Assembly (NCBI GenBank): GCA_964580455.1
Contig: CAZOKO010000003.1
Span: 1-52,716, forward strand
Length of the DNA stretch: 52,716 nt
Reading direction: 5' to 3'
Origin: an uncultured Thermodesulfobacteriota bacterium
GTDB taxonomy: Bacteria; Desulfobacterota; WTBG01
Part shown: piece after piece, positions 1 through 52,716 of the stretch
Numbering within the stretch: the first letter of the stretch is position 1
How the letters are laid out: each line of letters starts with the position of its first letter
The notes under the pieces: generated by a model
Databases searched by the model: none
Told to the model about the DNA's origin: nothing
The model's input: the letters and a program-made list of their open reading frames with translations, nothing else
Program-made: the position numbers and the translations under genes

Positions 1-202
1 ATAGCATACACACCCTGTATTATCGATATTTTATTGAAACGTTATACTAGTATAATAATTTAATGCTATATCTAGCTAACACACAGATTTTTTAGTGTCA
101 AGAAATTTTTAGTTTTTTAATGAATATTTATTCAGTGTTGCAAGATTAAATATTTCAGAGCGATAGTTGTTTTCAAAATGGTTAAATGGGGGGCGCACAA
201 AC

Positions 203-236
203 AAAAAGCCGGAGCTTTTAAGGCTCCGGCTTTTTT
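203..236. terminator. Bidirectional rho-independent terminator-like hairpin
   Basis: GCCGGAGC (208-215) pairs perfectly with GCTCCGGC (223-230) around a 7-nt loop. The stem is flanked by AAAAA upstream and TTTTTT downstream. Confidence 0.6.
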
Positions 237-428
237 ACCTATTCAATTATACTTGAATAGTCATTTTCGGGCTCTTGATATTGGGACGCTGGACATACTT
301 CGTAGGCAAATCCATTAAACCTTACAATAGACTTTTTGCGTCATAGCCTAACATCCGCAGGTAAGCCGCAACGAAAGGCAAGCCATAAGAGAAGTGCCTG
401 TAAGTTCAGGGAATTTCTGTTTCTAAAC

Positions 429-463
429 ACAAAAAACCCCTCTGCTTTAAAAGCCGAGGGGTT
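429..463 (-). terminator. Intrinsic terminator downstream of the rhodanese gene
   Basis: AACCCCTC (435-442) pairs with GAGGGGTT (456-463). On the minus strand the stem is followed by a U6 run (plus-strand A6 at 431-436). It lies about 50 nt after the stop at 516. Confidence 0.6.
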
Positions 464-515
464 ATTATGAAATAAAGTGATGGGAAATTTTGCTGTTTCA
501 AAATGTAGGGGGAAA

Positions 516-1493
516 CTATCCCGCCTCGGTATCATAGTTGGGTGGCGCACAGTCGAAAGGAGTAGTGGCCAGAACATCTGGATCATCCGTCCAACCCATC
601 ATCCCGAACTTCATGTTTTTAGCTTCATAGCCTAGAAGATTGAGGACGGTACACGCCACCTGGCCGGTGTGTCCGGTATAGCAGTAAACTATAATTGTTT
701 TATCCGGATCAAGCTTTTCGAGGTTGTCCACTTCCGCAATGGTTCTCCAAGGAATATTGATGGCTCCGGGAACATGACCAACGGCATAATCATCCGCCGA
801 GCGGACACTGACAATGATGTAGTCGTCTGCCTGGCCTGGGTCATCAATAATCATCTTCACATCGGTTACAGAAATGACAGGACCCAGCCCTGAACCCAGA
901 TACGCCTGAGCCTGAGCCTTGGCTATAGCAACCACATCCATCTCTCCCGTTGCAATGACCGGTAGCTCGTTGTCTGCCGGAAGATCATTTGGCGTATCTT
1001 CCGTATCATAGTTGGGCGGTGCACAGTCAAAAGGAGTAGTGGCCAGGACATCTGGATCATCCGTCCAACCCATCATCCCGAACTTCATGTTGAGGGTATC
1101 ATAGCCCAAAACAGCAAGGATGGTATCGGCGACCTGCCCGGTGTGACCGGTGTAACAGTAGGCAATCTGTTTATCGGCATCTAGCTGGGCAAGGCTTGCA
1201 TCATCAGCAATCGTTTTCCATGGAATATTGATGGCTCCGGGAACGTGACCAACGGCGTAGTCATCGGGAGATCGCACACTCACGATATTGTAGTTAGCGG
1301 CTTCAGCCGGGTCATCAACAATCATTTTCACATCAGTTACGCTAATCACAGGCTTAAGATCTTCAAGAACAGCGTCAATCAATACCCTTAACGCCTCAAA
1401 CTCATCAACTACCATGCAGGAACTGGTCATGAAAGAAAAGCTAACAGCTAAAACAAGTACTCCCAAAAGTATTCGTGCTCGTTTCATTTTCAA
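516..1493 (-). CDS. Secreted (possibly lipoprotein) tandem-rhodanese sulfurtransferase with two near-identical rhodanese domains
   Basis: 325-aa ORF with an N-terminal signal peptide (MKMKRARILLGVLVLAVSFSFMTSSC). It has two copies of a rhodanese-like domain, each with GHVPGAINIPW and a CYTGHTGQ active-site loop. TAG stop. Confidence 0.85.
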   Translation of the reverse strand: MKMKRARILLGVLVLAVSFSFMTSSCMVVDEFEALRVLIDAVLEDLKPVISVTDVKMIVDDPAEAANYNIVSVRSPDDYAVGHVPGAINIPWKTIADDASLAQLDADKQIAYCYTGHTGQVADTILAVLGYDTLNMKFGMMGWTDDPDVLATTPFDCAPPNYDTEDTPNDLPADNELPVIATGEMDVVAIAKAQAQAYLGSGLGPVISVTDVKMIIDDPGQADDYIIVSVRSADDYAVGHVPGAINIPWRTIAEVDNLEKLDPDKTIIVYCYTGHTGQVACTVLNLLGYEAKNMKFGMMGWTDDPDVLATTPFDCAPPNYDTEAG

Positions 1494-1617
1494 TTACCTC
1501 CCTATTGTTTTGTTTAAAAACCTGTTGATTCCACTTTTCCCATTAAAGAACTATCTCATAATCATTTTTTTTTCGCTCTTTTGTCTACCCCCTTTCACCC
1601 CTCTGTGTTTATTATAT

Positions 1618-2787
1618 TTATTCGGGGATAATGACCTCTTCATTCGCCTCCATCTCCCTTAAGAGGTCATCATACCCATAGCCTAGCCCACCATTGGCAT
1701 CCTTATAGAGTTCTATATCCTCTGCCCTTAGGTAATAGTCACTATCGTGACATGCAGCACCACAGCTTTCTCCTTCCTCCACTTCCGTTTGTGGTGTCCA
1801 TCGTTGGATATTATGCGGTGTTGTTAGTTTCCAGGTCGGCTCAGAGGTTTCGAAGTTTGGCAGGTCATCAATTCCCCATTCCTCGAATGTGTTGGGTGCA
1901 ACGGGAATATGCCTCACAGCGATATAGTCATAATCCTCATACCTGGAATTGTCATTCAGATAGTTTCTTCCAATTTCAAATGTCAAATACGAGGACCCTG
2001 TGATGCCTTCACCTCCCACATGACACCCATTGCAATTTTTGTAAGACTGGGAATGACAAGCCTGGCACGCAAGGGTTACACCAGAGTTCCCAAGCCAGTG
2101 TTGAGTATGATAGATGTTTTGATCGCTTACAGAGCTATGGCACGTCTCACATTGTGGAGCTACCGTATTGTTTTCATCATAACGGTAGGTCAACTCTGTG
2201 CCGTCACCGCCATGCATCTGATAACCGGAATGACAGAAATCACAGCGCTTGGCTAGAGTGATGTAGTGGTAATCTGCTTTGGTGCCCGGGTTTTCACCCG
2301 TATACTCTGCGCCGACACGAGACCCGTGACAGGCTGTGCAGTTTTCAGACATATCAGGAGTTCCCTTAAATTCATGAGACCAACCCTGTACAAATCCTCC
2401 CTGTACCGATCGAGGCCTGCTCACATGACATTGTCCACACGAGGCATGACATGTACCACACTCCATTCCGAACTCCTCTAATGCATGTTCATATCCCGGA
2501 TCTTTCAGACTGTAACCCGCCCTCAGTTCGAAACGCTTGAAATAACCTGCCTGTGAAAAATGGAGGCTTTGCTCAAAGTTTTCAACTTCATCCGGGTGAC
2601 AAGAAGCGCAGAACAGTTCAGGGTCTTCACTTGGATAGGGAACCAGATCTTCATGAGCTGCTTCCTTGTCAAAACGCTCCTGCGGATTCCCCAGATGACA
2701 CACGATACACTCAATTTCACCGTGGTTTGGATCTTCAAAAAATTCCTCGCCTACAAAAACTCTCTCCCATGGCTCCAACGGAGTCAC
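1618..2787 (-). CDS. Multiheme cytochrome c (9 CXXCH plus 1 CX3CH) lacking its own signal peptide
   Basis: Motifs CIVCH, CASCH, CGTCH, CGQCH, CTACH, CDFCH, CETCH, CQACH, CNGCH and CGAACH. The called start is a GTG 9 nt after an in-frame TGA. See the finding on read-through from 2797..2979. Confidence 0.85.
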   Translation of the reverse strand: MTPLEPWERVFVGEEFFEDPNHGEIECIVCHLGNPQERFDKEAAHEDLVPYPSEDPELFCASCHPDEVENFEQSLHFSQAGYFKRFELRAGYSLKDPGYEHALEEFGMECGTCHASCGQCHVSRPRSVQGGFVQGWSHEFKGTPDMSENCTACHGSRVGAEYTGENPGTKADYHYITLAKRCDFCHSGYQMHGGDGTELTYRYDENNTVAPQCETCHSSVSDQNIYHTQHWLGNSGVTLACQACHSQSYKNCNGCHVGGEGITGSSYLTFEIGRNYLNDNSRYEDYDYIAVRHIPVAPNTFEEWGIDDLPNFETSEPTWKLTTPHNIQRWTPQTEVEEGESCGAACHDSDYYLRAEDIELYKDANGGLGYGYDDLLREMEANEEVIIPE

Positions 2788-2796
2788 ACTTCCTCC

Positions 2797-2979
2797 TCAC
2801 CCTTCACCACTGCCCTCAGGATAATCTACCGGGTCGGCTATCTCTATCAAAAGGTCTTTATCGGTGTGACATCCAACACAACCAGTTACCAAAAAGTTTT
2901 CACAACTTGACAGATAAAGGCCTAATACCACCAGTAAAACAGTTCTCAGTAAGCTATTCATGCCAACCTCCTTTCTCAT
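2797..2979 (-). CDS. Small signal-peptide/lipobox monoheme ORF; probably the N-terminus of the downstream multiheme cytochrome
   Basis: 60-aa ORF with a hydrophobic leader and LSSC lipobox-like site, plus one CVGCH motif. It ends at a TGA (2797-2799) that is in frame with the ORF 1618..2787. Confidence 0.6.
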   Translation of the reverse strand: MRKEVGMNSLLRTVLLVVLGLYLSSCENFLVTGCVGCHTDKDLLIEIADPVDYPEGSGEG

Positions 2980-3617
2980 TATAAGGTTTTGTCAAAACAA
3001 ACCACAGATTCACCCCGTTAGATACCTACTATATAGCAGTTGAACTTTGTCAGATGTTAACCCTGTTAGATAAATGAGTCTTCCACAAGGTTTACCATCT
3101 AACGGGGGAACCACAGAGAATTATTTAAATATCAATAAGTTAGATGGTTTTACCTTCCCTCCCCTCTGTGCTCCCTTAAGTAAATTATTATTTGCTATCT
3201 ATTACCACTCCTACTTCCCTTTTATTCAATAAAATAATTTTTTATATCTATCCTTTAACTAGATTGCTGGACTTTCATAATTTCTTCATTTCCACTTAAG
3301 TTTTAAATTCTTGAATAAAAAACTGATTTTCTTTTAGAAAACTATTCTCTCTATAACTGTTCCTCCACCTTTATATCCTTAATCCTATCCCTTCCTCTCT
3401 TTCATGATAAACTCATTTTAAAGGAAATGCTTCTCGATTTTTACAAAACCAGGGAGTTCACAGAGTTTTTTAAATGTATGTTTTCTCTCTGTGTCCTCTG
3501 TGGTTTCATATTTTCTCCCATGCTTGCATAAAACTTTTGACAGTACACATTACAAATTATATGGGGTTTATTAATCTTACTAACACTCTCCTCATTTTTA
3601 GTTAAAAACTTTGTCCT

Positions 3618-4979
3618 CTATACTTCTATGCCAAATCTTTTTATATTCTTCCAGAGCGTAATCCTGCTATATCCGAGTAGTACTGCAGCTTTTGTTTTAT
3701 TCCCTTGAGTCATTTTAAGTGCATTGGAAATCCGTACCCTTTCATCATTTGTATTTCTTTTTTTGTCTGTAGTGATACTTTCGATCATCAATCTTTGTTT
3801 TATTTGTTGTGGAATATTGTGGAAACGAATGGTATCAGTCCGGCAGGTTAAAAAGGCATATTCAATGGTATTCTCAAGCTCGCGTATATTACCACGCCAG
3901 TTATATTTCATGAGCTGATCAATTGTATGTTGGTCACACTTAACTATAGGTTTCTCCCCTTGGCTACGCAATCTCTTTATGAAGTGCTCTACCAAAAGAG
4001 GAATATCAGTTTTTCGGTCTCTCAAGCGAGGGATAGTAAGAGGAATTTCATTAATCCGATTAAACAACTCCTCTAAAAATGATCTCTTATTTATGAACTC
4101 CTGGATGTCTTTCTTTGTTGCGGCAATTACCCTTACATCGATTTTTCGAGAAGCTTTTTCACATTTGGTTTCTAATTCTTTTGCCTCGAGAAACTTTAAT
4201 AGTTTTACTTGGAGAGAGGGGGGGATATCTGCGATCTCATTCAGGAAAAGCGTTCCTCCATCAGCCTCTTCAAGTTTGCCTTTTTTCTTACTTATTGTAC
4301 CATCTGGAGAGGAAATTTGATGACCAAATAACGCACTATCAAAAAGTGTCTCGGTCAGGGCAGTACAATCAACTTTAACAAATGGCTTGTTTTTCCTATG
4401 GCCTGTGTAGTGTATTGTCCGGGCAATAAGTTCCTTGCCTGTACCCGTTTCGCCATTTATTAGAATTGATGCATCGCTGTCTTTCGCTAGATCAATCAGA
4501 GAATAAATATTTTGCATGGTATAGTGATTGCCTATTATTTGGTAAAATGATCTTCTCCCTTTGATCTCCTGTTTTAAGAGGTCAATCTCACGTTCTCGCT
4601 CAACGAGTTCTGTTATGTCAACGATACTTTCAACTCCACCGATAACTTTTCCCTGATGATCTTTTAAAAGTTGTGCATTTTTAAGCAAATATTTGTCTTT
4701 ACCGTTCTTGGCAGTAACAACACAGCGCTTTCGAACTATCTTTTTTTCTGAAAAGAGGGGGCATACCCCATTTTTATTTAGCATTACTCCCATACAGGTA
4801 GGGCTGTTAAAAAAATCACACTTCTTTCCTAACACCTCTTCGTTTTTAAAGCCCAAGATATCCTCAGCAGCTTTATTCCAGGAGGTAATAACACGGTTCG
4901 TATCGACGGTAAAAAGACCATCAACCATGTTTTCAATAATTTCTGGGTGGTTATTTGTAAGGAGGGTCTTATTTGTCAT
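3618..4979 (-). CDS. PAS-domain AAA+ enhancer-binding-protein-family transcriptional regulator with Fis-type HTH and a degenerate GAFTGA loop
   Basis: N-terminal PAS-like region, Walker A GETGTGKE, Walker B GGTLFLNEI, and C-terminal HTH (KAAVLLGYSRITLWKNIKRFGI). QISSPDGT occupies the position of GAFTGA. Confidence 0.85.
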   Translation of the reverse strand: MTNKTLLTNNHPEIIENMVDGLFTVDTNRVITSWNKAAEDILGFKNEEVLGKKCDFFNSPTCMGVMLNKNGVCPLFSEKKIVRKRCVVTAKNGKDKYLLKNAQLLKDHQGKVIGGVESIVDITELVEREREIDLLKQEIKGRRSFYQIIGNHYTMQNIYSLIDLAKDSDASILINGETGTGKELIARTIHYTGHRKNKPFVKVDCTALTETLFDSALFGHQISSPDGTISKKKGKLEEADGGTLFLNEIADIPPSLQVKLLKFLEAKELETKCEKASRKIDVRVIAATKKDIQEFINKRSFLEELFNRINEIPLTIPRLRDRKTDIPLLVEHFIKRLRSQGEKPIVKCDQHTIDQLMKYNWRGNIRELENTIEYAFLTCRTDTIRFHNIPQQIKQRLMIESITTDKKRNTNDERVRISNALKMTQGNKTKAAVLLGYSRITLWKNIKRFGIEV

Positions 4980-5281
4980 GAAAAACCGGGAAACATACTA
5001 CATGATTAACATTTTTATTAACACTATCCTTAACAATCCCTCTATAATATTTCAGCACCTATTCAAACACCTTTAACAAACACTATAATTATCAATATAT
5101 TATGTTCTTATTCCTACGCTTAGCTTAATGTTTTAGAGGGTTGAAAAGATAGTAAATATTATGTGTTAATTAATTATTAACATTTAATTTAACATAAATC
5201 AAGTTTTTTTTCCTTCTTTCGTAAAAAAGTTGGTAGCGTTAAAAAATCTTTTGCTTTTTCAGGGAAATATCTATTGATACT

Positions 5282-5400
5282 CTCGTAAAAAGTCAAGAAT
5301 CAAGTCACTCCCGCGAAAGCGGGAGTCCATAACAAGCTGAAATTACTGGATTCCTGCTTTCGCAGGAATTACAAATAAGGAGTAAATTGGACTTTTTACG
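5282..5400. repeat. Composite palindromic intergenic element (12-bp terminal inverted repeat enclosing two perfect 8-bp hairpins)
   Basis: TCGTAAAAAGTC (5282-5293) is the reverse complement of GACTTTTTACGA (5389-5400). Inner hairpins are ACTCCCGC-GAAA-GCGGGAGT (5306-5325) and ATTCCTGC-TTTC-GCAGGAAT (5349-5368). Confidence 0.7.
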
Positions 5401-5540
5401 AATACGTCTTTTTTGATTTGAGAATAAAATGGATATTATAAGGGGAGGAATCTTATATTGCTAATAAGGGGGAATTTTAAGCTGGTGTTAACATTTTTTA
5501 ATGGCACATGGGTTCATGTAATTTAGTATATGAATAAAAG

Positions 5541-5572
5541 AAATCCGCAGAAAAGCTTCATTCTGCGGATTT
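5541..5572 (-). terminator. Intrinsic terminator downstream of fdhB
   Basis: Perfect 12-bp stem AAATCCGCAGAA / TTCTGCGGATTT with an 8-nt loop. On the minus strand it is followed by CUUUUAUUC and lies about 60 nt after the fdhB stop. Confidence 0.6.
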
Positions 5573-5631
5573 CTCCATAAATAACAAAAAAACACTCGCA
5601 ACCTCTATCAATCTTGAACCTGCTTCACAGC

Positions 5632-6378
5632 CTAGAAAGAAGAAACCTTCTTCAGAAACTGTTTCCCCTTTTCACGCAGAGACTGTAAGTAAGCTCTTCT
5701 TGAACTGGAGCTTAACTCTGCTGCACTCGGCAACCCATAAAAAGAAGGATCTTTCTGTAACACATAGATCTGATGCAATCCTCCCGCTTCCTCTATACCA
5801 TACAGGTAGCCACCAATTGCGGCTTTTCGTGCCTGGGCCTGAGTTACCAGTGCGTCCAGATCACCAAATATAATGGCGCCACTGGGACAGGTTTTTGCAC
5901 AAGCAGGTTGTGGTGTGTCTCCTGTAACTGCACCCTCAGTTAGTCTATCCAGACATGCCCAGCATTTTTTAGACTTCGCGGATTCATCTGAAGTAAGGCG
6001 AGGTACTTCAAAAGGACAGGCGGAAACACACGCACCACACCCTATACACAATTCCTCATCCACAAATACAAAACCCGTAGTCGAATCTTTCTGCATTGCA
6101 GAAACAGGACATACGGAAACACAAGCAGCATCCGTACAATGCATACACTGTCTCTTACGGAATAACCATTCAGGATCACCACCTGAAGCTGTGGAAGAAT
6201 GAAATTCCACCAGGCAATACGTACTAGCAGAGAGGTCAGGAGGATTCTGGTAACCTGCACCCGCAGTGAAGAATGTTGTTTCTTCAGCTTCAAGCTCATT
6301 CCACTGTTTACAAGCCACCTGACAACCCCTGCAGGCAGTACACTTAGATGTATCAATTAACATCGCTTTATCAGCCAT
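5632..6378 (-). CDS. fdhB: Formate dehydrogenase iron-sulfur (beta) subunit, 4x[4Fe-4S] ferredoxin type, with no C-terminal membrane anchor
   Basis: Cys clusters CTACRGCQVAC, CMHCTDAACVSVCP, CIGCGACVSACP and CWAC...CAKTCP. It lies immediately downstream of fdhA, and its tail is hydrophilic. Confidence 0.85.
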   Translation of the reverse strand: MADKAMLIDTSKCTACRGCQVACKQWNELEAEETTFFTAGAGYQNPPDLSASTYCLVEFHSSTASGGDPEWLFRKRQCMHCTDAACVSVCPVSAMQKDSTTGFVFVDEELCIGCGACVSACPFEVPRLTSDESAKSKKCWACLDRLTEGAVTGDTPQPACAKTCPSGAIIFGDLDALVTQAQARKAAIGGYLYGIEEAGGLHQIYVLQKDPSFYGLPSAAELSSSSRRAYLQSLREKGKQFLKKVSSF

Positions 6379-6395
6379 CTTTTTTTACCTCCCTT

Positions 6396-9300
6396 CTATA
6401 TTTTTTCTATATTAACAAGAAAAGCCTTGTATTCAGGTATTGTAGTATTGGGATCACCAACATGTGGAGTCAGGCTATTAGCACTATCACCCGTAGCAAT
6501 ACCCTGGTACCCAAAATGCCATGGCAAACCAACCACTTCAACAGTGCTGCCGTTTATGCTTAACGACTTTATTCTGTCCGTTACCAGGGCATATGCCGTA
6601 ATGCTACCACGGGCAGAACTAACCGTTACCTTATCGCCGCTTGCTATACCCTTAGTAGTTGCCAGCGTCTCACTGATCTCACAGAACATGTCAGGTACAA
6701 GCTCACAGAGCCATGGCAGATTACGTGTCATAGCACCTGCCTGCCAATGTTCGACTACCCGGTAAGTAGTAGCAACATAAGGATATTGGCTCTTATCACC
6801 AACTACATTGCCGGACCAGATAGTAATACAGGGGTTATTCTGCTGACTGGACATCTGATTGGTAACAGGGCTTTCCAAAGGTTCATAGTGCTCTGGCAGA
6901 GGGCCATCGGGACGACCCATACCAAATATTCTACCCAGTCCCTCCGGCTTCATGATAAAGGCACCATAAGTTGGATCATTACCACAGTCTCTTACATCGC
7001 CGCCGACAAAACCCTCACCGTCATACCAGATTACCTTTTTACTCTCGTTCCACGGGTTGCCTGCTGTATCACATGATGCGCGGTTATAAATAATCCGCCT
7101 GTTGACCGGCCAGCACCATGAGAAGTTTGAGTGAAGTCCTATATCACTGGCATCATTGCTGGTGTCTTTTGTTGTTGTTCTGTAATCGCGGGCAGCCATA
7201 TTTCCATCCTCAGTGTAACATGCACAGTAGAGCCAGTTAGCGGAGGAGGTTGATCCATCATCTTTCAACATGGTAAACTTGGGAACAAGCTCACCTTTAC
7301 TGCCATCTTCAGTATCTTCGAGGAAATAACCGTTTATCCTCCTGGCCACCTCATGAACACTAATGCCGTCTTCTGCAACTTCACCTGCTTTTGTATTTGA
7401 GTAATCCCAGTCAAGGTGCTTAATTGGGTTATCTTTTGGATCAAAGCTCAACATATGCAAGAGCTTAAGCATCTCTCCCAGCTTCCCCAAGATCCAGAGG
7501 TCGCTCTTTGCCTCTCCAGGAGGATCAATTGCCTTATAGCGCCACTGCGCCCAGCGGCCGCTGTTAGTTATGCTTCCTTCCTTTTCAACGGATGACGCTG
7601 CCGGCAGGAGAAAGACCTCTGTTTTGATTTTTGAAGAATCAACACCAGGTCTTTTCCAGAAGGCTGCAGTCTCCGTCTCCCAGAGATCAGCTGCAATCAG
7701 CCAGTTGAGATTTGCCAGGGCGTCTCTTTCAAATTCGGCATTAGGACCGCCCACGGCTGGATTCTGGCCTATGGCGACCAGGCCTTTGATAGTACCTTCA
7801 GACATCGCCTCAAAGAGAGCAATGTGAGAATGGTCACCATAACGCTTGGGGAGATAATCATATGCAAAATCATTATCTGCTGTGGCATTCTCACCATAGT
7901 AATCTTTCAAAAGACTGACCATATATTTTTTGGTATGCTGCCACCAGTTGGTACTCTTGCCCGGGTTTATGGTAGCTGCTGCCTTCATCGCTACCCAGTC
8001 ATCCAGAGTCTGTTTGCTTGATGTCGGGCAGGGAAGATAGCCAGGCAGGATGTGATAAAGTATACAGTGGTCAGTTGAACCCTGAACATTAGACTCACCT
8101 CTCAGTGCATTAACCCCACCGCCGGCAAGACCCATATTTCCCAGAAGGAGCTGCAGCAAAGCAAAGGCTCGTATAGTCTGAACGCCTGTGGTGTGCTGTG
8201 TCCATCCCATGGCGTACATGATAGTGCCTACCTTATCAGTTGCACCGGTCGCACAGTAGGCAGCCGCAATTTCATTGAATTTAGCTTGAGATACGCCGGT
8301 GATTTTAGATACTACCTCAGGAGTATATCGCGACACATGATCCTTAAGCAGTGCAAATACACAGTCAGGGTCATCAAGATCCTCTGCTTTAACATTATTG
8401 TTCTCTGCATCCAACTGATACTGCCAGGTGGACTTGTCGTATGATTTACTGCCATCATAGCCAGTAAAAAGTCCATCCGTAAAACCAAACCCCTCGTTAA
8501 TCTTACAGAGGGCATTGGTGTGAACTTTTACATATTCATCATTGTAAAGTTCATTTTCAATCGCATATCTTACCATCCCGTTAATAAAAGCAATGTCTGC
8601 TCCAGGACGAATCTGGGCAAACATATCTGCTTTAGCCGATGTCCTGGTGAAGCGCGGATCAACGCTTATCAATTTGGCACCATCTTCCATTGCCTTGGTT
8701 ACCCACTTAAAGGAAATGGGGTGATTCTCTGCAGCGTTGCTGCCCATAATCATAATACAGTCACTGTTCTTGATATCAATCCAGTGATTAGTCATTGCCC
8801 CTCTACCGAACGACTCTGCCAGAGCCGCAACTGTAGCGGAGTGTCATATCCTGGCCTGGTGTTCTAAGTAGATTACTCCAAGTGACCTCATCAGCTTGGT
8901 GTAAAGATGGCATTCTTCATTGTCGAGTGCAGCCCCACCAATGGCAGCAATTGCCTCGGTGCGGTTCACCGTGTTTCCCTCTGAATCTTCTCTGGTAAAG
9001 TTGAAATCACGGGTCGTTTTTACCTTAAGTGCCATCAAGATCAGTGCCATAAACCAGGGAATTTCTATCCAGTCACCGCCCCAATAAGGGGGACGCCACA
9101 AAACTTTATCGAGACGTCGGTCATTGTTTGCTGTCTGGTAGAGTGAATTCCCCTTAGAGCAAAGTGAACCCTCATTGATTGGATGGTCAGGATCTCCCTC
9201 AGTATTAACAACCTTACCTCCGGAAGCAGTGACAACTATACCACAGCCACACGCACAGTATGGACAGATAGTTGTTGTCTCAGTTCCTTCTTTCGTCTTC

Positions 9301-9410
9301 AGTTTCCATGCGTAATTCTCCGCCTTTGCATCCTTTAGAAAGGATGGGCAAAGCATTACACCCATGGTAACTCCAGACACCTTTAAAAAATCTCTTCTGG
9401 TAACTCCCAT
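6396..9410 (-). CDS. fdhA: Periplasmic (Tat-exported) selenocysteine-containing formate dehydrogenase catalytic subunit; TGA at 8844-8846 read as Sec
   Basis: Tat motif MGVTRRDFLK. N-terminal Fe-S motif CPYCACGCG. The two track ORFs (8844..9410 and 6396..8795) are in frame across one TGA, giving EHQARI-U-HSATVAALAESFGRGAMTNHW. This is the canonical FdhA/FdnG Sec context. Confidence 0.9.
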
Positions 9411-9478
9411 ATTAATTTACCTCCTTTCATCATACTTAATTAATTAATCAATCAAAATGAACCACTTTTAGAAAATTG

Positions 9479-9516
9479 AAAGGGAATTGAAGCTAATAAA
9501 TCCTTCAATTCCCTTT
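9479..9516 (-). terminator. Strong hairpin (terminator or attenuator) between fdhE and fdhA
   Basis: Perfect 14-bp inverted repeat AAAGGGAATTGAAG (9479-9492) / CTTCAATTCCCTTT (9503-9516) with a 10-nt loop. In the minus-strand RNA it is followed by CAAUUUUC. Confidence 0.55.
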
Positions 9517-9540
9517 GCAAATACAGCAGGTATTTTGATT

Positions 9541-9605
9541 GCTCAAAACCCCTTTCGGCCAGCCTTCCCTGAGGGAGTTAACTGGCTCGGGAACTACAAC
9601 TTTTT
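9541..9605 (-). promoter_or_regulatory. Candidate molybdenum/tungsten-cofactor (Moco-type) riboswitch aptamer in the fdhE-fdhA spacer
   Basis: Minus-strand RNA reads GUUCCCGAGCCAGUUAACUCCCUCAGGGAAGGCUGGCCGAAAGGGGUUUUGAGC. It contains CCGAGCC, a GCCAG/CUGGC stem enclosing a UCCC-UCA-GGGA hairpin, and GAAAGGGG. This resembles my recollection of the Moco RNA motif. It is followed by the 9479-9516 terminator. Not verified by a covariance model. Confidence 0.4.
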
Positions 9606-9642
9606 GGGATGTCATGCATCCCGGATATAGATTAACAGTTTA

Positions 9643-10575
9643 CTAATGCAGGGTCCTGCTCTTCCCGTCTGCCTTTAACTCATCAACAGACGGCGGAAAA
9701 AACCAGGACCTCTCATAACCCTCTTTTTCTGCCACTATGTCAAGATACATGGTGGCAAGGTCCTCTACTGAGGGAATAAATGCTCTCTTCTCATCACCTC
9801 CCTTTCTCTCATCTAGTGTTTTAATATACCTTTTGCACTGCTCACACACGTCAATTCGATAAGGACTCTTTTCTTCCTCCAGAAATTTCAGGCTTTTTTG
9901 ATCCACATTACAGCAGAAAGGGCACTTGATTCTCACAAACCTCCACTCAGTTCCACAAAGTGAACAGTAGAGTATCTTTTTACCAACTTCTTTCTCTAAC
10001 CTGGCAATCTGTGCTCCACTGCCGCAAACAGGACAGTAGTTCTTTAACCATACATCATCCACCACTTTATCCTTGAGCTGTTCTGCCACTGTTTCAAAGA
10101 AAGGCTTTGCCAGATTAAGAGAAACAAATATTAAGAGATCTTCAGCTACTCCGATTTCTTTTGCAAGAGAGTAAAAATAAGCACTGTCATGTTGGAAAAG
10201 ATTTTTGACCAGAGTGTTTAATTTAAGTCCTTTACTGCTTTCAGCATCAATAAGCCTTTGAATCTCTTCACTATCACTATTTTCATAGCTCTTCATAATT
10301 TCACATATATCCTGGAACAGGTCTTTAAGGTAAGTATCCTTAAGAGGTATGTTATTCAGGGAAATGAGGGGTTTGCCCTGCTCCATCTTCTCCTTTATCT
10401 CGTCTTCGGATAAAGAACATTGAATTTCTCCCTTAAGCAAAGTGCTTTTGATCTCATATTGTGCCTTGAAAATATCCCTGAAAAACGCAATTGAGTTTTC
10501 AGAAATGTAATCTTTTCCCTCAAGGCTATTTAGGCTATCTTCAACCTTATTCATATCTTCTCCGTATGTGTCCAT
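9643..10575 (-). CDS. fdhE: Formate dehydrogenase accessory protein FdhE
   Basis: 310 aa with four CXXC pairs in the C-terminal half (CPVCGS, CSLCGTEW, CPFCC, CEQCKRY), typical of FdhE. It sits directly upstream of fdhA. Confidence 0.85.
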   Translation of the reverse strand: MDTYGEDMNKVEDSLNSLEGKDYISENSIAFFRDIFKAQYEIKSTLLKGEIQCSLSEDEIKEKMEQGKPLISLNNIPLKDTYLKDLFQDICEIMKSYENSDSEEIQRLIDAESSKGLKLNTLVKNLFQHDSAYFYSLAKEIGVAEDLLIFVSLNLAKPFFETVAEQLKDKVVDDVWLKNYCPVCGSGAQIARLEKEVGKKILYCSLCGTEWRFVRIKCPFCCNVDQKSLKFLEEEKSPYRIDVCEQCKRYIKTLDERKGGDEKRAFIPSVEDLATMYLDIVAEKEGYERSWFFPPSVDELKADGKSRTLH

Positions 10576-10595
10576 ATTTCTATCGTCTTAAAAAC

Positions 10596-10790
10596 CTATG
10601 TGTTTTCTGAACTGCTTACTTCAATGTTTTTGCTCTTTTTTTTCTCATGCTCTTTAAAAACAGAGCACCTTTTGAATTCTCCATGTGATTGGCACGAATC
10701 TCCCGTATCGGGTTCACCTGGGATCAACACCTTCTGAGGGAATGCCTCACAATAATATGCTTCTATTTTTTTCAGATAAGGACAAGTCAT
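10596..10790 (-). CDS. Small Cys-containing hypothetical protein, first gene of the FDH operon
   Basis: 64-aa ORF located 20 nt upstream of fdhE on the same strand. I recognise no motif. Confidence 0.45.
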   Translation of the reverse strand: MTCPYLKKIEAYYCEAFPQKVLIPGEPDTGDSCQSHGEFKRCSVFKEHEKKKSKNIEVSSSENT

Positions 10791-10923
10791 CTCTCATCTA
10801 ATGATGTTCATTGGAATGAACGCTCATTCATAATTAAATAGCACTTTTTATTATGCTCTGTCAATAATAATTTAGTGAGATTAATGGCTCTTTATTACTA
10901 TTGTTAAATATTACATAGTATGT

Positions 10924-10944
10924 ATTATAGCATATTTCATACCA
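10924..10944 (-). promoter_or_regulatory. Candidate promoter for the FDH operon (sigma-54-like -24/-12 overlapping an extended -10)
   Basis: Minus strand reads TGGTATGAAATATGCTATAAT. The GG-N10-GC spacing matches sigma-54 (TGGTAT..ATGC), and TGCTATAAT is a perfect extended -10. It lies about 135-150 nt upstream of the ORF start at 10790. Confidence 0.25.
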
Positions 10945-11324
10945 TCTCTTACATCGAAAATGATAAATATAATTAAGCTATTGTTTTCCAAATACTTTTA
11001 TAAATCTCATAACATCCATTTAAGAATGTTTACTTTACAAATAATTACTAAAATTACATATATCGTAATTTATTTGAAATACTTTAGCTAAATAAATGAG
11101 TTACAGCAATTACACTTTATGTACTTTTATTTCAAATAATGTAATTAGTCCCTGAACGAAAACCTGTTTTTGTCTTTAAGAAATTCGGAGAACAAAATCC
11201 AAAAAGAGCAAATGACAAAAGATGTGGATACTAGATGCTGGATTCTGGATGTTATTACTATTTTTGATTAGTGAACCTTCGTGTTTCGTGGTTATAATTG
11301 TTTTGGTTGCGTGCATTATTTGGG

Positions 11325-11447
11325 TTAAAACAAAGAAGCAATTAAGCGGAAGGCAAAATATCCAAACAAAGTAATAAGTAAACTACAGAAGATTATATTG
11401 ATTATTACAGCCAATATACTCCATTTTGAGTTGCTTTTAGGAGACAT
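11325..11447 (-). CDS. Possible 40-aa single-pass membrane peptide downstream of the response regulator
   Basis: My hand translation gives MSPKSNSKWSILAVIINIIFCSLLITLFGYFAFRLIASLF, with ATG start and TAA stop. GGGAG lies 6 nt upstream of the ATG. It is below the ORF-track length cutoff. Confidence 0.35.
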   Translation of the reverse strand: MSPKSNSKWSILAVIINIIFCSLLITLFGYFAFRLIASLF

Positions 11448-11515
11448 TATCAACTCCCTTCACTAATCTTATGGGATAAAACACATTATCAAACATCATC
11501 ATAAGCTACCTGCTT

Positions 11516-12886
11516 TCATATGTTATATTTTTTTATAAAATAGCTCAAATTCCTTGGAGATATTCCAAGGATGCTCGCTGCTTTTTTCTTAACACCTTGA
11601 GTATCCTGCAGTGCCTTTATGATACTCTGCTTTTCGAATTGTTCCACCCTATTTTTTAAACTGTTGTTTCCTATCCCCAATAAGTTTTCTTCATCATTAA
11701 TACTTAATCTCCTCTTCAACTTATCCGGCAAATTCTCTTCCTGGATGGCATCACCTTTAGTCATCAATATTGAATGTTCTATTACATGTTCCAACTCTCG
11801 CACATTCCCCGGCCAACTATATTGCAACAACAAATTAAAAACCGTAGGAGAAACGTCTCTCACCTTTCTGTTGTATTCTCTATTATATATTTCTAAAAAA
11901 TGCTTAATGAGAAGCGGAATGTCTTCATGTCGGTCCTTCAAAGGAGGGAGATTAATAGGAACAACGTGCAATCTGTAATAAAGATCATCTCTAAATCTCT
12001 TTTCCCCCACCTCTTTATCCAGATCCTTATTGGTAGCAGCAATAATCCGAACATCAACCTTTATCAATTCGGTCCCCCCTACCCTGCGAAATTCCTTCTC
12101 CTGTAAAACTCTGAGTAAATTTACCTGGGACTTTGGGCTCATCTCAGCAATCTCGTCCATAAAGAGGGTGCCTTTATGAGCCATTTCAAATCTGCCTTCC
12201 TTCCTGGTTATTGCTCCCGTAAATGCCCCTTTTTCATGACCAAACAGCTCGCTTTCCAGAATAGTCTCAGGCAGCGCTCCACAACTCACTGTAATAAAAG
12301 GGTTGTCCTTTCGCAAACTGGCGTTATGAATAGCTCTGGCTAACAGTTCCTTCCCGGTGCCACTTCCTCCTTGTATCAGCACAGTGATGTTGCTTGGTGC
12401 AATGTTTTTTATGAGGGCATATATATCCTGCATCTTACTACTCTTACCAATAATGTTTTCAAACCTGTGGTGATCATGCAGTTGCTCTTTAAGAAGGATA
12501 TTTTCCCTTATGAGAGCTTGATGTTTAATGATCTTTTTTGTAATCATATCAATCTCTTCAGGGGAAAAGGGTTTTACTATATAGTCATATGCTCCTTCCT
12601 TCATGGCATTTACTGCTGTCTCTACTGTCCCATAAGCTGTCATAATAATTACTTCTGTATTAGGGTGTTCACGTTTCACATAACGGAGGAGCTCCAGACC
12701 ATCTATGCCTGGCATCTTCAAATCAGTAATAACAATATTGAAGTTCCCGTCTTCTATCGTCTTTATTGCTTCCTCTCCACTTGAGGCACCATAAACACGC
12801 CGGTCTTCACTTTCAAACCATTCAAGGAGAGAACTTCTCATGGTTTGATCATCATCTACTATCAAAATCTCACTTTTATGCTCCAA
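11516..12886 (-). CDS. Sigma-54-dependent two-component response regulator (NtrC family)
   Basis: Receiver domain (ILIVDDD...DLKMPG), AAA+ with GGSGTGKE, intact GAFTGA, and C-terminal HTH. TTG start overlaps the kinase stop by 11 nt. TGA stop. Confidence 0.9.
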   Translation of the reverse strand: MEHKSEILIVDDDQTMRSSLLEWFESEDRRVYGASSGEEAIKTIEDGNFNIVITDLKMPGIDGLELLRYVKREHPNTEVIIMTAYGTVETAVNAMKEGAYDYIVKPFSPEEIDMITKKIIKHQALIRENILLKEQLHDHHRFENIIGKSSKMQDIYALIKNIAPSNITVLIQGGSGTGKELLARAIHNASLRKDNPFITVSCGALPETILESELFGHEKGAFTGAITRKEGRFEMAHKGTLFMDEIAEMSPKSQVNLLRVLQEKEFRRVGGTELIKVDVRIIAATNKDLDKEVGEKRFRDDLYYRLHVVPINLPPLKDRHEDIPLLIKHFLEIYNREYNRKVRDVSPTVFNLLLQYSWPGNVRELEHVIEHSILMTKGDAIQEENLPDKLKRRLSINDEENLLGIGNNSLKNRVEQFEKQSIIKALQDTQGVKKKAASILGISPRNLSYFIKKYNI

Positions 12887-14522
12887 CTTCTTCCTCCCCT
12901 CCCCTTCCAGAACCAGAGCTGACCGTATCTGAAATGACTGGCAACAAAATGCTTACAGTTGTTCCCTCCCCTACTTTACTGCGCACTTTTATTTCTCCAT
13001 TGTGATTTTCAATGATACCATATGCTACCGAGAGCCCCAAACCGGTACCCTCACCTGCTTTTTTAGTGGTAAAAAATGGCGTAAATATCCTGGAGAAATC
13101 CTCTTCAGAAATTCCGCACCCCGAATCTTTAAATATTATCTCAGCAAACTTTGAGCTTTTTCTGGTAGTAATTTCAAGGATACCCCCCTCGGGCATGGCA
13201 TGGAAAGCATTTAAAATAATGTTTATAAAAACCTGCTGCATTTGGTGGGGATCTGCTACTATCCTGGAAGTTGAGGAGCTAAATTTTTTAACCAGTCTTA
13301 TCCTGTGATCAGATAATTGATGTTCTACTAGTTCAAGAGCATTATTTAAAACACCATTGATATCCACCACAATCGCCTCAGGCTCTTTTATGCGGGAGAA
13401 ATCCATAAGGCCTCTGGTTATGCCTTTACAGCGGTTGACTTCTTCTTCAACTGTAGCCAGATATTTCCTCAACTGAGAAATATTTAATATACTGGATTCA
13501 GAAGAATAGTTATCAATCTTTTTTATAGCCAGTTTAATATAGGTAAGTATGCTTCCTAACGGATTATTTATTTCATGGGCAACACCAGAAGCAAGTTGCC
13601 CTACAGCAACCATTTTTTCCGACTTAATTATCTGTTCCTGACTTTTTTTCAATTCTCTATTGGCTTTTTCTAAATGACGATTTACCTTCATCAACTCTAC
13701 ATTAAATTTGCGGCAGTCTTCAACCGCTATTTTAACTTTTTCCTGAAGTTCCTGATTAAACCGTGCCACCTTATCCATCATCAGATTGAAGCCCTTACTC
13801 AACTTGCCAAATTCATCCCTGCTTCCAATATCAACCCTGCTATCCAATCTACCTTCCGCTGCATTAGAAACAACTTTAGCCAGCTTTCTAATCGGTCGAT
13901 CAACCAGAATAAATACCAGCAATGCCAAAATTAAGGAAACAGCAAGAAATATAGTAATGGTGAAAAATATCATCCTGTTTCGTGCAGCACTCAACTCCTC
14001 ATCAAGCGGGAGAAGAGAAGTATCAACAACTAATACGCCTAATATTTTGTCCTGGTAACTATGACAAGCATTGCACTTATCCCCATTTCTGATTGGGTTA
14101 ACATTACGCATAATTCTTTCTCCGCCAAGTGCAAAAACTTTTACATCATCATGGGAATATGGTTTCTGTTGGTGACATATTTGGCAGGATTCTTCTTCTA
14201 TAGATAAAACCTTTCCAATATCTTCTTCTCTGGCAGAATAGACGATCCCCCCTCCTTTTTTTATAATCATAACGTGCTCAACATCTTTCTGTTCCCTTAT
14301 GATTTCAACGATCTTTTGTACATCTTTACACTGCTTTTTCTCCATTTTATATTCAAGTGTTTCCTTTATGATTGAACTTAATTGTCTGGAAGCCTTTTCT
14401 GCCATTTCTAAAGATTGTTTGCCACGGTCTCTATATATGATGTAAGAATAGGTGATTTGCGTCACCAGCAAAGTAACAACTACCCAGAAAATTATTTTTG
14501 TTCTTAAGCGAAAAGCTGGCAA
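12876..14522 (-). CDS. Sensor histidine kinase with a periplasmic domain carrying two CXXCH heme-binding motifs, HAMP, and HisKA/HATPase
   Basis: Two TM segments flank a periplasmic domain of about 150 aa with CQICH and CNACH. H-box VAHEINNPLG. N and G boxes are NAFHAM, DSGCGI and GTGLGLSV. TTG start. Confidence 0.85.
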   Translation of the reverse strand: MPAFRLRTKIIFWVVVTLLVTQITYSYIIYRDRGKQSLEMAEKASRQLSSIIKETLEYKMEKKQCKDVQKIVEIIREQKDVEHVMIIKKGGGIVYSAREEDIGKVLSIEEESCQICHQQKPYSHDDVKVFALGGERIMRNVNPIRNGDKCNACHSYQDKILGVLVVDTSLLPLDEELSAARNRMIFFTITIFLAVSLILALLVFILVDRPIRKLAKVVSNAAEGRLDSRVDIGSRDEFGKLSKGFNLMMDKVARFNQELQEKVKIAVEDCRKFNVELMKVNRHLEKANRELKKSQEQIIKSEKMVAVGQLASGVAHEINNPLGSILTYIKLAIKKIDNYSSESSILNISQLRKYLATVEEEVNRCKGITRGLMDFSRIKEPEAIVVDINGVLNNALELVEHQLSDHRIRLVKKFSSSTSRIVADPHQMQQVFINIILNAFHAMPEGGILEITTRKSSKFAEIIFKDSGCGISEEDFSRIFTPFFTTKKAGEGTGLGLSVAYGIIENHNGEIKVRSKVGEGTTVSILLPVISDTVSSGSGRGGEEEVGA

Positions 14523-14790
14523 TTAATCTATCCTTCCTTTTTTATTATATAAAGTAGAGAGACTTTTATTTTAACTTGTTATAGATTCCGGCTTCCCGAT
14601 CAGATCGAGGATAGTTTTCGCAGGAATGACATGGAACTGAATGGTTACTGCTTTTTAATAATTTATCTCAGCGTACTCTGCCTGCCCCGTTAAATGCGAA
14701 GCTATTTATCTGGGGCGATCTCTGTGGTGAATAATTACACATTTTTAATTAAAAAATCAACTTCGAACTACCGAAAAAAACATTTTTCCC

Positions 14791-14819
14791 TTGACTAACA
14801 AAATCTTTTTTGCTTTACT
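14791..14819 (+). promoter_or_regulatory. Candidate sigma-70 promoter upstream of the first cytochrome gene
   Basis: TTGACT (14791-14796), a 17-nt spacer, then TTTACT (14814-14819). Confidence 0.25.
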
Positions 14820-14875
14820 TCTGACACGTTTTCTGAAAATAAGTGTTAAGGATAAGGAACAAAGGAGGTATATCG

Positions 14876-15562
14876 GTGAAAAAGATAAGTTTAGTACTGT
14901 TGATTGTTTCCCTTGTTTTAGCAGTTGCTTTTATTTTTCCACGATTTGGGACGTCTAATCTATTGGTGGATGATAGTGGCTGTTTGGGATGTCACGATGC
15001 TGCTTACCCCGATGGAACATTACACAGTCAATCCGCTCATAGCAATTGTGACAGTTGTCATGCAGAAATGGGAGATACTCCATCTTCATCAAAGTGTATC
15101 ACGTGTCATCCACTGGGCAATACTGGCAAGTGTGAGTTGGTTCTTTCCCATGAAAATTCGACGGAGTATAATCCAAGCGGTGCATCCTGCATTAACTGCC
15201 ATGGGGATTGTGATGGAGGAGATACCACCACTACGACCACAGTCCCCCAAACAACCATCGCAGGTAATAGATACGAAGTATTCCTGATAGGACCATTTGA
15301 AGGCTGCACTGCTACCACATTGACCTTCAGGTCAGATAATATTTTAACTTTAGAATGTATGGATGGATTCGGAACTTACTTAGCATTTGGTAATATCTTT
15401 ACCGCATTCTACTGGTCAAATAATTATTATCAAGGTTACGGCCTGGGCATTCTCTTAAGTGGCATTGCACTTGACCCTTATATTATTGGGGGTGGAATAG
15501 CATATTTTGGTAATAATGTAAGTCCAGTAGTGATAACAGGATATATATTGAGCACTCCATAA
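14876..15562 (+). CDS. Secreted tetraheme cytochrome c module, Thr-rich linker and a Gly/Tyr-rich C-terminal domain of unknown function
   Basis: GTG start 7 nt after AAAGGAGG. Signal peptide VKKISLVLLIVSLVLAVAF. Motifs CLGCH, CDSCH, CITCH and CINCH, then the TTTTTT linker. The heme module is homologous to the repeats in 41062..42189. Confidence 0.75.
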   Translation: MKKISLVLLIVSLVLAVAFIFPRFGTSNLLVDDSGCLGCHDAAYPDGTLHSQSAHSNCDSCHAEMGDTPSSSKCITCHPLGNTGKCELVLSHENSTEYNPSGASCINCHGDCDGGDTTTTTTVPQTTIAGNRYEVFLIGPFEGCTATTLTFRSDNILTLECMDGFGTYLAFGNIFTAFYWSNNYYQGYGLGILLSGIALDPYIIGGGIAYFGNNVSPVVITGYILSTP

Positions 15563-15760
15563 AACGTCTCGGGATTTTTGCAGCTTAATAATTATTTTTC
15601 GCAAAAATCTAAAAACATTCCCTCTCTCTTGATGGGAGAGCATTGGGGGGAGGGGAAATATGGTTTTTTGTGAAACCGTCAAAAATAAACCTAGCTTAAG
15701 CGAAGTTTAAGCTAGGTTCAACTATTATTCCTTTTTAAACACCTTGCCTTCATAACTAAT

Positions 15761-16867
15761 ATGACAAGCTCACTTAGAAATGTTCTAATCTTTGCAAGTA
15801 TAATCTTAGCAGTAGCCATGATACCTTTTACAGGTAATTCTGCTGAGATTATGACCGCAAACGGTGTATCCACCTGCGATCTGTCTGGCAATCCCAGGAC
15901 GCATTTTAATCCTGGTGATGACATACGGTATGAGGTTAATTACACAATTGAAAATCCCATTGCATTTGTACTGATAGGCGGGAATGTTAACGGTGCTAAT
16001 CTCCAGGAGAATCTACACTGGCAATATGGAATATTATCTTCAGGCACTTATAATACCTTTTGGGATAAAAAATTACCTTCTGATGCAAGTGGCACAGCCA
16101 CAGTTACTATAATGTATATTGGTGTCATCGATGAAATTACAGTGAAAGAAACTTCATTTTCCATTGAGGAAGACACCCCCAACGAACCTACTGATGTAGG
16201 ATCAAATATCTGCGGGGCATGCCACTCAGAAATCTTTGATTCATTAAAGGATTCTGCACATGGATTTATAGAATGCGAATTATGTCATGGTCCTGGAAGT
16301 AACCATGCAAGCTCCCCTTCTGCAGATAATATCACAATTGACAAATCATCAGATCTATGCGGTCAGTGCCACACCAGGGGTGATGATCAGAACAGAATAG
16401 AAGTAGAAGATGGCCTGATAAAAAGCAACCAGCAATACGATGAACTGCTTAACGGGGGAAAAAGCTTCTTTAATTGTGTACAATGTCATGACCCCCACGT
16501 CAGTCTCAATTCAGACACTCATGATGCTATCACTTCCGATTGCAGTTCATGCCACAGTCAAACCATCAACCGGATCCATTCGGTAGCAGGTCTTGAGTGT
16601 CTCGATTGCCACATGCCCTACGCCGTAAAAGTATCAACATCCAGTAGAGAAGGAGATCATCTTAAAGGTGATGGCAAAAGCCACATTTTCACCATAGACA
16701 CAACTGCAAATCCCTCCAAGATGTTTTACCCGCAGAGTGGAAAAACTTTTTCAAACGGTTTTCTCACCTTAAACTTTGTATGTCTGGGATGTCATAACGG
16801 AATTCTTGCTAAAGAAAGGGAATTCGACTGGGCAGTACAAGGAGCAGCTCTTATACATTCTGAGTAG
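15761..16867 (+). CDS. Secreted heptaheme cytochrome c with an N-terminal beta-rich domain
   Basis: Signal peptide. Motifs CGACH, CELCH, CGQCH, CVQCH, CSSCH, CLDCH (followed by MPY as in NrfA-like proteins) and CLGCH. Confidence 0.8.
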   Translation: MTSSLRNVLIFASIILAVAMIPFTGNSAEIMTANGVSTCDLSGNPRTHFNPGDDIRYEVNYTIENPIAFVLIGGNVNGANLQENLHWQYGILSSGTYNTFWDKKLPSDASGTATVTIMYIGVIDEITVKETSFSIEEDTPNEPTDVGSNICGACHSEIFDSLKDSAHGFIECELCHGPGSNHASSPSADNITIDKSSDLCGQCHTRGDDQNRIEVEDGLIKSNQQYDELLNGGKSFFNCVQCHDPHVSLNSDTHDAITSDCSSCHSQTINRIHSVAGLECLDCHMPYAVKVSTSSREGDHLKGDGKSHIFTIDTTANPSKMFYPQSGKTFSNGFLTLNFVCLGCHNGILAKEREFDWAVQGAALIHSE

Positions 16868-16964
16868 CAATAAATCATCACTTCAAACTATTGTCTTAAC
16901 CAAAATCTCACCTTCTTCTATCAAAAATTCGAAATTTGAAGCACGAAACTCGAAACAAATTCAA

Positions 16965-17330
16965 ATGACCAAAATACAAAAACCAAAACAATATGATTTA
17001 GAAGATCGTACGTATGCTTTTGCAAAAAGAGTTCGAGTCTTCGTAAAGAAACTGGTTAAGACAATAGCAAACATTGAAGATGGGAAACAACTCATAAAGG
17101 CTTCTGGTTCCGTAGGCGCTAATTATATCGAAGCTAACGAATCACTAAGCAAGAAAGACTTCATCATGAGGATTAAAATCTGCCGTAAAGAAGCTAAGGA
17201 GAGTAGATATTGGTTGAGACTGATAGACACGCAAGATGATCTGCAATTAATTAACGAACAAAAATATCTTGAACAGGAAGCAACGGAACTAATGAATATT
17301 TTCGGTTCCATATTGCGGAACAGTAAATAA
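16965..17330 (+). CDS. Four-helix-bundle protein (23S rRNA intervening-sequence protein family)
   Basis: 121 aa counted from the internal ATG at 16965. Motifs include LEDRTYAFAKRV, GANYIEANES and KICRKEAKESRYWLRL. The upstream part of the track ORF is repeat DNA overlapping the previous gene. Confidence 0.8.
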   Translation: MTKIQKPKQYDLEDRTYAFAKRVRVFVKKLVKTIANIEDGKQLIKASGSVGANYIEANESLSKKDFIMRIKICRKEAKESRYWLRLIDTQDDLQLINEQKYLEQEATELMNIFGSILRNSK

Positions 17331-17506
17331 CGTTGCGAACATTTGATATTCGAATTTAGAATTTGTTTCGCATTTCGATATTCGGATTTCGTGCTTTTTA
17401 ACCTATCCCTTCTACCTAGTGCCCCGTCTCATAAATTCTGCATGCCAAATTGGCAAAATGAAATGTTGTCAAAATGTTTATAATTGATCCACTTATCAGA
17501 GACGGG

Positions 17507-17669
17507 GAAATCCGAAATTAGAATATCGAAACTCGGAACAAACTCAAATGATCAAAATATCAATGACCAAAACAGAAACCCAGAGTATCAGAACGTTTTT
17601 GTTTTGAATTTAGAACATTTGGATTTTGACATTGTTTCGTATTTCGGATTTCGATATTCGGATTTGGTC
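17507..17669. repeat. ORF-less palindromic (MITE-like) derivative of the element that carries the four-helix-bundle gene
   Basis: The left arm AAATCCGAAATTAGAATATCGAAACTCGGAACAAACTCAAATGATCAAAAT is roughly the reverse complement of the right arm ATTTTGACATTGTTTCGTATTTCGGATTTCGATATTCGGATTT. The arms match the flanks of 16965..17330. Confidence 0.6.
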
Positions 17670-17693
17670 TGAACATGACTTTTCGTTCAGTCA

Positions 17694-18290
17694 CTACCTA
17701 TATTCCGCAAAATCAACCTCAAACACTACTTTCTTCTTATCCTTTACTAAAACGATCTCGGCTTTATCGGTGGGACTAATTTTGTCATAAGAAAAATAGG
17801 TTCTTATTGTAGCACGATATTTAGGAAATCCTGAGGTTGCAATCTTTTTTTCAGGAAGGTAGGCAACGTGATTGGCTGAGATCTTCTCAGGCTCAATGGC
17901 TTTGCCTTTTTGTACCAGATGCACCTTGAATTCATTGGCAAAGTCTATCTTATTCCCAAAAGTATGGACATCAATCTGTAAATCGGTACTTTTTATAATT
18001 CTCTCTTTTTCTTGATCAGATATTTTTTTGTCTCCGGCAAACAAAAGACCAGAGAGCACCATGAGTTTATTCCACTTCGTCCTGATTATTCCATTCTCTT
18101 CAAATAAATCTTTTTCTCCAAATCTGTAGCGCTGCTTTAAATATTCAGCAACTTTATATCCCTGTTTTTCCCCTTGCTTTATTGCATCCTCTATGTCTGT
18201 TTCAGTAAGGCTCAACAAAACACCAGCAGCATTACGGCAGGGTATAATAAACAAAAGGTGGATAAAAATGATTAATAATTTCCTCCTCAT
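17694..18290 (-). CDS. Secreted hypothetical protein downstream of the porin gene
   Basis: 198-aa ORF with a hydrophobic N-terminal leader. No recognisable motif. Confidence 0.55.
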   Translation of the reverse strand: MRRKLLIIFIHLLFIIPCRNAAGVLLSLTETDIEDAIKQGEKQGYKVAEYLKQRYRFGEKDLFEENGIIRTKWNKLMVLSGLLFAGDKKISDQEKERIIKSTDLQIDVHTFGNKIDFANEFKVHLVQKGKAIEPEKISANHVAYLPEKKIATSGFPKYRATIRTYFSYDKISPTDKAEIVLVKDKKKVVFEVDFAEYR

Positions 18291-18647
18291 TTTACACCTC
18301 CCAAAGAAAATAAATCCGAAATTCGAATATCAAAAAATTATAACCACGAAGTTTACCCCGTTAGAAATAAAAGAAATCCAAATAGGATATGTAAAATACA
18401 AAGCAAGAAATATTGAAATATTATATCGATTCTACTATTGCTTCTAATGGGGACCACGAAGAATCACTAAGTAAAAAATAGAAATAAAGTAATACCCAGA
18501 ATTCAGTATCTAGTATCTTTCTGTCATATACTTGATTCGGATTTCGATATTCGGAGTTTGCAAAGGTTGTGGTGTTTCGACAAAAAGTTGAATTGCTAAA
18601 CAGATTACAGAACCTTCGAGACACAGCACCACTCAGTGAGCTGACTA

Positions 18648-20480
18648 TCAGAACGTATAATTCATCCCGAAACTTATAAGGTGTGCTGTTCCATCCAGTT
18701 CATTAACTTCTCTGTCATTGTAGTCTCTATAATTGTATTTGGCATAAAAGGAGAGGTAAGGCTTGTAGATATAATCCAGTCCAATGGAAGCATCAACGCG
18801 CTCTACATTAAGATCTGAGAATTCTCCCACATTACTACTGTAAATGCTGGAATCATAATCAGACTTGGAATCGGTGAAAGTAAAATTGCTGACAAGGGCT
18901 ATGGACCTGCTAAAGCGGTAATTAAGCGCAAGATTGTAGCAGTGACTCCTGTCATCATAACGAAGCCTTTCATCATAGAGGTCTATACTGTGATAGGTCT
19001 TATAATTTGTTCGTGTCTTAATCTCTGTATCGATCTGACTATAGGAACCAGTGATGATAAAATTATCCCTGGGTGCATACCATAAACTAAACATCATCTC
19101 CAGTCTTTCTTCATCTATCTCATAACGGTTACTATCAGCATCTTCATAAAGAACTGTTGAGGAAAGCGAAAGATTCCCTCTCGGATTCCAGTTGAGCGAA
19201 AACCGAATCTCATCTGTCCTGGTGGGCAAACTGGTCTGCGTTGTTTGAAACAATGTCCACTGCTCATTAAGAAAGGGGTCATTAACCCTCTCATTCTTGT
19301 AACGTATATTAAAATTAATCTTCCGATGAGGTCTGCCAAAAAGAGAAATGTCAAAGACCTTTTTGAATGTAGACTCCTCTGCACTATTACTGCGATCGAC
19401 ATCCTCCCAACGATAACTCCCTCTCAAAAAGTTCCTCTTCCACGGTCTGGTCCTGAAGGAGACTTTACTCCTCTTGACATCTTTGTCCATAGCACCGGGA
19501 ACTTTACTGTTAACATCATAGTCATAATGATTAAAATTGAAGGTGACATACTTTAAACTGGCAGTAGTAAAGCGAAATGCAAAACTCTCAAATTCACGTT
19601 CATGACGTGTATCTTGATTATGATTCTCTCCCTTCTCATAATCGAAACAGAAAGAAGACTGCAAAGGAAGTTCTGCCTTTGCCCTAAACTTATTTACGTA
19701 AGTTCTTGAATCTGCAATACTGTTATATTTCTGAAAGCCTTTCACAGGAAACGACGGAGCAGGATAACCATAATATGCTATGGGAGATTTTCCACCTTCA
19801 TTAAAGCTTCTCTGCAAATGGCTATAATTGAAGGTAAAAGAACCTACCGTTATTTCTGTCCCAACATTAACATCCTCAGTGGTCTGATCTATACGCCTGT
19901 TTCTGGAGGTAACATGACACTGTGCACATTTGTTCACCGTGGTAGCCTGTCTGTGACCTCGCTTATTCAACTGCCTGTAATTCGCATTCACCTTAAAGTT
20001 AGGAAGGAAGGGAATGCGAAAAGTATTATCACTTTTTATCTCTTCCCTGATGATAGCATTACTTTTACCTGCATCGAAGTCAGTAAAGAAATCCTGGTTT
20101 TCTAAAGGATCATGGTCAAGATAGTGTTTAAAACGGTTATATGATGTCTCCGATTGAAAAAGCCTGTTGACATCCAAATCCATCATATAATGCTGATCAT
20201 CCTTATCTTTGATATCACCACCCAGGTCCAAATACTTACTGCGTGTATGAGCCTTTAAAGAGAAATACCCCTCCATGCCTGGATCCAGTACATCATACTC
20301 CCCCACCTTTCCCCGATTACCATTCACAGTAGCATGGTGATACCCTATACCCGCATCAAAGGTATATTCTTCCTCCTCAAGCAAGTTTCCCGCCCAGCTA
20401 ACATTATACGGGGTAAAACTAATAAATGTTATGATTGCAAGAAAAAAGGCAAATATGAAACCAGTTTTATTAACCACCAT
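18648..20480 (-). CDS. Outer-membrane beta-barrel protein, MtrB/PioB-like partner of the upstream decaheme cytochrome; carries one CXXCH
   Basis: Signal peptide. Alternating aromatic/polar beta-strand pattern throughout. C-terminal ...GMNYTF ends in Phe, a typical OMP beta-signal. CAQCH at aa 185-189. It lies immediately downstream of a 10-heme cytochrome gene. Confidence 0.65.
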   Translation of the reverse strand: MVVNKTGFIFAFFLAIITFISFTPYNVSWAGNLLEEEEYTFDAGIGYHHATVNGNRGKVGEYDVLDPGMEGYFSLKAHTRSKYLDLGGDIKDKDDQHYMMDLDVNRLFQSETSYNRFKHYLDHDPLENQDFFTDFDAGKSNAIIREEIKSDNTFRIPFLPNFKVNANYRQLNKRGHRQATTVNKCAQCHVTSRNRRIDQTTEDVNVGTEITVGSFTFNYSHLQRSFNEGGKSPIAYYGYPAPSFPVKGFQKYNSIADSRTYVNKFRAKAELPLQSSFCFDYEKGENHNQDTRHEREFESFAFRFTTASLKYVTFNFNHYDYDVNSKVPGAMDKDVKRSKVSFRTRPWKRNFLRGSYRWEDVDRSNSAEESTFKKVFDISLFGRPHRKINFNIRYKNERVNDPFLNEQWTLFQTTQTSLPTRTDEIRFSLNWNPRGNLSLSSTVLYEDADSNRYEIDEERLEMMFSLWYAPRDNFIITGSYSQIDTEIKTRTNYKTYHSIDLYDERLRYDDRSHCYNLALNYRFSRSIALVSNFTFTDSKSDYDSSIYSSNVGEFSDLNVERVDASIGLDYIYKPYLSFYAKYNYRDYNDREVNELDGTAHLISFGMNYTF

Positions 20481-20670
20481 TGTTTCCTTATTGGTTAGCT
20501 CGGGTACTCGTTACTCGGTTGCGCTGCTCGCCCAATTAAACAAATTCGAAATTCAAATGTTCAAAACTTTTTTGTTCTTGTCATTTGAATTTTGATCATT
20601 CGGATTTGGGATATATATCCTGCTTCCTGTACCCTGACCCCTACACCCTATTCTTCTATCTAGCAGCACC

Positions 20671-21588
20671 CTACCTCGTCAACACCCCTCTCCCCATTTG
20701 AGAAGGCAAATCACTTCCATGGATCTGCGAATGACACTGAGTACAGGATGTAATCAGTGTTGACATGGTAGGATGTATCCCTGCCATATCAATCCCACGA
20801 TGTCCTCGATGACAGCGCAGGCAAAGAAATGGCTCGCTCTGTTTTAAAAGATTATTAGCAATTGTTCCATGAGCATCATGGCAGATATCACAACCTTCCT
20901 CTACCGGAGGATGCTCATAGACAAAAGGTCCCTGCTTATCCGCATGACACTCAAAACAGAGATCATTAACAGACAAAGCCTTTAAACCATTTGGTTCCCC
21001 TCCATGAGTATTATGACACTCAGCACATTTCATCTTACCTTCTCTTATGGGATGGTGGGAGGGAAATTGTGCTCGTGCTCTCATTTGCTGGTGACAATCG
21101 TAACAGAGTTCGGGATCTTCCTTATACAACATTTTCTTTGCTGTTGTCTTATGTGACTTATGACAATCGTTACATCCCACATCACTTAAGGCATGAAGAT
21201 TACTTTTCCAGTGAATGAGGGATCCTTGAGCATGACATTTTAAGCAAATGGATGAGCTCTGAGCCGCCGTTAATTTACTAAAATTAATTATCTTCTCAAC
21301 ATCACCCCTTTCCATCACATGGGCACTCCCCGGCCCGTGACATCCTTCGCATCCTCTCTCACTGCCTGCAACTTCAAAACTGCGTATTTTGTAATGAATA
21401 GTTTCTCTAAAGTACTCAAACACATCTTCATGGCATACTGCACATGCTTCTGAACCAACATAGGTCGCATCGGGTAAAGTAACAACAGGAGCAACGTAGC
21501 TACTATATCGAGTACATGCGCTGATAATACAGAGTAAAAGAATATTGCTCCCGAAAATCCACTTTGGAATGTTGAATTTGGAAAACAC
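20671..21588 (-). CDS. Periplasmic decaheme cytochrome c (MtrA/DmsE/PioA-like)
   Basis: 305 aa with a leader containing an ISAC lipobox-like site. It has ten canonical CXXCH motifs: CAVCH, CEGCH, CLKCH, CNDCH, CYDCH, CAECH, CFECH, CDICH, CLRCH and CTQCH. Confidence 0.85.
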   Translation of the reverse strand: MFSKFNIPKWIFGSNILLLCIISACTRYSSYVAPVVTLPDATYVGSEACAVCHEDVFEYFRETIHYKIRSFEVAGSERGCEGCHGPGSAHVMERGDVEKIINFSKLTAAQSSSICLKCHAQGSLIHWKSNLHALSDVGCNDCHKSHKTTAKKMLYKEDPELCYDCHQQMRARAQFPSHHPIREGKMKCAECHNTHGGEPNGLKALSVNDLCFECHADKQGPFVYEHPPVEEGCDICHDAHGTIANNLLKQSEPFLCLRCHRGHRGIDMAGIHPTMSTLITSCTQCHSQIHGSDLPSQMGRGVLTR

Positions 21589-21770
21589 TTTTCACCTTAA
21601 CTGCAATAAGACGAGTTTATTGGAAAAATAATCTCTTGACATCTCTAGTAATATATAATATTTAGCAATCCTCAATTTGTAATTCCATACCAGATTCTTT
21701 TTAGAATTGCAAAGAATAATTCATGATTTTTTGTTTTTTTAAATTTGTTTCATTTATTATTACAGGGAAA

Positions 21771-22847
21771 ATGTGTCAACCAGGGAAAAGAAGCTCTTCT
21801 AAATTAACCCCCCTTATTTACCTTATCTCTTTTTTTTCAATAATCAGCTTTGCTCAATCTTCTTTAGCTTTTGATGAGCAAAATTGCCTGCTCTGTCATA
21901 AATATCGGGGATTGAGCTATATAGATGAAGACGGGCAACTCATGCTTCTCTACATCACCGAACCCAGTTATTTGAATAGCCCCCACGCACTACCCAAATG
22001 CGGAGATTGCCACACAGATGTAGAGGGGTTTCCTCATGAATCAGTGAAGAAAGTCGATTGCCTTGTACAATGCCATGTAAGAGAGCCTTTTTCAGAAAAG
22101 TTATTTTCCCATAAAAAATCAGCAGATTTACTGAATGATAGTGTTCACTCCAGAAGGGATAAAGACGGCAATCTAAAGGAACATCAGGAAGATTTGCCAG
22201 ATTGTAAAACCTGTCATAATGATCCGCTATACAGACCTTTCTACTACTTTAAATCTGCACATGCTGGCATATCGAAAAAGGTAATAGGTCGCTGCCTTGT
22301 CTGCCACGATGATGATATTTATGTAAAGAAATTTTACAGCCATTTTTCCTCCCGCATGCAAAAACTGAGACCTCCTAAAGAACTGGTTGCTATGTGTGGT
22401 AAATGCCATGAAGATGACGAGGTCATGCAACGCCATGGCCTTCCAAATGTGTTGCATTCCTACAGGGAGACTTATCATGGCAAGGCTGTTCATTTTGGTG
22501 ATGAGTGGACTCCAGACTGTCTGGATTGTCATGTGAAAGCAGGAGAGTCTGTACATCTTATGCACGCAAAAGACGATCCCAGATCATCCGTCCATAAAGA
22601 CGAAGTATTTAACACCTGTTCGACTCTCGACTGTCATCCAGGAACTGACTCAAAGCTGGATGGTTTTAATCCTCACCCATCACCAGACATAAAAAAGAAT
22701 CCCGTTATATTTTTTGCTACACTCTTTTTCTATTTTCTCACTACCATTACCATTGTTTTTGTCATGCTAATGATTATCCTGGACATAGCAAGAAGATTAT
22801 TCCCTAATTGTTCTCTTTTTCCACTGAAAAGTAGAGATAATAAATGA
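21771..22847 (+). CDS. Membrane-anchored multiheme cytochrome c (6 CXXCH plus conserved CX3CH and CX4CH), module 1 component A
   Basis: The signal peptide runs from the internal ATG at 21771; the track ORF begins at 21723. It has a C-terminal TM helix. Its stop overlaps the next start (ATGA). Paralog of 34001..35140. Confidence 0.8.
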   Translation: MCQPGKRSSSKLTPLIYLISFFSIISFAQSSLAFDEQNCLLCHKYRGLSYIDEDGQLMLLYITEPSYLNSPHALPKCGDCHTDVEGFPHESVKKVDCLVQCHVREPFSEKLFSHKKSADLLNDSVHSRRDKDGNLKEHQEDLPDCKTCHNDPLYRPFYYFKSAHAGISKKVIGRCLVCHDDDIYVKKFYSHFSSRMQKLRPPKELVAMCGKCHEDDEVMQRHGLPNVLHSYRETYHGKAVHFGDEWTPDCLDCHVKAGESVHLMHAKDDPRSSVHKDEVFNTCSTLDCHPGTDSKLDGFNPHPSPDIKKNPVIFFATLFFYFLTTITIVFVMLMIILDIARRLFPNCSLFPLKSRDNK

Positions 22848-24514
22848 GCGCTGAACTAAGAATCAAAGAAAGCAATGAGCAAAGATTTTTCCTTCGCTTA
22901 ACACTCAATCAGAGAATACAACATATTGTTCTTATTCTCTCCTTCAGCGTCCTTGCCCTTACCGGCATGCCGATGAAATACTTTGATAGCTCATGGGGCG
23001 CATCTCTCTTCGCTCTCTTTGGAGGGATCGTATGGGCGCCTATCATCCATCGCATTGCAGCAATTGTTATCCTCCTGATGTTTTTCTATCACGTAATCTA
23101 TGTTTTAGTCATAGCCTATACAAATTTTATCCGACCTTTAAAAAAAGAGAATCGATGCACCTTCCGCAATATTATTAAATCCATCTTAAGCATGCCCATG
23201 ATACCCAATGCGGCGGATCTGCGTGAGGCGAAAGAAATACTTATGTATTATTTTTTCATAAGCAGTAAAAAACCTGTTATGGGACGCTTTGGGGTCAGGG
23301 AAAAATTCGGTTACTGGGCCGTCTTTTGGGGTATGCCTATACTGGGAATCACTGGATTTTTCCTCTGGGCAGAAGGCATTGTTACACGATATCTGCCCGG
23401 CATTGTCTTAAACATCTCTTATATTGCGCACAGTGACGAAGCCCTGCTGGCAGTGACAGTTATCTTTATCTGGCATATCTACAACACCCATATAAGTCTA
23501 TCAAAATTCCCTATGGGTATGTCCTGGTTTACCGGTTATGAAAACGAAGAAGAAATGATGGAAGAACACTACAATTTCTATCTTGATACAATGAAAGAAG
23601 AAGGGCTAGCTGCTGAAATCAAAGAGGAGAATAAATACCCTTTTGAAGGTCAGAGTCTCCTCGTCAGAATTTTCAAGAAGACCTATCTGGTTTCCCTCAT
23701 GTTTATTTTAGCACTGGCCACTATTTTTATCGCTCTTACAATCTATCGGACAACCTTCGGGCACCTCCCCCCTCCTCGTGAAACTACAACACCGGAGAAG
23801 AAGTCTGTAAAACTGGAGGAGTTTTTAGAAAAGATTGTTTTGGAAGATAAAGATAAGGAAAGATTGTATCGGGGATACCGAATCACTATGGAAAAAGAGA
23901 TTAAAGGTTACTATCATAATATTGCTCTTAAAGTTGAACCGGATAAACGCTCACACTGCATTATATGCCATGGTGATTTTCCTCATGGTGAAACCAAGCA
24001 CATCCGCGCATTTCTGAATATGCACAACTTCTATTTGGCCTGTGAAACCTGCCACATCCGTCCTGAAGATGAAGCAGAAACATTTGTTTATCGATGGTAT
24101 GATATTGACAGCGGAGATATCATGCAGAATCCGGTGATTGATATTAAATCGACTGATGAATTAGACATCAAGTTAATCCCCTGTCGTATAGAAAAAGGGA
24201 AACTCATAAGAGCGGATTCAGAAGAGAGGATTAAGATTACCAAAGATTTTATCCGTAAAGTTGAAAAGGATGAGATTAGTTTTGAAGAGGAAAAGAAGAT
24301 ATTGAAAAAAATACATGATCGGATCAACCCTCAATCCATCCAGTGTCAGGAGTGTCACACCAGAGATAAACTTATTTTACCTCTTGCGGAAATTGGCTAT
24401 TCTGAACGGAGGATTGGATATATATGCAGTGACGAAATCAGCAGGATGATTCGCGATTACGAATTGTATTCCTCTCCAACTCACTTGAAAGCATGGGAGG
24501 GAAAGGAACAATAA
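22844..24514 (+). CDS. Fusion protein: N-terminal membrane cytochrome b (FdnI/HydC/PhsC-like), a TM helix, and a C-terminal triheme c domain; module 1 component B
   Basis: The N-terminal ~240 aa align with 35137..35859 (RIQH...polytopic TM). The C-terminal ~270 aa align with 35891..36700 (CIICH, CETCH, CQECH). Confidence 0.8.
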   Translation: MSAELRIKESNEQRFFLRLTLNQRIQHIVLILSFSVLALTGMPMKYFDSSWGASLFALFGGIVWAPIIHRIAAIVILLMFFYHVIYVLVIAYTNFIRPLKKENRCTFRNIIKSILSMPMIPNAADLREAKEILMYYFFISSKKPVMGRFGVREKFGYWAVFWGMPILGITGFFLWAEGIVTRYLPGIVLNISYIAHSDEALLAVTVIFIWHIYNTHISLSKFPMGMSWFTGYENEEEMMEEHYNFYLDTMKEEGLAAEIKEENKYPFEGQSLLVRIFKKTYLVSLMFILALATIFIALTIYRTTFGHLPPPRETTTPEKKSVKLEEFLEKIVLEDKDKERLYRGYRITMEKEIKGYYHNIALKVEPDKRSHCIICHGDFPHGETKHIRAFLNMHNFYLACETCHIRPEDEAETFVYRWYDIDSGDIMQNPVIDIKSTDELDIKLIPCRIEKGKLIRADSEERIKITKDFIRKVEKDEISFEEEKKILKKIHDRINPQSIQCQECHTRDKLILPLAEIGYSERRIGYICSDEISRMIRDYELYSSPTHLKAWEGKEQ

Positions 24515-24568
24515 ACATAAAATTATTGTGATAACTTATATGGTTAATAATCTTTACGGGACTGTAAT

Positions 24569-25489
24569 TTGAGAACTATTGTTTACTCTTTCGTTTTTAT
24601 CTCTTTTCTTATAACCGATTTGCTGCAAGCTGCCGAACTAGAAACTACCACAGCGCTGCCTCTTTTTACCCTGGAATCCAGCCTCCATATGCCAAGCGAT
24701 GTAGCTGTTGGTAAGCAAAATCGCATCTATGTTCTTGATGGCTCCCACGGTCAGGTTAAGGTCTTTAATGATAAGGGTAATTTCATTTTTTCTTTTGGGT
24801 CTAAAGGATCGGGGAAAACTCAGTTAATGAACCCTTTAGGACTTGATGTAGATGATGCAGGTAACGTGTATATTGCTGATTCTGGCAATCACCGTATACA
24901 GATCTTTGACCAGAATGGGAGATGGATAAGTACCTTTAATCTAACAAGGGAAACGGGATTAACCCCCCCTGATCCAACTGATGTAGCCGTTAACCGTGCT
25001 AAGGATCGCTGTTATGTTGTAGACAACGATAACCATAAAATTCTTATGTTCAACAAAACGGGTTCCAAGTTTCTTGGTCAGTGGGGAACCAGAGGAGAAG
25101 TCCTGGGAAAATTCCGTTACCCTTACTTTATCACAGTCAATAAAGAGGGAAACGTAGCAATAGTAGATCTGCTCAATACCCGTGTGCAAGTTTTCAACCC
25201 TGAGGGTAAATTTCTCCATCTAGTCGGCTCCTGGGGAGTTGACCGTGGGAATTTCTACCGTCCCAAGGGAATAGCCATAGACAATAATAACCGAATTTTT
25301 GTAAGTGATAGTGTCCTGGGCGTTGTTCAAATTTTCGATCCTCAGGGAAACTTCTTGTCTGTGGTGGGGAACAAGGAAGGACAAATACTGAGGTTCACGA
25401 CCCCTGTTGGAATCTATGTTGACCATAATTACAGACTCTATGTAGTAGAAATGACAATGGACAGAGTGAGGGTTTTTAAACTTCAATGA
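24569..25489 (+). CDS. Secreted NHL-repeat six-bladed beta-propeller protein, module 1 component C
   Basis: Repeated motifs YVxDxxNHRIQxFxxxGxF. Signal peptide. TTG start. Stop overlaps the next start (ATGA). Confidence 0.85.
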   Translation: MRTIVYSFVFISFLITDLLQAAELETTTALPLFTLESSLHMPSDVAVGKQNRIYVLDGSHGQVKVFNDKGNFIFSFGSKGSGKTQLMNPLGLDVDDAGNVYIADSGNHRIQIFDQNGRWISTFNLTRETGLTPPDPTDVAVNRAKDRCYVVDNDNHKILMFNKTGSKFLGQWGTRGEVLGKFRYPYFITVNKEGNVAIVDLLNTRVQVFNPEGKFLHLVGSWGVDRGNFYRPKGIAIDNNNRIFVSDSVLGVVQIFDPQGNFLSVVGNKEGQILRFTTPVGIYVDHNYRLYVVEMTMDRVRVFKLQ

Positions 25490-28014
25490 ATAATGCAAGA
25501 TACAGATTGTCATGGAACATTTTGATAGCACTCCTTTATACTCTTCTACTATTCATTTTTGCCTACCCTGAAACTTCTAATGCAAGAGTCGCTCCCGGAA
25601 GCAAGGCAGATTCTGCTAAAGAGTGTGCCATCTGCCACTATCGCTGGGTCTATGCCTTCTTTGTAGAACACAGAGATGGGGAGCTGGTTCCATTTCCAGA
25701 AGAATCACCCGTAACTCTAGAAGCAAGATGTTTCTCCTGCCATGACGGTAGTGTGATGGATGACCGCGAAAAAGTTTTCAGTGACAGAGGTCACGAAACA
25801 GGCATCAAGCCTTCGGATAAAGTTAAGGTTCCAGAAGAATTCCCACTCGATGAGGAAGGGAAAATCCAATGCTATACCTGTCATATGCATCATGAATCTC
25901 CTACAGATTCAGGCATGGTGGAAACATGGCTCTTCACAAGATTCTCAAATGAAAACTCAGAGATGTGCAAGATGTGCCATATTGATAAAACTGGTGGGCC
26001 AGAGAAGGGAAACCACTCTATGCAGGCCAGTCCATTTCGAATCCCAAAAGAATTGATTGATCAAGGAGGTCGCCTGGGCACTGATAATCACGTTATCTGT
26101 GAATCATGTCATATAGCACATGGAGGAATGGAAAATAAATATCTCATTCTTCCTACCGAAGATCCTGTTTCTAGATCTGTCCTCTGTGAAGTCTGTCATG
26201 GGAAATACCCAAGTCTAAAAAAAGATAACCTGCTTAAATCCTACTCCCACTCAGTCGACATCAAGCCAGATACTGCCTCTATTCCAGACTCCTGGAGCAA
26301 TGGCACCCCTGTGGTGAAAGGCACAAGGGGAGAAGTGGTCTGTCACACCTGTCATACACCACACAACGCAGTAGATCAAAAAGCTCTTCTTGCTGATGTG
26401 AACGAAAGAGATTCGCTCTGTTTGCAATGTCATTTAATACAGCAAAGTATTGCGGGGACAAAACATGACCTGAAAATCATGGCACCAAAAGGAAAGAATA
26501 TACTTAAACGAAAAGCCAAAGATACCGGTCCTTGCAGTATCTGTCATCTTACCCATCAGGGAACGGGACCCTTTATGTGGGCACGACAATTGGAGGGACA
26601 GGAAGATCCTATGGTGGGAATATGCCAAAGCTGTCATTCAGAGGGAGAATGTGGCGAAGAAGTACCCATGCCCGAATCAAACCATACTATGGGAATAGCA
26701 GCCAAAACTTTTAGAGAGCCGATGGCACTGCCACTTTACACCCCCAAGGGGAAGAAAGACACGCAAGGTGCAATCTACTGTTCCAGTTGCCATAACGCCC
26801 ACCAGTGGGAACCTCTTGATCCAGATAATAGAGGCTCTAAAGATGTTAAAGCTGATATTAATAACAGCTTCTTGCGAGCGACAAATCAGCAATCAGCTCT
26901 TTGCCTTGAATGTCATAAAGAAGAAGAATCAATTGGAGGAACCGACCACGATCTTTCCCACTCTGCACCTGATGAAAAAAACATACTTGATCAATCACCT
27001 GAAGAATCGGGAATATGTGGCACCTGTCATTTAGCTCATGGGGGAGCAGATACCTTCATGTGGGGAAGGGAGTTTAAAGAAGGAAATGAAACAACAATTA
27101 TGGCTCAGCTTTGCCTTGAATGCCACAGCGAAGGAAGTTGCGCTGAAGAGAAACAGATTGGTAAGCACTTTCATCCCATTAACGTAAGATTGAAAAACTC
27201 TTCAGAAATATCACTTCCCCTCTTCTCTCCAGGAGGAGCAGAGAATGATCACGGAATGATTTTTTGTTCAACCTGCCACGACCCGCACCAGTGGAATCCT
27301 GCCAATCCGGAGAAGAAAGGTGAAGATGGAACTCCATCCGATAGTTTCCTGCGCATCGCAAGTTCTGGGAATTCCCCACTTTGCTCTGAGTGCCATCAAA
27401 GCCAAAGTTATATTGAGGGAACCGACCACGACTTAAGAGTAACAGCGCCTGATGAAAAAAACAAGCAGGGTTTGCTCCCTCAAGAATCCGGTTTGTGTGA
27501 GCAATGCCACGCTGTTCATAACTCACCATACCAGTCCTTTATCTGGGGCAAAAATCTGGGACCTTCTACGATTGCAAACTGGAAGGAAGAATTTACTTCA
27601 CAAGACAATTTTATGACAGGTCTTTGTACCAGTTGTCATCTTGAAGGTAAGTGTGGTGGAGCAAAAATTCCTGAGTACGGGCTTCATCCCAACAAAATCT
27701 ACATGGCTATATTACAAGAGAAATCTGATTTAACGGAACAGGGGCAATATGAGAAGTTCATCCATAGATTCCCCCTCTTTACTGATGAGGGCGAAAAATC
27801 TACCGAAGGGAATATTGTCTGCACTACCTGCCATGATGTCCATCTCTGGATTGCCTCTCACCCTCATAAGGGAATAGGTGAGGAAACAGAGGGAGATGCA
27901 ACTAATAGCTTTTTAAGGAAAGGTATTTCCTTTACTTTCTGTGCTAGTTGTCATGGAGAGGAGTCAATTTACCAGTATTTGAATTTCCATTTTTTCAAAG
28001 GACGGAAGAACTAG
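25486..28014 (+). CDS. 20-heme cytochrome c (842 aa), module 1 component D
   Basis: I counted 20 canonical CXXCH motifs. Signal/anchor sequence at the N-terminus. It has an internal ~150-160-aa four-heme repeat unit. Confidence 0.9.
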   Translation: MNNARYRLSWNILIALLYTLLLFIFAYPETSNARVAPGSKADSAKECAICHYRWVYAFFVEHRDGELVPFPEESPVTLEARCFSCHDGSVMDDREKVFSDRGHETGIKPSDKVKVPEEFPLDEEGKIQCYTCHMHHESPTDSGMVETWLFTRFSNENSEMCKMCHIDKTGGPEKGNHSMQASPFRIPKELIDQGGRLGTDNHVICESCHIAHGGMENKYLILPTEDPVSRSVLCEVCHGKYPSLKKDNLLKSYSHSVDIKPDTASIPDSWSNGTPVVKGTRGEVVCHTCHTPHNAVDQKALLADVNERDSLCLQCHLIQQSIAGTKHDLKIMAPKGKNILKRKAKDTGPCSICHLTHQGTGPFMWARQLEGQEDPMVGICQSCHSEGECGEEVPMPESNHTMGIAAKTFREPMALPLYTPKGKKDTQGAIYCSSCHNAHQWEPLDPDNRGSKDVKADINNSFLRATNQQSALCLECHKEEESIGGTDHDLSHSAPDEKNILDQSPEESGICGTCHLAHGGADTFMWGREFKEGNETTIMAQLCLECHSEGSCAEEKQIGKHFHPINVRLKNSSEISLPLFSPGGAENDHGMIFCSTCHDPHQWNPANPEKKGEDGTPSDSFLRIASSGNSPLCSECHQSQSYIEGTDHDLRVTAPDEKNKQGLLPQESGLCEQCHAVHNSPYQSFIWGKNLGPSTIANWKEEFTSQDNFMTGLCTSCHLEGKCGGAKIPEYGLHPNKIYMAILQEKSDLTEQGQYEKFIHRFPLFTDEGEKSTEGNIVCTTCHDVHLWIASHPHKGIGEETEGDATNSFLRKGISFTFCASCHGEESIYQYLNFHFFKGRKN

Positions 28015-28322
28015 CTGTCTATTATAGTCTGAAAACTTAGCAAATCAGTCAAGTTTTACTCAACGGTACAGTTTTGCAAAGGGATACTGGATACAAGATA
28101 CTGGATTCTGGCAAAAGAACGACCAACAGTTTCTATCCAGCATCGCGAAACCTCACCGGTTTAAGTCGAAGCTTTACTGGGAATAATCACAGTGTTCTGA
28201 ATCATATGCTTGACATTTACTCCATTTTTTATTATCAAATACTGTGCCAAACACCAAGAAATGGAAAGGAATATCAATCTGCTAGTTGTAACCAGAACGC
28301 CAAATAAAATGAGAAACAGTCA

Positions 28323-29144
28323 ATGAGAAGGGTAACTTACACAATTCCTTTATTTATAATAGGAATTCTACTTATAACTAGTTTTTTAAGTTGTCAGACT
28401 TCTCCCTCGCACAATGAGAATTCAGATAGCTCTTCAGAGACAACCCTTGCCCCAACACATTTAGTCATTGAAAAAGATCCTGTGACAATGACGCTTGTCC
28501 CTGCCAGAACGTTCAGCATGGGGAACGAAGCAGGAAATGAGGACGAACAACCCGTACACAAAGTATATGTCGATGCATTTTACATAGATACTGCAGAAGT
28601 AACATGTGCACGTTATAACCATTTTTTGAAGGAAACAGGCTATCCTTCTAATCAGCTATGGAATCCGGAATATGACAGACCAGACGACCCTGTGGTAGGA
28701 GTAAACTGGTATGATGCTGTAGCCTTTGCTAAGTGGGCGGGCAAAAGACTCCCTACCGAGGCCGAGTGGGAAAAGGCAGCACGTGGCGGATTGATTGGAG
28801 ATAAATATCCATGGGGGGATGAGATTACTCGTGAAAAGGCAAATTATAATTCTTTCGGAACAACTCTTGTAAAAAGCTATGAACCTAATGGTTACGGTCT
28901 TTATGATATGGCAGGTAATGTTTGGGAATGGTGCCAGGATTGGTACAGCAAAGACTATTACAACACAACTCCTAAGAAAAATCCCCACGGGCCCATGCTT
29001 GGCGAAAGAAAAGTCGTAAGGGGTGGTGCCTGGTATAATAATGAGACAGCTTTGCGGGTGTCTAACCGGCATAGAAGCTACCCTAGTGTAGGAAGCTTTA
29101 ATATTGGATTTAGATGTGTTAAGTCAGTGAAAGATATGAATTGA
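28323..29144 (+). CDS. Formylglycine-generating-enzyme (FGE/SUMF1) family lipoprotein
   Basis: Leader ending in FLSC. Motifs VNWYDAVAFAKWAGKRLPTEAEWEKAARGG, GNVWEWCQDWY, RGGAW and the NIGFRCV C-terminus. Confidence 0.85.
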   Translation: MRRVTYTIPLFIIGILLITSFLSCQTSPSHNENSDSSSETTLAPTHLVIEKDPVTMTLVPARTFSMGNEAGNEDEQPVHKVYVDAFYIDTAEVTCARYNHFLKETGYPSNQLWNPEYDRPDDPVVGVNWYDAVAFAKWAGKRLPTEAEWEKAARGGLIGDKYPWGDEITREKANYNSFGTTLVKSYEPNGYGLYDMAGNVWEWCQDWYSKDYYNTTPKKNPHGPMLGERKVVRGGAWYNNETALRVSNRHRSYPSVGSFNIGFRCVKSVKDMN

Positions 29145-29263
29145 AGGATTTAGAGATTTAGGAATTCAGGGATTGGGGGATTGAAGAATTTAGGAATTAC
29201 AGATAAGAATGGGGTTTCTGATTCCCATCTTCTTTTAATAATACATACGAGATTCGAGATAAT

Positions 29264-31795
29264 ATGTTAGCCAGAAAAAAATTATTTTTCATAATACAAA
29301 TTTCTTTATTTTTGCTTATAGTTTCATCCACACAAGCTGCAACTACAACTACATCTTTAAAGCCCGATTCTGCCAAAGAATGTGCTATCTGCCATTATAT
29401 CTGGGTTGATACCTTTTTTATTGAAAAAAGAAGTAGTGCACTTGCAAATCTTCCTGCTGAACCAACAGTAGCAGATTCTGAAATGTGTTTCTCATGTCAT
29501 GATGGTTCTACTGTAGATTCTCGTAAAAAAATTCATAACGACAGGAAACACCAGTCTGGTATCATCCCCTCTGATAAGGTAAAGATTCCGGAAATCTTTC
29601 CTCTCGATGAAGAAGGAAAGATGAATTGTGCAACCTGTCACAGCGCCCACGGCGTATCAACAGAGCCGGGAATCGAGAAAACAATTTTCTTGAGGACATC
29701 AAATAATAATTCTGAAATGTGTAAGATGTGCCATGTAGATAAAGATGGCGGACCAGAGAAGGGAAATCATCCCATTGATAAAACCACCTTGAAGATCTCC
29801 AAAGATATAACCAGGTATGGTGGCTATATCGGCAATGAGCCTAACCAGGTAATTTGCGAAAGCTGCCATGTGGCTCATGGCGGATTTACTGACAAACGTC
29901 TGGTTTTACCTGTGGATCGTCCAGGTGTATACCCTGTACTTTGCGAGGCATGTCATGGTAAAACACCCGGTCTTAACAAAGATATGAGAAGAAATCAATT
30001 CTCACACAGTGTTGACATTAAACCTGAAAATGCTGAAATTCCTGTCAAGTGGAAAAACGGTAATTCAATCAGATTAGGTCTAAGAGGCGAACTAGTCTGT
30101 GTTTCATGCCATTCCACCCACAGCCCTAAGGTTAAAGAATCTTTTCTCAACGAAAGAAATAACAAAGACTCTCTTTGTTTGCAATGCCATTCATCCCAGG
30201 AAAAACTTATTCGGGATACCAAACACGACCTTGCCCTGATGGCACCAGATGCTAAGAATGTGCTGGATAAAACGGTGTCTCAATCAGGACCCTGCAGTTG
30301 CTGCCATCTCACACACGAGGGAGTAGGACCTTTTATGTGGGCTAGAGAATGGGAAGGTGAAGAAGCGGCTCCTGTTGGCATTTGCAAAAGCTGCCACGCA
30401 AAGGGAGAATGTGCTGAAGAGGTAGCCATTCCTGATACTGGACACCCCATTGGAGTAAAACCTGAGGAAGCGAAGGTGGCAATGGACTTTCCCCTTTTTA
30501 CGGCAACTGGCAAAGAAGATAAGCAAGGTGCAATTTACTGTTCCAGCTGCCATAACACCCACCAATGGGATCCTTTGAACCCTGATGATAAAGGATCTAA
30601 GGATGAAACGGGTGATATCACCAACAGTTTCTTGAGAGCGGCACATCAGGACTCCGTTCTTTGCCTGGGTTGTCATAAAGAAGAATCTGCTATTGAAAAA
30701 ACAGACCATGATCTATCTCACTCTGCACCTGATGAAAAAAACATTCTTGATCAATCTCCTGAAGAATCAGGAATATGTGGAACTTGCCATTTAGCTCATG
30801 GAGGAGCTGAAGCATTCATGTGGGGAAGGGAGCTTATTAAAGAAGGAAATGATACAATTATGGCTCAGCTTTGTATTGAATGCCATAGTGAAGGTAGCTG
30901 CGGTGAAGAGAAATTGATAGGTGAGTACTTCCATCCTGTTAACATGAGCATGGAAGATACTGAAGATATAACATTTCCACTTTTCTTACCAGAGGGAAAG
31001 CAAGACTCTCAAGGCATGGTTTTTTGTTCAACCTGCCATAATCCTCACCAGTGGGATCCCAGTGATCCTGACAAAAAAAGTGAGGATGGAACCCCATCCG
31101 ACAGCTTCCTTCGTCTATCAAGTGCTGTGAATTCTCAACTCTGCTCTGAGTGCCACCAGGATAAACGTTACATTGAGGAAACCGACCACGACTTAAGCAT
31201 AACGGCACCCGATGAAAAAAATAAGAAGGGTTTATCCCCTCAAGAATCTGGCTTATGCGAACAGTGCCATGCTGTTCACAACGCTCAGACCAAAGCTTTC
31301 ATCTGGAACAGAGATTTAGGACCTACTTTAGTTTCACACTGGAAAGAAGAATTCACGAATCCTGAAAACATGATGATAAAACTTTGTACCAGTTGTCACT
31401 CAGAAGATGAGTGTGCTGAGGAACAGGTACCTGAGTATGGACTTCACCCCACTAAACTATACATGGCTCTGCTTCAGGAACGATCCGATTTGATGAGCCA
31501 GGATCAGTATGAGGCATTCATTGATCAATTCCCCATTTTTACCGACGAAGGTGAAAAATCAGTGGGGGGGAATATCGTGTGCACTACCTGTCATGATGCT
31601 CACATCTGGAACGCCCACCATCCCAAGAAGGGATCAGGGGCAGAAATAGAAGGAGATGCCGTCAGCAGCTTTTTGCGAAAGGATATCTCCTTTACCTTCT
31701 GCGCAAGTTGTCATGGGGAGGAGGCACTATATAAATTTAAGTATTTTCACATGATTAAAGGACGAAAGAAAGAATCGACGGAAAAAGAGGATTAA
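29264..31795 (+). CDS. 20-heme cytochrome c (843 aa), paralog of 25486..28014
   Basis: 20 canonical CXXCH motifs at positions collinear with the paralog. Long stretches are identical at the amino-acid level, for example DHDLSHSAPDEKNILDQSPEESGICGTCHLAHGGA. Confidence 0.9.
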   Translation: MLARKKLFFIIQISLFLLIVSSTQAATTTTSLKPDSAKECAICHYIWVDTFFIEKRSSALANLPAEPTVADSEMCFSCHDGSTVDSRKKIHNDRKHQSGIIPSDKVKIPEIFPLDEEGKMNCATCHSAHGVSTEPGIEKTIFLRTSNNNSEMCKMCHVDKDGGPEKGNHPIDKTTLKISKDITRYGGYIGNEPNQVICESCHVAHGGFTDKRLVLPVDRPGVYPVLCEACHGKTPGLNKDMRRNQFSHSVDIKPENAEIPVKWKNGNSIRLGLRGELVCVSCHSTHSPKVKESFLNERNNKDSLCLQCHSSQEKLIRDTKHDLALMAPDAKNVLDKTVSQSGPCSCCHLTHEGVGPFMWAREWEGEEAAPVGICKSCHAKGECAEEVAIPDTGHPIGVKPEEAKVAMDFPLFTATGKEDKQGAIYCSSCHNTHQWDPLNPDDKGSKDETGDITNSFLRAAHQDSVLCLGCHKEESAIEKTDHDLSHSAPDEKNILDQSPEESGICGTCHLAHGGAEAFMWGRELIKEGNDTIMAQLCIECHSEGSCGEEKLIGEYFHPVNMSMEDTEDITFPLFLPEGKQDSQGMVFCSTCHNPHQWDPSDPDKKSEDGTPSDSFLRLSSAVNSQLCSECHQDKRYIEETDHDLSITAPDEKNKKGLSPQESGLCEQCHAVHNAQTKAFIWNRDLGPTLVSHWKEEFTNPENMMIKLCTSCHSEDECAEEQVPEYGLHPTKLYMALLQERSDLMSQDQYEAFIDQFPIFTDEGEKSVGGNIVCTTCHDAHIWNAHHPKKGSGAEIEGDAVSSFLRKDISFTFCASCHGEEALYKFKYFHMIKGRKKESTEKED

Positions 31796-31801
31796 TCTAT
31801 A

Positions 31802-33412
31802 ATGCTTGCTGCAAAAACCATAAAATGGCTCATAATATTAATTATAACGCTAGTTTTAGGCTGCTTGTTAATAACTCCCAGCATCTCCACGGACAATGAA
31901 GAAGCTACTGTCCTTTATGAGATTCGTTCTCCGGAAGAGATTATTAACCCTCATTTTACTGGTAAAGACTGTGATACATGCCACGATGAGGCGCCAGAAC
32001 CCGGCGATAGCGATCTCCGATTGAAGTTTGGAGGAGATGACATAGCCATGTGCAACTCCTGCCACGAGGCCGAACAGGTTAAGGGAGAGATTCATCCGGT
32101 AGGAATTATTCCACCAGAAGGGAATTCTATCAATATTCCTGATACGTTCCCTCTCTATGAAGGGAAAGTTACCTGCAGAACTTGCCATGATGTATATCTC
32201 CAGTGTAAAGCAAAACCTTCCGTACAATTTGAAAACATAGATTTCTTATGGGGAGCACCCTACAAAAAAACTACGGATTTCTGTTTCCGCTGCCATAAAA
32301 TAGAAGATTACAAAAAGACCAATCCCCATGAACAATTAGACAAGGAAGGCAATATTTTAGAGGAACGATGCCTATATTGTCATCAAACGCTGCCCGACCC
32401 CTACACCGTGTCAGGCATAGAAAACGTTGGTTTTAGAACTGAAACGTCCACCTTCTGTATAGCGTGTCACGGGGCGCAAGAAACACTTCATCCTGCCAAT
32501 GCAAATCATATGCTTGCTCCTCCGCAAGACATGTTAACAGCAATTGAAGCATCCGAGGATAAGTACGGTGTCATTTTACCTCTTTTAAAAGGAGACGTAT
32601 TTTGTGGAACTTGTCACAATCCCCACGAAAAAGGAGTTATCAAGAGAGAGGAGGCAACAAAAGGTTCCGAGGCAGAATATCAAGTAAGACTCGACTGGTC
32701 GTATGATCTTTGTATTGCCTGTCACATTGAGAAAGAAGATTTATCCGCCAGAGAGATCGATATCGATATCCAGGACAAAGATCTAATCCTCACCACAAAG
32801 GGTGAGGACATACCCTCTTACCACAAATCCTTTATAGAAAAAAAGTGCAGGGCATGCCATATTATCACCCGGGAATCTCCAGAACGTCCGATTGTTTACA
32901 AGATGTGTTTTCAGGCAGATTGCCATGATGCATCCCTTATCGGAGGAACATTCAAACACAGCGATGCCTTAAAAGGCAATTGTCTTCTATGCCACAGCCA
33001 GCATGGGAGTCAATATGGTGCTCACATTGTTAATGACCAGCAGAAACTCTGCAAGGCGTGCCACCCCCTCTTAGGCAGAATGGAAGAAGAAGGTGAAAAG
33101 GAAGAGGAGGAAGGAGAGGACTTTCACGACTATTACCTAGCTCTTTTCCGAAAGCTTGTTCCAGACCAGGAAGTAACCTGCAGTTACTGTCATGGAGAAA
33201 ACCATAGTGAGAAAGTTTACGAAAACGGAATCGTTACCTGTTACCAGTGTCACAACTATACCAAGCAGTTAATTAAGGGCAAGAAGGGAAAACCAAAAAA
33301 TATTCACGAAACATTCATACGATTCGTAAGAGATAACTGTACCTACTGCCATGATCCCCATAGCAGTTCTTACCCGCATTTATTGAAGGAAGAACCGGAA
33401 TCGTATAAATAA
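31802..33412 (+). CDS. Multiheme cytochrome c (14 CXXCH plus one CX4CH), 536 aa
   Basis: N-terminal TM/signal sequence. I counted the motifs directly. Acidic EEEGEKEEEEGE insert near the C-terminus. Confidence 0.85.
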   Translation: MLAAKTIKWLIILIITLVLGCLLITPSISTDNEEATVLYEIRSPEEIINPHFTGKDCDTCHDEAPEPGDSDLRLKFGGDDIAMCNSCHEAEQVKGEIHPVGIIPPEGNSINIPDTFPLYEGKVTCRTCHDVYLQCKAKPSVQFENIDFLWGAPYKKTTDFCFRCHKIEDYKKTNPHEQLDKEGNILEERCLYCHQTLPDPYTVSGIENVGFRTETSTFCIACHGAQETLHPANANHMLAPPQDMLTAIEASEDKYGVILPLLKGDVFCGTCHNPHEKGVIKREEATKGSEAEYQVRLDWSYDLCIACHIEKEDLSAREIDIDIQDKDLILTTKGEDIPSYHKSFIEKKCRACHIITRESPERPIVYKMCFQADCHDASLIGGTFKHSDALKGNCLLCHSQHGSQYGAHIVNDQQKLCKACHPLLGRMEEEGEKEEEEGEDFHDYYLALFRKLVPDQEVTCSYCHGENHSEKVYENGIVTCYQCHNYTKQLIKGKKGKPKNIHETFIRFVRDNCTYCHDPHSSSYPHLLKEEPESYK

Positions 33413-33491
33413 AAATAAGAAAAAGAACTGTTTTAAAATGTAGCTAGACGTAAAGGCGCCGCTGTGCTATTTAAATAAACCACATACTGTC

Positions 33492-33511
33492 ATTCCCGCG
33501 AAAGCGGGAAT
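33492..33511. repeat. GAAA-loop hairpin repeat (left flank of the GIY-YIG cassette)
   Basis: ATTCCCGC-GAAA-GCGGGAAT. The context GTCATTCCCGCGAAAGCGGGAATCCATAA matches 5303-5331 apart from a compensatory base-pair change. Confidence 0.65.
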
Positions 33512-33556
33512 CCATAAGCATGTATTATAAAGGATTATTAATCAAAAAAATGATTG

Positions 33557-33850
33557 ATGGTTGATCACTTATACAGTGTTTATATCTTAGCAAGTAAAAG
33601 AAATGGCACACTGTATATCGGTGTTGCTGCAAATTTGATTAAGAGAGTCTATGAACATAAAAATCATTTGGTTGATGGCTTTACCAAAAAATATAATATT
33701 CATAATTTGGTCTATTATGAAACAACAGAAGACATTAGCAGTGCAATAAGAAGAGAAAAACAAATTAAAAAATGGAAAAGGAAGTGGAAAATAGAACTAA
33801 TTGAGAAGAAAAACCCAAATTGGAGAGATCTTTATCATGACTTGATATAG
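33557..33850 (+). CDS. GIY-YIG nuclease family protein (small stand-alone type)
   Basis: YSVYILASKRNGTLYIGVAANLIKRVYEHK...REKQIKKWKRKWK is the classic UPF0213/GIY-YIG pattern. About 97 aa. Confidence 0.8.
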   Translation: MVDHLYSVYILASKRNGTLYIGVAANLIKRVYEHKNHLVDGFTKKYNIHNLVYYETTEDISSAIRREKQIKKWKRKWKIELIEKKNPNWRDLYHDLI

Positions 33851-33893
33851 ATTCCTGCTGGAGTTTATCCCGTACTAGATACGGGGCAGGAAT
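33851..33893. repeat. Nested hairpin repeat (right flank of the GIY-YIG cassette)
   Basis: Outer stem ATTCCTGC (33851-58) / GCAGGAAT (33886-93) encloses CCCGTA-CTAGA-TACGGG. The same ATTCCTGC/GCAGGAAT stem occurs at 5349-5368. Confidence 0.65.
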
Positions 33894-34000
33894 GACAATG
33901 ATATAGATAGTCACAAATTCACACTATCTAACTTTCAAATTCAGTTCTTTTTTAACCACACATTCGTTCGACTGTTATTTAAAATTAGGGGTGACAATTC

Positions 34001-35140
34001 ATGAAAGCTCGAACTCTCTTATTTAAATTTTTACTAACTGTAATGACCATGGCAACTTCGCTTTATTTTATCCCCTGCCTCATGGCGGCAGATGTAGAAA
34101 ACTGTGATCTCTGCCATAAATATTCAGGGCTTGGAAGAATCGATGAATCAGGCAAGAAACACCTCTATTATGTGAATGATGTATTATGCCAGCAATCTGT
34201 TCACAGAAAGATTCGCTGCAAGGAATGCCATAGTGACATTGAGAAGTACCCTCATCCCAATCCTGAAGAAGTGGATTGCTCCACAGTATGCCACCTTGTT
34301 GACCCTTCAACAGACAATAAATTTTCACATGCCAATATGATTGAAGGGTATGATCTGAGTGTTCATGGAAAAGGCCCTGAAGACAATCCCAAAGAACACC
34401 CGGAAGACCTCCCTTCCTGCACTTACTGTCATGAAAACCGCACCTACCAGCCGGTAAGTGGGCTGGCTGACGAGCATAGAGGAGTTGCTCAGGAAATCCT
34501 GGACCGATGTCTGGGCTGCCACACGGATGAACAATGGACCCGGTACTTCTACAATCACTTCACCCATCGTTTGCATCAGCGTCGTTCTTCCGAAAGAATG
34601 GTAGAATTGTGTACATCATGTCATGAGGATGATGAGATGATGGAACGTCATGGCTTAATTGTAACTGGTACTTTTCATGATACCTTCCACTGGCAGGCTA
34701 TAAAATATGGAGATCCTAATGCCCCTAATTGCATTACATGTCATGCTCCTGTCGGATATTCATCACACGAGATCATGCCCAAAGATGATCCCCTCTCTGC
34801 CATCCATAAAGACAACCTGGTTCGAACCTGCAGCAACCAGGGCGGTCTCCAGACATGCCATCCCAACGCCACCACTGCTTTTGCCCAGGGCAGAATTCAC
34901 CCCACACGATACAAAACGGGTGTCTTTGAAACCAAAATGAGATCCTTCCAGTCTTTATTTGCCAGTCCGGCAAGTGCAGAATTGACTGGACTGGAGTATT
35001 ACCAGCAACTACTTCTTCAACTCATAAAGTTTTTTTATATGATACTCATAGGCGGTCTTATAAGTTTCATGATACTGCATCAAATACTGGATTATTTTGC
35101 CACCAGAAGAGAAATTAAAAAAGGAGGACTGCACCAATGA
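34001..35140 (+). CDS. Membrane-anchored multiheme cytochrome c (6 CXXCH plus CX3CH and a long-spacer CXnCH), module 2 component A
   Basis: Signal peptide and C-terminal TM helix. Collinear with 21771..22847. ATGA overlap with the next gene. Confidence 0.8.
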   Translation: MKARTLLFKFLLTVMTMATSLYFIPCLMAADVENCDLCHKYSGLGRIDESGKKHLYYVNDVLCQQSVHRKIRCKECHSDIEKYPHPNPEEVDCSTVCHLVDPSTDNKFSHANMIEGYDLSVHGKGPEDNPKEHPEDLPSCTYCHENRTYQPVSGLADEHRGVAQEILDRCLGCHTDEQWTRYFYNHFTHRLHQRRSSERMVELCTSCHEDDEMMERHGLIVTGTFHDTFHWQAIKYGDPNAPNCITCHAPVGYSSHEIMPKDDPLSAIHKDNLVRTCSNQGGLQTCHPNATTAFAQGRIHPTRYKTGVFETKMRSFQSLFASPASAELTGLEYYQQLLLQLIKFFYMILIGGLISFMILHQILDYFATRREIKKGGLHQ

Positions 35141-35859
35141 ACGGAGACAAAGAAAGTTGGACAATCGGTGAACCCGAATCGTATCTTCCCCATAAGGAGA
35201 AGTATTATATCCGGCTTAACCTTACTGAACGGATCCAGCACCATCTTGTCTGGACCACCTTTGTAACCCTCGCTATAACAGGATTTATGGTAGAATTCCC
35301 TGAAGACTGGCTATCCCTTTTGGGTTCTCATAAAGAAACTGTTTTCTACTATCGAGGGTTACTTCACAGGATTGCCGCTGTAGTCATGACTGCAAATCTC
35401 TTCTATCAGGCATGGTATATTACGCTCGCAAAACCAGGTAGAGGTTATATTGTCGACATGATTCCCAGACTCAAGGATGCCAAAGATTTCTATCAAAACA
35501 TGTGCTATTACTTGAGACTGACCGACCAAAAACCCCTTTTTGACCGATTCAATTACAAAGAGAAGCTGGAATACTGGACAGGCTGGATAGGCAATATTAT
35601 CATTACAGTAACCGGGTTTTTCCTCTGGTTTCCAAAATACTTTCCCAAATTTGTTTTCGACCTTTCTATTCTACTACATACCATGGAAGCAATCCTGGCC
35701 TCTTGTGCCATCATGGTATGGCATTTTTACGAGGTTCACCTAAAACCAGGTAAGTTCCCTATGTCTAGAATATGGCTGGATGGGAAAATTCCCGAACATG
35801 AACTTGAGGAAGAACATCCGCTTGAATATCAACGTATTAAAGAGGCTGAGATCAGCTAA
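35137..35859 (+). CDS. Membrane cytochrome b (FdnI/HydC/PhsC-like), module 2 component B1
   Basis: 240 aa, polytopic. RIQHHLVW and other conserved His residues. Aligns to the N-terminal half of 22844..24514. Confidence 0.8.
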   Translation: MNGDKESWTIGEPESYLPHKEKYYIRLNLTERIQHHLVWTTFVTLAITGFMVEFPEDWLSLLGSHKETVFYYRGLLHRIAAVVMTANLFYQAWYITLAKPGRGYIVDMIPRLKDAKDFYQNMCYYLRLTDQKPLFDRFNYKEKLEYWTGWIGNIIITVTGFFLWFPKYFPKFVFDLSILLHTMEAILASCAIMVWHFYEVHLKPGKFPMSRIWLDGKIPEHELEEEHPLEYQRIKEAEIS

Positions 35860-35890
35860 AAACCGTTGTTTGATCAACATGAGGTTATAA

Positions 35891-36700
35891 ATGATGAATA
35901 AGACACCAAATCCATCTTTAATTTTACATATGATATATAACTTACTTGGATTTCTATTCCTGTTATTTATCATTGTGAGTGTAGCATCCCTTGCTAAATT
36001 CCTCTATTTCCCCTCACGCGATTTAGCTATATCAAAAGATATACCACCAGACAAATTTTCTAAAACGATAAGGAAAACTGTGGGGGCAGGTCATTTTCAC
36101 ATTTTAGACAAAACTGTATATACCGACGTGGAAAACGCTCCAATATGCTTGCAATGCCACGGAAATTTTTGTCATGTCAAATCCGAGAAGCTAAGATCGT
36201 TTTACAATATGCACACTTTCTTCCTGGCTTGTGAAACCTGTCACATTAGAAAAAAAGAAGGGGAAGATATCACATTTAAATGGTTTGATGACAAAACCGG
36301 TGAAATCATTACAGAGCTTAAGGGAGAAAATGGAAATTTTGGTGCCAAGATCGTTCCTGCAAAGGGTGGAGATGGGGAGGAACTTAAACGACTGGATGAA
36401 TTCCCTGAAGACAAGAAGGCCCTTGATTTTATAAAAAATAGAGATACATATACCGAGGATGAAAAGAAAACCTTCATAGAAGTATGCATGAAGAAACACA
36501 TTTCTGAAAAAGCAATTGAATGTGAAGAATGTCACCAGAAGAATGGTTATTTTGACTACAAAGCTCTTGGCTATGATCCGGTTCGCTCGGCTGAACTATC
36601 GCGCATTGAAATCGTCCAGATGTCCAAAGATTATGATGAATTCTATTTGCCGACCATGTTTGACCCAAACATAGTTGGTGGAGAAGGTGGTGGGAGTTAG
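35891..36700 (+). CDS. Single-TM triheme cytochrome c, module 2 component B2
   Basis: N-terminal TM helix. Motifs CLQCH, CETCH and CEECH. Aligns to the C-terminal half of 22844..24514 (for example FYNMHTFFLACETCHIR versus FLNMHNFYLACETCHIR). Confidence 0.8.
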   Translation: MMNKTPNPSLILHMIYNLLGFLFLLFIIVSVASLAKFLYFPSRDLAISKDIPPDKFSKTIRKTVGAGHFHILDKTVYTDVENAPICLQCHGNFCHVKSEKLRSFYNMHTFFLACETCHIRKKEGEDITFKWFDDKTGEIITELKGENGNFGAKIVPAKGGDGEELKRLDEFPEDKKALDFIKNRDTYTEDEKKTFIEVCMKKHISEKAIECEECHQKNGYFDYKALGYDPVRSAELSRIEIVQMSKDYDEFYLPTMFDPNIVGGEGGGS

Positions 36701-36950
36701 ATAATACTGGATGCTGGATAAGGCAATTTAGAGATTAAGGAATTTAGGAATTGCGGATTTTGGATTGCGGAGCCGTGGGATAGTAAATGCTGGAGTGATG
36801 GGGTAAACGAATGCGGGTTGCGTTGCTACAGGCTGAATGCTGGAAACTGGATGTCTGATACTGGATACTAAATGCAAGATACAATATTCAGGACTTAATC
36901 AATAAGATTTTTTACTAATTCCTCAATGCCTTAATTCCTAAATTATCAAT
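36701..36950. repeat. Tract of degenerate oligomer repeats (CTGGATxCTGGAT and GGAATTNAGG types)
   Basis: Examples are ACTGGATGCTGGATAAGG, TTAGAGATTAAGGAATTTAGGAATTGCGGATTTTGGATTGCGG, CTGGATGTCTGATACTGGATACTAAATGC and TTAATTCCTAAATT. Related tracts occur at 11221-11251, 28078-28150, 29145-29210 and 44641-44690. Confidence 0.6.
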
Positions 36951-36974
36951 CTTTTGTATAATGGAGGTTTTTCT

Positions 36975-37913
36975 TTGTACCTTATGTATCGATTACTACA
37001 TAGTGTTCTCACGGTTTCACTTTTTGCGTTTACTCCAGTTGCAAATGCACAGGAAGTTTCTGTCCCTATCTTCAGGGCTCAACCCCTCCTTACCATTCAA
37101 CATAGTTTTAGACAGCCCAGTGATGTGGTTGTTGGAAATAACAAAAAAGTTTACGTTCTGGACGGAGTCAACAATAAGATAAAGGTTTTTAACCTTCAAG
37201 GTACCTACCTCTTCTCCTTTGGGGGAACTGGAAAAGGCAAAGGGAAATTCAATTTCCCATTGGGAATAGGTATAGATAAAAATGACCGGATTTATGTGGC
37301 TGACTCAGGTAACCACAGGGTTCAGATTTTTAACTCTGACGGAGCATATCTATCTCAGTTTACAACGAACACCGATAAAGGGAAACCATCCGATCCAACA
37401 GATGTTGTGGTAAACAGCAAATTAAAAACATGCTATGTTGTTGATAATGACAATCACAGGATTATCCTCTATGACCTGAAGAAAAATACAATAATAAACA
37501 TCCAGGGAACAATGGGGATGGGAAAGAAGGAATTTCGTTTCCCCTTTTTAATCGATATAAATCAGGAAGGGAATCTTTACATTGTTGAGGTAATCAACGC
37601 CAGAGTCAAGGTTCTTGACCCAGAAGGAAACTATGTTACTAACATTGGAGGTTGGGGGGTAGAAAAAGGAGAGTTTTACAGACCCAAAGGGGTGGCAATT
37701 GATTCTAAAAACAGAGTATTTGTAAGTGATAGTTATCTTGGAGTCATCCAGGTGTTCGATCAGGATGGGAAATTTTTATCTGTTCTTGGAGATAATAAAG
37801 GCAATATCTTAAAATTCGAAACACCAACCGGCCTCTTCATTGATAAGAAAATGAGGCTGTATGTTGTAGAGATGCTCGCTGATAGAGTAAAAGTCCTTCG
37901 TTTAAAAGATTAA
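36975..37913 (+). CDS. Secreted NHL-repeat beta-propeller protein, module 2 component C
   Basis: Paralog of 24569..25489. My preferred start is the TTG at 36975, 7 nt after GGAGG. The track ORF starts at 36954, and an ATG at 36984 is also possible. Confidence 0.85.
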   Translation: MYLMYRLLHSVLTVSLFAFTPVANAQEVSVPIFRAQPLLTIQHSFRQPSDVVVGNNKKVYVLDGVNNKIKVFNLQGTYLFSFGGTGKGKGKFNFPLGIGIDKNDRIYVADSGNHRVQIFNSDGAYLSQFTTNTDKGKPSDPTDVVVNSKLKTCYVVDNDNHRIILYDLKKNTIINIQGTMGMGKKEFRFPFLIDINQEGNLYIVEVINARVKVLDPEGNYVTNIGGWGVEKGEFYRPKGVAIDSKNRVFVSDSYLGVIQVFDQDGKFLSVLGDNKGNILKFETPTGLFIDKKMRLYVVEMLADRVKVLRLKD

Positions 37914-38076
37914 TAATCACCCCTCATATACTTCACCGCAGAGGACGCAGAAATCGCTGAGAAAATATAGAAAAAAAGTACCTATGAATAATCAGTAAAT
38001 TGCCATGGTTTTACCTCTATTTTCTCTGTGTCCTCTGTGGTTGGTTGTATTTTTCACCTTATGAAAGGAAATACCT

Positions 38077-39480
38077 TTGAAAAACTCATTTCTAAAAGAT
38101 TTTTGGTCCTTCATCACTTCCCTTAAGTTAACTGTAATCATACTGATTATCTTGTCCATTACTTCCATTATCGGTACCATAATACCACAAAATGAATTGC
38201 CTTATATTTATCTTAAATATTACAAGCCTTCCACTTACAAATTGTTTAAACTCTTAAGTTTTGACGATATGTATAACTCCTGGTGGTTCACAACCCTTCT
38301 GGCGCTTTTTACCCTCAACCTCATATGCTGTTCATTCAAACGTTTCCCAAATTTCTGGAGACTTATAACCCAAAAAGAGAGAGACCTTGATGATCAACTT
38401 TTACAGTCACTGCCTCTTAAAAAGACGTTCCGATTAAAAGAATTAAGTGATCACACTAAAGCTGAACTGAGTCGGATTGTGCAAAAGCACTTCCATAAAC
38501 CAACTATTTTTCACACTTCATCTGATGTCTTAAGTCTTTTTGCCGGGAAGGGTAAGTATACCAGGTTGGGTTTTCATATCACACATATTGGGATAGCGCT
38601 GATTATCATTGGTGGTATTCTTGGGAACTATGGTTACCAGGGATTTATGAAGGTAGTTGAAGGAAAAACATCTGATATTATAACATTAAAAGGCACCACA
38701 AAACAAAAAAAACTGGATTTCTCCATCCGCTGTGACGATTTTGAGGTTTCCTTCTACCAGGAGACTCAGAGGCCAAAGGACTATAAGAGTAACTTGACTA
38801 TTATCGATGGAGGGAAGGAAGTTAAAAAGAAACTCATTGAAGTAAATGACCCTCTCTATTACAAAGGAGTTTATATCTATCAATCCAGCTATGGAACCGT
38901 TCCAGACCAGGGAGAAGTTGTTTTGAGTGTCGCACCCAGGGCAAATGCAAAACAAACCAGAAAATACAAAGCTGAAATAGGTGAGAGTTTTACCTTAGAG
39001 GATAAAAGCCACGATGTTAAAGTAAAACGATTCATTCCAGATTTTACTTTAGATCAAAACAAACAGGCAGTAAGCCGCTCTCAGGAACCAAGAAATCCAG
39101 CAGTGCAAATTGCACTTTTTAAGGATAATAAATTACTCTATGAAAAATGGATTTTTTTAAAATTTCCAGATTTCCATGGATCAGAAAAAGGAGATTATCT
39201 ATTTACCCTTTCGGGCTTTTCAGCGAAAGAATATACAGGACTCCAGTTAACTAAAGACCCGGGTGTATGGGTGGTATGGATTGGATGTTTTTTACTAACA
39301 TTGGGTTGCTATCTTCTATTTTTTATGAGCCATCGGAGACTATGGATTGTTGCTGAGAACAAAAAGGGGGAATATATTGTCACTATGGCTGGCACAAGCA
39401 ATAAAAATATGTTATCATTCTCTAAAGACTTTGACCAAATCCATCAAGAATTGAAAATAATAGGGAAATCAGTCACTTAA
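38077..39480 (+). CDS. ccsB: System II cytochrome c biogenesis protein CcsB/ResB
   Basis: 467 aa. N-terminal TM segments, a large soluble domain and a C-terminal TM segment. It is immediately followed by ccsA. TTG start. Confidence 0.8.
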   Translation: MKNSFLKDFWSFITSLKLTVIILIILSITSIIGTIIPQNELPYIYLKYYKPSTYKLFKLLSFDDMYNSWWFTTLLALFTLNLICCSFKRFPNFWRLITQKERDLDDQLLQSLPLKKTFRLKELSDHTKAELSRIVQKHFHKPTIFHTSSDVLSLFAGKGKYTRLGFHITHIGIALIIIGGILGNYGYQGFMKVVEGKTSDIITLKGTTKQKKLDFSIRCDDFEVSFYQETQRPKDYKSNLTIIDGGKEVKKKLIEVNDPLYYKGVYIYQSSYGTVPDQGEVVLSVAPRANAKQTRKYKAEIGESFTLEDKSHDVKVKRFIPDFTLDQNKQAVSRSQEPRNPAVQIALFKDNKLLYEKWIFLKFPDFHGSEKGDYLFTLSGFSAKEYTGLQLTKDPGVWVVWIGCFLLTLGCYLLFFMSHRRLWIVAENKKGEYIVTMAGTSNKNMLSFSKDFDQIHQELKIIGKSVT

Positions 39481-39491
39481 AAATGATAATT

Positions 39492-39640
39492 TCAAAAAAA
39501 GTCACTAACTAGACGGCACAGTAAGAAGCTCCAGATGCAAGGCGCGCGAATCTTTAGGAATGAGGCGTACTTAAGAGTACGTCGGAATGACTAAAGAAGA
39601 AGCGCAACACAGCAGATGGACTTTTTACGAAGCCGTCAAA
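39492..39640. repeat. Intergenic repeat element between ccsB and ccsA
   Basis: Contains the hairpin GGCGTACT-TAAG-AGTACGTC (39564-39583). It also contains the 14-mer GGACTTTTTACGAA (39618-39631), which is identical to 5388-5401. Confidence 0.55.
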
Positions 39641-39659
39641 CATAAAAGGAGAAGCAAGG

Positions 39660-40499
39660 ATGGACAGTTCTTTTTTCTTAGGTATTACAACCTTTATATA
39701 TCTTTTTGCTATGGTTCTATATTTCTACTATCTCTTCTTCAGAAACAAAACATTGGGGATCATCGTAAAAGTTACTACTATTATAGGTTTTCTAGCTAAC
39801 ATATCTGGATGGGCTATCCGCTGGGTAGAATCTTATCAAATGGGACATGGTTATATCCCATTATCTAATATGTACGAAGCCCTAGTCACCTTGTCCTGGT
39901 GTACTGTTTTGATGCTTCTCGTAATAGAACAAAAATATAAGACAGACATCTTGGGAGTTTTTGTATTTCCCATCGTTTCAATTGCTATGGCTTATGCTTC
40001 ACTTTCTCCTAGCGTTCGAGACGAGATTGAACCTTTGATCCCGGCGTTACAAAGCAACTGGCTCACTTATCATGTCTTTACCTGCTTTTTTGGCTATGCC
40101 GCTTTTGCTATTTCTTTTGGCGTAAGCATTGTCTATCTTGTTAAAAACAGGAAAGCAAAAGCGTCTTCAGGGGAAAGTTCAGGTCTGCTCCCTGATCTAA
40201 ATATTCTAGATGAAGTCATTTACAAGGCTAATGCAGTTGGATTTCTGCTCTTAGGGATAGGCATAATTACAGGGGCAGTCTGGGCAAATTATGCCTGGGG
40301 AAGTTACTGGAGCTGGGATCCCAAGGAGACCTGGTCTCTCATTACCTGGTTTATATACGCCACTTTTCTCCACGCCAGACTGACCAGAGGATGGAGAGGG
40401 AACAAAGCAGCTATTCTATCCATTATAGGTTTTTGTGGCGTCCTCTTTACCTTTTTGGGAGTTAACTATGTCCTCTCCGGTCTGCACAGTTACGCTTAG
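39660..40499 (+). CDS. ccsA: System II cytochrome c biogenesis protein CcsA/ResC (heme handling, WWD motif)
   Basis: Polytopic, 279 aa. WGSYWSWDPKETW is the Trp-rich WWD signature. Confidence 0.85.
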   Translation: MDSSFFLGITTFIYLFAMVLYFYYLFFRNKTLGIIVKVTTIIGFLANISGWAIRWVESYQMGHGYIPLSNMYEALVTLSWCTVLMLLVIEQKYKTDILGVFVFPIVSIAMAYASLSPSVRDEIEPLIPALQSNWLTYHVFTCFFGYAAFAISFGVSIVYLVKNRKAKASSGESSGLLPDLNILDEVIYKANAVGFLLLGIGIITGAVWANYAWGSYWSWDPKETWSLITWFIYATFLHARLTRGWRGNKAAILSIIGFCGVLFTFLGVNYVLSGLHSYA

Positions 40500-40539
40500 T
40501 TACCTGGACTTTTACAAATTCAGAGGTGGGTAGGGAAGG

Positions 40540-41088
40540 TCATCCAGAGGATATTTTGAAATAGAATATCTTATCCCTGAGTGTTCTTTCAATCTTAAAG
40601 TTTGTTTCCTGCCTAAGCTTTTTATTCAGACGGGATATCAGGAGTCGAAGGGCATGCATATCATGGATATTAAGTTTTTTGTTGCATACCTCATTAAAAA
40701 TTTCCTCGTAGTTTTTCTCGCCTTGGCGAAGTATCTTAAATAACTCAAGCTGTTTTGGTTTAAGAAGGGTGTGAATATTCTCGCTCTGCTTTTTCCTTCT
40801 TTCTTGTTCAAGCATTGCAGCAGGATTTTCTTTAATTTCAATTAACTCTTTCTTAAGCTCACTTATAAGGAGGCTCTTTTCTCTTAACTCATTTTCTCTT
40901 TCTTCTAAAATGTAAAGTAACTCGCTGGATCCAAGATCGTCGTCCCGTTCCAGTAGCTTATCACTTTTAAATCCATCAATGTAGGAAATCACTTCGTCCA
41001 AATCCAGAGGCTTAGGAAGAATAATCTCCACCCCTTCCTTTTTTGCTTCCCCAACCAGCTTATGCATGGTGTATGCAGTTATCATCAT
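40540..41088 (-). CDS. Response-regulator remnant: only the last part of a receiver domain, a coiled-coil and a winged-helix-like C-terminus (likely 5'-truncated)
   Basis: It begins MMITAYT...KKEGVEIILPKPLDLDEV, which corresponds to receiver beta4-alpha5 only. No phospho-acceptor Asp region is present. Its 5' end overlaps the 5' end of 41062..42189. Confidence 0.5.
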   Translation of the reverse strand: MMITAYTMHKLVGEAKKEGVEIILPKPLDLDEVISYIDGFKSDKLLERDDDLGSSELLYILEERENELREKSLLISELKKELIEIKENPAAMLEQERRKKQSENIHTLLKPKQLELFKILRQGEKNYEEIFNEVCNKKLNIHDMHALRLLISRLNKKLRQETNFKIERTLRDKIFYFKISSG

Positions 41089-42189
41089 TATGTTACTACC
41101 ACAATACCGTTTGGATCACATACTGATCGGTGTATGAGTTGTCATTATCGTGATGATATGCATGAAAGAGTAGGGCATAGTGATTGCGCTCAATGTCATG
41201 AGGACACACCGGGAAGAAAGGAAAACTTTATGGGAGCAGAGGCGTGTGCTGCCTGTCATCCGGGAAGTGATCCCGGCAAGTGCGGTTTAGTAGAAGTACA
41301 TCCTCCCATGTGGTGCTTCGACTGTCACAAAGAGTGCGAAGAGGTCGTAACTACCACTACGGTAGGACCTGACCCTACGACGACTACTACAGCACCACCT
41401 TCTGATCATATTGGAACCTGTTTAAAATGTCATTCCACGGATGATTTACATGAGTACGAAGGACACAGTAACTGTTCTGGGTGTCATGATGGTACGGCTC
41501 AATCGGGCAATGTAGAACCCGGTGCATGTATTACCTGTCACCCAACAGGTGATCCGGATAAGTGTAACTTGGTAGACATACATGGTTCTTCCTGCTACGA
41601 ATGCCACTTTGAATGCACGGGGGGAACTACTACTTCAGTAAAGCCAACTACCACTACAACAACAGTACCCTCCTCTACACATATTGGAACATGCTCACAA
41701 TGTCATCATACGGATGATTTACATGAACGTGCAGGACACAGTGAATGTAGTATCTGTCATGATGGTACACCTCAAGCGGGGAATGTAGAGCCATCGGCAT
41801 GTATCCTCTGTCACCCCATAGGTAATGCGGGTAAATGTAACTTAGCAAACATTCATGGCAGTTCCTGTCTCACATGCCACTTCGAGTGTGAGGGGAATAC
41901 AACCACTACTTCAGAGAAACAAATTCCCGATACCACAACAACCTCTTCCGCTACACAACCTTGCACAGCAGAAGAAATTTATGGCGAGGACTCAGAAGAA
42001 GTTGAACTCCTGAGACATCTTCGAGATAATGTGCTGGGTGCAACCCCTGAAGGGCAGGAGATGATAAGACTCTACTATCAGTGGAGTCCTATAATAGTTA
42101 AAACAATAGAAAATGACGATGAATCTAAAGAAGAGATAAAGGAAATAATTGATGGTCTATTGCTATTGATCAGGGCAGAGGTTGATTAA
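41062..42189 (+). CDS. 12-heme modular cytochrome c (3 tetraheme modules joined by Thr-rich linkers plus a helical C-terminal domain); N-terminus apparently missing
   Basis: Module 1: CMSCH, CAQCH, CAACH, CFDCH. Module 2: CLKCH, CSGCH, CITCH, CYECH. Module 3: CSQCH, CSICH, CILCH, CLTCH. Poly-T linkers join them. There is no signal peptide, and the ORF opens inside a TTT linker. Confidence 0.7.
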   Translation: MHGVCSYHHYVTTTIPFGSHTDRCMSCHYRDDMHERVGHSDCAQCHEDTPGRKENFMGAEACAACHPGSDPGKCGLVEVHPPMWCFDCHKECEEVVTTTTVGPDPTTTTTAPPSDHIGTCLKCHSTDDLHEYEGHSNCSGCHDGTAQSGNVEPGACITCHPTGDPDKCNLVDIHGSSCYECHFECTGGTTTSVKPTTTTTTVPSSTHIGTCSQCHHTDDLHERAGHSECSICHDGTPQAGNVEPSACILCHPIGNAGKCNLANIHGSSCLTCHFECEGNTTTTSEKQIPDTTTTSSATQPCTAEEIYGEDSEEVELLRHLRDNVLGATPEGQEMIRLYYQWSPIIVKTIENDDESKEEIKEIIDGLLLLIRAEVD

Positions 42190-42367
42190 CCCTGTAAGTT
42201 AGATTAACTTGACTTGACACTTCAACGATAATTTTGATAAGGAGGAAGAAAAGCTGGCAGGAGGTGTTTAATTTCTCGGTAATATGTGAGTACTTCGATG
42301 AACTCGGGTGAATATTTGGAAAGAATTCAAGAGTTAGAAGTCCGAGCTCCGTAAGAAAGACTACTTA

Positions 42368-43003
42368 TTAAAAATCAACCACCGATGCTCCTTTAACTTC
42401 CTTAAGATGGCAGGTGTCATTGAGGAGTGTGAGGTAATAGTTCCCATCTTTATATTCAAATCTGTTAATCGCACAGGTATCCTGTTTGATATACCAGAAA
42501 TGAGACAGCTCAAGGCCCAGGATTGCACACAGGAGAACCTTATTTAATACCCGGTGAGAAACAACAGCCAGCGTTTCTTCCGGATGGTTTTTTCTAACCT
42601 TTTCTAAAGCCTTCATCGACCTCTTGCGTACATCCTCTAAACTCTCCCCATCAGGAAATACCACCTTTTGAGGCTCAGCAAGCCAGGCTTCATAAGGGTT
42701 TTTATATTCTTCTTTAACTTTTTCATGTGAAAGTCCCTGCCATTTACCAAAATCAATATCGATAAACCCCTCTTCTATCTCAACTTCTAAACCCCTGTTT
42801 TCCTCTAACACACTGGCAGTCTCAAAAGCCCTCTTAAGCGGACTCGAATAGATCTTATCTATTTGCACATCCCTTAAAGACTCTTGAACGGCTCCTGCCT
42901 GAGCTAAACCTGTCTCATTCAAGGCAACATCAATTCTCCCCCTGAATATCTGCTCCCTGTTCCAATCAGTTTCCCCATGCCTTATCAAAATCACTTTTGT
43001 CAT
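42368..43003 (-). CDS. Histidine phosphatase (phosphoglycerate mutase/CobC-like) family protein
   Basis: The RHGETDWN catalytic motif lies near the N-terminus. I prefer the ATG at 43003 over the TTG at 43027. Confidence 0.8.
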   Translation of the reverse strand: MTKVILIRHGETDWNREQIFRGRIDVALNETGLAQAGAVQESLRDVQIDKIYSSPLKRAFETASVLEENRGLEVEIEEGFIDIDFGKWQGLSHEKVKEEYKNPYEAWLAEPQKVVFPDGESLEDVRKRSMKALEKVRKNHPEETLAVVSHRVLNKVLLCAILGLELSHFWYIKQDTCAINRFEYKDGNYYLTLLNDTCHLKEVKGASVVDF

Positions 43004-43195
43004 AAATATATTTATCCGCTTTTTCAACCTTAATCACAAAATAAACACGACCCTACCGACTGCAACCAGAAGATTGATTCTACCATATAACCAACCCCTT
43101 TTCAATCCCCTTTACTTTCTTTCTCTTTTTCCCCTTGCCATAAAAATAATAATAAGCTAGTAACTAATGTGTGCACAAAAAGCTGCTTTGAAAAA

Positions 43196-43244
43196 CTCTG
43201 TACTACTAACTTGCAACATCGTGTCTTTTTAGCACAGTTTTCAT
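43196..43244. repeat. ~49-nt repeat, copy 1 (second copy at 52664-52716)
   Basis: CTCTGTACTACTAACTTGCAACATCGTGTCTTTTTAGCACAGTTTTCAT versus CTCTGTACTACAAACCTGCAACATCGTGTTTTTTTAGCACAGTTTGGTTTCAT. Confidence 0.7.
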
Positions 43245-43406
43245 GCAACACACATGACAACTTCGCAAAAAGACCAATATGCCTTTTATTTGACTTTTTA
43301 CAAAACAGATAAGTTTAGTTTCATTCTTCGTGGCCTTCGTGTTCTTCGTTGTTATATCGTTTTGGTTGCAGCTCTGCTGCGCTGTGTCCTCTTTGGTTTT
43401 TATAAT

Positions 43407-44285
43407 ATGAAAATTGCCTTCATTTCTGACTTACATGTTGATATCTCACCAGAGAGTTTTAAACTTATTGATTATATCAATGAGAAATTACTATCTCTCG
43501 AACCCGATGTCTTTATTATCGCTGGTGATATTGCTGCTAATAGTAAAACTTTTGAAGCAACCTTAAGTAAATTTTCCGCAGTTTCATGCAATAAATTCCT
43601 GGTTGCAGGCAACCATGATATTTGGATCGATTCTCCATCCAGTTTGCAGAGAGGTATTCACAGTGGAGTAAAATATAATGAACTCATCCCTCAGATCTGT
43701 AAGCGCAATGACTTTATCTATCTTGGATTAGAACCCAATTTAATAGATGGAATTGGCTTTGCCGGAACCATAGGCTGGTATGACTATACGCTGAGAAATA
43801 AAAAATATGACAGCAGGTTCTCTATCGAATCATACCGAAACAAACAGTATCGTGGAAAAATCACCTGGAGTGACCTCGATTTTGCCCATTGGATGAATGG
43901 TTCAAATAACAAAAGAAAAAGTGATGAAGAAGTGGCTCAAGAAATGGAAGCCTCATTGCAAAACCAGATAAAATCTCTTAGCCATCAGGGGATTGACAAA
44001 ATTGTGGTTGTAACCCACCACGTCCCTTTCCGTGAGATGCTCATATATCCAAACCTTCTTCCCTTTGATTTCTTCAGCGCATTTATGGGGAGTGAAGGAC
44101 TGGGAAACATTATCTTGGAGGAAAACACTGTTACCCATGTTATCTGTGGCCACAGCCACATAAAAAGCTCACTAACGATAGAAAACGTTCAAGCAATGAA
44201 AAGCCCCCTGGGATATCCACGCGAGTGGCGCACTAAAAATCCCGATAAACTCATAGATGAAAAGCTTAGCTTTTTTGAACTATAA
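43407..44285 (+). CDS. Metallophosphoesterase (calcineurin-like) family protein
   Basis: Motifs MKIAFISDLHVD, GDIA, GNHD and the GHSH-type CGHSH. The upstream part of the track ORF (43254-43406) is repeat DNA. Confidence 0.8.
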   Translation: MKIAFISDLHVDISPESFKLIDYINEKLLSLEPDVFIIAGDIAANSKTFEATLSKFSAVSCNKFLVAGNHDIWIDSPSSLQRGIHSGVKYNELIPQICKRNDFIYLGLEPNLIDGIGFAGTIGWYDYTLRNKKYDSRFSIESYRNKQYRGKITWSDLDFAHWMNGSNNKRKSDEEVAQEMEASLQNQIKSLSHQGIDKIVVVTHHVPFREMLIYPNLLPFDFFSAFMGSEGLGNIILEENTVTHVICGHSHIKSSLTIENVQAMKSPLGYPREWRTKNPDKLIDEKLSFFEL

Positions 44286-44430
44286 TAACGGCTCCATCTT
44301 TTCCGTAAAATCTATCAATTAGTTTTGGACGCAGATTTCCGCAGATATGCGCAGAAGACTAACTTTAAATCCTGTCAATCTGCGTTTATCTGTGTCCCAA
44401 TAAATATTCCACAAAAAGGAGACAGACAAT

Positions 44431-44640
44431 ATGGATAAACAGTTTGAAGAAATGATGAGGAAGAAGGTAGAGCTTGACCGCCTCAAAACAGAGAAAGAAG
44501 CGATAGAGTTCTGGCATACTAAACTAGTAGCTATAAAAAATGAGCAGACTTTAGATGCATTACAAAGTAAAATTAATGAAATTATTCATACCATGGAAAA
44601 CAGAATGGGTTTTCTTGAAAGGGAAAGCAGAAAAATGTAG
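44431..44640 (+). CDS. Small coiled-coil hypothetical protein
   Basis: 69-aa ORF with AAGGAGA 8 nt upstream of the ATG. No recognised motif. Confidence 0.45.
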   Translation: MDKQFEEMMRKKVELDRLKTEKEAIEFWHTKLVAIKNEQTLDALQSKINEIIHTMENRMGFLERESRKM

Positions 44641-44733
44641 ATTGTGAATTGAGGGATTTTGGAATTAAGGAATTATGCTAATTCCAAAACGAGCTGCGCA
44701 ACCTCAACCGCTTAACCCAGTTAAGTACTTATT

Positions 44734-45561
44734 ATGCAAATTATTGATGCTCACATACACGCTGATTTTGACAGTCAATGGCTTAAACATATCGGCTATT
44801 ACTGTGGAGTTGATTTCAGTTCTCAAGGGCTCACAAAAGAAATGGAATCATCTAATGTGATCCACTGTGTTTCTATGGGACTGCGCAGTCTTGATCTGGG
44901 AATGGACATCAATTCACCTACTCCTTATGAAACAGCAGAAAACCTTAAGCTGCCAGGGATTACTTACATTGGAGGGATTAACCCTTTTATTGCAGGAGAT
45001 AAACACCTGGAAAGAACACGTAATAGTATTACCACCGGGAGTATTAAAGGCCTTAAAATCTATCTTGGTTACTTCCCCTTCCCTCCCGATACACCGGTTT
45101 ACAGATCATATTACCGACTGGCCGAAGAACTTAACGTCCCTATCATTTTCCATACCGGAGATACAGAATCTTCCAACAGCAGACTAAAATATGCTCATCC
45201 TCTGGGCATTGATGAGATTGCAGTAGAATATCGACAGGTAAAACTCCTCATGGCTCATCTTGGCAATCCCTGGCTTATGGATGCTGCTGAAGTGGTGAGT
45301 AAAAATAAGAATGTATTTGCTGATCTTTCCGGATTTGTGGCAGGAAGTGATGATTATAAATATGTGATCAAATATCAATTGCCCCGGATTAAAGAAGCAT
45401 TAGAATGGATAGATAACCCTTCTCAGTTACTATACGGCTCTGATTGGCCACTCACTCCCATGAAAAGATACATCGATTTCATTTGCACCCTTTTTCCCCA
45501 TAAAGAAGATCAAGAAAAGGTCTTCTACAAAAACGCCCTTCAATTTTTCAACCTGGGCTAA
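44734..45561 (+). CDS. Amidohydrolase-family (TIM-barrel metal-dependent hydrolase) protein
   Basis: The N-terminal IIDAHIH motif, later HTGD and MAHLGNPW, and a C-terminal GSDWP are typical of amidohydrolase_2-type proteins. Confidence 0.7.
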   Translation: MQIIDAHIHADFDSQWLKHIGYYCGVDFSSQGLTKEMESSNVIHCVSMGLRSLDLGMDINSPTPYETAENLKLPGITYIGGINPFIAGDKHLERTRNSITTGSIKGLKIYLGYFPFPPDTPVYRSYYRLAEELNVPIIFHTGDTESSNSRLKYAHPLGIDEIAVEYRQVKLLMAHLGNPWLMDAAEVVSKNKNVFADLSGFVAGSDDYKYVIKYQLPRIKEALEWIDNPSQLLYGSDWPLTPMKRYIDFICTLFPHKEDQEKVFYKNALQFFNLG

Positions 45562-45585
45562 ATTTTTACTCTTGACAATTGAGGC

Positions 45586-47400
45586 TCAACCCTTTTTCAT
45601 CTCAATCGAGTTTTTAAGACAGTATGTCTTTATAGCGTTAAGGAAGACTGTACCATACTGCTCTTCCTTTTTCAATCCCACTCCGCTAACTTTTAGAAAG
45701 TCATTTGCCGTGGAAGGTTTTCGCCTCGCCATGTCACGCAATGTCACGTCACTAAATACTATGTAGGCTGGTACTCCCCTTTTATTTGCAATCACCCGCC
45801 TGAGATTACGCAACACCTCGAACAATCCCCTGTTAACATTTTCCCATGAATCTTTAGAAGGCTTTGTTACTCTAGCACGCTTCTTCGCAGGCCTGAGCAG
45901 GCTGGGTGTTTCTTCTCCTTTCAAGACTCGCCATCCCTTCTCAGATACTTTAAGAACATTGTATTCCCCGGTCTTTTTTATATAATCCTGCGTCACAAGT
46001 TGTTCAATCCAGTCGCGTGTTATGCTTTTTTTAAAGTCGGACAAAATGCCGTGGGTGCTTAACTCGTCGTGTCCGCTTGCCATTATTCTCTGTTCACACG
46101 AACCAATCAGCACCGATGCTGTGTAGTCAGCACCGAAACGCTCGCCCAGACGAATAACACATGAAAGTATTTTTTGTGAGGTTACAAGTGAATCTTCCAT
46201 GCAATCCAGGTCACCAAGACATACGTCACATGCAGCACAATTGCTCTTGTTCAAATTCTGACCAAAGTAGTTTAGGATTGCCCCATGCCTGCATACAACT
46301 CCCGTACAATATTCATACATTCTGTTCAGCTTGCTCAAGGCTATATTATTTGCTTCCGGTTCCATGTCTTGCAGGATAATTTTCCAGGTAGCATAATCGC
46401 TTCCCGAACAGAATATCCAGCACTCAGCTTCGAGTCCATCACGCCCTGCACGTCCGCTTTCCTGCTGATAGTGCTCCAGTGATTTAGACATGCCGGTGTG
46501 AATCACATAACGGACGTTTGATTTATCAATACCCATGCCGAATGCGATAGTTGCAACAATGGTGTCTGTTTTTTCCTCAATGAATAAATCCTGGTTTCTC
46601 TTTCGGTCTTCATCAGTCATGCCCGCGTGGTATGGCGCAACCCTGTAACCCCTGTCAGCCAGCTTGAAGGACAGCTCATCTACATCGGCACGCCGGATAC
46701 AGTAAATAATACCTGTTTCACCTTTATGACGGTCAAGCACAGTACAGACCTGATTCAATTTATCAGTTCGCCGTTCGACCCTGTAAACAAGATTCGGCCG
46801 ATCAAATGAGCCGACCAGCACTTCGGGATTATCAAGGCGCAACTGCCGGGCAATGTCGCGTCGGACATGTTCAGTTGCAGTAGCTGTATAAGCATGGATA
46901 GCAATATTGGGAAAAGCATCTTTTAGGAATCCGAGTTCCCTGTATTCCGGTCTGAAGTCATGCCCCCACATACTTACGCAGTGAGCCTCATCCACAGCAA
47001 TCAAGGAAATTCTGGTTTTTCTCAGGAGTTCAACAAAACTGTCTGAAACGATTCTCTCGGGGGATAAGTAAAGGAGTTTAAGCGTTTTCTTGTAAATCTG
47101 CGAGATAACCGCATCCCGTTCCTTAAGTGATTGAGTGCTTTCAAAACGCGCCGCCGGAACACCACATTCGGCTAAAGCGTCTACCTGATCTTTCATCAGG
47201 GATATCAGAGGTGAGATTACTACTGCCATGCCCTGCATCACCACTGCCGGTGCCTGGTAACAAAGTGATTTCCCTCCTCCCGTTGACAGAACGACTATCG
47301 AGTCTTGCCCCTCAATTACACAATCCATAGCTTTTTTCTGTAACGGCAAAAAACTGTCGTAACCCCAATACTTCTTTAAAGCTTCTTCAACAGAAAACAT
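45586..47400 (-). CDS. recQ: ATP-dependent DNA helicase RecQ
   Basis: Motifs [40 protein letters not shown] and [15 protein letters not shown]. Zn-binding Cys cluster. C-terminal HRDC-like region. The ATG at 47400 has GAGGG upstream; a GTG at 47445 is the alternative start. Confidence 0.9.
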
Positions 47401-47696
47401 ACGTTTAAATCCCTCATACAGATATGCATAAAAAACATGAGACACTTATTATTCATGACAGAATTACCAATTTCTGCAGGGATTGTAAAGTGTAAGTTTT
47501 TTATCTAAGGAAAACGGGATACCATTCAAAAGATTGTTCGTACATAAGGGAATTAACGTCCCCCTGTATTTCAAGATATTCCTTGACAATCAGTTCTGCT
47601 ATAAGTTACATAAATCGTGTTGTTTAATCTGTCATTAACTCTGATCAGAAAGCAGGAATTCTTTATCAATAATCAGCTTCGAAAGTGAGGTTAACA

Positions 47697-48416
47697 ATGT
47701 CTACTGAGAAAAAAGGAATATGGAAGTATTGTTACTGGCTGGATGATTCAGCATTATCCAAGTTAAAAAAACAGATGGAAGAAAAAGGAATTAAAATGAT
47801 ACAGGCGGAGAGAAACCCCTGCGAGGCGCTCAAGGATGAGATAGGATATGCAGAACCCCACACATGGGGCATTATCTGCAAGCATGATGCTAAACCCTGG
47901 TATGATGCATCAAAGCACGCAGGGAAAAATCTTGTTGTTTCTTCTTTCCCTATTGGTGAGGAATACAAGCATTTCCTTGAAACAACTATCGAGCTTTCTT
48001 CATTTGAACCAGAAGAATTTCCTTCAAAAAAAGATTTAATTACACTGGCAAAAGACGAAACGTACCTCTCTTGTGATCTTGAAGGGTGGGGAGCATTCCC
48101 TAAAGAGATGGGAGAGGCCATTGTAAAAGGACTTACTAAAATGTCAGGTAAGCCTCTTGATAAATTTGAAGATCTTTTATCCAGCTGGGACGCTGTGCAT
48201 TCAAATTTTGTCAATCCTAAGTACAGAGCTGGCGAAGAATATATGAATGCCCCCTATACCGTTGCCGATAGCATACACACTGGCACCTGCTGCGTAGAAC
48301 TCTTTAATCTCCTTGATTCAAAAGAAGATGCCATGCTGGTAAGACCTTGCATCGGAAGTGTTATCGTTAAGGTTGTGGAACAGGATCGATATTACCTCGT
48401 TCGTCCGGCAAAGTAG
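47697..48416 (+). CDS. Hypothetical protein
   Basis: 239 aa counted from the ATG at 47697, 7 nt after GTGAGG. No recognised domain. Confidence 0.55.
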   Translation: MSTEKKGIWKYCYWLDDSALSKLKKQMEEKGIKMIQAERNPCEALKDEIGYAEPHTWGIICKHDAKPWYDASKHAGKNLVVSSFPIGEEYKHFLETTIELSSFEPEEFPSKKDLITLAKDETYLSCDLEGWGAFPKEMGEAIVKGLTKMSGKPLDKFEDLLSSWDAVHSNFVNPKYRAGEEYMNAPYTVADSIHTGTCCVELFNLLDSKEDAMLVRPCIGSVIVKVVEQDRYYLVRPAK

Positions 48417-48462
48417 CAACCGATATTCTTTTAACCCAATCGATAAACAGCGGATACCTTAT

Positions 48463-49083
48463 ATGAACTTAGAAAATGTGGCATTGATTATCGTTGATAT
48501 GCAGAATGATTTTATTCATAAAAACGGATTCGTGAGGAAATATTCCCAGGGAATCGGGGTTCCAGCAAGTTCCCTTGATCGATTGAGAGCTCCCATTCCT
48601 CATATAAAAACACTCGCCGATTTCTTCCGCAATAACCGGAAGGAGGTTATTTATATCTATACGGCCTGGGAGAAAGATTACTCGGACGTTGCGATACCCT
48701 TAAGAAAAATGGCTGACAAAGCCAAAGAAACGGGTGCTTTGGTCAGAGGAAGTTGGGGAGCACAAATTATTGAAGAGTTAACCCCCCATGAGACTGACCA
48801 TATGGTTATGAAGAAAGCTTACGGCGCTTTTTTCCAATCTTCCTTAGACCGTGTCCTACGCAATTTGGGCATTCAAACACTAATCATGACTGGTATCGCT
48901 ACCAATTTTTGTGTAGAAACAACATCCCGTGAAGCTGTTGCCTATGGTTACAATGTCATTCTGGCAAGTGATGCAACAGCAACTTATGATCCGGAAGGTC
49001 ATCAGGCAACCTTGAAGGTAATCGCTGCTGGATTCGGTGATGTAATGAGTACAGAAGAAATCATAAAAACGAATACACCGTAA
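48463..49083 (+). CDS. Isochorismatase-family cysteine hydrolase
   Basis: ALIIVDMQNDF, the catalytic K, and TGIATNFCVETTSREA. I prefer the internal ATG at 48463 over the track start at 48358. Confidence 0.8.
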   Translation: MNLENVALIIVDMQNDFIHKNGFVRKYSQGIGVPASSLDRLRAPIPHIKTLADFFRNNRKEVIYIYTAWEKDYSDVAIPLRKMADKAKETGALVRGSWGAQIIEELTPHETDHMVMKKAYGAFFQSSLDRVLRNLGIQTLIMTGIATNFCVETTSREAVAYGYNVILASDATATYDPEGHQATLKVIAAGFGDVMSTEEIIKTNTP

Positions 49084-49166
49084 AAATACTTAAATTCAAT
49101 TGACCTCTTTGCATAGTGGATAATGACATCAAGATTCGGGATATGTCATTCATCTTGATATAATCC

Positions 49167-49195
49167 TTGACATAACCCTGTATCTTAGCTAGATT
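49167..49195 (+). promoter_or_regulatory. Candidate sigma-70 promoter
   Basis: TTGACA (49167-72), a 17-nt spacer, then TAGATT (49190-95). It lies about 60 nt upstream of the 49253 start. Confidence 0.25.
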
Positions 49196-49252
49196 TACTG
49201 AAATTTATCTACACTTTTTTTTCAAATACATTTTTCAAAAGGAGTGTAAAAC

Positions 49253-50119
49253 ATGTTAAGAGCTGTCGGAAATTTTATTGCTTTTATCTTTAAACCCATC
49301 GGGAGAACCCTTCTTGTCGCCCTTGCCGGTCAAGTATTCTTTTTAGTATCCGTACTCACCATGATTCCCCTGCGCATGGCAGAAAATCCCGTGGTTAACT
49401 ACAACCTTTTTTATCTGCCGATTTTGGCCTTGATTTTCTTCTCCCTTTTTTACAGAACCTGCACGGAGGAAAATGAAAGCAGAGGCATCATTTACGGTTA
49501 TTTTAGCGCACTTGTTGCGTGGCCTCTTATTGGCGAGGTAGCCAGCATGCCGCTTGACAAAGGTATTGTCAAGCAGTTCAGCAGTATAAACATTAAGCTT
49601 CTGGGTGGATACTTTTATGTTGCTGCCGGCTGGATTATGCTTAAGGTCATGTGGCGGACAAAAGCAGTGAAAAATTCTCTCAATACATTCTTTCTGGTGT
49701 TCCTCGGTATATGGACATTTGAGCTGTACATGGACAATTATTCATCCAAAGTGCCCATCGATATGATGCCGGTTATTAGCAACTGGGTTGCCACAGTGTT
49801 CGGCATCGTATCCATTGTCCTTCTTGTCATTGCATGGAGGACGTCTTCCGTTGTGAAGAAAACCGTTTTGGGCTGCCTTTTGTATCTCACCTTTTCTCTT
49901 TTCCTCATGGGGTCCAGCCAGTGGAAAACCCCGTCAAAGTTTTATGTCAAGTATGAAGCGGCCCATATAGGCCATGAGATACAGGAACTACAGGAAGAAC
50001 AGGAATATCTTGAATACTTGAGAAACTACATGATTAAAGAAGGGCTGGCAAAAGAGGAAGAACTCGTATCAAAAAAGCATGAAGAATCTGAAAAAGAAAC
50101 GGAACAAAACGTGGAATAA
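49253..50119 (+). CDS. Polytopic membrane protein with an acidic coiled-coil tail, unknown function
   Basis: 288-aa ORF with AAGGAG upstream, multiple hydrophobic segments and a Glu-rich C-terminus. Confidence 0.6.
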   Translation: MLRAVGNFIAFIFKPIGRTLLVALAGQVFFLVSVLTMIPLRMAENPVVNYNLFYLPILALIFFSLFYRTCTEENESRGIIYGYFSALVAWPLIGEVASMPLDKGIVKQFSSINIKLLGGYFYVAAGWIMLKVMWRTKAVKNSLNTFFLVFLGIWTFELYMDNYSSKVPIDMMPVISNWVATVFGIVSIVLLVIAWRTSSVVKKTVLGCLLYLTFSLFLMGSSQWKTPSKFYVKYEAAHIGHEIQELQEEQEYLEYLRNYMIKEGLAKEEELVSKKHEESEKETEQNVE

Positions 50120-50144
50120 ATAGCTATGAACTGGAGGATGATAC

Positions 50145-50798
50145 ATGGAAAACAAATACACAACTCCACTTGCCCGATGGGCAAGATTTTTTGAGATATT
50201 TATCCCAGGCTATATGTTCGGGAAATCCTGGGGTATTGCAACGGCGGTAACCGTTGATCTTTACCGAGCCACTTTTCCTCCTTTTCTGATTGATGCCGCT
50301 CAATATTTAAAGTCGATACTCCATACAACGAACCATAATCTGGAGCGTCTTGTTTCAACTTCAGCGGGAGCAGTCGTCGGATTTCTCGTTATCGTAGTTC
50401 TGGCAATTGTTATGCATTTCGTTCTGAGCGACCGTAAATACATCGACTCTTTACGCTTTACCTCAGTAACCCTTATCCCGCTTGCCGTTATGAACGGGAC
50501 TCTCTCCCATCTCACAAATACGCTTCTTGAGAGCCTGGGGATGGGTGGAAACCTTGACGAGCTTACAAAGAGCGCTCTCGAAGGCCCCAGAGGCCAAATT
50601 GTTATGTTCTGTGTCTTTTATATGACTTCAATCTGGATGCTCGGTATAAGGACCGGTGTCAGAGGCTGGCGAAGGTGGGGTGTCATTGCTGTTGGAATCG
50701 GTTTCGTAGTGGCATATTTTGCATGTGGTCTGATGATTACAGCCGGTGAATGGGAAGTGCTTTTACCTAAACTTCAGGCAACTTTAGCGGCACATTAA
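50145..50798 (+). CDS. Polytopic membrane protein, unknown function
   Basis: 217-aa ORF with several TM segments. Tightly spaced with its neighbours. Confidence 0.55.
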   Translation: MENKYTTPLARWARFFEIFIPGYMFGKSWGIATAVTVDLYRATFPPFLIDAAQYLKSILHTTNHNLERLVSTSAGAVVGFLVIVVLAIVMHFVLSDRKYIDSLRFTSVTLIPLAVMNGTLSHLTNTLLESLGMGGNLDELTKSALEGPRGQIVMFCVFYMTSIWMLGIRTGVRGWRRWGVIAVGIGFVVAYFACGLMITAGEWEVLLPKLQATLAAH

Positions 50799-50811
50799 GG
50801 AGGCCAAAGAG

Positions 50812-51921
50812 ATGAATATAACCAAAGAACGTTTTATTGCTATAAATAAATATCTCCTTCTTGCGGCACTGGCTATTTATCTTATTGGTGTTTTTACTCC
50901 AGTAAAATACCTCCAGCCTGGTCTCATCTTTGTCTTCGGAGCTGGATTCTTCTGCCTGCTTCATATACAATATTTCTGCTGCCGGCTTAAACATGCAGCA
51001 CACATCTGGCTGTTCCCATTTATCATGACCATTCTATCATATTCTCTCCCGCTTTCAAAGCCAGCAGGCGAGAACAATATCCTGTTCTATACCTTAACCT
51101 TAATAATCAGCCTGATACCTTTCGTCCTTTTCATGTTCGGTAGAACCCAGGAAAAACCGGCTAAAAAAGAGAGGTTACCTATTGTCAGTTTCCGCACAGT
51201 TGCTCAAACAGCATTTTTTATGGCCTGGGCCTCGGTAACCTCATTTGCCTTTATCAAAGGCACCAGACCGGACCTATTTTTCTGGGCAATGTTCCATGTA
51301 TCCACTGTTGCCCTTTTCCCTTTTTTATTTGGAAGAGTTATATGCAGTTGGATCTGTCCCAATGCAACCATGCAGGATGGTTTGTTTAAAAATATGGGTT
51401 TTAAGCGGCTCATCCCCAAGCTTCCCAAAGCCATCGAGGAACAGAGTCATACCTGTACGATGAATTTGAGCGGGGAGGTAGACAAAAGAGCACCTCTGCT
51501 TCCCGCAACGCTTCTCATGTGCTGGTTCCCCATGTTCTTTCTGGAGACCGTTTTTGACCTGACACAAGTAGCCTGGTATCCGGTTGCCTTCATGTACGGA
51601 CTTATTATCTTGTCACCTTTATTCCCCTGGCGTAAAATGTGCACCCACTTCTGTTGGCTCTCATCATACCGCACACTTGCCGGCCATGGCAGCCTCTGGC
51701 GCATACGATTCGACAGATCGAAGTGTAAGTTCTGCAAAAAATGTGCTGCTGAAGAAGTTTGCCCTTTTTATATTGACATTCGCAACCAGGACAACGAAAT
51801 GCCAGCAACCTGCTGTCTCTGTTTCAGTTGTATGGAGGCTTGTCCGTTTGAGGGTGTCATAACCTTCACGAGGTCAACGGAGGAAAAGGAAAGATTAAGA
51901 GCACTAAAAAGTTCTGCTTAA
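50812..51921 (+). CDS. Membrane-bound 4Fe-4S binding protein (NapH/MauN-like polyferredoxin type)
   Basis: TM helices. CSWICPN motif. Two ferredoxin-type clusters, CKFCKKCAAEEVCP and CCLCFSCMEACP. Confidence 0.65.
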   Translation: MNITKERFIAINKYLLLAALAIYLIGVFTPVKYLQPGLIFVFGAGFFCLLHIQYFCCRLKHAAHIWLFPFIMTILSYSLPLSKPAGENNILFYTLTLIISLIPFVLFMFGRTQEKPAKKERLPIVSFRTVAQTAFFMAWASVTSFAFIKGTRPDLFFWAMFHVSTVALFPFLFGRVICSWICPNATMQDGLFKNMGFKRLIPKLPKAIEEQSHTCTMNLSGEVDKRAPLLPATLLMCWFPMFFLETVFDLTQVAWYPVAFMYGLIILSPLFPWRKMCTHFCWLSSYRTLAGHGSLWRIRFDRSKCKFCKKCAAEEVCPFYIDIRNQDNEMPATCCLCFSCMEACPFEGVITFTRSTEEKERLRALKSSA

Positions 51922-52017
51922 ATCAAAGCCACAGAATTACACAGAAAACAACTTAACAAAAGAATTATTGCTGCCGTTTTACCTTAAGATCGTCAACATA
52001 TATTACCCTAAAAAACC

Positions 52018-52542
52018 CTATCGGTAGAAAGCCACTCCAAATAAAGCCGCTCCCATTATAAGCACAGCTGGATGAATGTTTAAAAATGCTATTAGGCAAA
52101 AGCTGATAACAGCTATTAATGCTGTATGCCAGGAATTGACACTTGAAGGGAAAATATTATATACCACCAGAATAAGAAGTGCAATGACGACAGGTCTCAC
52201 CCCTTTGAGCAATCCCTTGACAGCAGGGAGATCCTTATACTTTAGATAAAAGAATGAAAGAATAAGCATCAACACTAAAGAAGGTAAAATCAATCCTAAA
52301 ATACTTGCTCCCACTCCTGCCATTCCACCTGTTTTGTAACCTGTAAATACAGCCATCTTAGTTGTAATGGGTCCCGGCAGTGAATTTGCCATCGCCAGAG
52401 CTTCTGTGAATTCTTTAATGGTCAACCATTTATAATTGTTCACCACCTCAACCTGAATAAGTGGAATGATCGAATGCCCTCCCCCAAAGCCCAAAATTCC
52501 CACCTTCGCAAAGGCATAAAACAGAACAATAATCTCTTTCAT
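52018..52542 (-). CDS. chrA: Chromate transporter (ChrA) family protein, half-size form
   Basis: 174 aa. FGGGHSIIPLIQ and LPGPITTK motifs typical of the CHR family. Confidence 0.75.
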   Translation of the reverse strand: MKEIIVLFYAFAKVGILGFGGGHSIIPLIQVEVVNNYKWLTIKEFTEALAMANSLPGPITTKMAVFTGYKTGGMAGVGASILGLILPSLVLMLILSFFYLKYKDLPAVKGLLKGVRPVVIALLILVVYNIFPSSVNSWHTALIAVISFCLIAFLNIHPAVLIMGAALFGVAFYR

Positions 52543-52663
52543 ATATCCTCCTTCAAATTTAGAATCCCCCTAAATCAAGGTCTCTGGCTAAAAGTTATTC
52601 ATTAAAATCTGCACAGAGAATTACTATAAAAAAGGTATAATTTATTGATTTAAGAAGTAATTT

Positions 52664-52716
52664 CTCTGTACTACAAACCTGCAACATCGTGTTTTTTTAG
52701 CACAGTTTGGTTTCAT
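52664..52716. repeat. ~49-nt repeat, copy 2 (see 43196-43244); runs to the window edge
   Basis: About 90 percent identical to copy 1, in the same orientation. It is again upstream of a minus-strand gene. Confidence 0.7.

Follow-up and report, generated by a model that had tools for sequence, protein, structure and literature searches.

Does the in-frame TGA at positions 2799..2797 (minus strand) of the 52.7-kb window, which is the whole stretch of DNA analyzed here, separate two genes, or is it read as selenocysteine (Sec) within one? The minus-strand ORF 2979..2797 encodes MRKEVGMNSLLRTVLLVVLGLYLSSCENFLVTGCVGCHTDKDLLIEIADPVDYPEGSGEG, with a lipoprotein signal and one CxxCH motif, and its terminal codon is TGA. 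The codons GGA GGA AGT GTG follow in the same frame and lead into a 389-codon ORF that ends at TAA 1620..1618 and has ten heme motifs and no leader. The original prediction had described this layout as an in-frame TGA that joins a signal-bearing monoheme ORF to a leaderless 389-codon ORF with 10 heme sites, and we confirmed it, counting nine CxxCH motifs and CGAACH downstream of the TGA. The proposal that the two parts form a single gene of about 450 codons for an exported cytochrome, with Sec recoding, is likewise supported by a TGA kept in 77 of 80 relatives, by Cys-type homologs that are single ORFs, and by a covarying hairpin. Thus, 2961..1618 (minus strand) is very probably one gene in which UGA 2799..2797 is decoded as Sec. 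Its predicted features are the following.

1618..2961, minus strand: complete gene for a Sec-containing 11-heme lipoprotein cytochrome (single frame, conserved ribosome-binding site and ATG, family-wide single-frame architecture)
2902..2961, minus strand: lipoprotein signal peptide MNSLLRTVLLVVLGLYLSSC (read from the sequence; lipobox L-S-S-C, Cys codon 2904..2902)
2866..2880, minus strand: heme motif 1 (CVGCH), upstream of the Sec codon (invariant in 76/76 relatives)
2797..2799, minus strand: UGA selenocysteine codon in the motif G-E-G-U-G-G (conservation across loci, independent assemblies, a two-module relative)
2769..2787, minus strand: SECIS-like hairpin GUGACUCC-GUU-GGAGCCAU (covariation, pair counts, folding energies)
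1747..2709, minus strand: ten further heme motifs, nine CxxCH and CGAACH (CxxxCH) (motif alignment; invariant)

The gene runs from ATG 2961 to TAA 1620..1618 and comprises 447 codons including that for Sec. A 60-aa upstream ORF had been proposed as the source of the leader; the signal itself stands, but the start at ATG 2979 does not, and ATG 2961 is the likely start. This ATG is favored because AGGAGG lies 5 nt upstream of it and because both AGGAGG and the ATG are kept in relatives. ATG 2979, an unconserved upstream alternative, is missing in the loci L081-L083. A start at ATG 2961 yields the leader MNSLLRTVLLVVLGLYLSSC, whose lipobox Cys was found in 75/76 aligned relatives, and lipobox-like ends were also seen in the upstream ORFs of other loci. 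The Sec is residue 55 when counted from ATG 2961 and residue 61 of 453 when counted from ATG 2979, and the predicted sequence across the UGA reads EGSGEG-U-GGSVTPLEPWER.

In 80 species-level relatives, the same aligned position carried TGA in 77 cases and Cys in 2, and the residue was lost in 1. With the window included, the stop at the junction was TGA in 78/78 sequences and never TAA or TAG. Each TGA was flanked by G-E-G and G-G and was preceded by a lipoprotein signal and one CxxCH motif. By this comparison of 77/80 loci from different species, the in-frame TGA layout is conserved far beyond chance. Cys-type homologs had GEGCGG at the position of the UGA (L024 and L028/P0038), and Cys was also found there in P0126, P0129, P0147, P0163, P0174, P0175, P0186, and P0198; the more distant Cys-type motifs were GEGCGG, GGGCGG, GECCGG, DGCGG, and SCGG. 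The Cys-type homologs, among them P0038, P0126, P0129, and P0186, are single ORFs. Furthermore, a single frame of at least 847 codons in L085 comprises two modules, with two TGAs, behind only one N-terminal signal peptide, and the small N-terminal segment of its module 2 is fused to the C terminus of module 1. L039 and several distant relatives have lost the residue with no Cys in its place, which suggests that it is dispensable in some members of the family. The linkers of some homologs without Sec or Cys contain His or Met, which raised the idea of a compensating ligand swap; this comparison was uninformative, since His is common in the linkers of Sec-type members as well.

Bacterial SECIS elements, such as that of E. 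coli fdhF and those described by bSECIS models, are stem-loops that follow the UGA directly, separated from it by about 11 nt and with G/U in the apical loop. The predicted hairpin has this geometry, since its stem starts 9 nt and its well-paired core 11 nt past the UGA, with the GUU loop at 2779..2777; the GTG that had been considered as a start (2787..2785) is located at the foot of its 5' arm. The G and the U of the loop are conserved (GUU in 56 loci, GGU in 13, and GCU in 9). In the 78-sequence alignment, in which the stem corresponds to columns 19-26 and 30-37, paired cells amounted to 80.1%, versus 70.4% in shuffled controls (0/500 shuffles reached the observed value) and 37-56% when the partner columns were slid. 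Compensatory double changes were found in 6/8 stem pairs; for example, the wobble position of the Val codon covaried with the second base of a variable codon (G-C 53, C-G 7, A-U 4, U-A 3). The hairpins of relatives had folding energies of -16 to -21 kcal/mol, with z scores of -2.6 to -3.9. The hairpin of the window forms 7/8 consensus pairs with one A.C mismatch (-5.7 kcal/mol), and the minimum free energy fold of the window sequence does not pick it (z of ∼0), so that the window taken alone is unconvincing for a SECIS element. RNAalifold returned no consensus structure for the 78-sequence alignment, probably because the hairpin lies in a shifted register in two clades, and we therefore tested the structure by explicit pair counting. 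A search of positions 2600-2900 against Rfam gave no match to SECIS or any other family, even at an E value of ≤10. In the loci that lack the TGA (n = 3, too small a sample for a conclusion), the hairpin was degraded in L024 (6/8 pairs) and L039 (5/8), whereas L028 kept 8/8 pairs. The earlier view that there was no convincing SECIS element, only a weak 4-bp CUCC/GGAG hairpin, is overturned by these data, as the four pairs are the apical part of the longer hairpin 2787..2769, which covaries and lies at the expected distance from the UGA.

The same window contains fdhA with a classic Sec site (...HQARI-U-HSATV), in agreement with the claim that the organism decodes Sec in this gene. selA, selB, selC, and selD were not found within the 52.7-kb window, nor was a tRNA of any kind, and the Sec machinery of the host is deduced solely from fdhA. 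In KSB1 metagenome-assembled genomes (MAGs), selABD have been reported (PMC9012183). TGA is the ordinary stop of 8 other long ORFs in the window, arguing that UGA is not reassigned genome-wide. We propose that UGA 2799..2797 would be decoded by the standard bacterial SelB pathway, directed by the hairpin 2787..2769.

Three other explanations of the TGA have to be weighed against decoding as Sec. Two genuine genes would consist of a 54- to 60-aa monoheme lipoprotein that ends at the TGA and a leaderless 10-heme protein translated from GTG 2787 through GGAGGA by translational coupling. TGA-GGAGGA-AGT-GTG in the window indeed resembles a stop, a Shine-Dalgarno sequence, and a start, as the original prediction had remarked, and gene callers split almost all family members in this way. 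However, GGAGGA follows the TGA in only 1/78 loci, because the Gly-Gly codons there are usually GGCGGC, and a Shine-Dalgarno-like word in only 2/78; the Val codon is a non-start (GTC, GTA, GTT, or ATC) in 25/78 loci. The apparent combination of Shine-Dalgarno sequence and GTG start is thus peculiar to the window. No stop other than an in-frame TGA occurs at the junction, amino acid conservation crosses the junction, and the single-ORF Cys-type homologs and the fused module 2 of L085 also speak against separate genes. Maturation of c-type hemes is periplasmic (Ccm/CcsBA systems), and the downstream part would have to mature ten of them with no export signal. In the ortholog alignment that had been suggested as a check, the position held TGA, or Cys in single ORFs, with no pattern of two genes of which the second has its own leader. 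On this evidence, two genes are highly improbable. An error of sequencing or assembly, or a recent nonsense mutation, in an ordinary gene or a pseudogene whose codon should read Cys (TGC/TGT) or Gly would take one base from TGC or TGT to TGA, and Cys-type relatives do exist. Nevertheless, such an accident is scarcely credible, since the identical TGA occurs in four independent assemblies from different samples (relatives 76-90% identical) and in 77/80 species-representative genomes with at least 10 phylum-level labels, and since the frame beyond the TGA is unbroken and strongly conserved. These observations speak against the broken gene that had been entertained earlier.

In some candidate phyla, UGA encodes Gly. 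The flanks of the UGA studied here are Gly as well (GEG-x-GG), so that a lineage-wide reassignment to Gly or Trp, or near-cognate reading as Trp, Cys, or Arg with the hairpin as a generic read-through stimulator, has to be considered. Several results make such non-Sec read-through very unlikely, if marginally less so than two genes: TGA ends the 8 other long ORFs mentioned above, and the carriers span many phyla with the standard genetic code. In addition, Cys is the sole amino acid found at this position in close homologs without TGA, a Sec/Cys signature, the hairpin is built like a bacterial SECIS element and keeps a G and a U in its apical loop, and the genome decodes Sec in fdhA. Decoding of the UGA as Sec thus remains by far the most probable reading.

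Next to the heme motif upstream of the Sec codon, the ten downstream motifs bring the total to 11 (10 CxxCH and 1 CxxxCH), all invariant. Heme motif 1 lies 8 residues past the lipidated Cys, and the Sec follows 23 residues further in a Gly-rich loop (GEG-U-GG) that precedes the 10-heme core. With its heme motifs, signal peptide, and lipobox Cys, the predicted protein belongs to the multiheme c-type cytochrome lipoproteins. Ten invariant His residues outside the motifs are interspersed among the ten downstream motifs, no Met is invariant, and the lipobox Cys is the sole invariant Cys outside the motifs. Since 11 invariant heme motifs face 10 invariant non-motif His residues, one heme would not be bis-His ligated, as would be expected for a catalytic site. 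It is conceivable, though doubtful, that the Sec serves one of the c-type hemes as its distal axial ligand, heme 1 being the simplest candidate. This heme would then be a His/Sec-ligated catalytic heme that carries Se-S adducts from the partner rhodanese in turnover. The AlphaFold2 model of the Cys-type P0038 had a usable core (mean pLDDT of 77), and its residues 26-75, which include the Cys, had a pLDDT of <50 and are unreliable. A Foldseek search of the Protein Data Bank (PDB) found nothing with an E value of <1, and sequence (phmmer) and profile searches of the PDB found nothing significant, the best sequence match being SoxA (E = 0.65). The protein matched Pfam Cytochrome_C7 above the cut-off (1.9e-08), and no Pfam or NCBIfam model covers the family.

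The gene lies between a rhodanese gene and a regulatory gene, as follows.

516..1493, minus strand: lipoprotein (325 aa) with tandem rhodanese domains and two CYTGHTG active-site loops (Pfam Rhodanese PF00581, 1.1e-29), the downstream partner
198..235, minus strand: terminator-like hairpin followed by a T run, closing the two-gene unit (folding, -21.2 kcal/mol)
3618..4979, minus strand: upstream PAS/sigma-54 activator/HTH protein, the likely regulator (domain match)

A rhodanese gene was adjacent in 77/81 loci, and P0194 is a cytochrome-rhodanese fusion. A putative outer membrane barrel of ∼400 aa and two further multiheme cytochromes were also present in 44/81 loci. The neighboring rhodanese scored 19.2 bits against the ExtH equivalog NF040901 (cut-off of 200) and is a generic tandem rhodanese with weak similarity to the rhodanese domains of selenouridine synthases. 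The PAS/sigma-54 activator probably regulates the cytochrome-rhodanese unit, a homolog being located upstream in 34/81 loci and in L081-L083. No sigma-54 promoter (TGGCAC-N5-TTGCW, ≤3 mismatches) was detected within 2980-3617, and the overall counts of this motif corresponded to chance. A simple scan for sigma-70 promoters and terminators gave no useful information; it missed the hairpin 198..235 because the T run was counted into the stem.

A scan with the single protein P0001 retrieved no relatives, and an alignment-based query was needed. The alignment-based scan found the family in 444 of ∼185,000 species-representative genomes (166 clusters at 50% identity, E ≤ 1e-30). Most carriers are uncultured and belong to KSB1, Calditrichota, Marinimicrobia, Gemmatimonadota, Krumholzibacteriota, Eisenbacteria, and Desulfobacterota. 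Judging from record titles, the KSB1, Calditrichota, Marinimicrobia, and Desulfobacterota MAGs seem to originate largely from sulfidic anoxic habitats. In public databases, nearly all members are annotated as a ∼370-aa leaderless "hypothetical" or "cytochrome c family" protein plus an orphan mini-ORF, and this downstream-only annotation is visible as ∼86% query coverage among database members. Once correctly annotated, a respiratory protein abundant in anoxic sediments would receive a different predicted localization and chemistry.

It was only in 2026 that experiments established Sec-containing multiheme cytochromes, with MccSep as the polysulfide reductase of Geobacter sulfur respiration (PMC13510729). 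The family described here is absent from a 2026 review of the prokaryotic selenoproteome (PMC13188914). With its predicted 11 hemes, N-terminal Sec, and lipid anchor, it is a second family of Sec multiheme cytochromes, unrelated in sequence to MccSep. MccSep/ExtKL (GSU2937-2936) of Geobacter sulfurreducens is a pentaheme selenoprotein with polysulfide reductase activity (PMC13510729; PDB 9WT8-9WTC; NCBIfam NF040886). Both proteins are extracytoplasmic multiheme c-type cytochromes with one Sec, an in-frame UGA, and a downstream hairpin; both are routinely annotated as two ORFs, and each family mixes Sec-type with Cys-type members. The cluster of MccSep/ExtKL also includes the rhodanese family lipoprotein ExtH and the outer membrane barrel ExtI (PMC6148476), paralleling the rhodanese, the putative barrel, and the extra cytochromes found here. 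In contrast, NF040886 gave no match to our protein at an E value of ≤1, phmmer missed 9WT8 and 9WT9, although both were in the PDB library searched, and the A3 profile, searched against the PDB, gave an E value of 1.5. The heme numbers differ (11 versus 5), and the Sec lies near the N terminus in GEG-U-GG here but in a C-terminal Ig-like domain (D-G-U-P) in MccSep/ExtKL. Moreover, MccSep has a heme-ligating Cys, whereas our family lacks a second invariant Cys for a His/Cys heme, and MccSep/ExtKL is a soluble periplasmic tetramer, whereas the protein studied here is a predicted lipoprotein. MccSep/ExtKL is found mainly in Desulfobacterota and Nitrospirota, as opposed to KSB1, Calditrichota, Marinimicrobia, Gemmatimonadota, and others for our family. 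Other cytochrome-type selenoproteins are the octaheme cytochromes of the tetrathionate reductase family (TIGR04315) and the GSU2204 family CXXCH proteins (NF041027) (PMC13188914). These are likewise CxxCH proteins with a UGA-encoded Sec, and they differ in heme number and architecture; neither model matched the window protein at an E value of ≤1 or P0038 at an E value of ≤0.1.

The product would be exported by the Sec pathway, anchored to lipid, and equipped with 11 c-type hemes, and it would act outside the cytoplasm together with the adjacent rhodanese lipoprotein. By analogy with the Sec multiheme polysulfide reductase, whose cluster contains a rhodanese lipoprotein (PMC13510729; PMC6148476), we tentatively propose a function as an extracytoplasmic Sec-dependent sulfane sulfur/polysulfide reductase, to which we give a little less than an even chance. 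Polysulfide, elemental sulfur, or thiosulfate would supply sulfane sulfur, which the rhodanese would capture in the form of a Cys-persulfide; the selenolate would then attack the persulfide, or the substrate directly, to form a Se-S adduct, and electrons from the heme chain would reduce this adduct with release of sulfide. Selenite may be an alternative substrate. The recurring link to rhodaneses suggests a convergent use of selenium and heme for the chemistry of sulfur-sulfur bonds.

A Sec-decoded protein might also perform other chemistry, either oxidative, with thiosulfate or sulfide as substrate and TsdA and SoxAX as models, or mainly the reduction of selenite, tellurite, or another extracellular acceptor, with the rhodanese trafficking selenium. 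The His/Cys-heme enzymes TsdA and SoxAX act oxidatively (cited in PMC13510729), MccSep reduces selenite too (PMC13510729), and the Ext cluster has been linked to the reduction of selenite and tellurite (PMC5877670; PMC6148476). The weak similarity of the rhodanese to selenouridine synthase domains would fit selenium trafficking, and faint NCBIfam similarities to ExtM and ExtS were also found. However, the NCBIfam matches are far below the cut-offs, and the carriers seem to stem largely from sulfidic anoxic habitats. We consider these other chemistries rather unlikely, and the sulfane sulfur/polysulfide reductase remains our working proposal.

In polysulfide respiration of the Sud/Psr type, a rhodanese-like sulfur transferase feeds the reductase. 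The system proposed here would similarly pair an extracytoplasmic rhodanese with a terminal reductase for sulfane sulfur, which would be a multiheme selenoprotein instead of the molybdopterin enzyme of Sud/Psr. A rhodanese as sulfur supplier is also cited in PMC6148476 (reference 75). Like TsdA, SoxAX, and DsrJ, which contain His/Cys hemes, the predicted protein would have a chalcogen side chain at or near a c-type heme as a nucleophile or adduct carrier, ligation by Sec being hypothetical; an invariant His partner is missing for one of its 11 hemes, and Sec/Cys is the only invariant chalcogen residue. TsdA, SoxAX, and DsrJ use Cys, not Sec, and share no sequence similarity with the family, as reflected in the poor match to SoxA. 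Were the Sec to ligate a heme, a c-type heme with a selenolate ligand would be known from nature for the first time, and the family would form a second class of heme-selenium sulfur reductases, which would have evolved independently and be present in many uncultured phyla. A native Sec-ligated cytochrome P450, in which a UGA-encoded Sec replaces Cys, was likewise found as a truncated annotation (PMC11703216); that enzyme is cytoplasmic and has a b-type heme with Sec as the proximal ligand, whereas the hemes considered here are c-type and the putative ligation by Sec would be distal.

The original prediction described an in-frame TGA joining a signal-peptide monoheme open reading frame (ORF) to a leaderless 10-heme ORF, and translation of the minus strand showed this layout to be accurate.

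ATG 2979 to TGA 2799..2797, minus strand: cytochrome frame as first read, MRKEVGMNSLLRTVLLVVLGLYLSSCENFLVTGCVGCHTDKDLLIEIADPVDYPEGSGEG (direct translation)
past the TGA to TAA 1620..1618, minus strand: same-frame continuation, GGSVTPLEPWERVF... (direct translation)

The upstream segment contains one CxxCH motif, and the downstream 389 codons contain nine CxxCH motifs and one CxxxCH (CGAACH). ATG 2961 and its ribosome-binding site are both conserved in relatives, and ATG 2979 is absent from the closest ones. The lipobox L-S-S-C closes the leader, and 75 of 76 aligned relatives share its Cys; the cytochrome is therefore a predicted lipoprotein.

A homology search with the joined protein as the query returned 942 matches at E ≤ 1e-5. 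Of the best 120, nearly all were annotated as ~350 to 390 aa and covered ~86% of the query, and were therefore cut at the same place. P0038, a full-length homolog, reads ...NAGEG-C-GGAVSPLEAW.... Scanning one genome per species with an alignment identified 444 relatives; the best 80 loci were translated in frame upstream of the match. This ortholog alignment, a check proposed with the original prediction, placed TGA at the exact aligned position in 77 of 80 loci, within the motif G-E-G-[TGA]-G-G, and TAA or TAG in none. In all 77, a 60- to 90-aa stretch bearing one CxxCH and a lipoprotein-type signal preceded the TGA. Two loci (L024 and L028) had Cys instead, and one, L039 (Bacterium BMS3Bbin03, protein P0065), had lost the codon. 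L039 reads GAG ATC CGG at ~3975-3995, yielding GEG-EIR-GG without Cys, and its decayed hairpin retains only 5 of 8 pairs; its DNA, GGTGAGATCCGGGGCGGC, still holds an out-of-frame TGA, and the change is either a loss of selenocysteine (Sec) or an assembly indel.

A broken gene, through mutation or sequencing error, had been kept as a hedge. The TGA is found in four independent assemblies, from different samples, of relatives that are 76 to 90% identical, and is therefore neither a sequencing error nor a private nonsense mutation. A true stop followed by a Shine-Dalgarno sequence and a GTG start had been raised as counter-evidence, but the look of such signals is peculiar to the window: of 78 loci, just one has GGAGGA as the two Gly codons after the TGA, whereas 40 have GGCGGC, and the Val codon after them is GTC, GTA, GTT, or ATC in 25. 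These counts speak against that reading. UGA is not reassigned, since 8 other long ORFs in the window end in TGA, and the window's fdhA, cited in the original prediction for Sec decoding, has the canonical Sec site HQARI-U-HSATV (TGA 8844-8846).

In locus L085 (483-3023, plus strand), two cytochrome modules and two in-frame TGAs, each in GSGEG-[TGA]-GGSVAPLEPWEKV, share one frame at least 847 codons long. The contig ends within module 2, and the sole signal peptide lies at the extreme N terminus. Production and export of module 2 would require read-through of both UGAs, and the predicted product carries 22 hemes and 2 Sec. P0033 is likewise a tandem two-module version of the cytochrome.

Most relatives have a strong hairpin directly 3′ of the UGA (−16.6 to −20.9 kcal/mol, z −2.6 to −3.9), such as UGUGGAUCC-GUU-GGAUCCAUG in L001. 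We analyzed the helix on an ungapped alignment of 78 post-UGA sequences (columns 19-26 with 30-37), with column shuffles and a 3′ partner slid by 1 to 3 columns as controls. Pairing reached 80.1% of cells versus 70.4% in shuffles, none of 500 attaining the observed value, and 37 to 56% with the slid partner. Changes on both sides occurred in 6 of 8 helix pairs (42 cells). In the most telling pair, the synonymous third position of the Val codon pairs with the middle base of a variable codon (G-C 53, C-G 7, A-U 4, U-A 3), a covariation that coding constraints could not produce. The loop is GUU in 56 loci, GGU in 13, and GCU in 9, with the first G and last U invariant, and the UGA lies 9 nt from the helix and 11 nt from its G-C core. 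In this geometry, the element agrees with the minimal SECIS of E. coli fdhF and with models of bacterial SECIS elements. The window has its own copy of the helix, at −5.7 kcal/mol versus a family median of −8.0.

2787..2769, minus strand: helix GUGACUCC-GUU-GGAGCCAU, 7 of 8 pairs with one A.C mismatch

The putative GTG start forms the base of this helix. The weak 4-bp CUCC/GGAG hairpin of the original prediction is present as its apical part, but the accompanying view that there was no convincing SECIS does not survive the covarying family hairpin. The minimum-free-energy fold of the window's own sequence did not pick the helix, RNAalifold gave no consensus structure, and Rfam had no matching model for the post-UGA hairpin. 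A shifted-register hairpin was found in 14 loci from two clades (including L045, L046, L050, L051, L054, L055, L060, and L061; and L030, L037, L043, L048, and L052). It reads CCCGAGC-UGGAA-GCUUGGG, 3 nt further downstream, in one clade and GCUC-AGUU-GAGC in the other; the putative SECIS is remodelled in these clades with the UGA retained.

The conserved in-frame TGA, the Cys homologs, and the covarying hairpin bear out the proposal of Sec recoding within one gene, and we are highly confident that the Sec reading is correct and the finding real. Comparative sequence analysis shows that the UGA has been conserved as a sense codon and is accompanied by a SECIS-like hairpin, and that the predicted product is one exported, lipid-anchored 11-heme protein. 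The recoding mechanism itself is ordinary.

Pfam gave only generic multiheme signals (Cytochrome_C7, 1.9e-08), and NCBIfam had no model, its top match being ExtM at 17 bits versus a cutoff of 800. No solved structure was similar by sequence, profile, or fold, the fold query being the AlphaFold2 model of P0038 (mean pLDDT 77). A profile search of 1.84 billion representatives recovered 953 proteins at E ≤ 1e-3, of which 166 reached E ≤ 1e-30. Many distant full-length relatives have Cys at the Sec position (GEGCGG, GGGCGG, GECCGG, DGCGG, SCGG) and others have lost it; for the predicted Sec, this is the Sec/Cys pattern that selenoprotein families usually show. When 76 members were aligned over their full length, each of the 11 heme motifs was invariant versus only 10 non-motif His residues; therefore, one heme is not bis-His. 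The alignment contained no invariant Met and no invariant Cys besides the lipobox Cys and the Sec/Cys position, and the predicted Sec is the only conserved chalcogen residue available near that heme.

The nearest functional analogue, MccSep (ExtKL, GSU2937-2936) of Geobacter sulfurreducens, was characterized only in 2026. This pentaheme selenoprotein reduces polysulfide and, less well, selenite, with catalysis at a His/Cys-ligated heme beside Sec325, which belongs to a C-terminal Ig-like domain (Mihara et al., Sci Adv, August 2026; PMC13510729). It is encoded within extHIJKL, together with a rhodanese lipoprotein, ExtH, and an outer-membrane barrel, ExtI (PMC6148476). The two systems share the logic of a Sec multiheme cytochrome with a rhodanese lipoprotein and often a barrel, putative in the 11-heme loci. 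However, MccSep was present in the searched library and showed no sequence or profile similarity to the 11-heme cytochrome, which has 11 hemes rather than 5, an N-terminal Sec instead of one in a C-terminal Ig-like domain, and no second conserved Cys, and the window's rhodanese is not an ExtH equivalog. Together, these differences rule out membership in the MccSep/ExtKL family. The cytochrome-type selenoproteins named in a May 2026 review of prokaryotic selenoproteins are limited to ExtKL, the GSU2204 family, and the octaheme tetrathionate-reductase family (PMC13188914); none of their models matches the 11-heme cytochrome. Within the limits of the searchable literature, we found no description of an 11-heme Sec cytochrome family, and these proteins form a widespread and apparently undescribed multiheme selenoprotein family.

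We clustered and annotated the ORFs of 81 loci, the 80 relatives and the window. A ~335-aa tandem-rhodanese lipoprotein adjoins the cytochrome in 77 of 81 loci, mostly immediately downstream and upstream in some Calditrichia, and comparative analysis of these predicted genes shows the partnership to be conserved. A PAS-sigma-54 activator lies upstream of the cytochrome in 34 of 81. The window's unit is as follows.

4979..3618, minus strand: PAS-sigma-54 activator, first
2961..1618, minus strand: cytochrome, second
1493..516, minus strand: rhodanese, third
235..198, minus strand: terminator-like hairpin, end of the unit

The two halves of the window's rhodanese are 78.5% identical, and the internal duplication is therefore recent; identity to the partner rhodaneses of related loci is only ~28 to 31%. 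Just downstream (242-372, minus strand) is a frame-shifted remnant of the canonical partner's C-terminal ~45 residues; over 19 residues it is 79 to 89% identical to L001, L002, and L005. In the window's lineage, the partner gene thus appears to have been replaced. In P0194 (715 aa), a distant relative with Tyr (GEGY) at the Sec/Cys position, two rhodanese domains are fused to the C terminus of the cytochrome; such fusions probably explain the JGI name "thiosulfate/3-mercaptopyruvate sulfurtransferase" for several truncated cytochromes. Farther downstream, 44 of 81 loci encode a conserved ~400-aa protein (cluster c3); in loci L007-L078 it lies ~1.2 kb from the rhodanese gene (e.g., L032 6672-7877). 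With a signal peptide, a C-terminal aromatic residue (...HLSW end), and no Pfam or NCBIfam match, it is a putative novel outer-membrane barrel. A ~294-aa multiheme cytochrome invariably comes after it, often with a small one next.

We propose that the selenolate would act as a nucleophile toward sulfane sulfur delivered by, or shared with, a rhodanese Cys-persulfide, and that electrons from the heme chain would release sulfide. Because there is no second conserved Cys, two options arise for the second chalcogen role: Sec may merge the roles split in MccSep between Cys239 and Sec325, possibly ligating a heme, or the second chalcogen may be the rhodanese Cys. A His/Sec-ligated c-type heme seems unlikely to us. 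The reaction may run in the reductive or the oxidative direction, and its substrate may be polysulfide, thiosulfate, or selenite.

The window also contains a periplasmic formate dehydrogenase operon, with fdhA, a 4Fe-4S subunit, and an FdhE-like gene, and, ~15 kb from the 11-heme gene, an MtrB/PioB-type outer-membrane porin and an MtrA-like cytochrome (paired CXXCH motifs) with two further multiheme cytochromes.

6396-9410, 9494-9604, 5632-6378, and 9643-10575, minus strand: formate dehydrogenase operon parts
18648-20480 and 20671-21588, minus strand, and 15761-16867 and 21723-22847, plus strand: porin/cytochrome region parts
11516-14522, minus strand: second sigma-54 system

The fdhA gene encodes a Tat signal (RRDFLK), its Sec codon is followed by a strong hairpin (−21.3 kcal/mol), and a Moco/Tungsten riboswitch (RF01055, 44.5 bits) lies upstream. 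The porin/cytochrome region is a cytochrome-rich electron-transfer island. Between it and the fdh operon lies the second sigma-54 system, consisting of a HAMP histidine kinase and a response-regulator/sigma-54 activator.

Follow-up and report, generated by a model that had tools for sequence, protein, structure and literature searches.

A 27-kb cluster of multiheme cytochrome genes in an uncultured marine member of the Thermodesulfobacteriota, a relative of sulfate reducers, probably encodes a complete, vertically inherited system for extracellular electron transfer (EET) that links the menaquinone pool to the cell exterior. This reading is based on homology and gene neighborhood for the genes in Table 1; the window analyzed is a stretch of 52,716 nucleotides. 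Two paralogous inner-membrane modules would exchange electrons with quinol and relay them through 20-heme periplasmic cytochromes built of five 4-heme repeats. At the outer membrane, a decaheme MtrA-like lipoprotein would sit inside a 26-strand MtrB-like barrel. Exported cytochromes with 14, 7 and 4 hemes are candidate partners at or beyond the cell surface, and a dedicated CcsBA pair would attach the approximately 100 hemes. The original prediction of a dedicated electron transfer locus agrees with these parts, which match known EET hardware (an OmcK/MtrA decaheme, an MtrB barrel, CbcBA-like modules and CcsBA). Its suggestion of 'long-range' transfer is not upheld, as no filament-type or cable-type component is identified.

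Table 1. Genes of the multiheme cytochrome cluster and its borders (window coordinates)
Coordinates	Strand	Product	Evidence
11516..12886	-	NtrC-type sigma54-dependent response regulator	Response_reg, Sigma54_activat, HTH_8
12876..14522	-	Sensor histidine kinase, candidate heme sensor	HAMP, HisKA, HATPase_c
14843..15562	+	Membrane-anchored or exported 4-heme cytochrome, Thr-rich linker, C-terminal non-heme domain	4 CXXCH; hydrophobic 15-33
15761..16867	+	Exported 7-heme cytochrome	7 CXXCH; signal peptide
16965..17330	+	Small 23S-rRNA-intervening-sequence-family protein, insertion-like, outside machinery	Pfam PF05635
17694..18290	-	Conserved exported 198-aa protein, no assigned family, downstream of porin	Signal peptide
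18648..20480	-	MtrB-like 26-strand outer-membrane barrel (OmcL / GSU2204 family), invariant CXXCH	Pfam, NCBIfam, AF2, Foldseek
20671..21588	-	Decaheme lipoprotein cytochrome, MtrA/DmsE-like (OmcK / GSU2203 family)	NCBIfam, PDB match, lipobox
21723..22847	+	Set A periplasmic multiheme c subunit, C-terminal membrane anchor	6 CXXCH + conserved CX3CH + CX4CH; TM 334-352
22844..24514	+	Set A fusion: diheme cytochrome b (FdnI/HydC type), fifth TM helix, periplasmic triheme domain	Pfam Ni_hydr_CYTB
24569..25489	+	Set A exported NHL-repeat six-bladed beta-propeller	Pfam NHL 105.8 bits; signal peptide
25486..28014	+	Set A 20-heme cytochrome, five tandem 4-heme repeats	20 CXXCH; Sec-type signal peptide
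28323..29144	+	FGE-fold lipoprotein without catalytic cysteine pair	Pfam FGE-sulfatase 214 bits
29264..31795	+	Set B 20-heme cytochrome	20 CXXCH; 60% identical to set A
31802..33412	+	14-heme exported cytochrome with one conserved CX4CH	Motif count and conservation
33557..33850	+	Small GIY-YIG domain ORF, insertion-like, outside machinery	PF01541; coordinates converted from L001
34001..35140	+	Set B multiheme c subunit, C-terminal membrane anchor	6 CXXCH + conserved CX3CH; TM 341-359
35137..35859	+	Set B diheme cytochrome b (FdnI/HydC type), putative quinol/quinone site	Pfam Ni_hydr_CYTB 47.2 bits
35891..36700	+	Set B triheme cytochrome, N-terminal membrane anchor	3 CXXCH; TM 14-32
36954..37913	+	Set B exported NHL-repeat beta-propeller	Pfam NHL 94 bits
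38077..39480	+	CcsB/ResB, System II cytochrome c biogenesis	Pfam ResB 341 bits
39660..40499	+	CcsA, System II heme lyase subunit	Pfam Cytochrom_C_asm 192 bits
40540..41088	-	5'-truncated response-regulator gene, receiver N-terminus with phospho-Asp missing	L038 homolog comparison
41062..42189	+	5'-truncated remnant of 16-heme CFI-box-CTERM surface cytochrome	12 CXXCH left

An automated recount reproduces exactly the 106 CXXCH motifs previously reported in 12 open reading frames (4, 7, 1, 10, 6, 3, 20, 20, 14, 6, 3 and 12, in the listed order), and the coordinates agree. For ORFs 14843 and 21723, the starts given earlier (14876 and 21771) are alternative start codons inside the frame. Shuffling the residues of each protein 1000 times yields 0.8 ± 0.9 motifs by chance and never more than 5. 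The six reading frames of 14843-42189 together hold 107 motifs, so essentially all of them sit in called frames. Each canonical motif is kept in nearly all homologs from related loci. Conservation of additional, non-canonical sites holds for four of them: CX3CH at residue 113 and CX4CH at residue 299 of ORF 21723, CX3CH at residue 93 of ORF 34001 (48/48 homologs in each case) and CX4CH at residue 369 of ORF 31802 (21/21). It does not hold for CX4CH at residue 89 of ORF 35891, which occurs in only 8 of 57 homologs. Of the 12 ORFs, 11 encode proteins that begin with a signal peptide, a lipobox or a membrane anchor. The exception, ORF 41062-42189, accounts for 12 motifs and thus leaves 94 in export-competent proteins. 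Two further multiheme-type genes lie beyond the range first described: one with 9(+1) CXXCH motifs at 1618-2960, and the kinase gene at the left border.

The decaheme and barrel proteins are homologs of MtrA and MtrB. The decaheme scores above the cut-offs of the GSU2203 (OmcK) family (NCBIfam NF041028, 366.7 bits versus 325) and of TIGR03508 (262.7 versus 192.2), and it matches MtrA (PDB 6r2q_A) with an E value of 1.5e-44. All ten of its CXXCH motifs are conserved in 14 homologs, and the lipobox cysteine is found in 12 of 12 homolog N-termini among those listed. The barrel protein matches Pfam MtrB_PioB (43.2 bits, cut-off 23). Its best family match is 'GSU2204 family CXXCH-containing (seleno)protein' in NCBIfam, at 279.8 bits, below the cut-off of 350. 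The top Foldseek match of its AF2 model (pLDDT 85.4) is MtrB (6r2q_B; E 1.9e-19, TM 0.77), far ahead of other barrels, at a sequence identity of about 10%. All 51 porin homologs, the most distant at 23% identity, retain residues C185, C188 and H189. These sit where a long hairpin has its tip, on the long-loop side of the barrel. This motif presumably carries a heme that faces the outside. The exported 198-aa protein encoded next to the porin, which has no Pfam or NCBIfam match, adjoins it in 10 related loci.

As in Shewanella MtrAB (MtrCAB, PDB 6R2Q), PioAB and MtoAB, a DmsE/MtrA-family decaheme gene here adjoins an MtrB/PioB-family barrel gene. Three features set the locus apart from the Shewanella system: the decaheme is a lipoprotein, as are all its listed homologs, the barrel carries its own invariant CXXCH, and no MtrC/OmcA-family surface decaheme cytochrome is found at the locus (TIGR03507 matches of 32-38 bits, cut-off 209). 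OmcK and OmcL of Geobacter sulfurreducens are also encoded by adjacent genes (GSU2203/GSU2204; PMC10553843). This pair is biochemically uncharacterized but is regarded as a conduit for EET, and its expression rises on hematite and magnetite (PMC10553843, PMC4070692); the conduit is also present in HotSeep-1 and Seep-SRB2, which are partners of ANME archaea. In contrast to OmcL, the barrel described here stays under the family cut-off and its gene has no selenocysteine codon, and the pair is part of a far larger conserved cluster that also encodes inner-membrane modules and 20-heme cytochromes. The missing MtrC/OmcA-type cytochrome and the sub-threshold family score of the barrel both count against the EET reading.

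Each inner-membrane module combines a diheme FdnI-type cytochrome b, a C-terminally tethered 7-8-heme c subunit and an N-terminally tethered triheme domain. The c subunits of the two sets are paralogs (37% identical), and in both sets the stop codon of the c subunit gene overlaps the start of the cytochrome b gene, which indicates co-translation. The set A cytochrome b fusion has hydrophobic segments near residues 25, 71, 158, 191 and 282 and three CXXCH motifs conserved in 12 of 12 homologs; each of its halves is 31% identical to the corresponding separate protein of set B. The set B cytochrome b (57.9 bits against NCBIfam FDH gamma-like) has four hydrophobic segments, and its H35, H77, H181 and H196 are invariant in 49 sequences with FdnI-like spacing. 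The set B triheme protein keeps its three motifs in 57 of 57 homologs.

By analogy with FdnI and CbcB, these modules would react with quinol. In Geobacter, the b/c quinol oxidoreductase CbcBA has a sigma54 regulator, and its 7-heme subunit is anchored through the C-terminus (bioRxiv 10.1101/2021.04.15.440034). The likeness to CbcBA (and CbcL) is one of architecture: a C-terminally anchored multiheme c gene lies just 5' of a diheme b gene of the FdnI/PhsC type, there are 7 hemes when the conserved CX3CH is included, and a sigma54-type response regulator is encoded nearby. The modules differ from CbcBA in that an extra anchored triheme is always present (fused to cytochrome b in set A), two paralogous copies exist, and no convincing -24/-12 promoter is found in the intergenic regions of the island.

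The repeats of the set A 20-heme cytochrome are readily aligned with each other (R3 versus R4, 43% identity, E 2e-48). Its AF2 model has a pLDDT of 76 with a low-confidence N-terminal third, and a search for a solved structural relative found none; both points count against the EET reading. The single 20-heme copy of relatives best matches the set B protein, which is the ancestral copy. Across 67 sequences of this family, 39 histidines are invariant, and for 19 of the 20 hemes they include an extra one that could serve as second ligand. A conserved second histidine for almost every heme argues that these cytochromes are wires, not enzymes. In a linear arrangement, the 20 hemes would form a chain that could reach across much of the periplasm.

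Several exported proteins accompany the 20-heme cytochromes. The two NHL propellers are 47% identical, and that of set B matches NHL propellers in the PDB (E 3e-52). The FGE-fold gene lies directly 5' of a 20-heme gene in 21 related loci. Its product shares the lipobox cysteine with close homologs among those listed, and in an alignment to FGE 6muj both Cu-binding cysteines are replaced. This catalytically dead lipoprotein is likely a scaffold, and the co-conserved NHL propellers may also serve for docking. The 14-heme cytochrome begins with a lipobox in some homologs and with a plain signal peptide in others. The 7-heme cytochrome, whose CXXCH motifs are kept in 6-7 of 7 homologs, matches Pfam MtrC-MtrF_II-IV and Paired_CXXCH and, locally, the surface cytochrome 6i5b (E 2.5e-11). 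The 4-heme unit encoded at 14843..15562 shares 41% identity with the repeats of the truncated cytochrome at the right end.

The core of the cluster (hexaheme, cytochrome b, triheme, NHL and 20-24-heme proteins) recurs in 33-39 of 44 related loci, which belong to Thermodesulfobacteriota, Verrucomicrobiota and Myxococcota. Many of these lack this porin within 10 kb, which counts against the EET reading because the core may then act only in the periplasm. The cytochrome b/c modules, NHL proteins and 20-heme and 14-heme cytochromes could thus form a respiratory complex for a soluble substrate (for example an oxyanion of sulfur, nitrogen or a metal(loid)), with the outer-membrane pair as a mere neighbor. 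We regard this as quite improbable. The triheme domains do match the tetrathionate-reductase octaheme family, but at 31-37 bits, about ten-fold under the cut-off of 375. Catalysis is possible for the NHL and FGE folds, and a rhodanese and selenocysteine-cytochrome pair is encoded nearby; however, the FGE-like protein lacks both catalytic cysteines, and the big cytochrome combines its extra heme ligands with the absence of a CXXCK or other catalytic-heme signature. Moreover, the porin/decaheme pair is always adjacent in the closest relatives.

Some previously described systems resemble the proposed EET system in part. PCC3 of iron oxidizers (Sideroxydans, Gallionellaceae) comprises a porin, further multiheme cytochromes and a periplasmic cytochrome with 21-27 hemes that has been proposed to extend across the periplasm (PMC9900912). 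Compared by description, the likeness is one of concept, a very large periplasmic cytochrome with a porin and other multihemes. PCC3 as described has four genes, without cytochrome b, triheme or NHL proteins, and the betaproteobacterial 20-heme relative, from Thiobacillus, has a cytochrome b/NHL/CcsBA context that is not PCC3-like. NHL proteins are likewise encoded in multiheme clusters of Desulfovibrio ferrophilus (DFE_0448-0451, DFE_0461-0465) and Tenderia (Uet), where, again by description, their genes are interleaved with multiheme genes as they are here; Uet also includes triheme cytochromes and a beta-barrel, with ccsA/ccsB next to it (PMC9769857; bioRxiv 10.1101/2022.05.06.490989). Cytochrome b modules are unmentioned in those cluster descriptions, and Uet has the undecaheme UetJ in contrast to 20 hemes here. 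Deletion of the NHL-linked cytochrome clusters of D. ferrophilus leaves Fe(III) oxide reduction unimpaired, which counts against an EET role (PMC9769857). The parts of the present cluster belong to known kinds, and their conserved combination seems to be previously undescribed.

The left border is as originally predicted, with a histidine kinase/NtrC pair whose kinase is a candidate heme sensor, and with a periplasmic formate dehydrogenase that is Tat-exported and contains selenocysteine. The kinase has CXXCH motifs at residues 113 and 150, in a periplasmic domain between TM-like segments 10-28 and 189-207. Homologous pairs adjoin the same cytochrome module in four related loci (L017, L020, L021 and L048), and this recurrent neighborhood suggests that the pair may regulate the cluster. 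At the other end, ccsB and ccsA are present at 38077-40499, also as predicted, and ccsB has the same position in L015 and the Thiobacillus locus. The 12-motif remnant lies beyond them.

This remnant has an in-frame stop upstream, a non-hydrophobic N-terminus and no signal peptide. It matches NCBIfam CFI_box_CTERM (46.7 bits, cut-off 40), and its full-length homologs P0192 and P0193 carry a signal peptide and one further 4-heme repeat. Independent assemblies from JGI, ENA and Logan all show the same junction. For the neighboring regulator, the L038 homolog has about 83 extra N-terminal residues that form the receiver domain, and the missing sequence is not found upstream in the window. Two 5'-truncated genes, together with the insertion-like GIY-YIG and 23S-IVP ORFs that interrupt the cluster (the latter absent from related loci), might point to a locus that is decaying or non-functional in the population, its motif density a relic. 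Such decay is extremely improbable, since all remaining ORFs are full-length relative to homologs and have lost no heme motif, ligand histidine or signal peptide, and the same sequence has been assembled from several samples.

Nor is the term 'island' supported, if it is taken to mean accessory or acquired DNA. The cluster matches its flanks in GC and GC3, and together with its right flank it keeps synteny with a 1.27-Mb contig from a relative with about 60% protein identity. With flank-like composition and a gene order kept in a distant relative, the cluster is vertically inherited and not recently acquired.

As judged from sequence, electrons could flow in either direction. The core is also found, together with ResB/CcsA, in a genome of Thiobacillus, a genus of lithotrophic oxidizers, which argues against a fixed outward direction. 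The same hardware could run inward and supply the quinone pool, for sulfate or other respiration, with electrons drawn from Fe(II), from reduced minerals or, by direct interspecies electron transfer, from a syntrophic partner. OmcK/OmcL homologs are highly expressed in the electron-receiving sulfate-reducing partners of methane-oxidizing archaea, and reverse operation of CbcBA has been proposed (PMC10553843). Uptake is nevertheless rather unlikely here: the formate dehydrogenase that adjoins the cluster is an electron source, and the window contains no terminal reductase such as Dsr or Apr. Net flow is most likely outward, to acceptors outside the cell such as particulate Fe/Mn oxides in an anoxic water column, and the neighboring formate dehydrogenase is probably also linked to the cell exterior.

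The 12 ORFs with CXXCH motifs between positions 14843 and 42189 carry 4, 7, 1, 10, 6, 3, 20, 20, 14, 6, 3 and 12 of them, and this scripted recount gives 106 in all, exactly the number put forward in the original prediction. Chance would supply 0.8 ± 0.9 motifs and at most 5, as judged from 1000 residue shuffles of each protein. The six-frame total across this interval is 107, and thus the motifs sit in the called frames. In alignments with related loci, every canonical motif is kept in essentially all homologs. Several non-canonical sites had also been described as conserved, and three types of them are: the CX3CH of both hexaheme proteins (48 of 48), the CX4CH at residue 299 of ORF 21723 (48 of 48) and the CX4CH at residue 369 of the 14-heme protein (21 of 21). 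However, the CX4CH of ORF 35891 is kept in only 8 of 57.

Export is a prerequisite for the attachment of heme c. The export signals expected of these ORFs, in the form of a signal peptide, lipobox or membrane anchor, are found in 11 of the 12, and the N-terminal features of these 11 proteins are conserved in homologs. The exception is ORF 41062-42189. Because this 12-motif ORF is a remnant without a hydrophobic N-terminus, 94 of the 106 motifs reside in export-competent proteins. An in-frame stop lies just upstream of the remnant, which begins within a Thr-rich linker and retains a C-terminal CFI-box-CTERM sorting-type domain. Two full-length homologs, P0192 and P0193, share 54-56% identity with it and possess both a signal peptide and an additional 4-heme repeat. 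The gene abuts a divergent response-regulator gene, and the two have come to overlap in head-to-head orientation. At 41.06-41.10 kb, the junction is identical in independent JGI, ENA and Logan assemblies. This agreement of three sources rules out an assembly chimera and identifies a real deletion joint flanked by two gene remnants. An inversion inside the window is ruled out as well, since the N-terminus of the receiver is found nowhere else in it. ORF 41062-42189 is therefore a dead remnant.

Features of the cytochrome cluster and its surroundings (ORFs are named by their start; all positions are in the window except those of the last entry, which lie in L056)
Feature	Position	Strand	Remarks
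Double-rhodanese lipoprotein	516-1493	-	next gene to selenocysteine cytochrome
Lipoprotein multiheme cytochrome	1618-2960	-	10 CXXCH in all; in-frame TGA 2797-2799 ('GEG-TGA-GGS')
FDH (formate dehydrogenase) alpha subunit	6396-9410	-	one gene through TGA 8844-8846, 'HQARI-U-HSATV' motif
7-heme cytochrome and 4-heme cytochrome with Thr-rich linker	left end of cluster		
MtrB/PioB-type barrel	18648-20480		adjoins decaheme
Exported 198-aa protein	after porin		no Pfam or NCBIfam match; conserved in ten loci
Decaheme, DmsE/MtrA family	20671-21588		lipobox
Set A c subunit	ORF 21723		37% identical to 34001; TM-like 334-352
Set A fusion	ORF 22844		cytochrome b + fifth helix + triheme
Exported NHL six-bladed propellers	ORFs 24569 (set A), 36954 (set B)		47% identical
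20-heme cytochromes	ORFs 25486 (set A), 29264 (set B)		60% identical
FGE-fold lipoprotein	28323-29144		between the two 20-heme genes; PF03781 214 bits
14-heme cytochrome	after set B 20-heme gene		
Set B c subunit	ORF 34001		6 CXXCH and conserved CX3CH; C-terminal anchor, TM-like 341-359
Set B cytochrome b	ORF 35137		FdnI/HydC type
Set B triheme	ORF 35891		N-terminal anchor
CcsB/ResB and CcsA, adjoining	cluster end		PF05140 341.2 bits; PF01578 191.9 bits
5'-truncated response regulator	40540-41088	-	first ~83 residues lost, versus homolog in related locus L038
Deletion joint	41032-41100		both flanking genes without 5' ends
5'-truncated 16-heme CFI-box-CTERM cytochrome	41062-42189	+	12 CXXCH left
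Supermodule of Thiobacillus sp. 65-29 (GCA_001899775.1)	3455-17328		betaproteobacterium

The window encodes two paralogous inner-membrane sets, A and B, and each half of the set A fusion protein is 31% identical to its set B counterpart. Cytochrome b matches the Pfam family Ni_hydr_CYTB (47.2 bits vs 30.1) and has four hydrophobic segments. H35, H77, H181 and H196 are invariant in 49 sequences with FdnI-like spacing. Four invariant histidines in four segments imply a diheme cytochrome b that would be able to carry electrons across the membrane and to react with quinol. In both sets, the stop codon of the c-subunit gene overlaps the start codon of the b gene. An NCBIfam search assigned the c subunits to no family. 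In Geobacter, the CbcBA system consists of the 7-heme CbcA (GSU0594), which has a C-terminal anchor, and the diheme CbcB (GSU0593), with a sigma54 regulator adjoining (bioRxiv 10.1101/2021.04.15.440034). The modules described here appear analogous in architecture, with a C-terminally anchored multiheme c encoded directly upstream of a diheme b, but they add an anchored triheme. Their likeness to the hexaheme, cytochrome b and triheme arrangement of the anammox ETM is an architectural analogy only. This arrangement and the GC content of ~40% first pointed to an origin in anammox Planctomycetes, which was rejected because all close relatives are Thermodesulfobacteriota MAGs.

Each set also includes genes for an NHL propeller and a 20-heme cytochrome. 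The latter is built from five tandem 4-heme repeats. Repeats 3 and 4 are 43% identical (E 2e-48), and the outer repeats give weaker but significant matches. Relatives with 24 hemes exist and are consistent with a sixth repeat. The alignment of 67 sequences has 39 invariant histidines, of which 20 are proximal ligands and 19 are others, and for this reason nearly all hemes are likely to be bis-His ligated and to serve in electron transfer rather than catalysis. The AlphaFold2 model of the 20-heme protein (pLDDT 76, weaker over the first 250 residues) matches nothing in the PDB at E <= 0.001 by Foldseek, and a profile search of the alignment against the PDB yields just two short local matches. 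PDB sequence searches with the 14-heme and hexaheme proteins return no match.

The gene for the FGE-like protein is located directly upstream of a 20-heme gene in 21 loci. Relative to the solved FGE structure 6muj, the segment 'GGSYLCHDSYCNRYR' is replaced by 'GGAWYNNET---ALR', which has no Cys, and both copper-binding catalytic cysteines are missing. The protein also matches PorK. Because the catalytic cysteines are missing, it is read as a putative scaffold, like the ring lipoprotein PorK. Two small ORFs interrupt the cluster, one of the 23S-rRNA-intervening-sequence family at 16965-17330 (+), whose counterpart is absent from related loci, and a GIY-YIG ORF at 33557-33850 (+). Both look like small selfish insertions. 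The System II maturation pair originally placed at the cluster end is borne out by matches of its two proteins to the ResB and CcsA families.

The outer-membrane components are a decaheme cytochrome and an adjoining barrel. The decaheme scores 262.7 bits against TIGR03508 (cut-off 192.2) and 366.7 bits against NF041028, the GSU2203/OmcK family (cut-off 325). With both curated cut-offs exceeded, it is by profile a member of the DmsE/MtrA and GSU2203 (OmcK) families. Residues 44-296 align with the solved MtrA of Shewanella (6r2q_A, E 1.5e-44), and 10 of 10 CXXCH motifs are conserved in 14 of 14 homologs. Unlike MtrA, the decaheme has a lipobox, which is present in every homolog listed. No gene for a surface decaheme of the MtrC/OmcA family is found in the window, where TIGR03507 reaches only 32-38 bits vs 209.3. 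The decaheme gene and the set A operon diverge from an interval (window 21589-21722, 134 bp, 27% GC) that contains a TTGACA box followed by a TATAAT-like sequence.

The barrel matches Pfam PF11854 (MtrB_PioB) with 43.2 bits, above the gathering score of 23. Its best NCBIfam match, NF041027 (GSU2204 family CXXCH-containing (seleno)protein), scores 279.8 bits and falls under the cut-off of 350. An AlphaFold2 model based on 51 homologs (pLDDT 85.4) consists of one barrel with about 26 long strands. Foldseek places MtrB (6r2q_B) first in the PDB, with E 1.9e-19 and TM 0.77/0.73, and the next-best barrels have TM <=0.50. The lone CXXCH motif (C185, C188, H189) is invariant in the 51 homologs, at identities down to 23%, and in the model it forms the turn joining two unusually long strands, 162-183 and 189-212. 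Judged by the strand count from the N-terminus and by the way short turns alternate with long loops, this turn is presumably on the long-loop side of the barrel, outside of the cell. A heme attached there would be held by the barrel itself.

The related loci come from a pattern scan with one genome per species, which returned 44. Nearly all are from Thermodesulfobacteriota ('Deltaproteobacteria') MAGs, with a few from Verrucomicrobiota and one from Myxococcota. The closest is 82% identical, and the exact window proteins are present on marine metagenome contigs. The source samples are JGI 3300009320, 3300013117 and 3300013119 and SRR8062321 and SRR8062346. When all window proteins were compared with the 44 loci by tblastn, the hexaheme, cytochrome b, triheme, NHL, 20-heme and 7-14-heme genes were found together in 33-39 of them. 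Fewer loci have the FGE-like gene (21), the decaheme (18) or the porin (11). A relative with ~60% protein identity retains the cluster order on the 1.27-Mb contig L015. There, the decaheme/porin/198-aa gene group, FGE-like, 20-heme and 14-heme genes are followed by those for hexaheme, cytochrome b, triheme, NHL, ccsB and ccsA, and then by the genes of the window's right flank.

These data argue against an acquired island, as which the cluster might have been taken. The GC profile is continuous, and GC3 is 0.33-0.44 in island genes and 0.35-0.50 in the flanks. No integrase, transposase or tRNA was found at the cluster borders. With composition matching the flanks, synteny in L015, a core shared by 33-39 of 44 loci and borders free of mobility genes, the cluster is long-resident and vertically inherited, not a recent acquisition. 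A supermodule in L056, the Thiobacillus locus, points to cross-phylum spread of the module. It encodes 8- and 7-heme cytochromes, cytochrome b, triheme, two NHL proteins, an 11-heme cytochrome, ResB, CcsA and a relative of the 20-heme protein (24 CXXCH by ORF call; called gene 1022 aa). In a Desulfosudis oleivorans MAG, both inner-membrane sets occur in tandem, followed by a single NHL gene and a single 20-heme gene. An unusual trait of the window's clade is that its NHL and 20-heme genes are duplicated too. Fragments of its two closest relatives, GLR311 and BS1bin.6, have the same duplicated NHL/20-heme arrangement.

A sensor kinase with two CXXCH motifs in its periplasmic domain is paired with an NtrC-type regulator. 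The pair adjoins the cluster here, is found next to the module again in four loci that are more distant, and may exert BccR-like control. No convincing -24/-12 sigma54 promoter (TGGCAC-N5-TTGC) was found upstream of the cytochrome operons or in the island's intergenic regions, and the best intergenic candidates are at 10944 (minus strand), before the FDH operon, and at 36776, before the set B NHL gene. The TTGACA box and TATAAT-like sequence in the interval at 21589-21722 suggest that control of the decaheme and set A operons is of the sigma70 and not the sigma54 type. Scans for generic sigma70 promoters and for terminators did no better than chance and did not delimit any operon. A second sigma54 activator, at 3618-4979 (-), has a PAS sensor domain in place of a receiver. 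It is located between the selenocysteine cytochrome/rhodanese pair and the FDH operon, and its homologs are found near the module in the related loci L017, L020, L021 and L048.

The FDH alpha subunit carries a twin-arginine signal, and the TGA within its canonical motif indicates that the organism uses selenocysteine. A molybdenum/tungsten cofactor riboswitch (9494-9604, minus strand; RF01055, 44.5 bits vs 36) lies just upstream of the gene for this catalytic subunit. The TGA at 2797-2799 in the lipoprotein multiheme cytochrome probably also encodes selenocysteine, because this codon and its flanks are conserved in homologs from the related loci L010, L013 and L031. RNA folds downstream of it are no better than those of shuffled sequences. 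Relatives also carry the selenocysteine cytochrome/rhodanese pair close to the cytochrome cluster. It is reminiscent of Geobacter ExtH/ExtKL, but its matches to ExtH and ExtM in NCBIfam are far under cut-off.

The best-supported reading of the locus is an envelope-spanning electron conduit. Of the two functions originally proposed, extracellular electron transfer is supported by homology and long-range electron transfer is not supported. The diheme b modules, together with their anchored c subunits, would react with quinol, and from them electrons could run along the 20-heme periplasmic wires. We infer that NHL and FGE-fold proteins contact and dock these wires. The outer membrane would be crossed via the MtrA-like decaheme within the MtrB-like barrel. 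Electrons would then reach the exported 14-, 7- and 4-heme cytochromes, perhaps exposed at the surface, and finally the outside. The nearby Tat-exported selenocysteine FDH could feed periplasmic cytochromes directly. What the data show of this path is which families its proteins belong to, their heme motifs and ligands, the signals of topology, the barrel fold and the co-occurrence of the genes; reactivity with quinol, contacts between the proteins, a heme on the barrel, exposure at the surface and direction are predicted. The direction is probably outward, and inward electron flow through the same system is a serious alternative, because the module is present in a Thiobacillus and because OmcKL is used by electron-accepting syntrophs.

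Parts of this conduit resemble systems described before. The outer-membrane pair is of the MtrAB and OmcKL kind, and the inner-membrane sets may, by analogy, work like CbcBA. In Geobacter, the OmcK/OmcL pair (GSU2203/GSU2204) is regarded as a possible conduit, and its induction on hematite and magnetite has been described (PMC4070692). It has the same candidate status in sulfate-reducing partners of methanotrophic archaea (PMC10553843). Neighborhoods combining NHL proteins and multiheme cytochromes are known in D. ferrophilus (PMC9769857) and in the Tenderia Uet cluster, which also includes ccsAB (bioRxiv 10.1101/2022.05.06.490989). [quoted passage not shown] Gene content in both the window and the Thiobacillus differs from this published description. 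Equating the 20-heme family with its PCC3 counterpart was rejected, since the Thiobacillus relative occurs in a cytochrome b/NHL/CcsBA context and not in the four-gene layout. In the literature searched, this conserved combination of genes is not described.

A broader proposal, to which we give appreciable but minority credence, is that the recurring set constitutes a distinct, unnamed, cross-phylum conduit from quinol to the outer membrane in which one modular cytochrome spans the periplasm. The set comprises an anchored 7-8-heme c, a diheme cytochrome b and an anchored triheme, accompanied by an NHL propeller, a modular cytochrome whose 4-heme repeats add up to 20-24 hemes, another cytochrome with 7-14 hemes and a CcsBA pair of its own. 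In the Thermodesulfobacteriota version the conduit would connect to a heme-bearing MtrB-like barrel, with the covalent heme on an outward-facing hairpin.

Two structural questions arise from the invariant heme motif in the MtrB-like barrel and the five-fold 4-heme repeats of the 20-heme protein. Both matter for understanding the passage of electrons through the periplasm and outer membrane in a system that has no MtrC-type partner. The core module, common to Thermodesulfobacteriota, Verrucomicrobiota, Myxococcota and a Thiobacillus, could flag extracellular electron exchange at the sequence level with no reliance on surface cytochromes, whose conservation is poor. If the reading as an envelope-spanning conduit is right, an uncultured and abundant Thermodesulfobacteriota lineage of anoxic marine water columns would have a complete, self-sufficient system for exchanging electrons with particles or partners, which would matter for the cycling of Fe/Mn and sulfur at redoxclines in the sea.

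Follow-up and report, generated by a model that had tools for sequence, protein, structure and literature searches.

In the 52,716-nucleotide stretch of DNA from an uncultured Thermodesulfobacteriota bacterium that was analyzed (the window), two paralogous gene sets each encode five parts: an octaheme cytochrome (A), a cytochrome b (B1), a triheme cytochrome (B2), an NHL propeller (C), and a 20-heme cytochrome (D). We consider it probable that each set specifies an inner-membrane oxidoreductase between quinone and multiheme cytochromes, to which a periplasmic heme wire is coupled.

Set 1 (A, B, C, and D) occupies positions 21771-28014 of the plus strand, and its B1 and B2 are fused into one protein, B. 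Set 2, also on the plus strand, consists of D' (29264-31795) and of A', B1', B2', and C' (34001-37913), with B1' and B2' encoded separately. Open reading frames, motifs, and paralogy bear out the two collinear sets that a preliminary description had placed here, as well as the extra 14- to 15-heme cytochrome, FGE-like gene, and GIY-YIG cassette that it placed between them. The features are as follows.

18648-20480, minus strand: MtrB/PioB-like outer-membrane porin, GSU2204 family (PF11854, one CXXCH)
20671-21588, minus strand: MtrA-like decaheme cytochrome, GSU2203 family (10 CXXCH), divergent from A
21771-22847, plus strand: A, octaheme c-type cytochrome (six CXXCH, one CX3CH, one CX4CH; Sec signal; C-terminal TM anchor)
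22844-24514, plus strand: B, FdnI-type di-heme cytochrome b (four TM) with fifth TM and periplasmic triheme domain (PF01292, TIGR01583, three CXXCH)
24569-25489, plus strand: C, secreted six-bladed NHL beta-propeller (PF01436, 105.8 bits; signal peptide)
25486-28014, plus strand: D, soluble periplasmic 20-heme cytochrome (20 CXXCH, 49 His, Sec signal)
28323-29144, plus strand: FGE-sulfatase-fold lipoprotein (PF03781, 214 bits; lipobox FLSC)
29264-31795, plus strand: D', 20-heme paralogue (20 CXXCH)
31802-33412, plus strand: E, 15-heme cytochrome, probable lipoprotein (14 CXXCH, one CX4CH; LVLGC lipobox)
33554-33850: GIY-YIG gene, inserted between E and A'
34001-35140, plus strand: A', octaheme anchored cytochrome, set 2 subtype (motifs, TM)
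35137-35859, plus strand: B1', FdnI-type di-heme cytochrome b (PF01292, TIGR01583, 1KQF_C alignment)
35891-36700, plus strand: B2', N-terminally anchored triheme cytochrome (three CXXCH, N-terminal TM)
36954-37913, plus strand: C', NHL propeller (NCBIfam NHL-type matches)
38077-40499, plus strand: ResB and CcsA/CcsB, system II cytochrome c maturation (PF05140, PF01578, TIGR03144)

The MtrA/MtrB-like pair (18648-21588), which lies on the minus strand directly upstream of A, was absent from the preliminary description. With E and the ResB/CcsA genes, it forms part of a larger island in which the module is embedded. The ATGA start/stop overlaps reported there at 22844 and 25486 are both seen, and a third is found at 35137. 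Translation of A from 21771 gives a canonical signal peptide; its reading frame opens at 21723 too. Corresponding proteins of the two sets are 37% (A/A', E=3e-75), 31% (B/B1', E=8e-34), 31% (B/B2', E=1e-26), 47% (C/C', E=1e-103), and 60% (D/D', E=0) identical. Judged by sequence, this paralogy far exceeds chance, and the two paralogous sets diverged long ago.

Sequence and model place B1 among four-helix cytochromes b of the FdnI type, with two b hemes. Both B (31.1 bits) and B1' (47.2 bits) score above the PF01292 gathering cut-off of 30.1. For TIGR01583, the proteins reach 36-58 bits (58 for B1'), under the cut-off of 115.85, and thus neither is a genuine gamma subunit of Fdh. The alignment of B1' to E. 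coli FdnI (1KQF_C, E=2e-7) extends from end to end and brings the four heme His into register. An alignment of 20 homologues shows that H27, H69, H196, and H211 of B, as well as its three CXXCH motifs, are invariant. AF2 models were of moderate quality (pLDDT 66 and 72); the sole structural match of the B model is 1KQF_C (Foldseek probability 1.0, TM 0.72), and the search with this model returned no match for the triheme domain. Assignment of B1 to a formate dehydrogenase or hydrogenase was considered and rejected, as the adjoining genes encode c-type cytochromes in 80 of 80 loci. Among 1.84 billion proteins, the B2 family accounts for 358 clusters (50% identity), in which the domain stands alone, is fused to cytochrome b, or is part of an A+B fusion.

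The heme count of A, previously given as six or seven, is corrected to eight, because all eight motifs are invariant in 113 homologues. Eight candidate distal His are likewise 100% conserved, and the C-terminal anchor helix has no His. A structure search with predicted A gave no match. A' belongs to the second of two old A subfamilies, which share 35% identity between them and 51-54% within each and occur together in 16 loci.

Within D are three tandem four-heme repeats that are 34-42% identical (z of at least 40), and homologues carry 16, 18, 20, 24, or 28 hemes. Its sequence suggests that all hemes are probably bis-His; therefore, D would be a carrier and not a catalyst. C aligns to the six-bladed NHL domains of TRIM71, Thin, and Brat (best E=6e-51, TRIM71). 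Beyond the structural Gly/Pro/Asp pattern, its conserved polar residues are H156, R205, W222, R231, K233, and D247.

Module matches were found on 437 stretches of GTDB species genomes. A gene-neighborhood check of A-B-C-D co-occurrence, as the preliminary description had proposed, reveals strong synteny across 80 loci. The order A-B1-B2-C-D repeats in most of them, with 101 A-B1, 100 B1-B2, 66 B2-C (or fused B-C), and 62 C-D adjacencies, and the intergenic gaps are short or overlapping. Natural single-chain A+B1+B2 fusions of about 900 amino acids keep all motifs in the order c8-b-c3, with which the membrane topology of the separate parts agrees. Hosts belong to Desulfobacterota, Nitrospirota, Gammaproteobacteria, Deferribacterota, Verrucomicrobiota, and others, at least six phyla in all. 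Cytochrome genes often pile up in such genomes, and the GIY-YIG gene has been inserted between E and A'. Thus, the clustering could be incidental, reflecting a cytochrome-rich genomic island and no functional unit, but the same order recurs across six or more phyla (80 loci) and is accompanied by gene fusions and overlapping stop/start codons, which makes this explanation exceedingly improbable.

At least two sets are present in 38 of the 80 loci, so duplication of the module is the rule rather than the exception. The preliminary description had recognized neither the exact composition nor its duplication as a named complex. This statement survives in part: in the literature, we found no paper that defines the five-part module, its NHL partner, or its 20-heme partner. 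However, the module is widespread, its duplication is common, and orthologues of A and B have already been called "CbcL-like."

Some of the genes between the sets recur as well. The FGE-like gene is directly upstream of A or D' in 14 of the 80 loci and is a conserved accessory gene of the closest clade. The N-terminal half of E is homologous to a seven- or eight-heme gene that precedes A in many loci, and E is adjacent to A in 17 cases. One locus (L015) keeps the unit FGE-D'-E-A'-B1'-B2'-C'. In the closest relatives, the order is A-B-C-D-E-MtrA-MtrB, all in the same direction, which mirrors mtrCAB in its E-MtrA-MtrB portion.

The pair upstream of A resembles MtrCAB/MtoAB and GSU2203-GSU2204. 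The decaheme protein passes the cut-offs of NF041028 (366.7 bits; cut-off 325), the GSU2203 family, and TIGR03508 (262.7 bits; cut-off 192.2). The MtrB/PioB-type porin passes that of PF11854 (43.2 bits; cut-off 23) and scores 279.8 bits with NF041027, under the cut-off of 350. It contains a CXXCH motif, which is kept in relatives, unlike the MtrCAB-type porin with which it was compared. An MtrB-like porin lies within 10 kb in only eight of 80 loci; thus, the module is not intrinsically tied to an MtrAB-like conduit.

The scarcity of nearby porins is among the observations that could also fit a different role for C and D, as a periplasmic enzyme or electron store and not a wire. The substrate bound by C would then be dissolved or colloidal (sulfur species, metal chelates, or humics), with D supplying or buffering electrons and A-B acting only as the quinone link. 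C-D is the tightest soluble pair, and the Uet/Occ and D. ferrophilus clusters also contain NHL and multiheme pairs, although the cited papers only hypothesize that the NHL proteins of such clusters are scaffolds. The conserved polar residues of C would fit this role, but no cofactor motif was seen in C. Moreover, D has enough His to bis-ligate all 20 hemes, which leaves no obvious open site, and the number of hemes changes four at a time, as for a wire of adjustable length. We therefore regard an enzyme or store as a rather unlikely role.

Among named systems, the module is likely of the Cbc kind, a quinone:cytochrome oxidoreductase plus a periplasmic heme wire. CbcL (Cbc1, GSU0274) of Geobacter sulfurreducens, compared by description only, is also an inner-membrane protein that combines a multiheme c domain with a di-heme cytochrome b of the FdnI/HydC type, and a role as menaquinol oxidase in extracellular respiration has been proposed for it. 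However, CbcL is a single chain in which nine c hemes precede six TM helices, whereas here the eight-heme A is separate and has its own anchor helix, the b domain has four helices, the triheme follows on an extra helix, and NHL and 16- to 28-heme partners are constant. The single-polypeptide layout of CbcL thus does not apply, as A is a protein of its own and B joins 4+1 helices to a triheme domain at its C terminus. CbcBA/Cbc5 (GSU0590-0594), conserved across phyla and with b-c fusions in some lineages, likewise pairs a periplasmic multiheme cytochrome anchored by a C-terminal TM helix with a separate four-helix di-heme cytochrome b. CbcA has seven hemes and supplies the fourth b-heme His (CbcB has three), whereas A has eight hemes and all four His are in B1. 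The partners of Cbc5 are CbcC/D/E, in contrast to the NHL propeller and 20-heme protein found here. FdnI (1KQF chain C) is the only solved relative, and it shares the four-helix fold and the four His that ligate two b hemes; its partners in Fdh-N are the molybdo-iron-sulfur proteins FdnG/FdnH rather than c-type cytochromes.

PCC3/PCC4 of iron oxidizers (He et al. 2017) embody the same idea, a periplasm-spanning cytochrome of 21-27 hemes with a b-type inner-membrane protein. With five helices and two HX13H motifs, that protein is of the ferric-reductase rather than the FdnI type, and these clusters lack the NHL protein and anchored c-type pair. In the Uet/Occ clusters (Ca. Tenderia, Gallionella, and Ca. 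Dechloromonas occultata) and D. ferrophilus DFE_448-451/461-465, NHL genes adjoin large multiheme genes, with system II genes nearby. Those clusters have a porin of their own (UetC in Uet), c7-type trihemes, and a PPIase, and Occ also has a CcoN-like protein; the undecahemes UetJ/OccP are further marks of Uet/Occ. The window has neither an 11-heme protein nor a PPIase nor a soluble triheme of the c7 type. The papers on those clusters describe no FdnI-type cytochrome b, anchored octaheme, or anchored triheme in them. Only the NHL-multiheme pairing is common to them and the window, and thus the window was rejected as a Uet/Occ undecaheme cluster. NHL and 11-heme pairs adjoin the module in two loci (L036 and L045).

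Taken as an oxidoreductase with a heme wire, the module might work as follows. By analogy with FdnI, B1 would have its quinone site near the cytoplasmic face. The C-terminal helix of A and the N-terminal helix of B2 (the fifth helix when fused) would tether these two cytochromes beside B1 on the periplasmic side. Electrons would pass from A/B2 to the soluble D, or in reverse. The propeller C, presumably made together with D, may be a docking or assembly partner. Most likely, the chain continues to the adjoining GSU2203/GSU2204 (MtrAB-like) porin-cytochrome and the 15-heme E, and would thus connect the menaquinone pool with the outside of the cell. In Shewanella MtrCAB, the inner-membrane step is CymA with small periplasmic carriers; in the window, the A-B complex and the 20-heme protein would take these places. 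ResB and CcsA (PF05140, 341 bits; PF01578, 192; TIGR03144, 292.6, cut-off 187.6) would mature the roughly 100 c hemes encoded in the island. The two sets probably serve different potentials, partners, or directions, by analogy with ImcH, CbcL, and CbcBA of Geobacter. The FdnI alignment, the match to 1KQF_C only, topology, fusions, and synteny support the logic first suggested for these genes, in which a quinone-linked cytochrome b hands electrons to anchored c hemes and on to a long heme chain in soluble form, the NHL protein being a constant partner.

Published expression data are available for Desulfurivibrio alkaliphilus. DA_2140 and the "CbcL-like" DA_2141 are up about 8-fold (about log2 3) on ferrihydrite and are reported as the inner-membrane "CbcL-like" step of iron-oxide respiration (Nature 2025). 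Their orthology to A (37% identity) and B (38%), respectively, holds when checked by sequence; the N-terminal half of E is 37% identical to DA_2139. DA_2140/DA_2141 adjoin a porin-cytochrome set. The D. alkaliphilus 20-heme orthologue and NHL gene are missing from the published list of ferrihydrite-induced cytochromes (Nature 2025), despite a start/stop codon overlap with DA_2141. The Geobacter CbcBA operon depends on sigma-54/BccR. In the window, sigma-54 activators are encoded at 3618-4979 and 11516-12886; no -24/-12 promoter match is present upstream of A, and matches across the window are fewer than expected by chance.

Induction during ferrihydrite reduction argues against inward operation as a cytochrome c:menaquinone reductase, either Qrc-like or as an Fdh-N in which cytochromes replace FdnGH. 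Electrons from periplasmic dehydrogenases or extracellular donors would then reach menaquinone at the cytoplasmic face, with energy conserved by a redox loop. This is how FdnI natively works, and its ligand pattern is retained in B1. An FdhA/FdhB pair encoded 12 kb upstream is Sec-containing and TAT-exported and lacks a membrane subunit. Hosts include the iron or sulfur oxidizers Sideroxydans, Gallionellaceae, Sulfurimicrobium, Thiodiazotropha, and Sedimenticola, although passing electrons from high-potential donors such as Fe(II) to quinone against the membrane potential is unfavorable by established bioenergetics. No sequence feature fixes the direction. Inward flow is possible but less likely. 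Because many hosts oxidize sulfur or iron, outward flow is not general.

The module is widespread and unnamed, and its copies in this bacterium are ancient and not unique to this genome. Most likely, it links the membrane quinone pool to the outer-membrane conduit encoded next door.

The module in the window is widespread, conserved, unnamed and already touched by one transcriptomic study. Its best-supported interpretation is a Cbc-type quinone:cytochrome oxidoreductase. ORF listing and translation reproduced all of the genes named in the preliminary description, which had claimed a duplicated five-part module. The genes are as follows.

21771/21723-22847, + strand: A, predicted anchored octaheme cytochrome (two possible starts)
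22844-24514, + strand: B, fusion of B1 (FdnI-type cytochrome b) and B2 (anchored triheme domain)
24569-25489, + strand: C, NHL propeller
25486-28014, + strand: D, 20-heme cytochrome
28323-29144, + strand: FGE-like gene
29264-31795, + strand: D'
31802-33412, + strand: E, 15-heme cytochrome, probable lipoprotein
33554-33850, + strand: GIY-YIG gene
34001-35140, + strand: A'
35137-35859, + strand: B1'
35891-36700, + strand: B2'
36954-37913, + strand: C'

The ATGA overlaps described at 22844 and 25486 are confirmed, and a third start/stop overlap, at 35137, joins A' to B1'. The claim of two paralogous sets is borne out by pairwise BLASTP (E-values of 1e-26 to 0), with identities of 37% for A/A', 31% for B/B1', 31% for B/B2', 47% for C/C', and 60% for D/D'. 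By these alignments, the paralogy is true but old. In Pfam and NCBIfam searches, cytochrome b561/FdnI is matched by the N-terminal half of B and by B1', NHL by C and C', and multiheme families by A, D, D', and E. The two inserted genes correspond to FGE-sulfatase and GIY-YIG.

A has a signal peptide, a hydrophobic helix at its C-terminus, and eight motifs for heme binding, six of them CXXCH, one CX3CH, and one CX4-8CH. Across 113 aligned homologues, each of these motifs is 100% conserved, as are eight additional histidines. Because these motifs and histidines are invariant and the C-terminal helix is present, A is predicted to be a membrane-tethered bis-His octaheme cytochrome.

B1' aligns end to end with Escherichia coli FdnI (1KQF chain C; E=2e-7) so that the four histidines of the b hemes match up, and these same four (H27, H69, H196, and H211) are invariant across 20 B homologues. 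1KQF_C is the sole significant structural match of an AlphaFold2 model of B (pLDDT 66; probability 1.0, TM 0.72 on target). After the fourth helix, B continues with a charged-rich segment of ~55 residues, a fifth hydrophobic helix, and a domain with three invariant CXXCH motifs. B2' carries the same triheme domain behind an N-terminal helix. This arrangement places both c-type parts in the periplasm, where heme attachment has to occur. The B2 triheme family is small but real, with 358 clusters at 50% identity among 1.84 billion proteins, and its members are free, fused to cytochrome b, or within A+B fusions. PDB sequence searches and AlphaFold2 with Foldseek did not reach a fold-level assignment for the c-type parts: Foldseek with the model of A (pLDDT 72) gave no match, searching PDB sequences with A, B, and D as queries brought up no useful match, and the triheme part of B was poorly modelled.

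C and C' are secreted six-bladed NHL propellers. D and D' each carry a Sec signal and 20 CXXCH motifs, and their 45-49 histidines suffice for bis-His ligation throughout. Three tandem ~160-residue units of D, with four hemes each, are 34-42% identical (z of at least 40 versus shuffles). D homologues in related loci have 16, 18, 20, 24, or 28 hemes, and steps of four are expected from gain or loss of the four-heme repeat unit. By motif counts, a single set binds ~31 c and 2 b hemes.

In databases, 120 relatives of the B fusion are present, among them proteins of ~900 aa in which A, B1, and B2 are joined in this order and every motif is kept. The names given there ("formate dehydrogenase subunit gamma," "cytochrome C," "hypothetical") carry no useful information. 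Scanning a single genome for each GTDB species yielded 437 matching stretches, and synteny was counted in the best 80 of these loci by searching six-frame ORFs with the window proteins. Hosts of the best 80 include Thermodesulfobacteriota, Nitrospirota/Thermodesulfovibrionia, Nitrospinaceae, Gammaproteobacteria (Sideroxydans, Gallionellaceae, Sulfurimicrobium, Ca. Thiodiazotropha, and Sedimenticola), Deferribacter, Verrucomicrobiota, and one Fibrobacteria MAG. The five parts had been described as a unit, and the neighbourhood search agrees: the order A-B1-B2-C-D was found almost everywhere in the 80 loci and is fixed across at least six phyla.

Adjacent genes in the best 80 loci of 437
A to B1: 101 cases
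B1 to B2: 100 cases
A to fused B: 19 cases
B2 or fused B to C: 66 cases
C to D: 62 cases

Gaps between module genes are short or the genes overlap. NHL is present in 71 of the 80 loci and a cytochrome of at least 14 hemes in 61; many others are cut by contig ends. If one close 70% relative is set aside, conservation of A (42-55%) and B (30-49%) across distant lineages is unusually high.

Duplication is normal for the module, and two to four A-type genes occur in 38 of the 80 loci. Clustering of the A family places window A in the main subtype and A' in a second (51-54% identity within, 35% between), and the two co-occur in 16 loci. Therefore, we regard the two sets as ancient paralogues that move as a pair and not as the product of a recent local duplication.

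The unit FGE-D'-E-A'-B1'-B2'-C' is intact in one related locus (L015), where E is directly followed by A'. The window has a stand-alone GIY-YIG nuclease gene (98 aa; 33554-33850, + strand) inside the 589-bp gap between E and A'; because L015 lacks it, this gene looks like an insertion into the operon. The gene for the FGE-sulfatase-fold lipoprotein (28323-29144, + strand; lipobox FLSC) lies beside A or D' in 14 of 80 loci, in the closest clade, and the best NCBIfam matches of the protein, PorK/GldK and EgtB, are weak. A 7-heme cytochrome is encoded at 15761-16867 (+ strand), and its counterpart precedes the FGE gene in relatives (MHC368 to FGE, nine cases). It is followed at ~16965-17330 (+ strand) by a member of the "23S rRNA intervening sequence protein" family (PF05635, precomputed annotation of the related locus L001). 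ResB and CcsA are encoded downstream of C'.

In the closest relatives (L009, L014, L017, L018, and L058), the order is MHC (a multiheme cytochrome)-FGE-A-B-C-D-E-MtrA-MtrB-small protein, all in one direction. E carries a plausible lipobox and, over its N-terminal half, shows homology to a 7/8-heme gene preceding A in many loci; the order E-MtrA-MtrB mirrors mtrCAB. In the window, two minus-strand genes are divergent from A: one encodes a decaheme cytochrome that passes the curated GSU2203 and DmsE/MtrA family cut-offs, and the other encodes a porin.

18648-20480, - strand: MtrB/PioB-type porin (NCBIfam GSU2204 "CXXCH-containing (seleno)protein," 279.8 bits, below the 350 cut-off)

The porin has the heme motif CAQCH at residue 185, and CXXCH is kept in all eight relatives having a porin. 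It is unusual for an outer-membrane barrel to contain a heme-binding motif. After the porin, 17694-18290 (- strand) encodes a protein of 198 aa that has no family match and whose N-terminus resembles a signal or lipoprotein sequence; it also follows the porin in at least four relatives (L009, L011, L014, and L017).

An MtrB-like porin lies within 10 kb in only 8 of the 80 loci. Therefore, the core module is seen as an inner-membrane and periplasm device combined with varied outer partners. In the Desulfurivibrio locus, it adjoins another porin-cytochrome set. In Sideroxydans (L036 18267-21401) and Ca. Thiodiazotropha (L045 589-3335), it is adjoined by an NHL gene and then an 11-heme cytochrome gene, which resemble the UetI/UetJ (OccP) pair. 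From this, the combination of NHL and multiheme cytochrome may be a reusable two-gene cassette.

Formate dehydrogenase genes lie upstream of the module.

6396-9410, 5632-6378, and 9643-10575, - strand: TAT-exported molybdopterin enzyme, 4Fe-4S subunit, and FdhE-like gene

An in-frame TGA at codon 189 (HQARI-U-HSATV) divides the molybdopterin enzyme into two ORFs, so it probably contains selenocysteine. These genes have no neighbour that encodes an FdnI-type membrane subunit; therefore, the enzyme may supply the cytochrome network of the periplasm.

Scans for sigma-70 promoters and for terminators gave no excess of sites over shuffled sequence, and sigma-54 consensus matches were below chance, with no -24/-12 match upstream of A. 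A PAS/sigma-54 activator (3618-4979, - strand) and a HAMP histidine kinase with a sigma-54 response regulator (11516-14522, - strand) are all encoded upstream of the module, and recall BccR control of cbcBA.

The module works in a manner like Geobacter CbcL and CbcBA, but it departs from their described architectures in how many hemes and helices it has, in where the histidines lie, and in its partners. Cbc5 was rejected as its identity because partners and heme counts differ, and PCC3/PCC4 because the inner-membrane protein differs. Uet/Occ and the D. ferrophilus clusters were likewise rejected: the b-c core sets the module apart from both, and the description of the D. ferrophilus clusters mentions no cytochrome b.

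The composition had been put forward as unrecognised. Our literature search found no paper defining the five-part module, but the module is widespread and orthologues of A and B do appear in one transcriptomic study, a 2025 Nature paper on sulfide-driven iron-oxide respiration, which lists this Desulfurivibrio alkaliphilus cluster.

DA_2136: 9 hemes
DA_2137: porin
DA_2138: 7 hemes
DA_2139: 8 hemes
DA_2140: 8 motifs, cytoplasmic membrane
DA_2141: "CbcL-like," 3 hemes, cytoplasmic membrane

All six were ~8-fold higher on ferrihydrite than on nitrate (2025 Nature paper). DA_2141 (WP_013164303.1) shares a 90% cluster with the database hit P0075, and NHL and 20-heme genes come next (L087 11749-15245), their start codons overlapping the preceding stops. 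Full-length identities to the window proteins are 37% for A, 38% for B, 33-38% for C, and 30-31% for D. Given this orthology and the published data, orthologues of A and B have therefore already been proposed as the quinol-to-periplasm step of extracellular respiration. The proposal for DA_2140 and DA_2141 rests on annotation and transcript data (2025 Nature paper). The same paper does not discuss the NHL and 20-heme partners of DA_2141; the 20-heme gene is absent from its 13 ferrihydrite-induced cytochromes, as is the NHL gene, and the list ends at DA_2141.

As a Cbc-type oxidoreductase, the module would have an FdnI-type cytochrome b flanked by two anchored c-type cytochromes. Together these would pass electrons to, or receive them from, an extended soluble chain of hemes, which is produced along with a propeller partner. 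In the window organism, the chain probably continues to the MtrAB-like conduit encoded next to the module. We infer complex formation, the role of the propeller, and hand-over to D. Electrons may flow through the module in either direction. FdnI itself carries them inward, to menaquinone; both oxidisers and reducers are among the hosts of the module; and upstream, a periplasmic formate dehydrogenase with selenocysteine is encoded that lacks a membrane subunit.

A more speculative extension, which we consider rather doubtful, is that A, B1, B2, C, and D form one complex of ~33 hemes anchored in the inner membrane. Its 20-heme arm would span the periplasm and wire the quinone pool directly to outer-membrane conduits or periplasmic enzymes without diffusible carriers. 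NHL would serve as the structural hub, the wire could be lengthened or shortened by four hemes at a time, and the paralogues would be tuned to different potentials or directions. If so, the module would represent a separate class of respiratory complex shared across phyla, and its genes could be used as a genomic marker of long-range electron transfer in the periplasm.

The fast divergence of multiheme cytochromes makes it difficult to predict extracellular electron transfer from genome sequences. Hosts with the fixed gene order include iron and sulfur oxidisers, sulfur disproportionators, and iron reducers. Should the module prove to be a quinone-linked wire across the periplasm, it would fill in a step, from inner to outer membrane, about which little is known outside Shewanella and Geobacter, and would explain the recurrence of NHL propellers beside giant cytochromes. 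It would also offer a marker gene set and a cultured test organism, D. alkaliphilus, in which part of the module is already iron-oxide-responsive.
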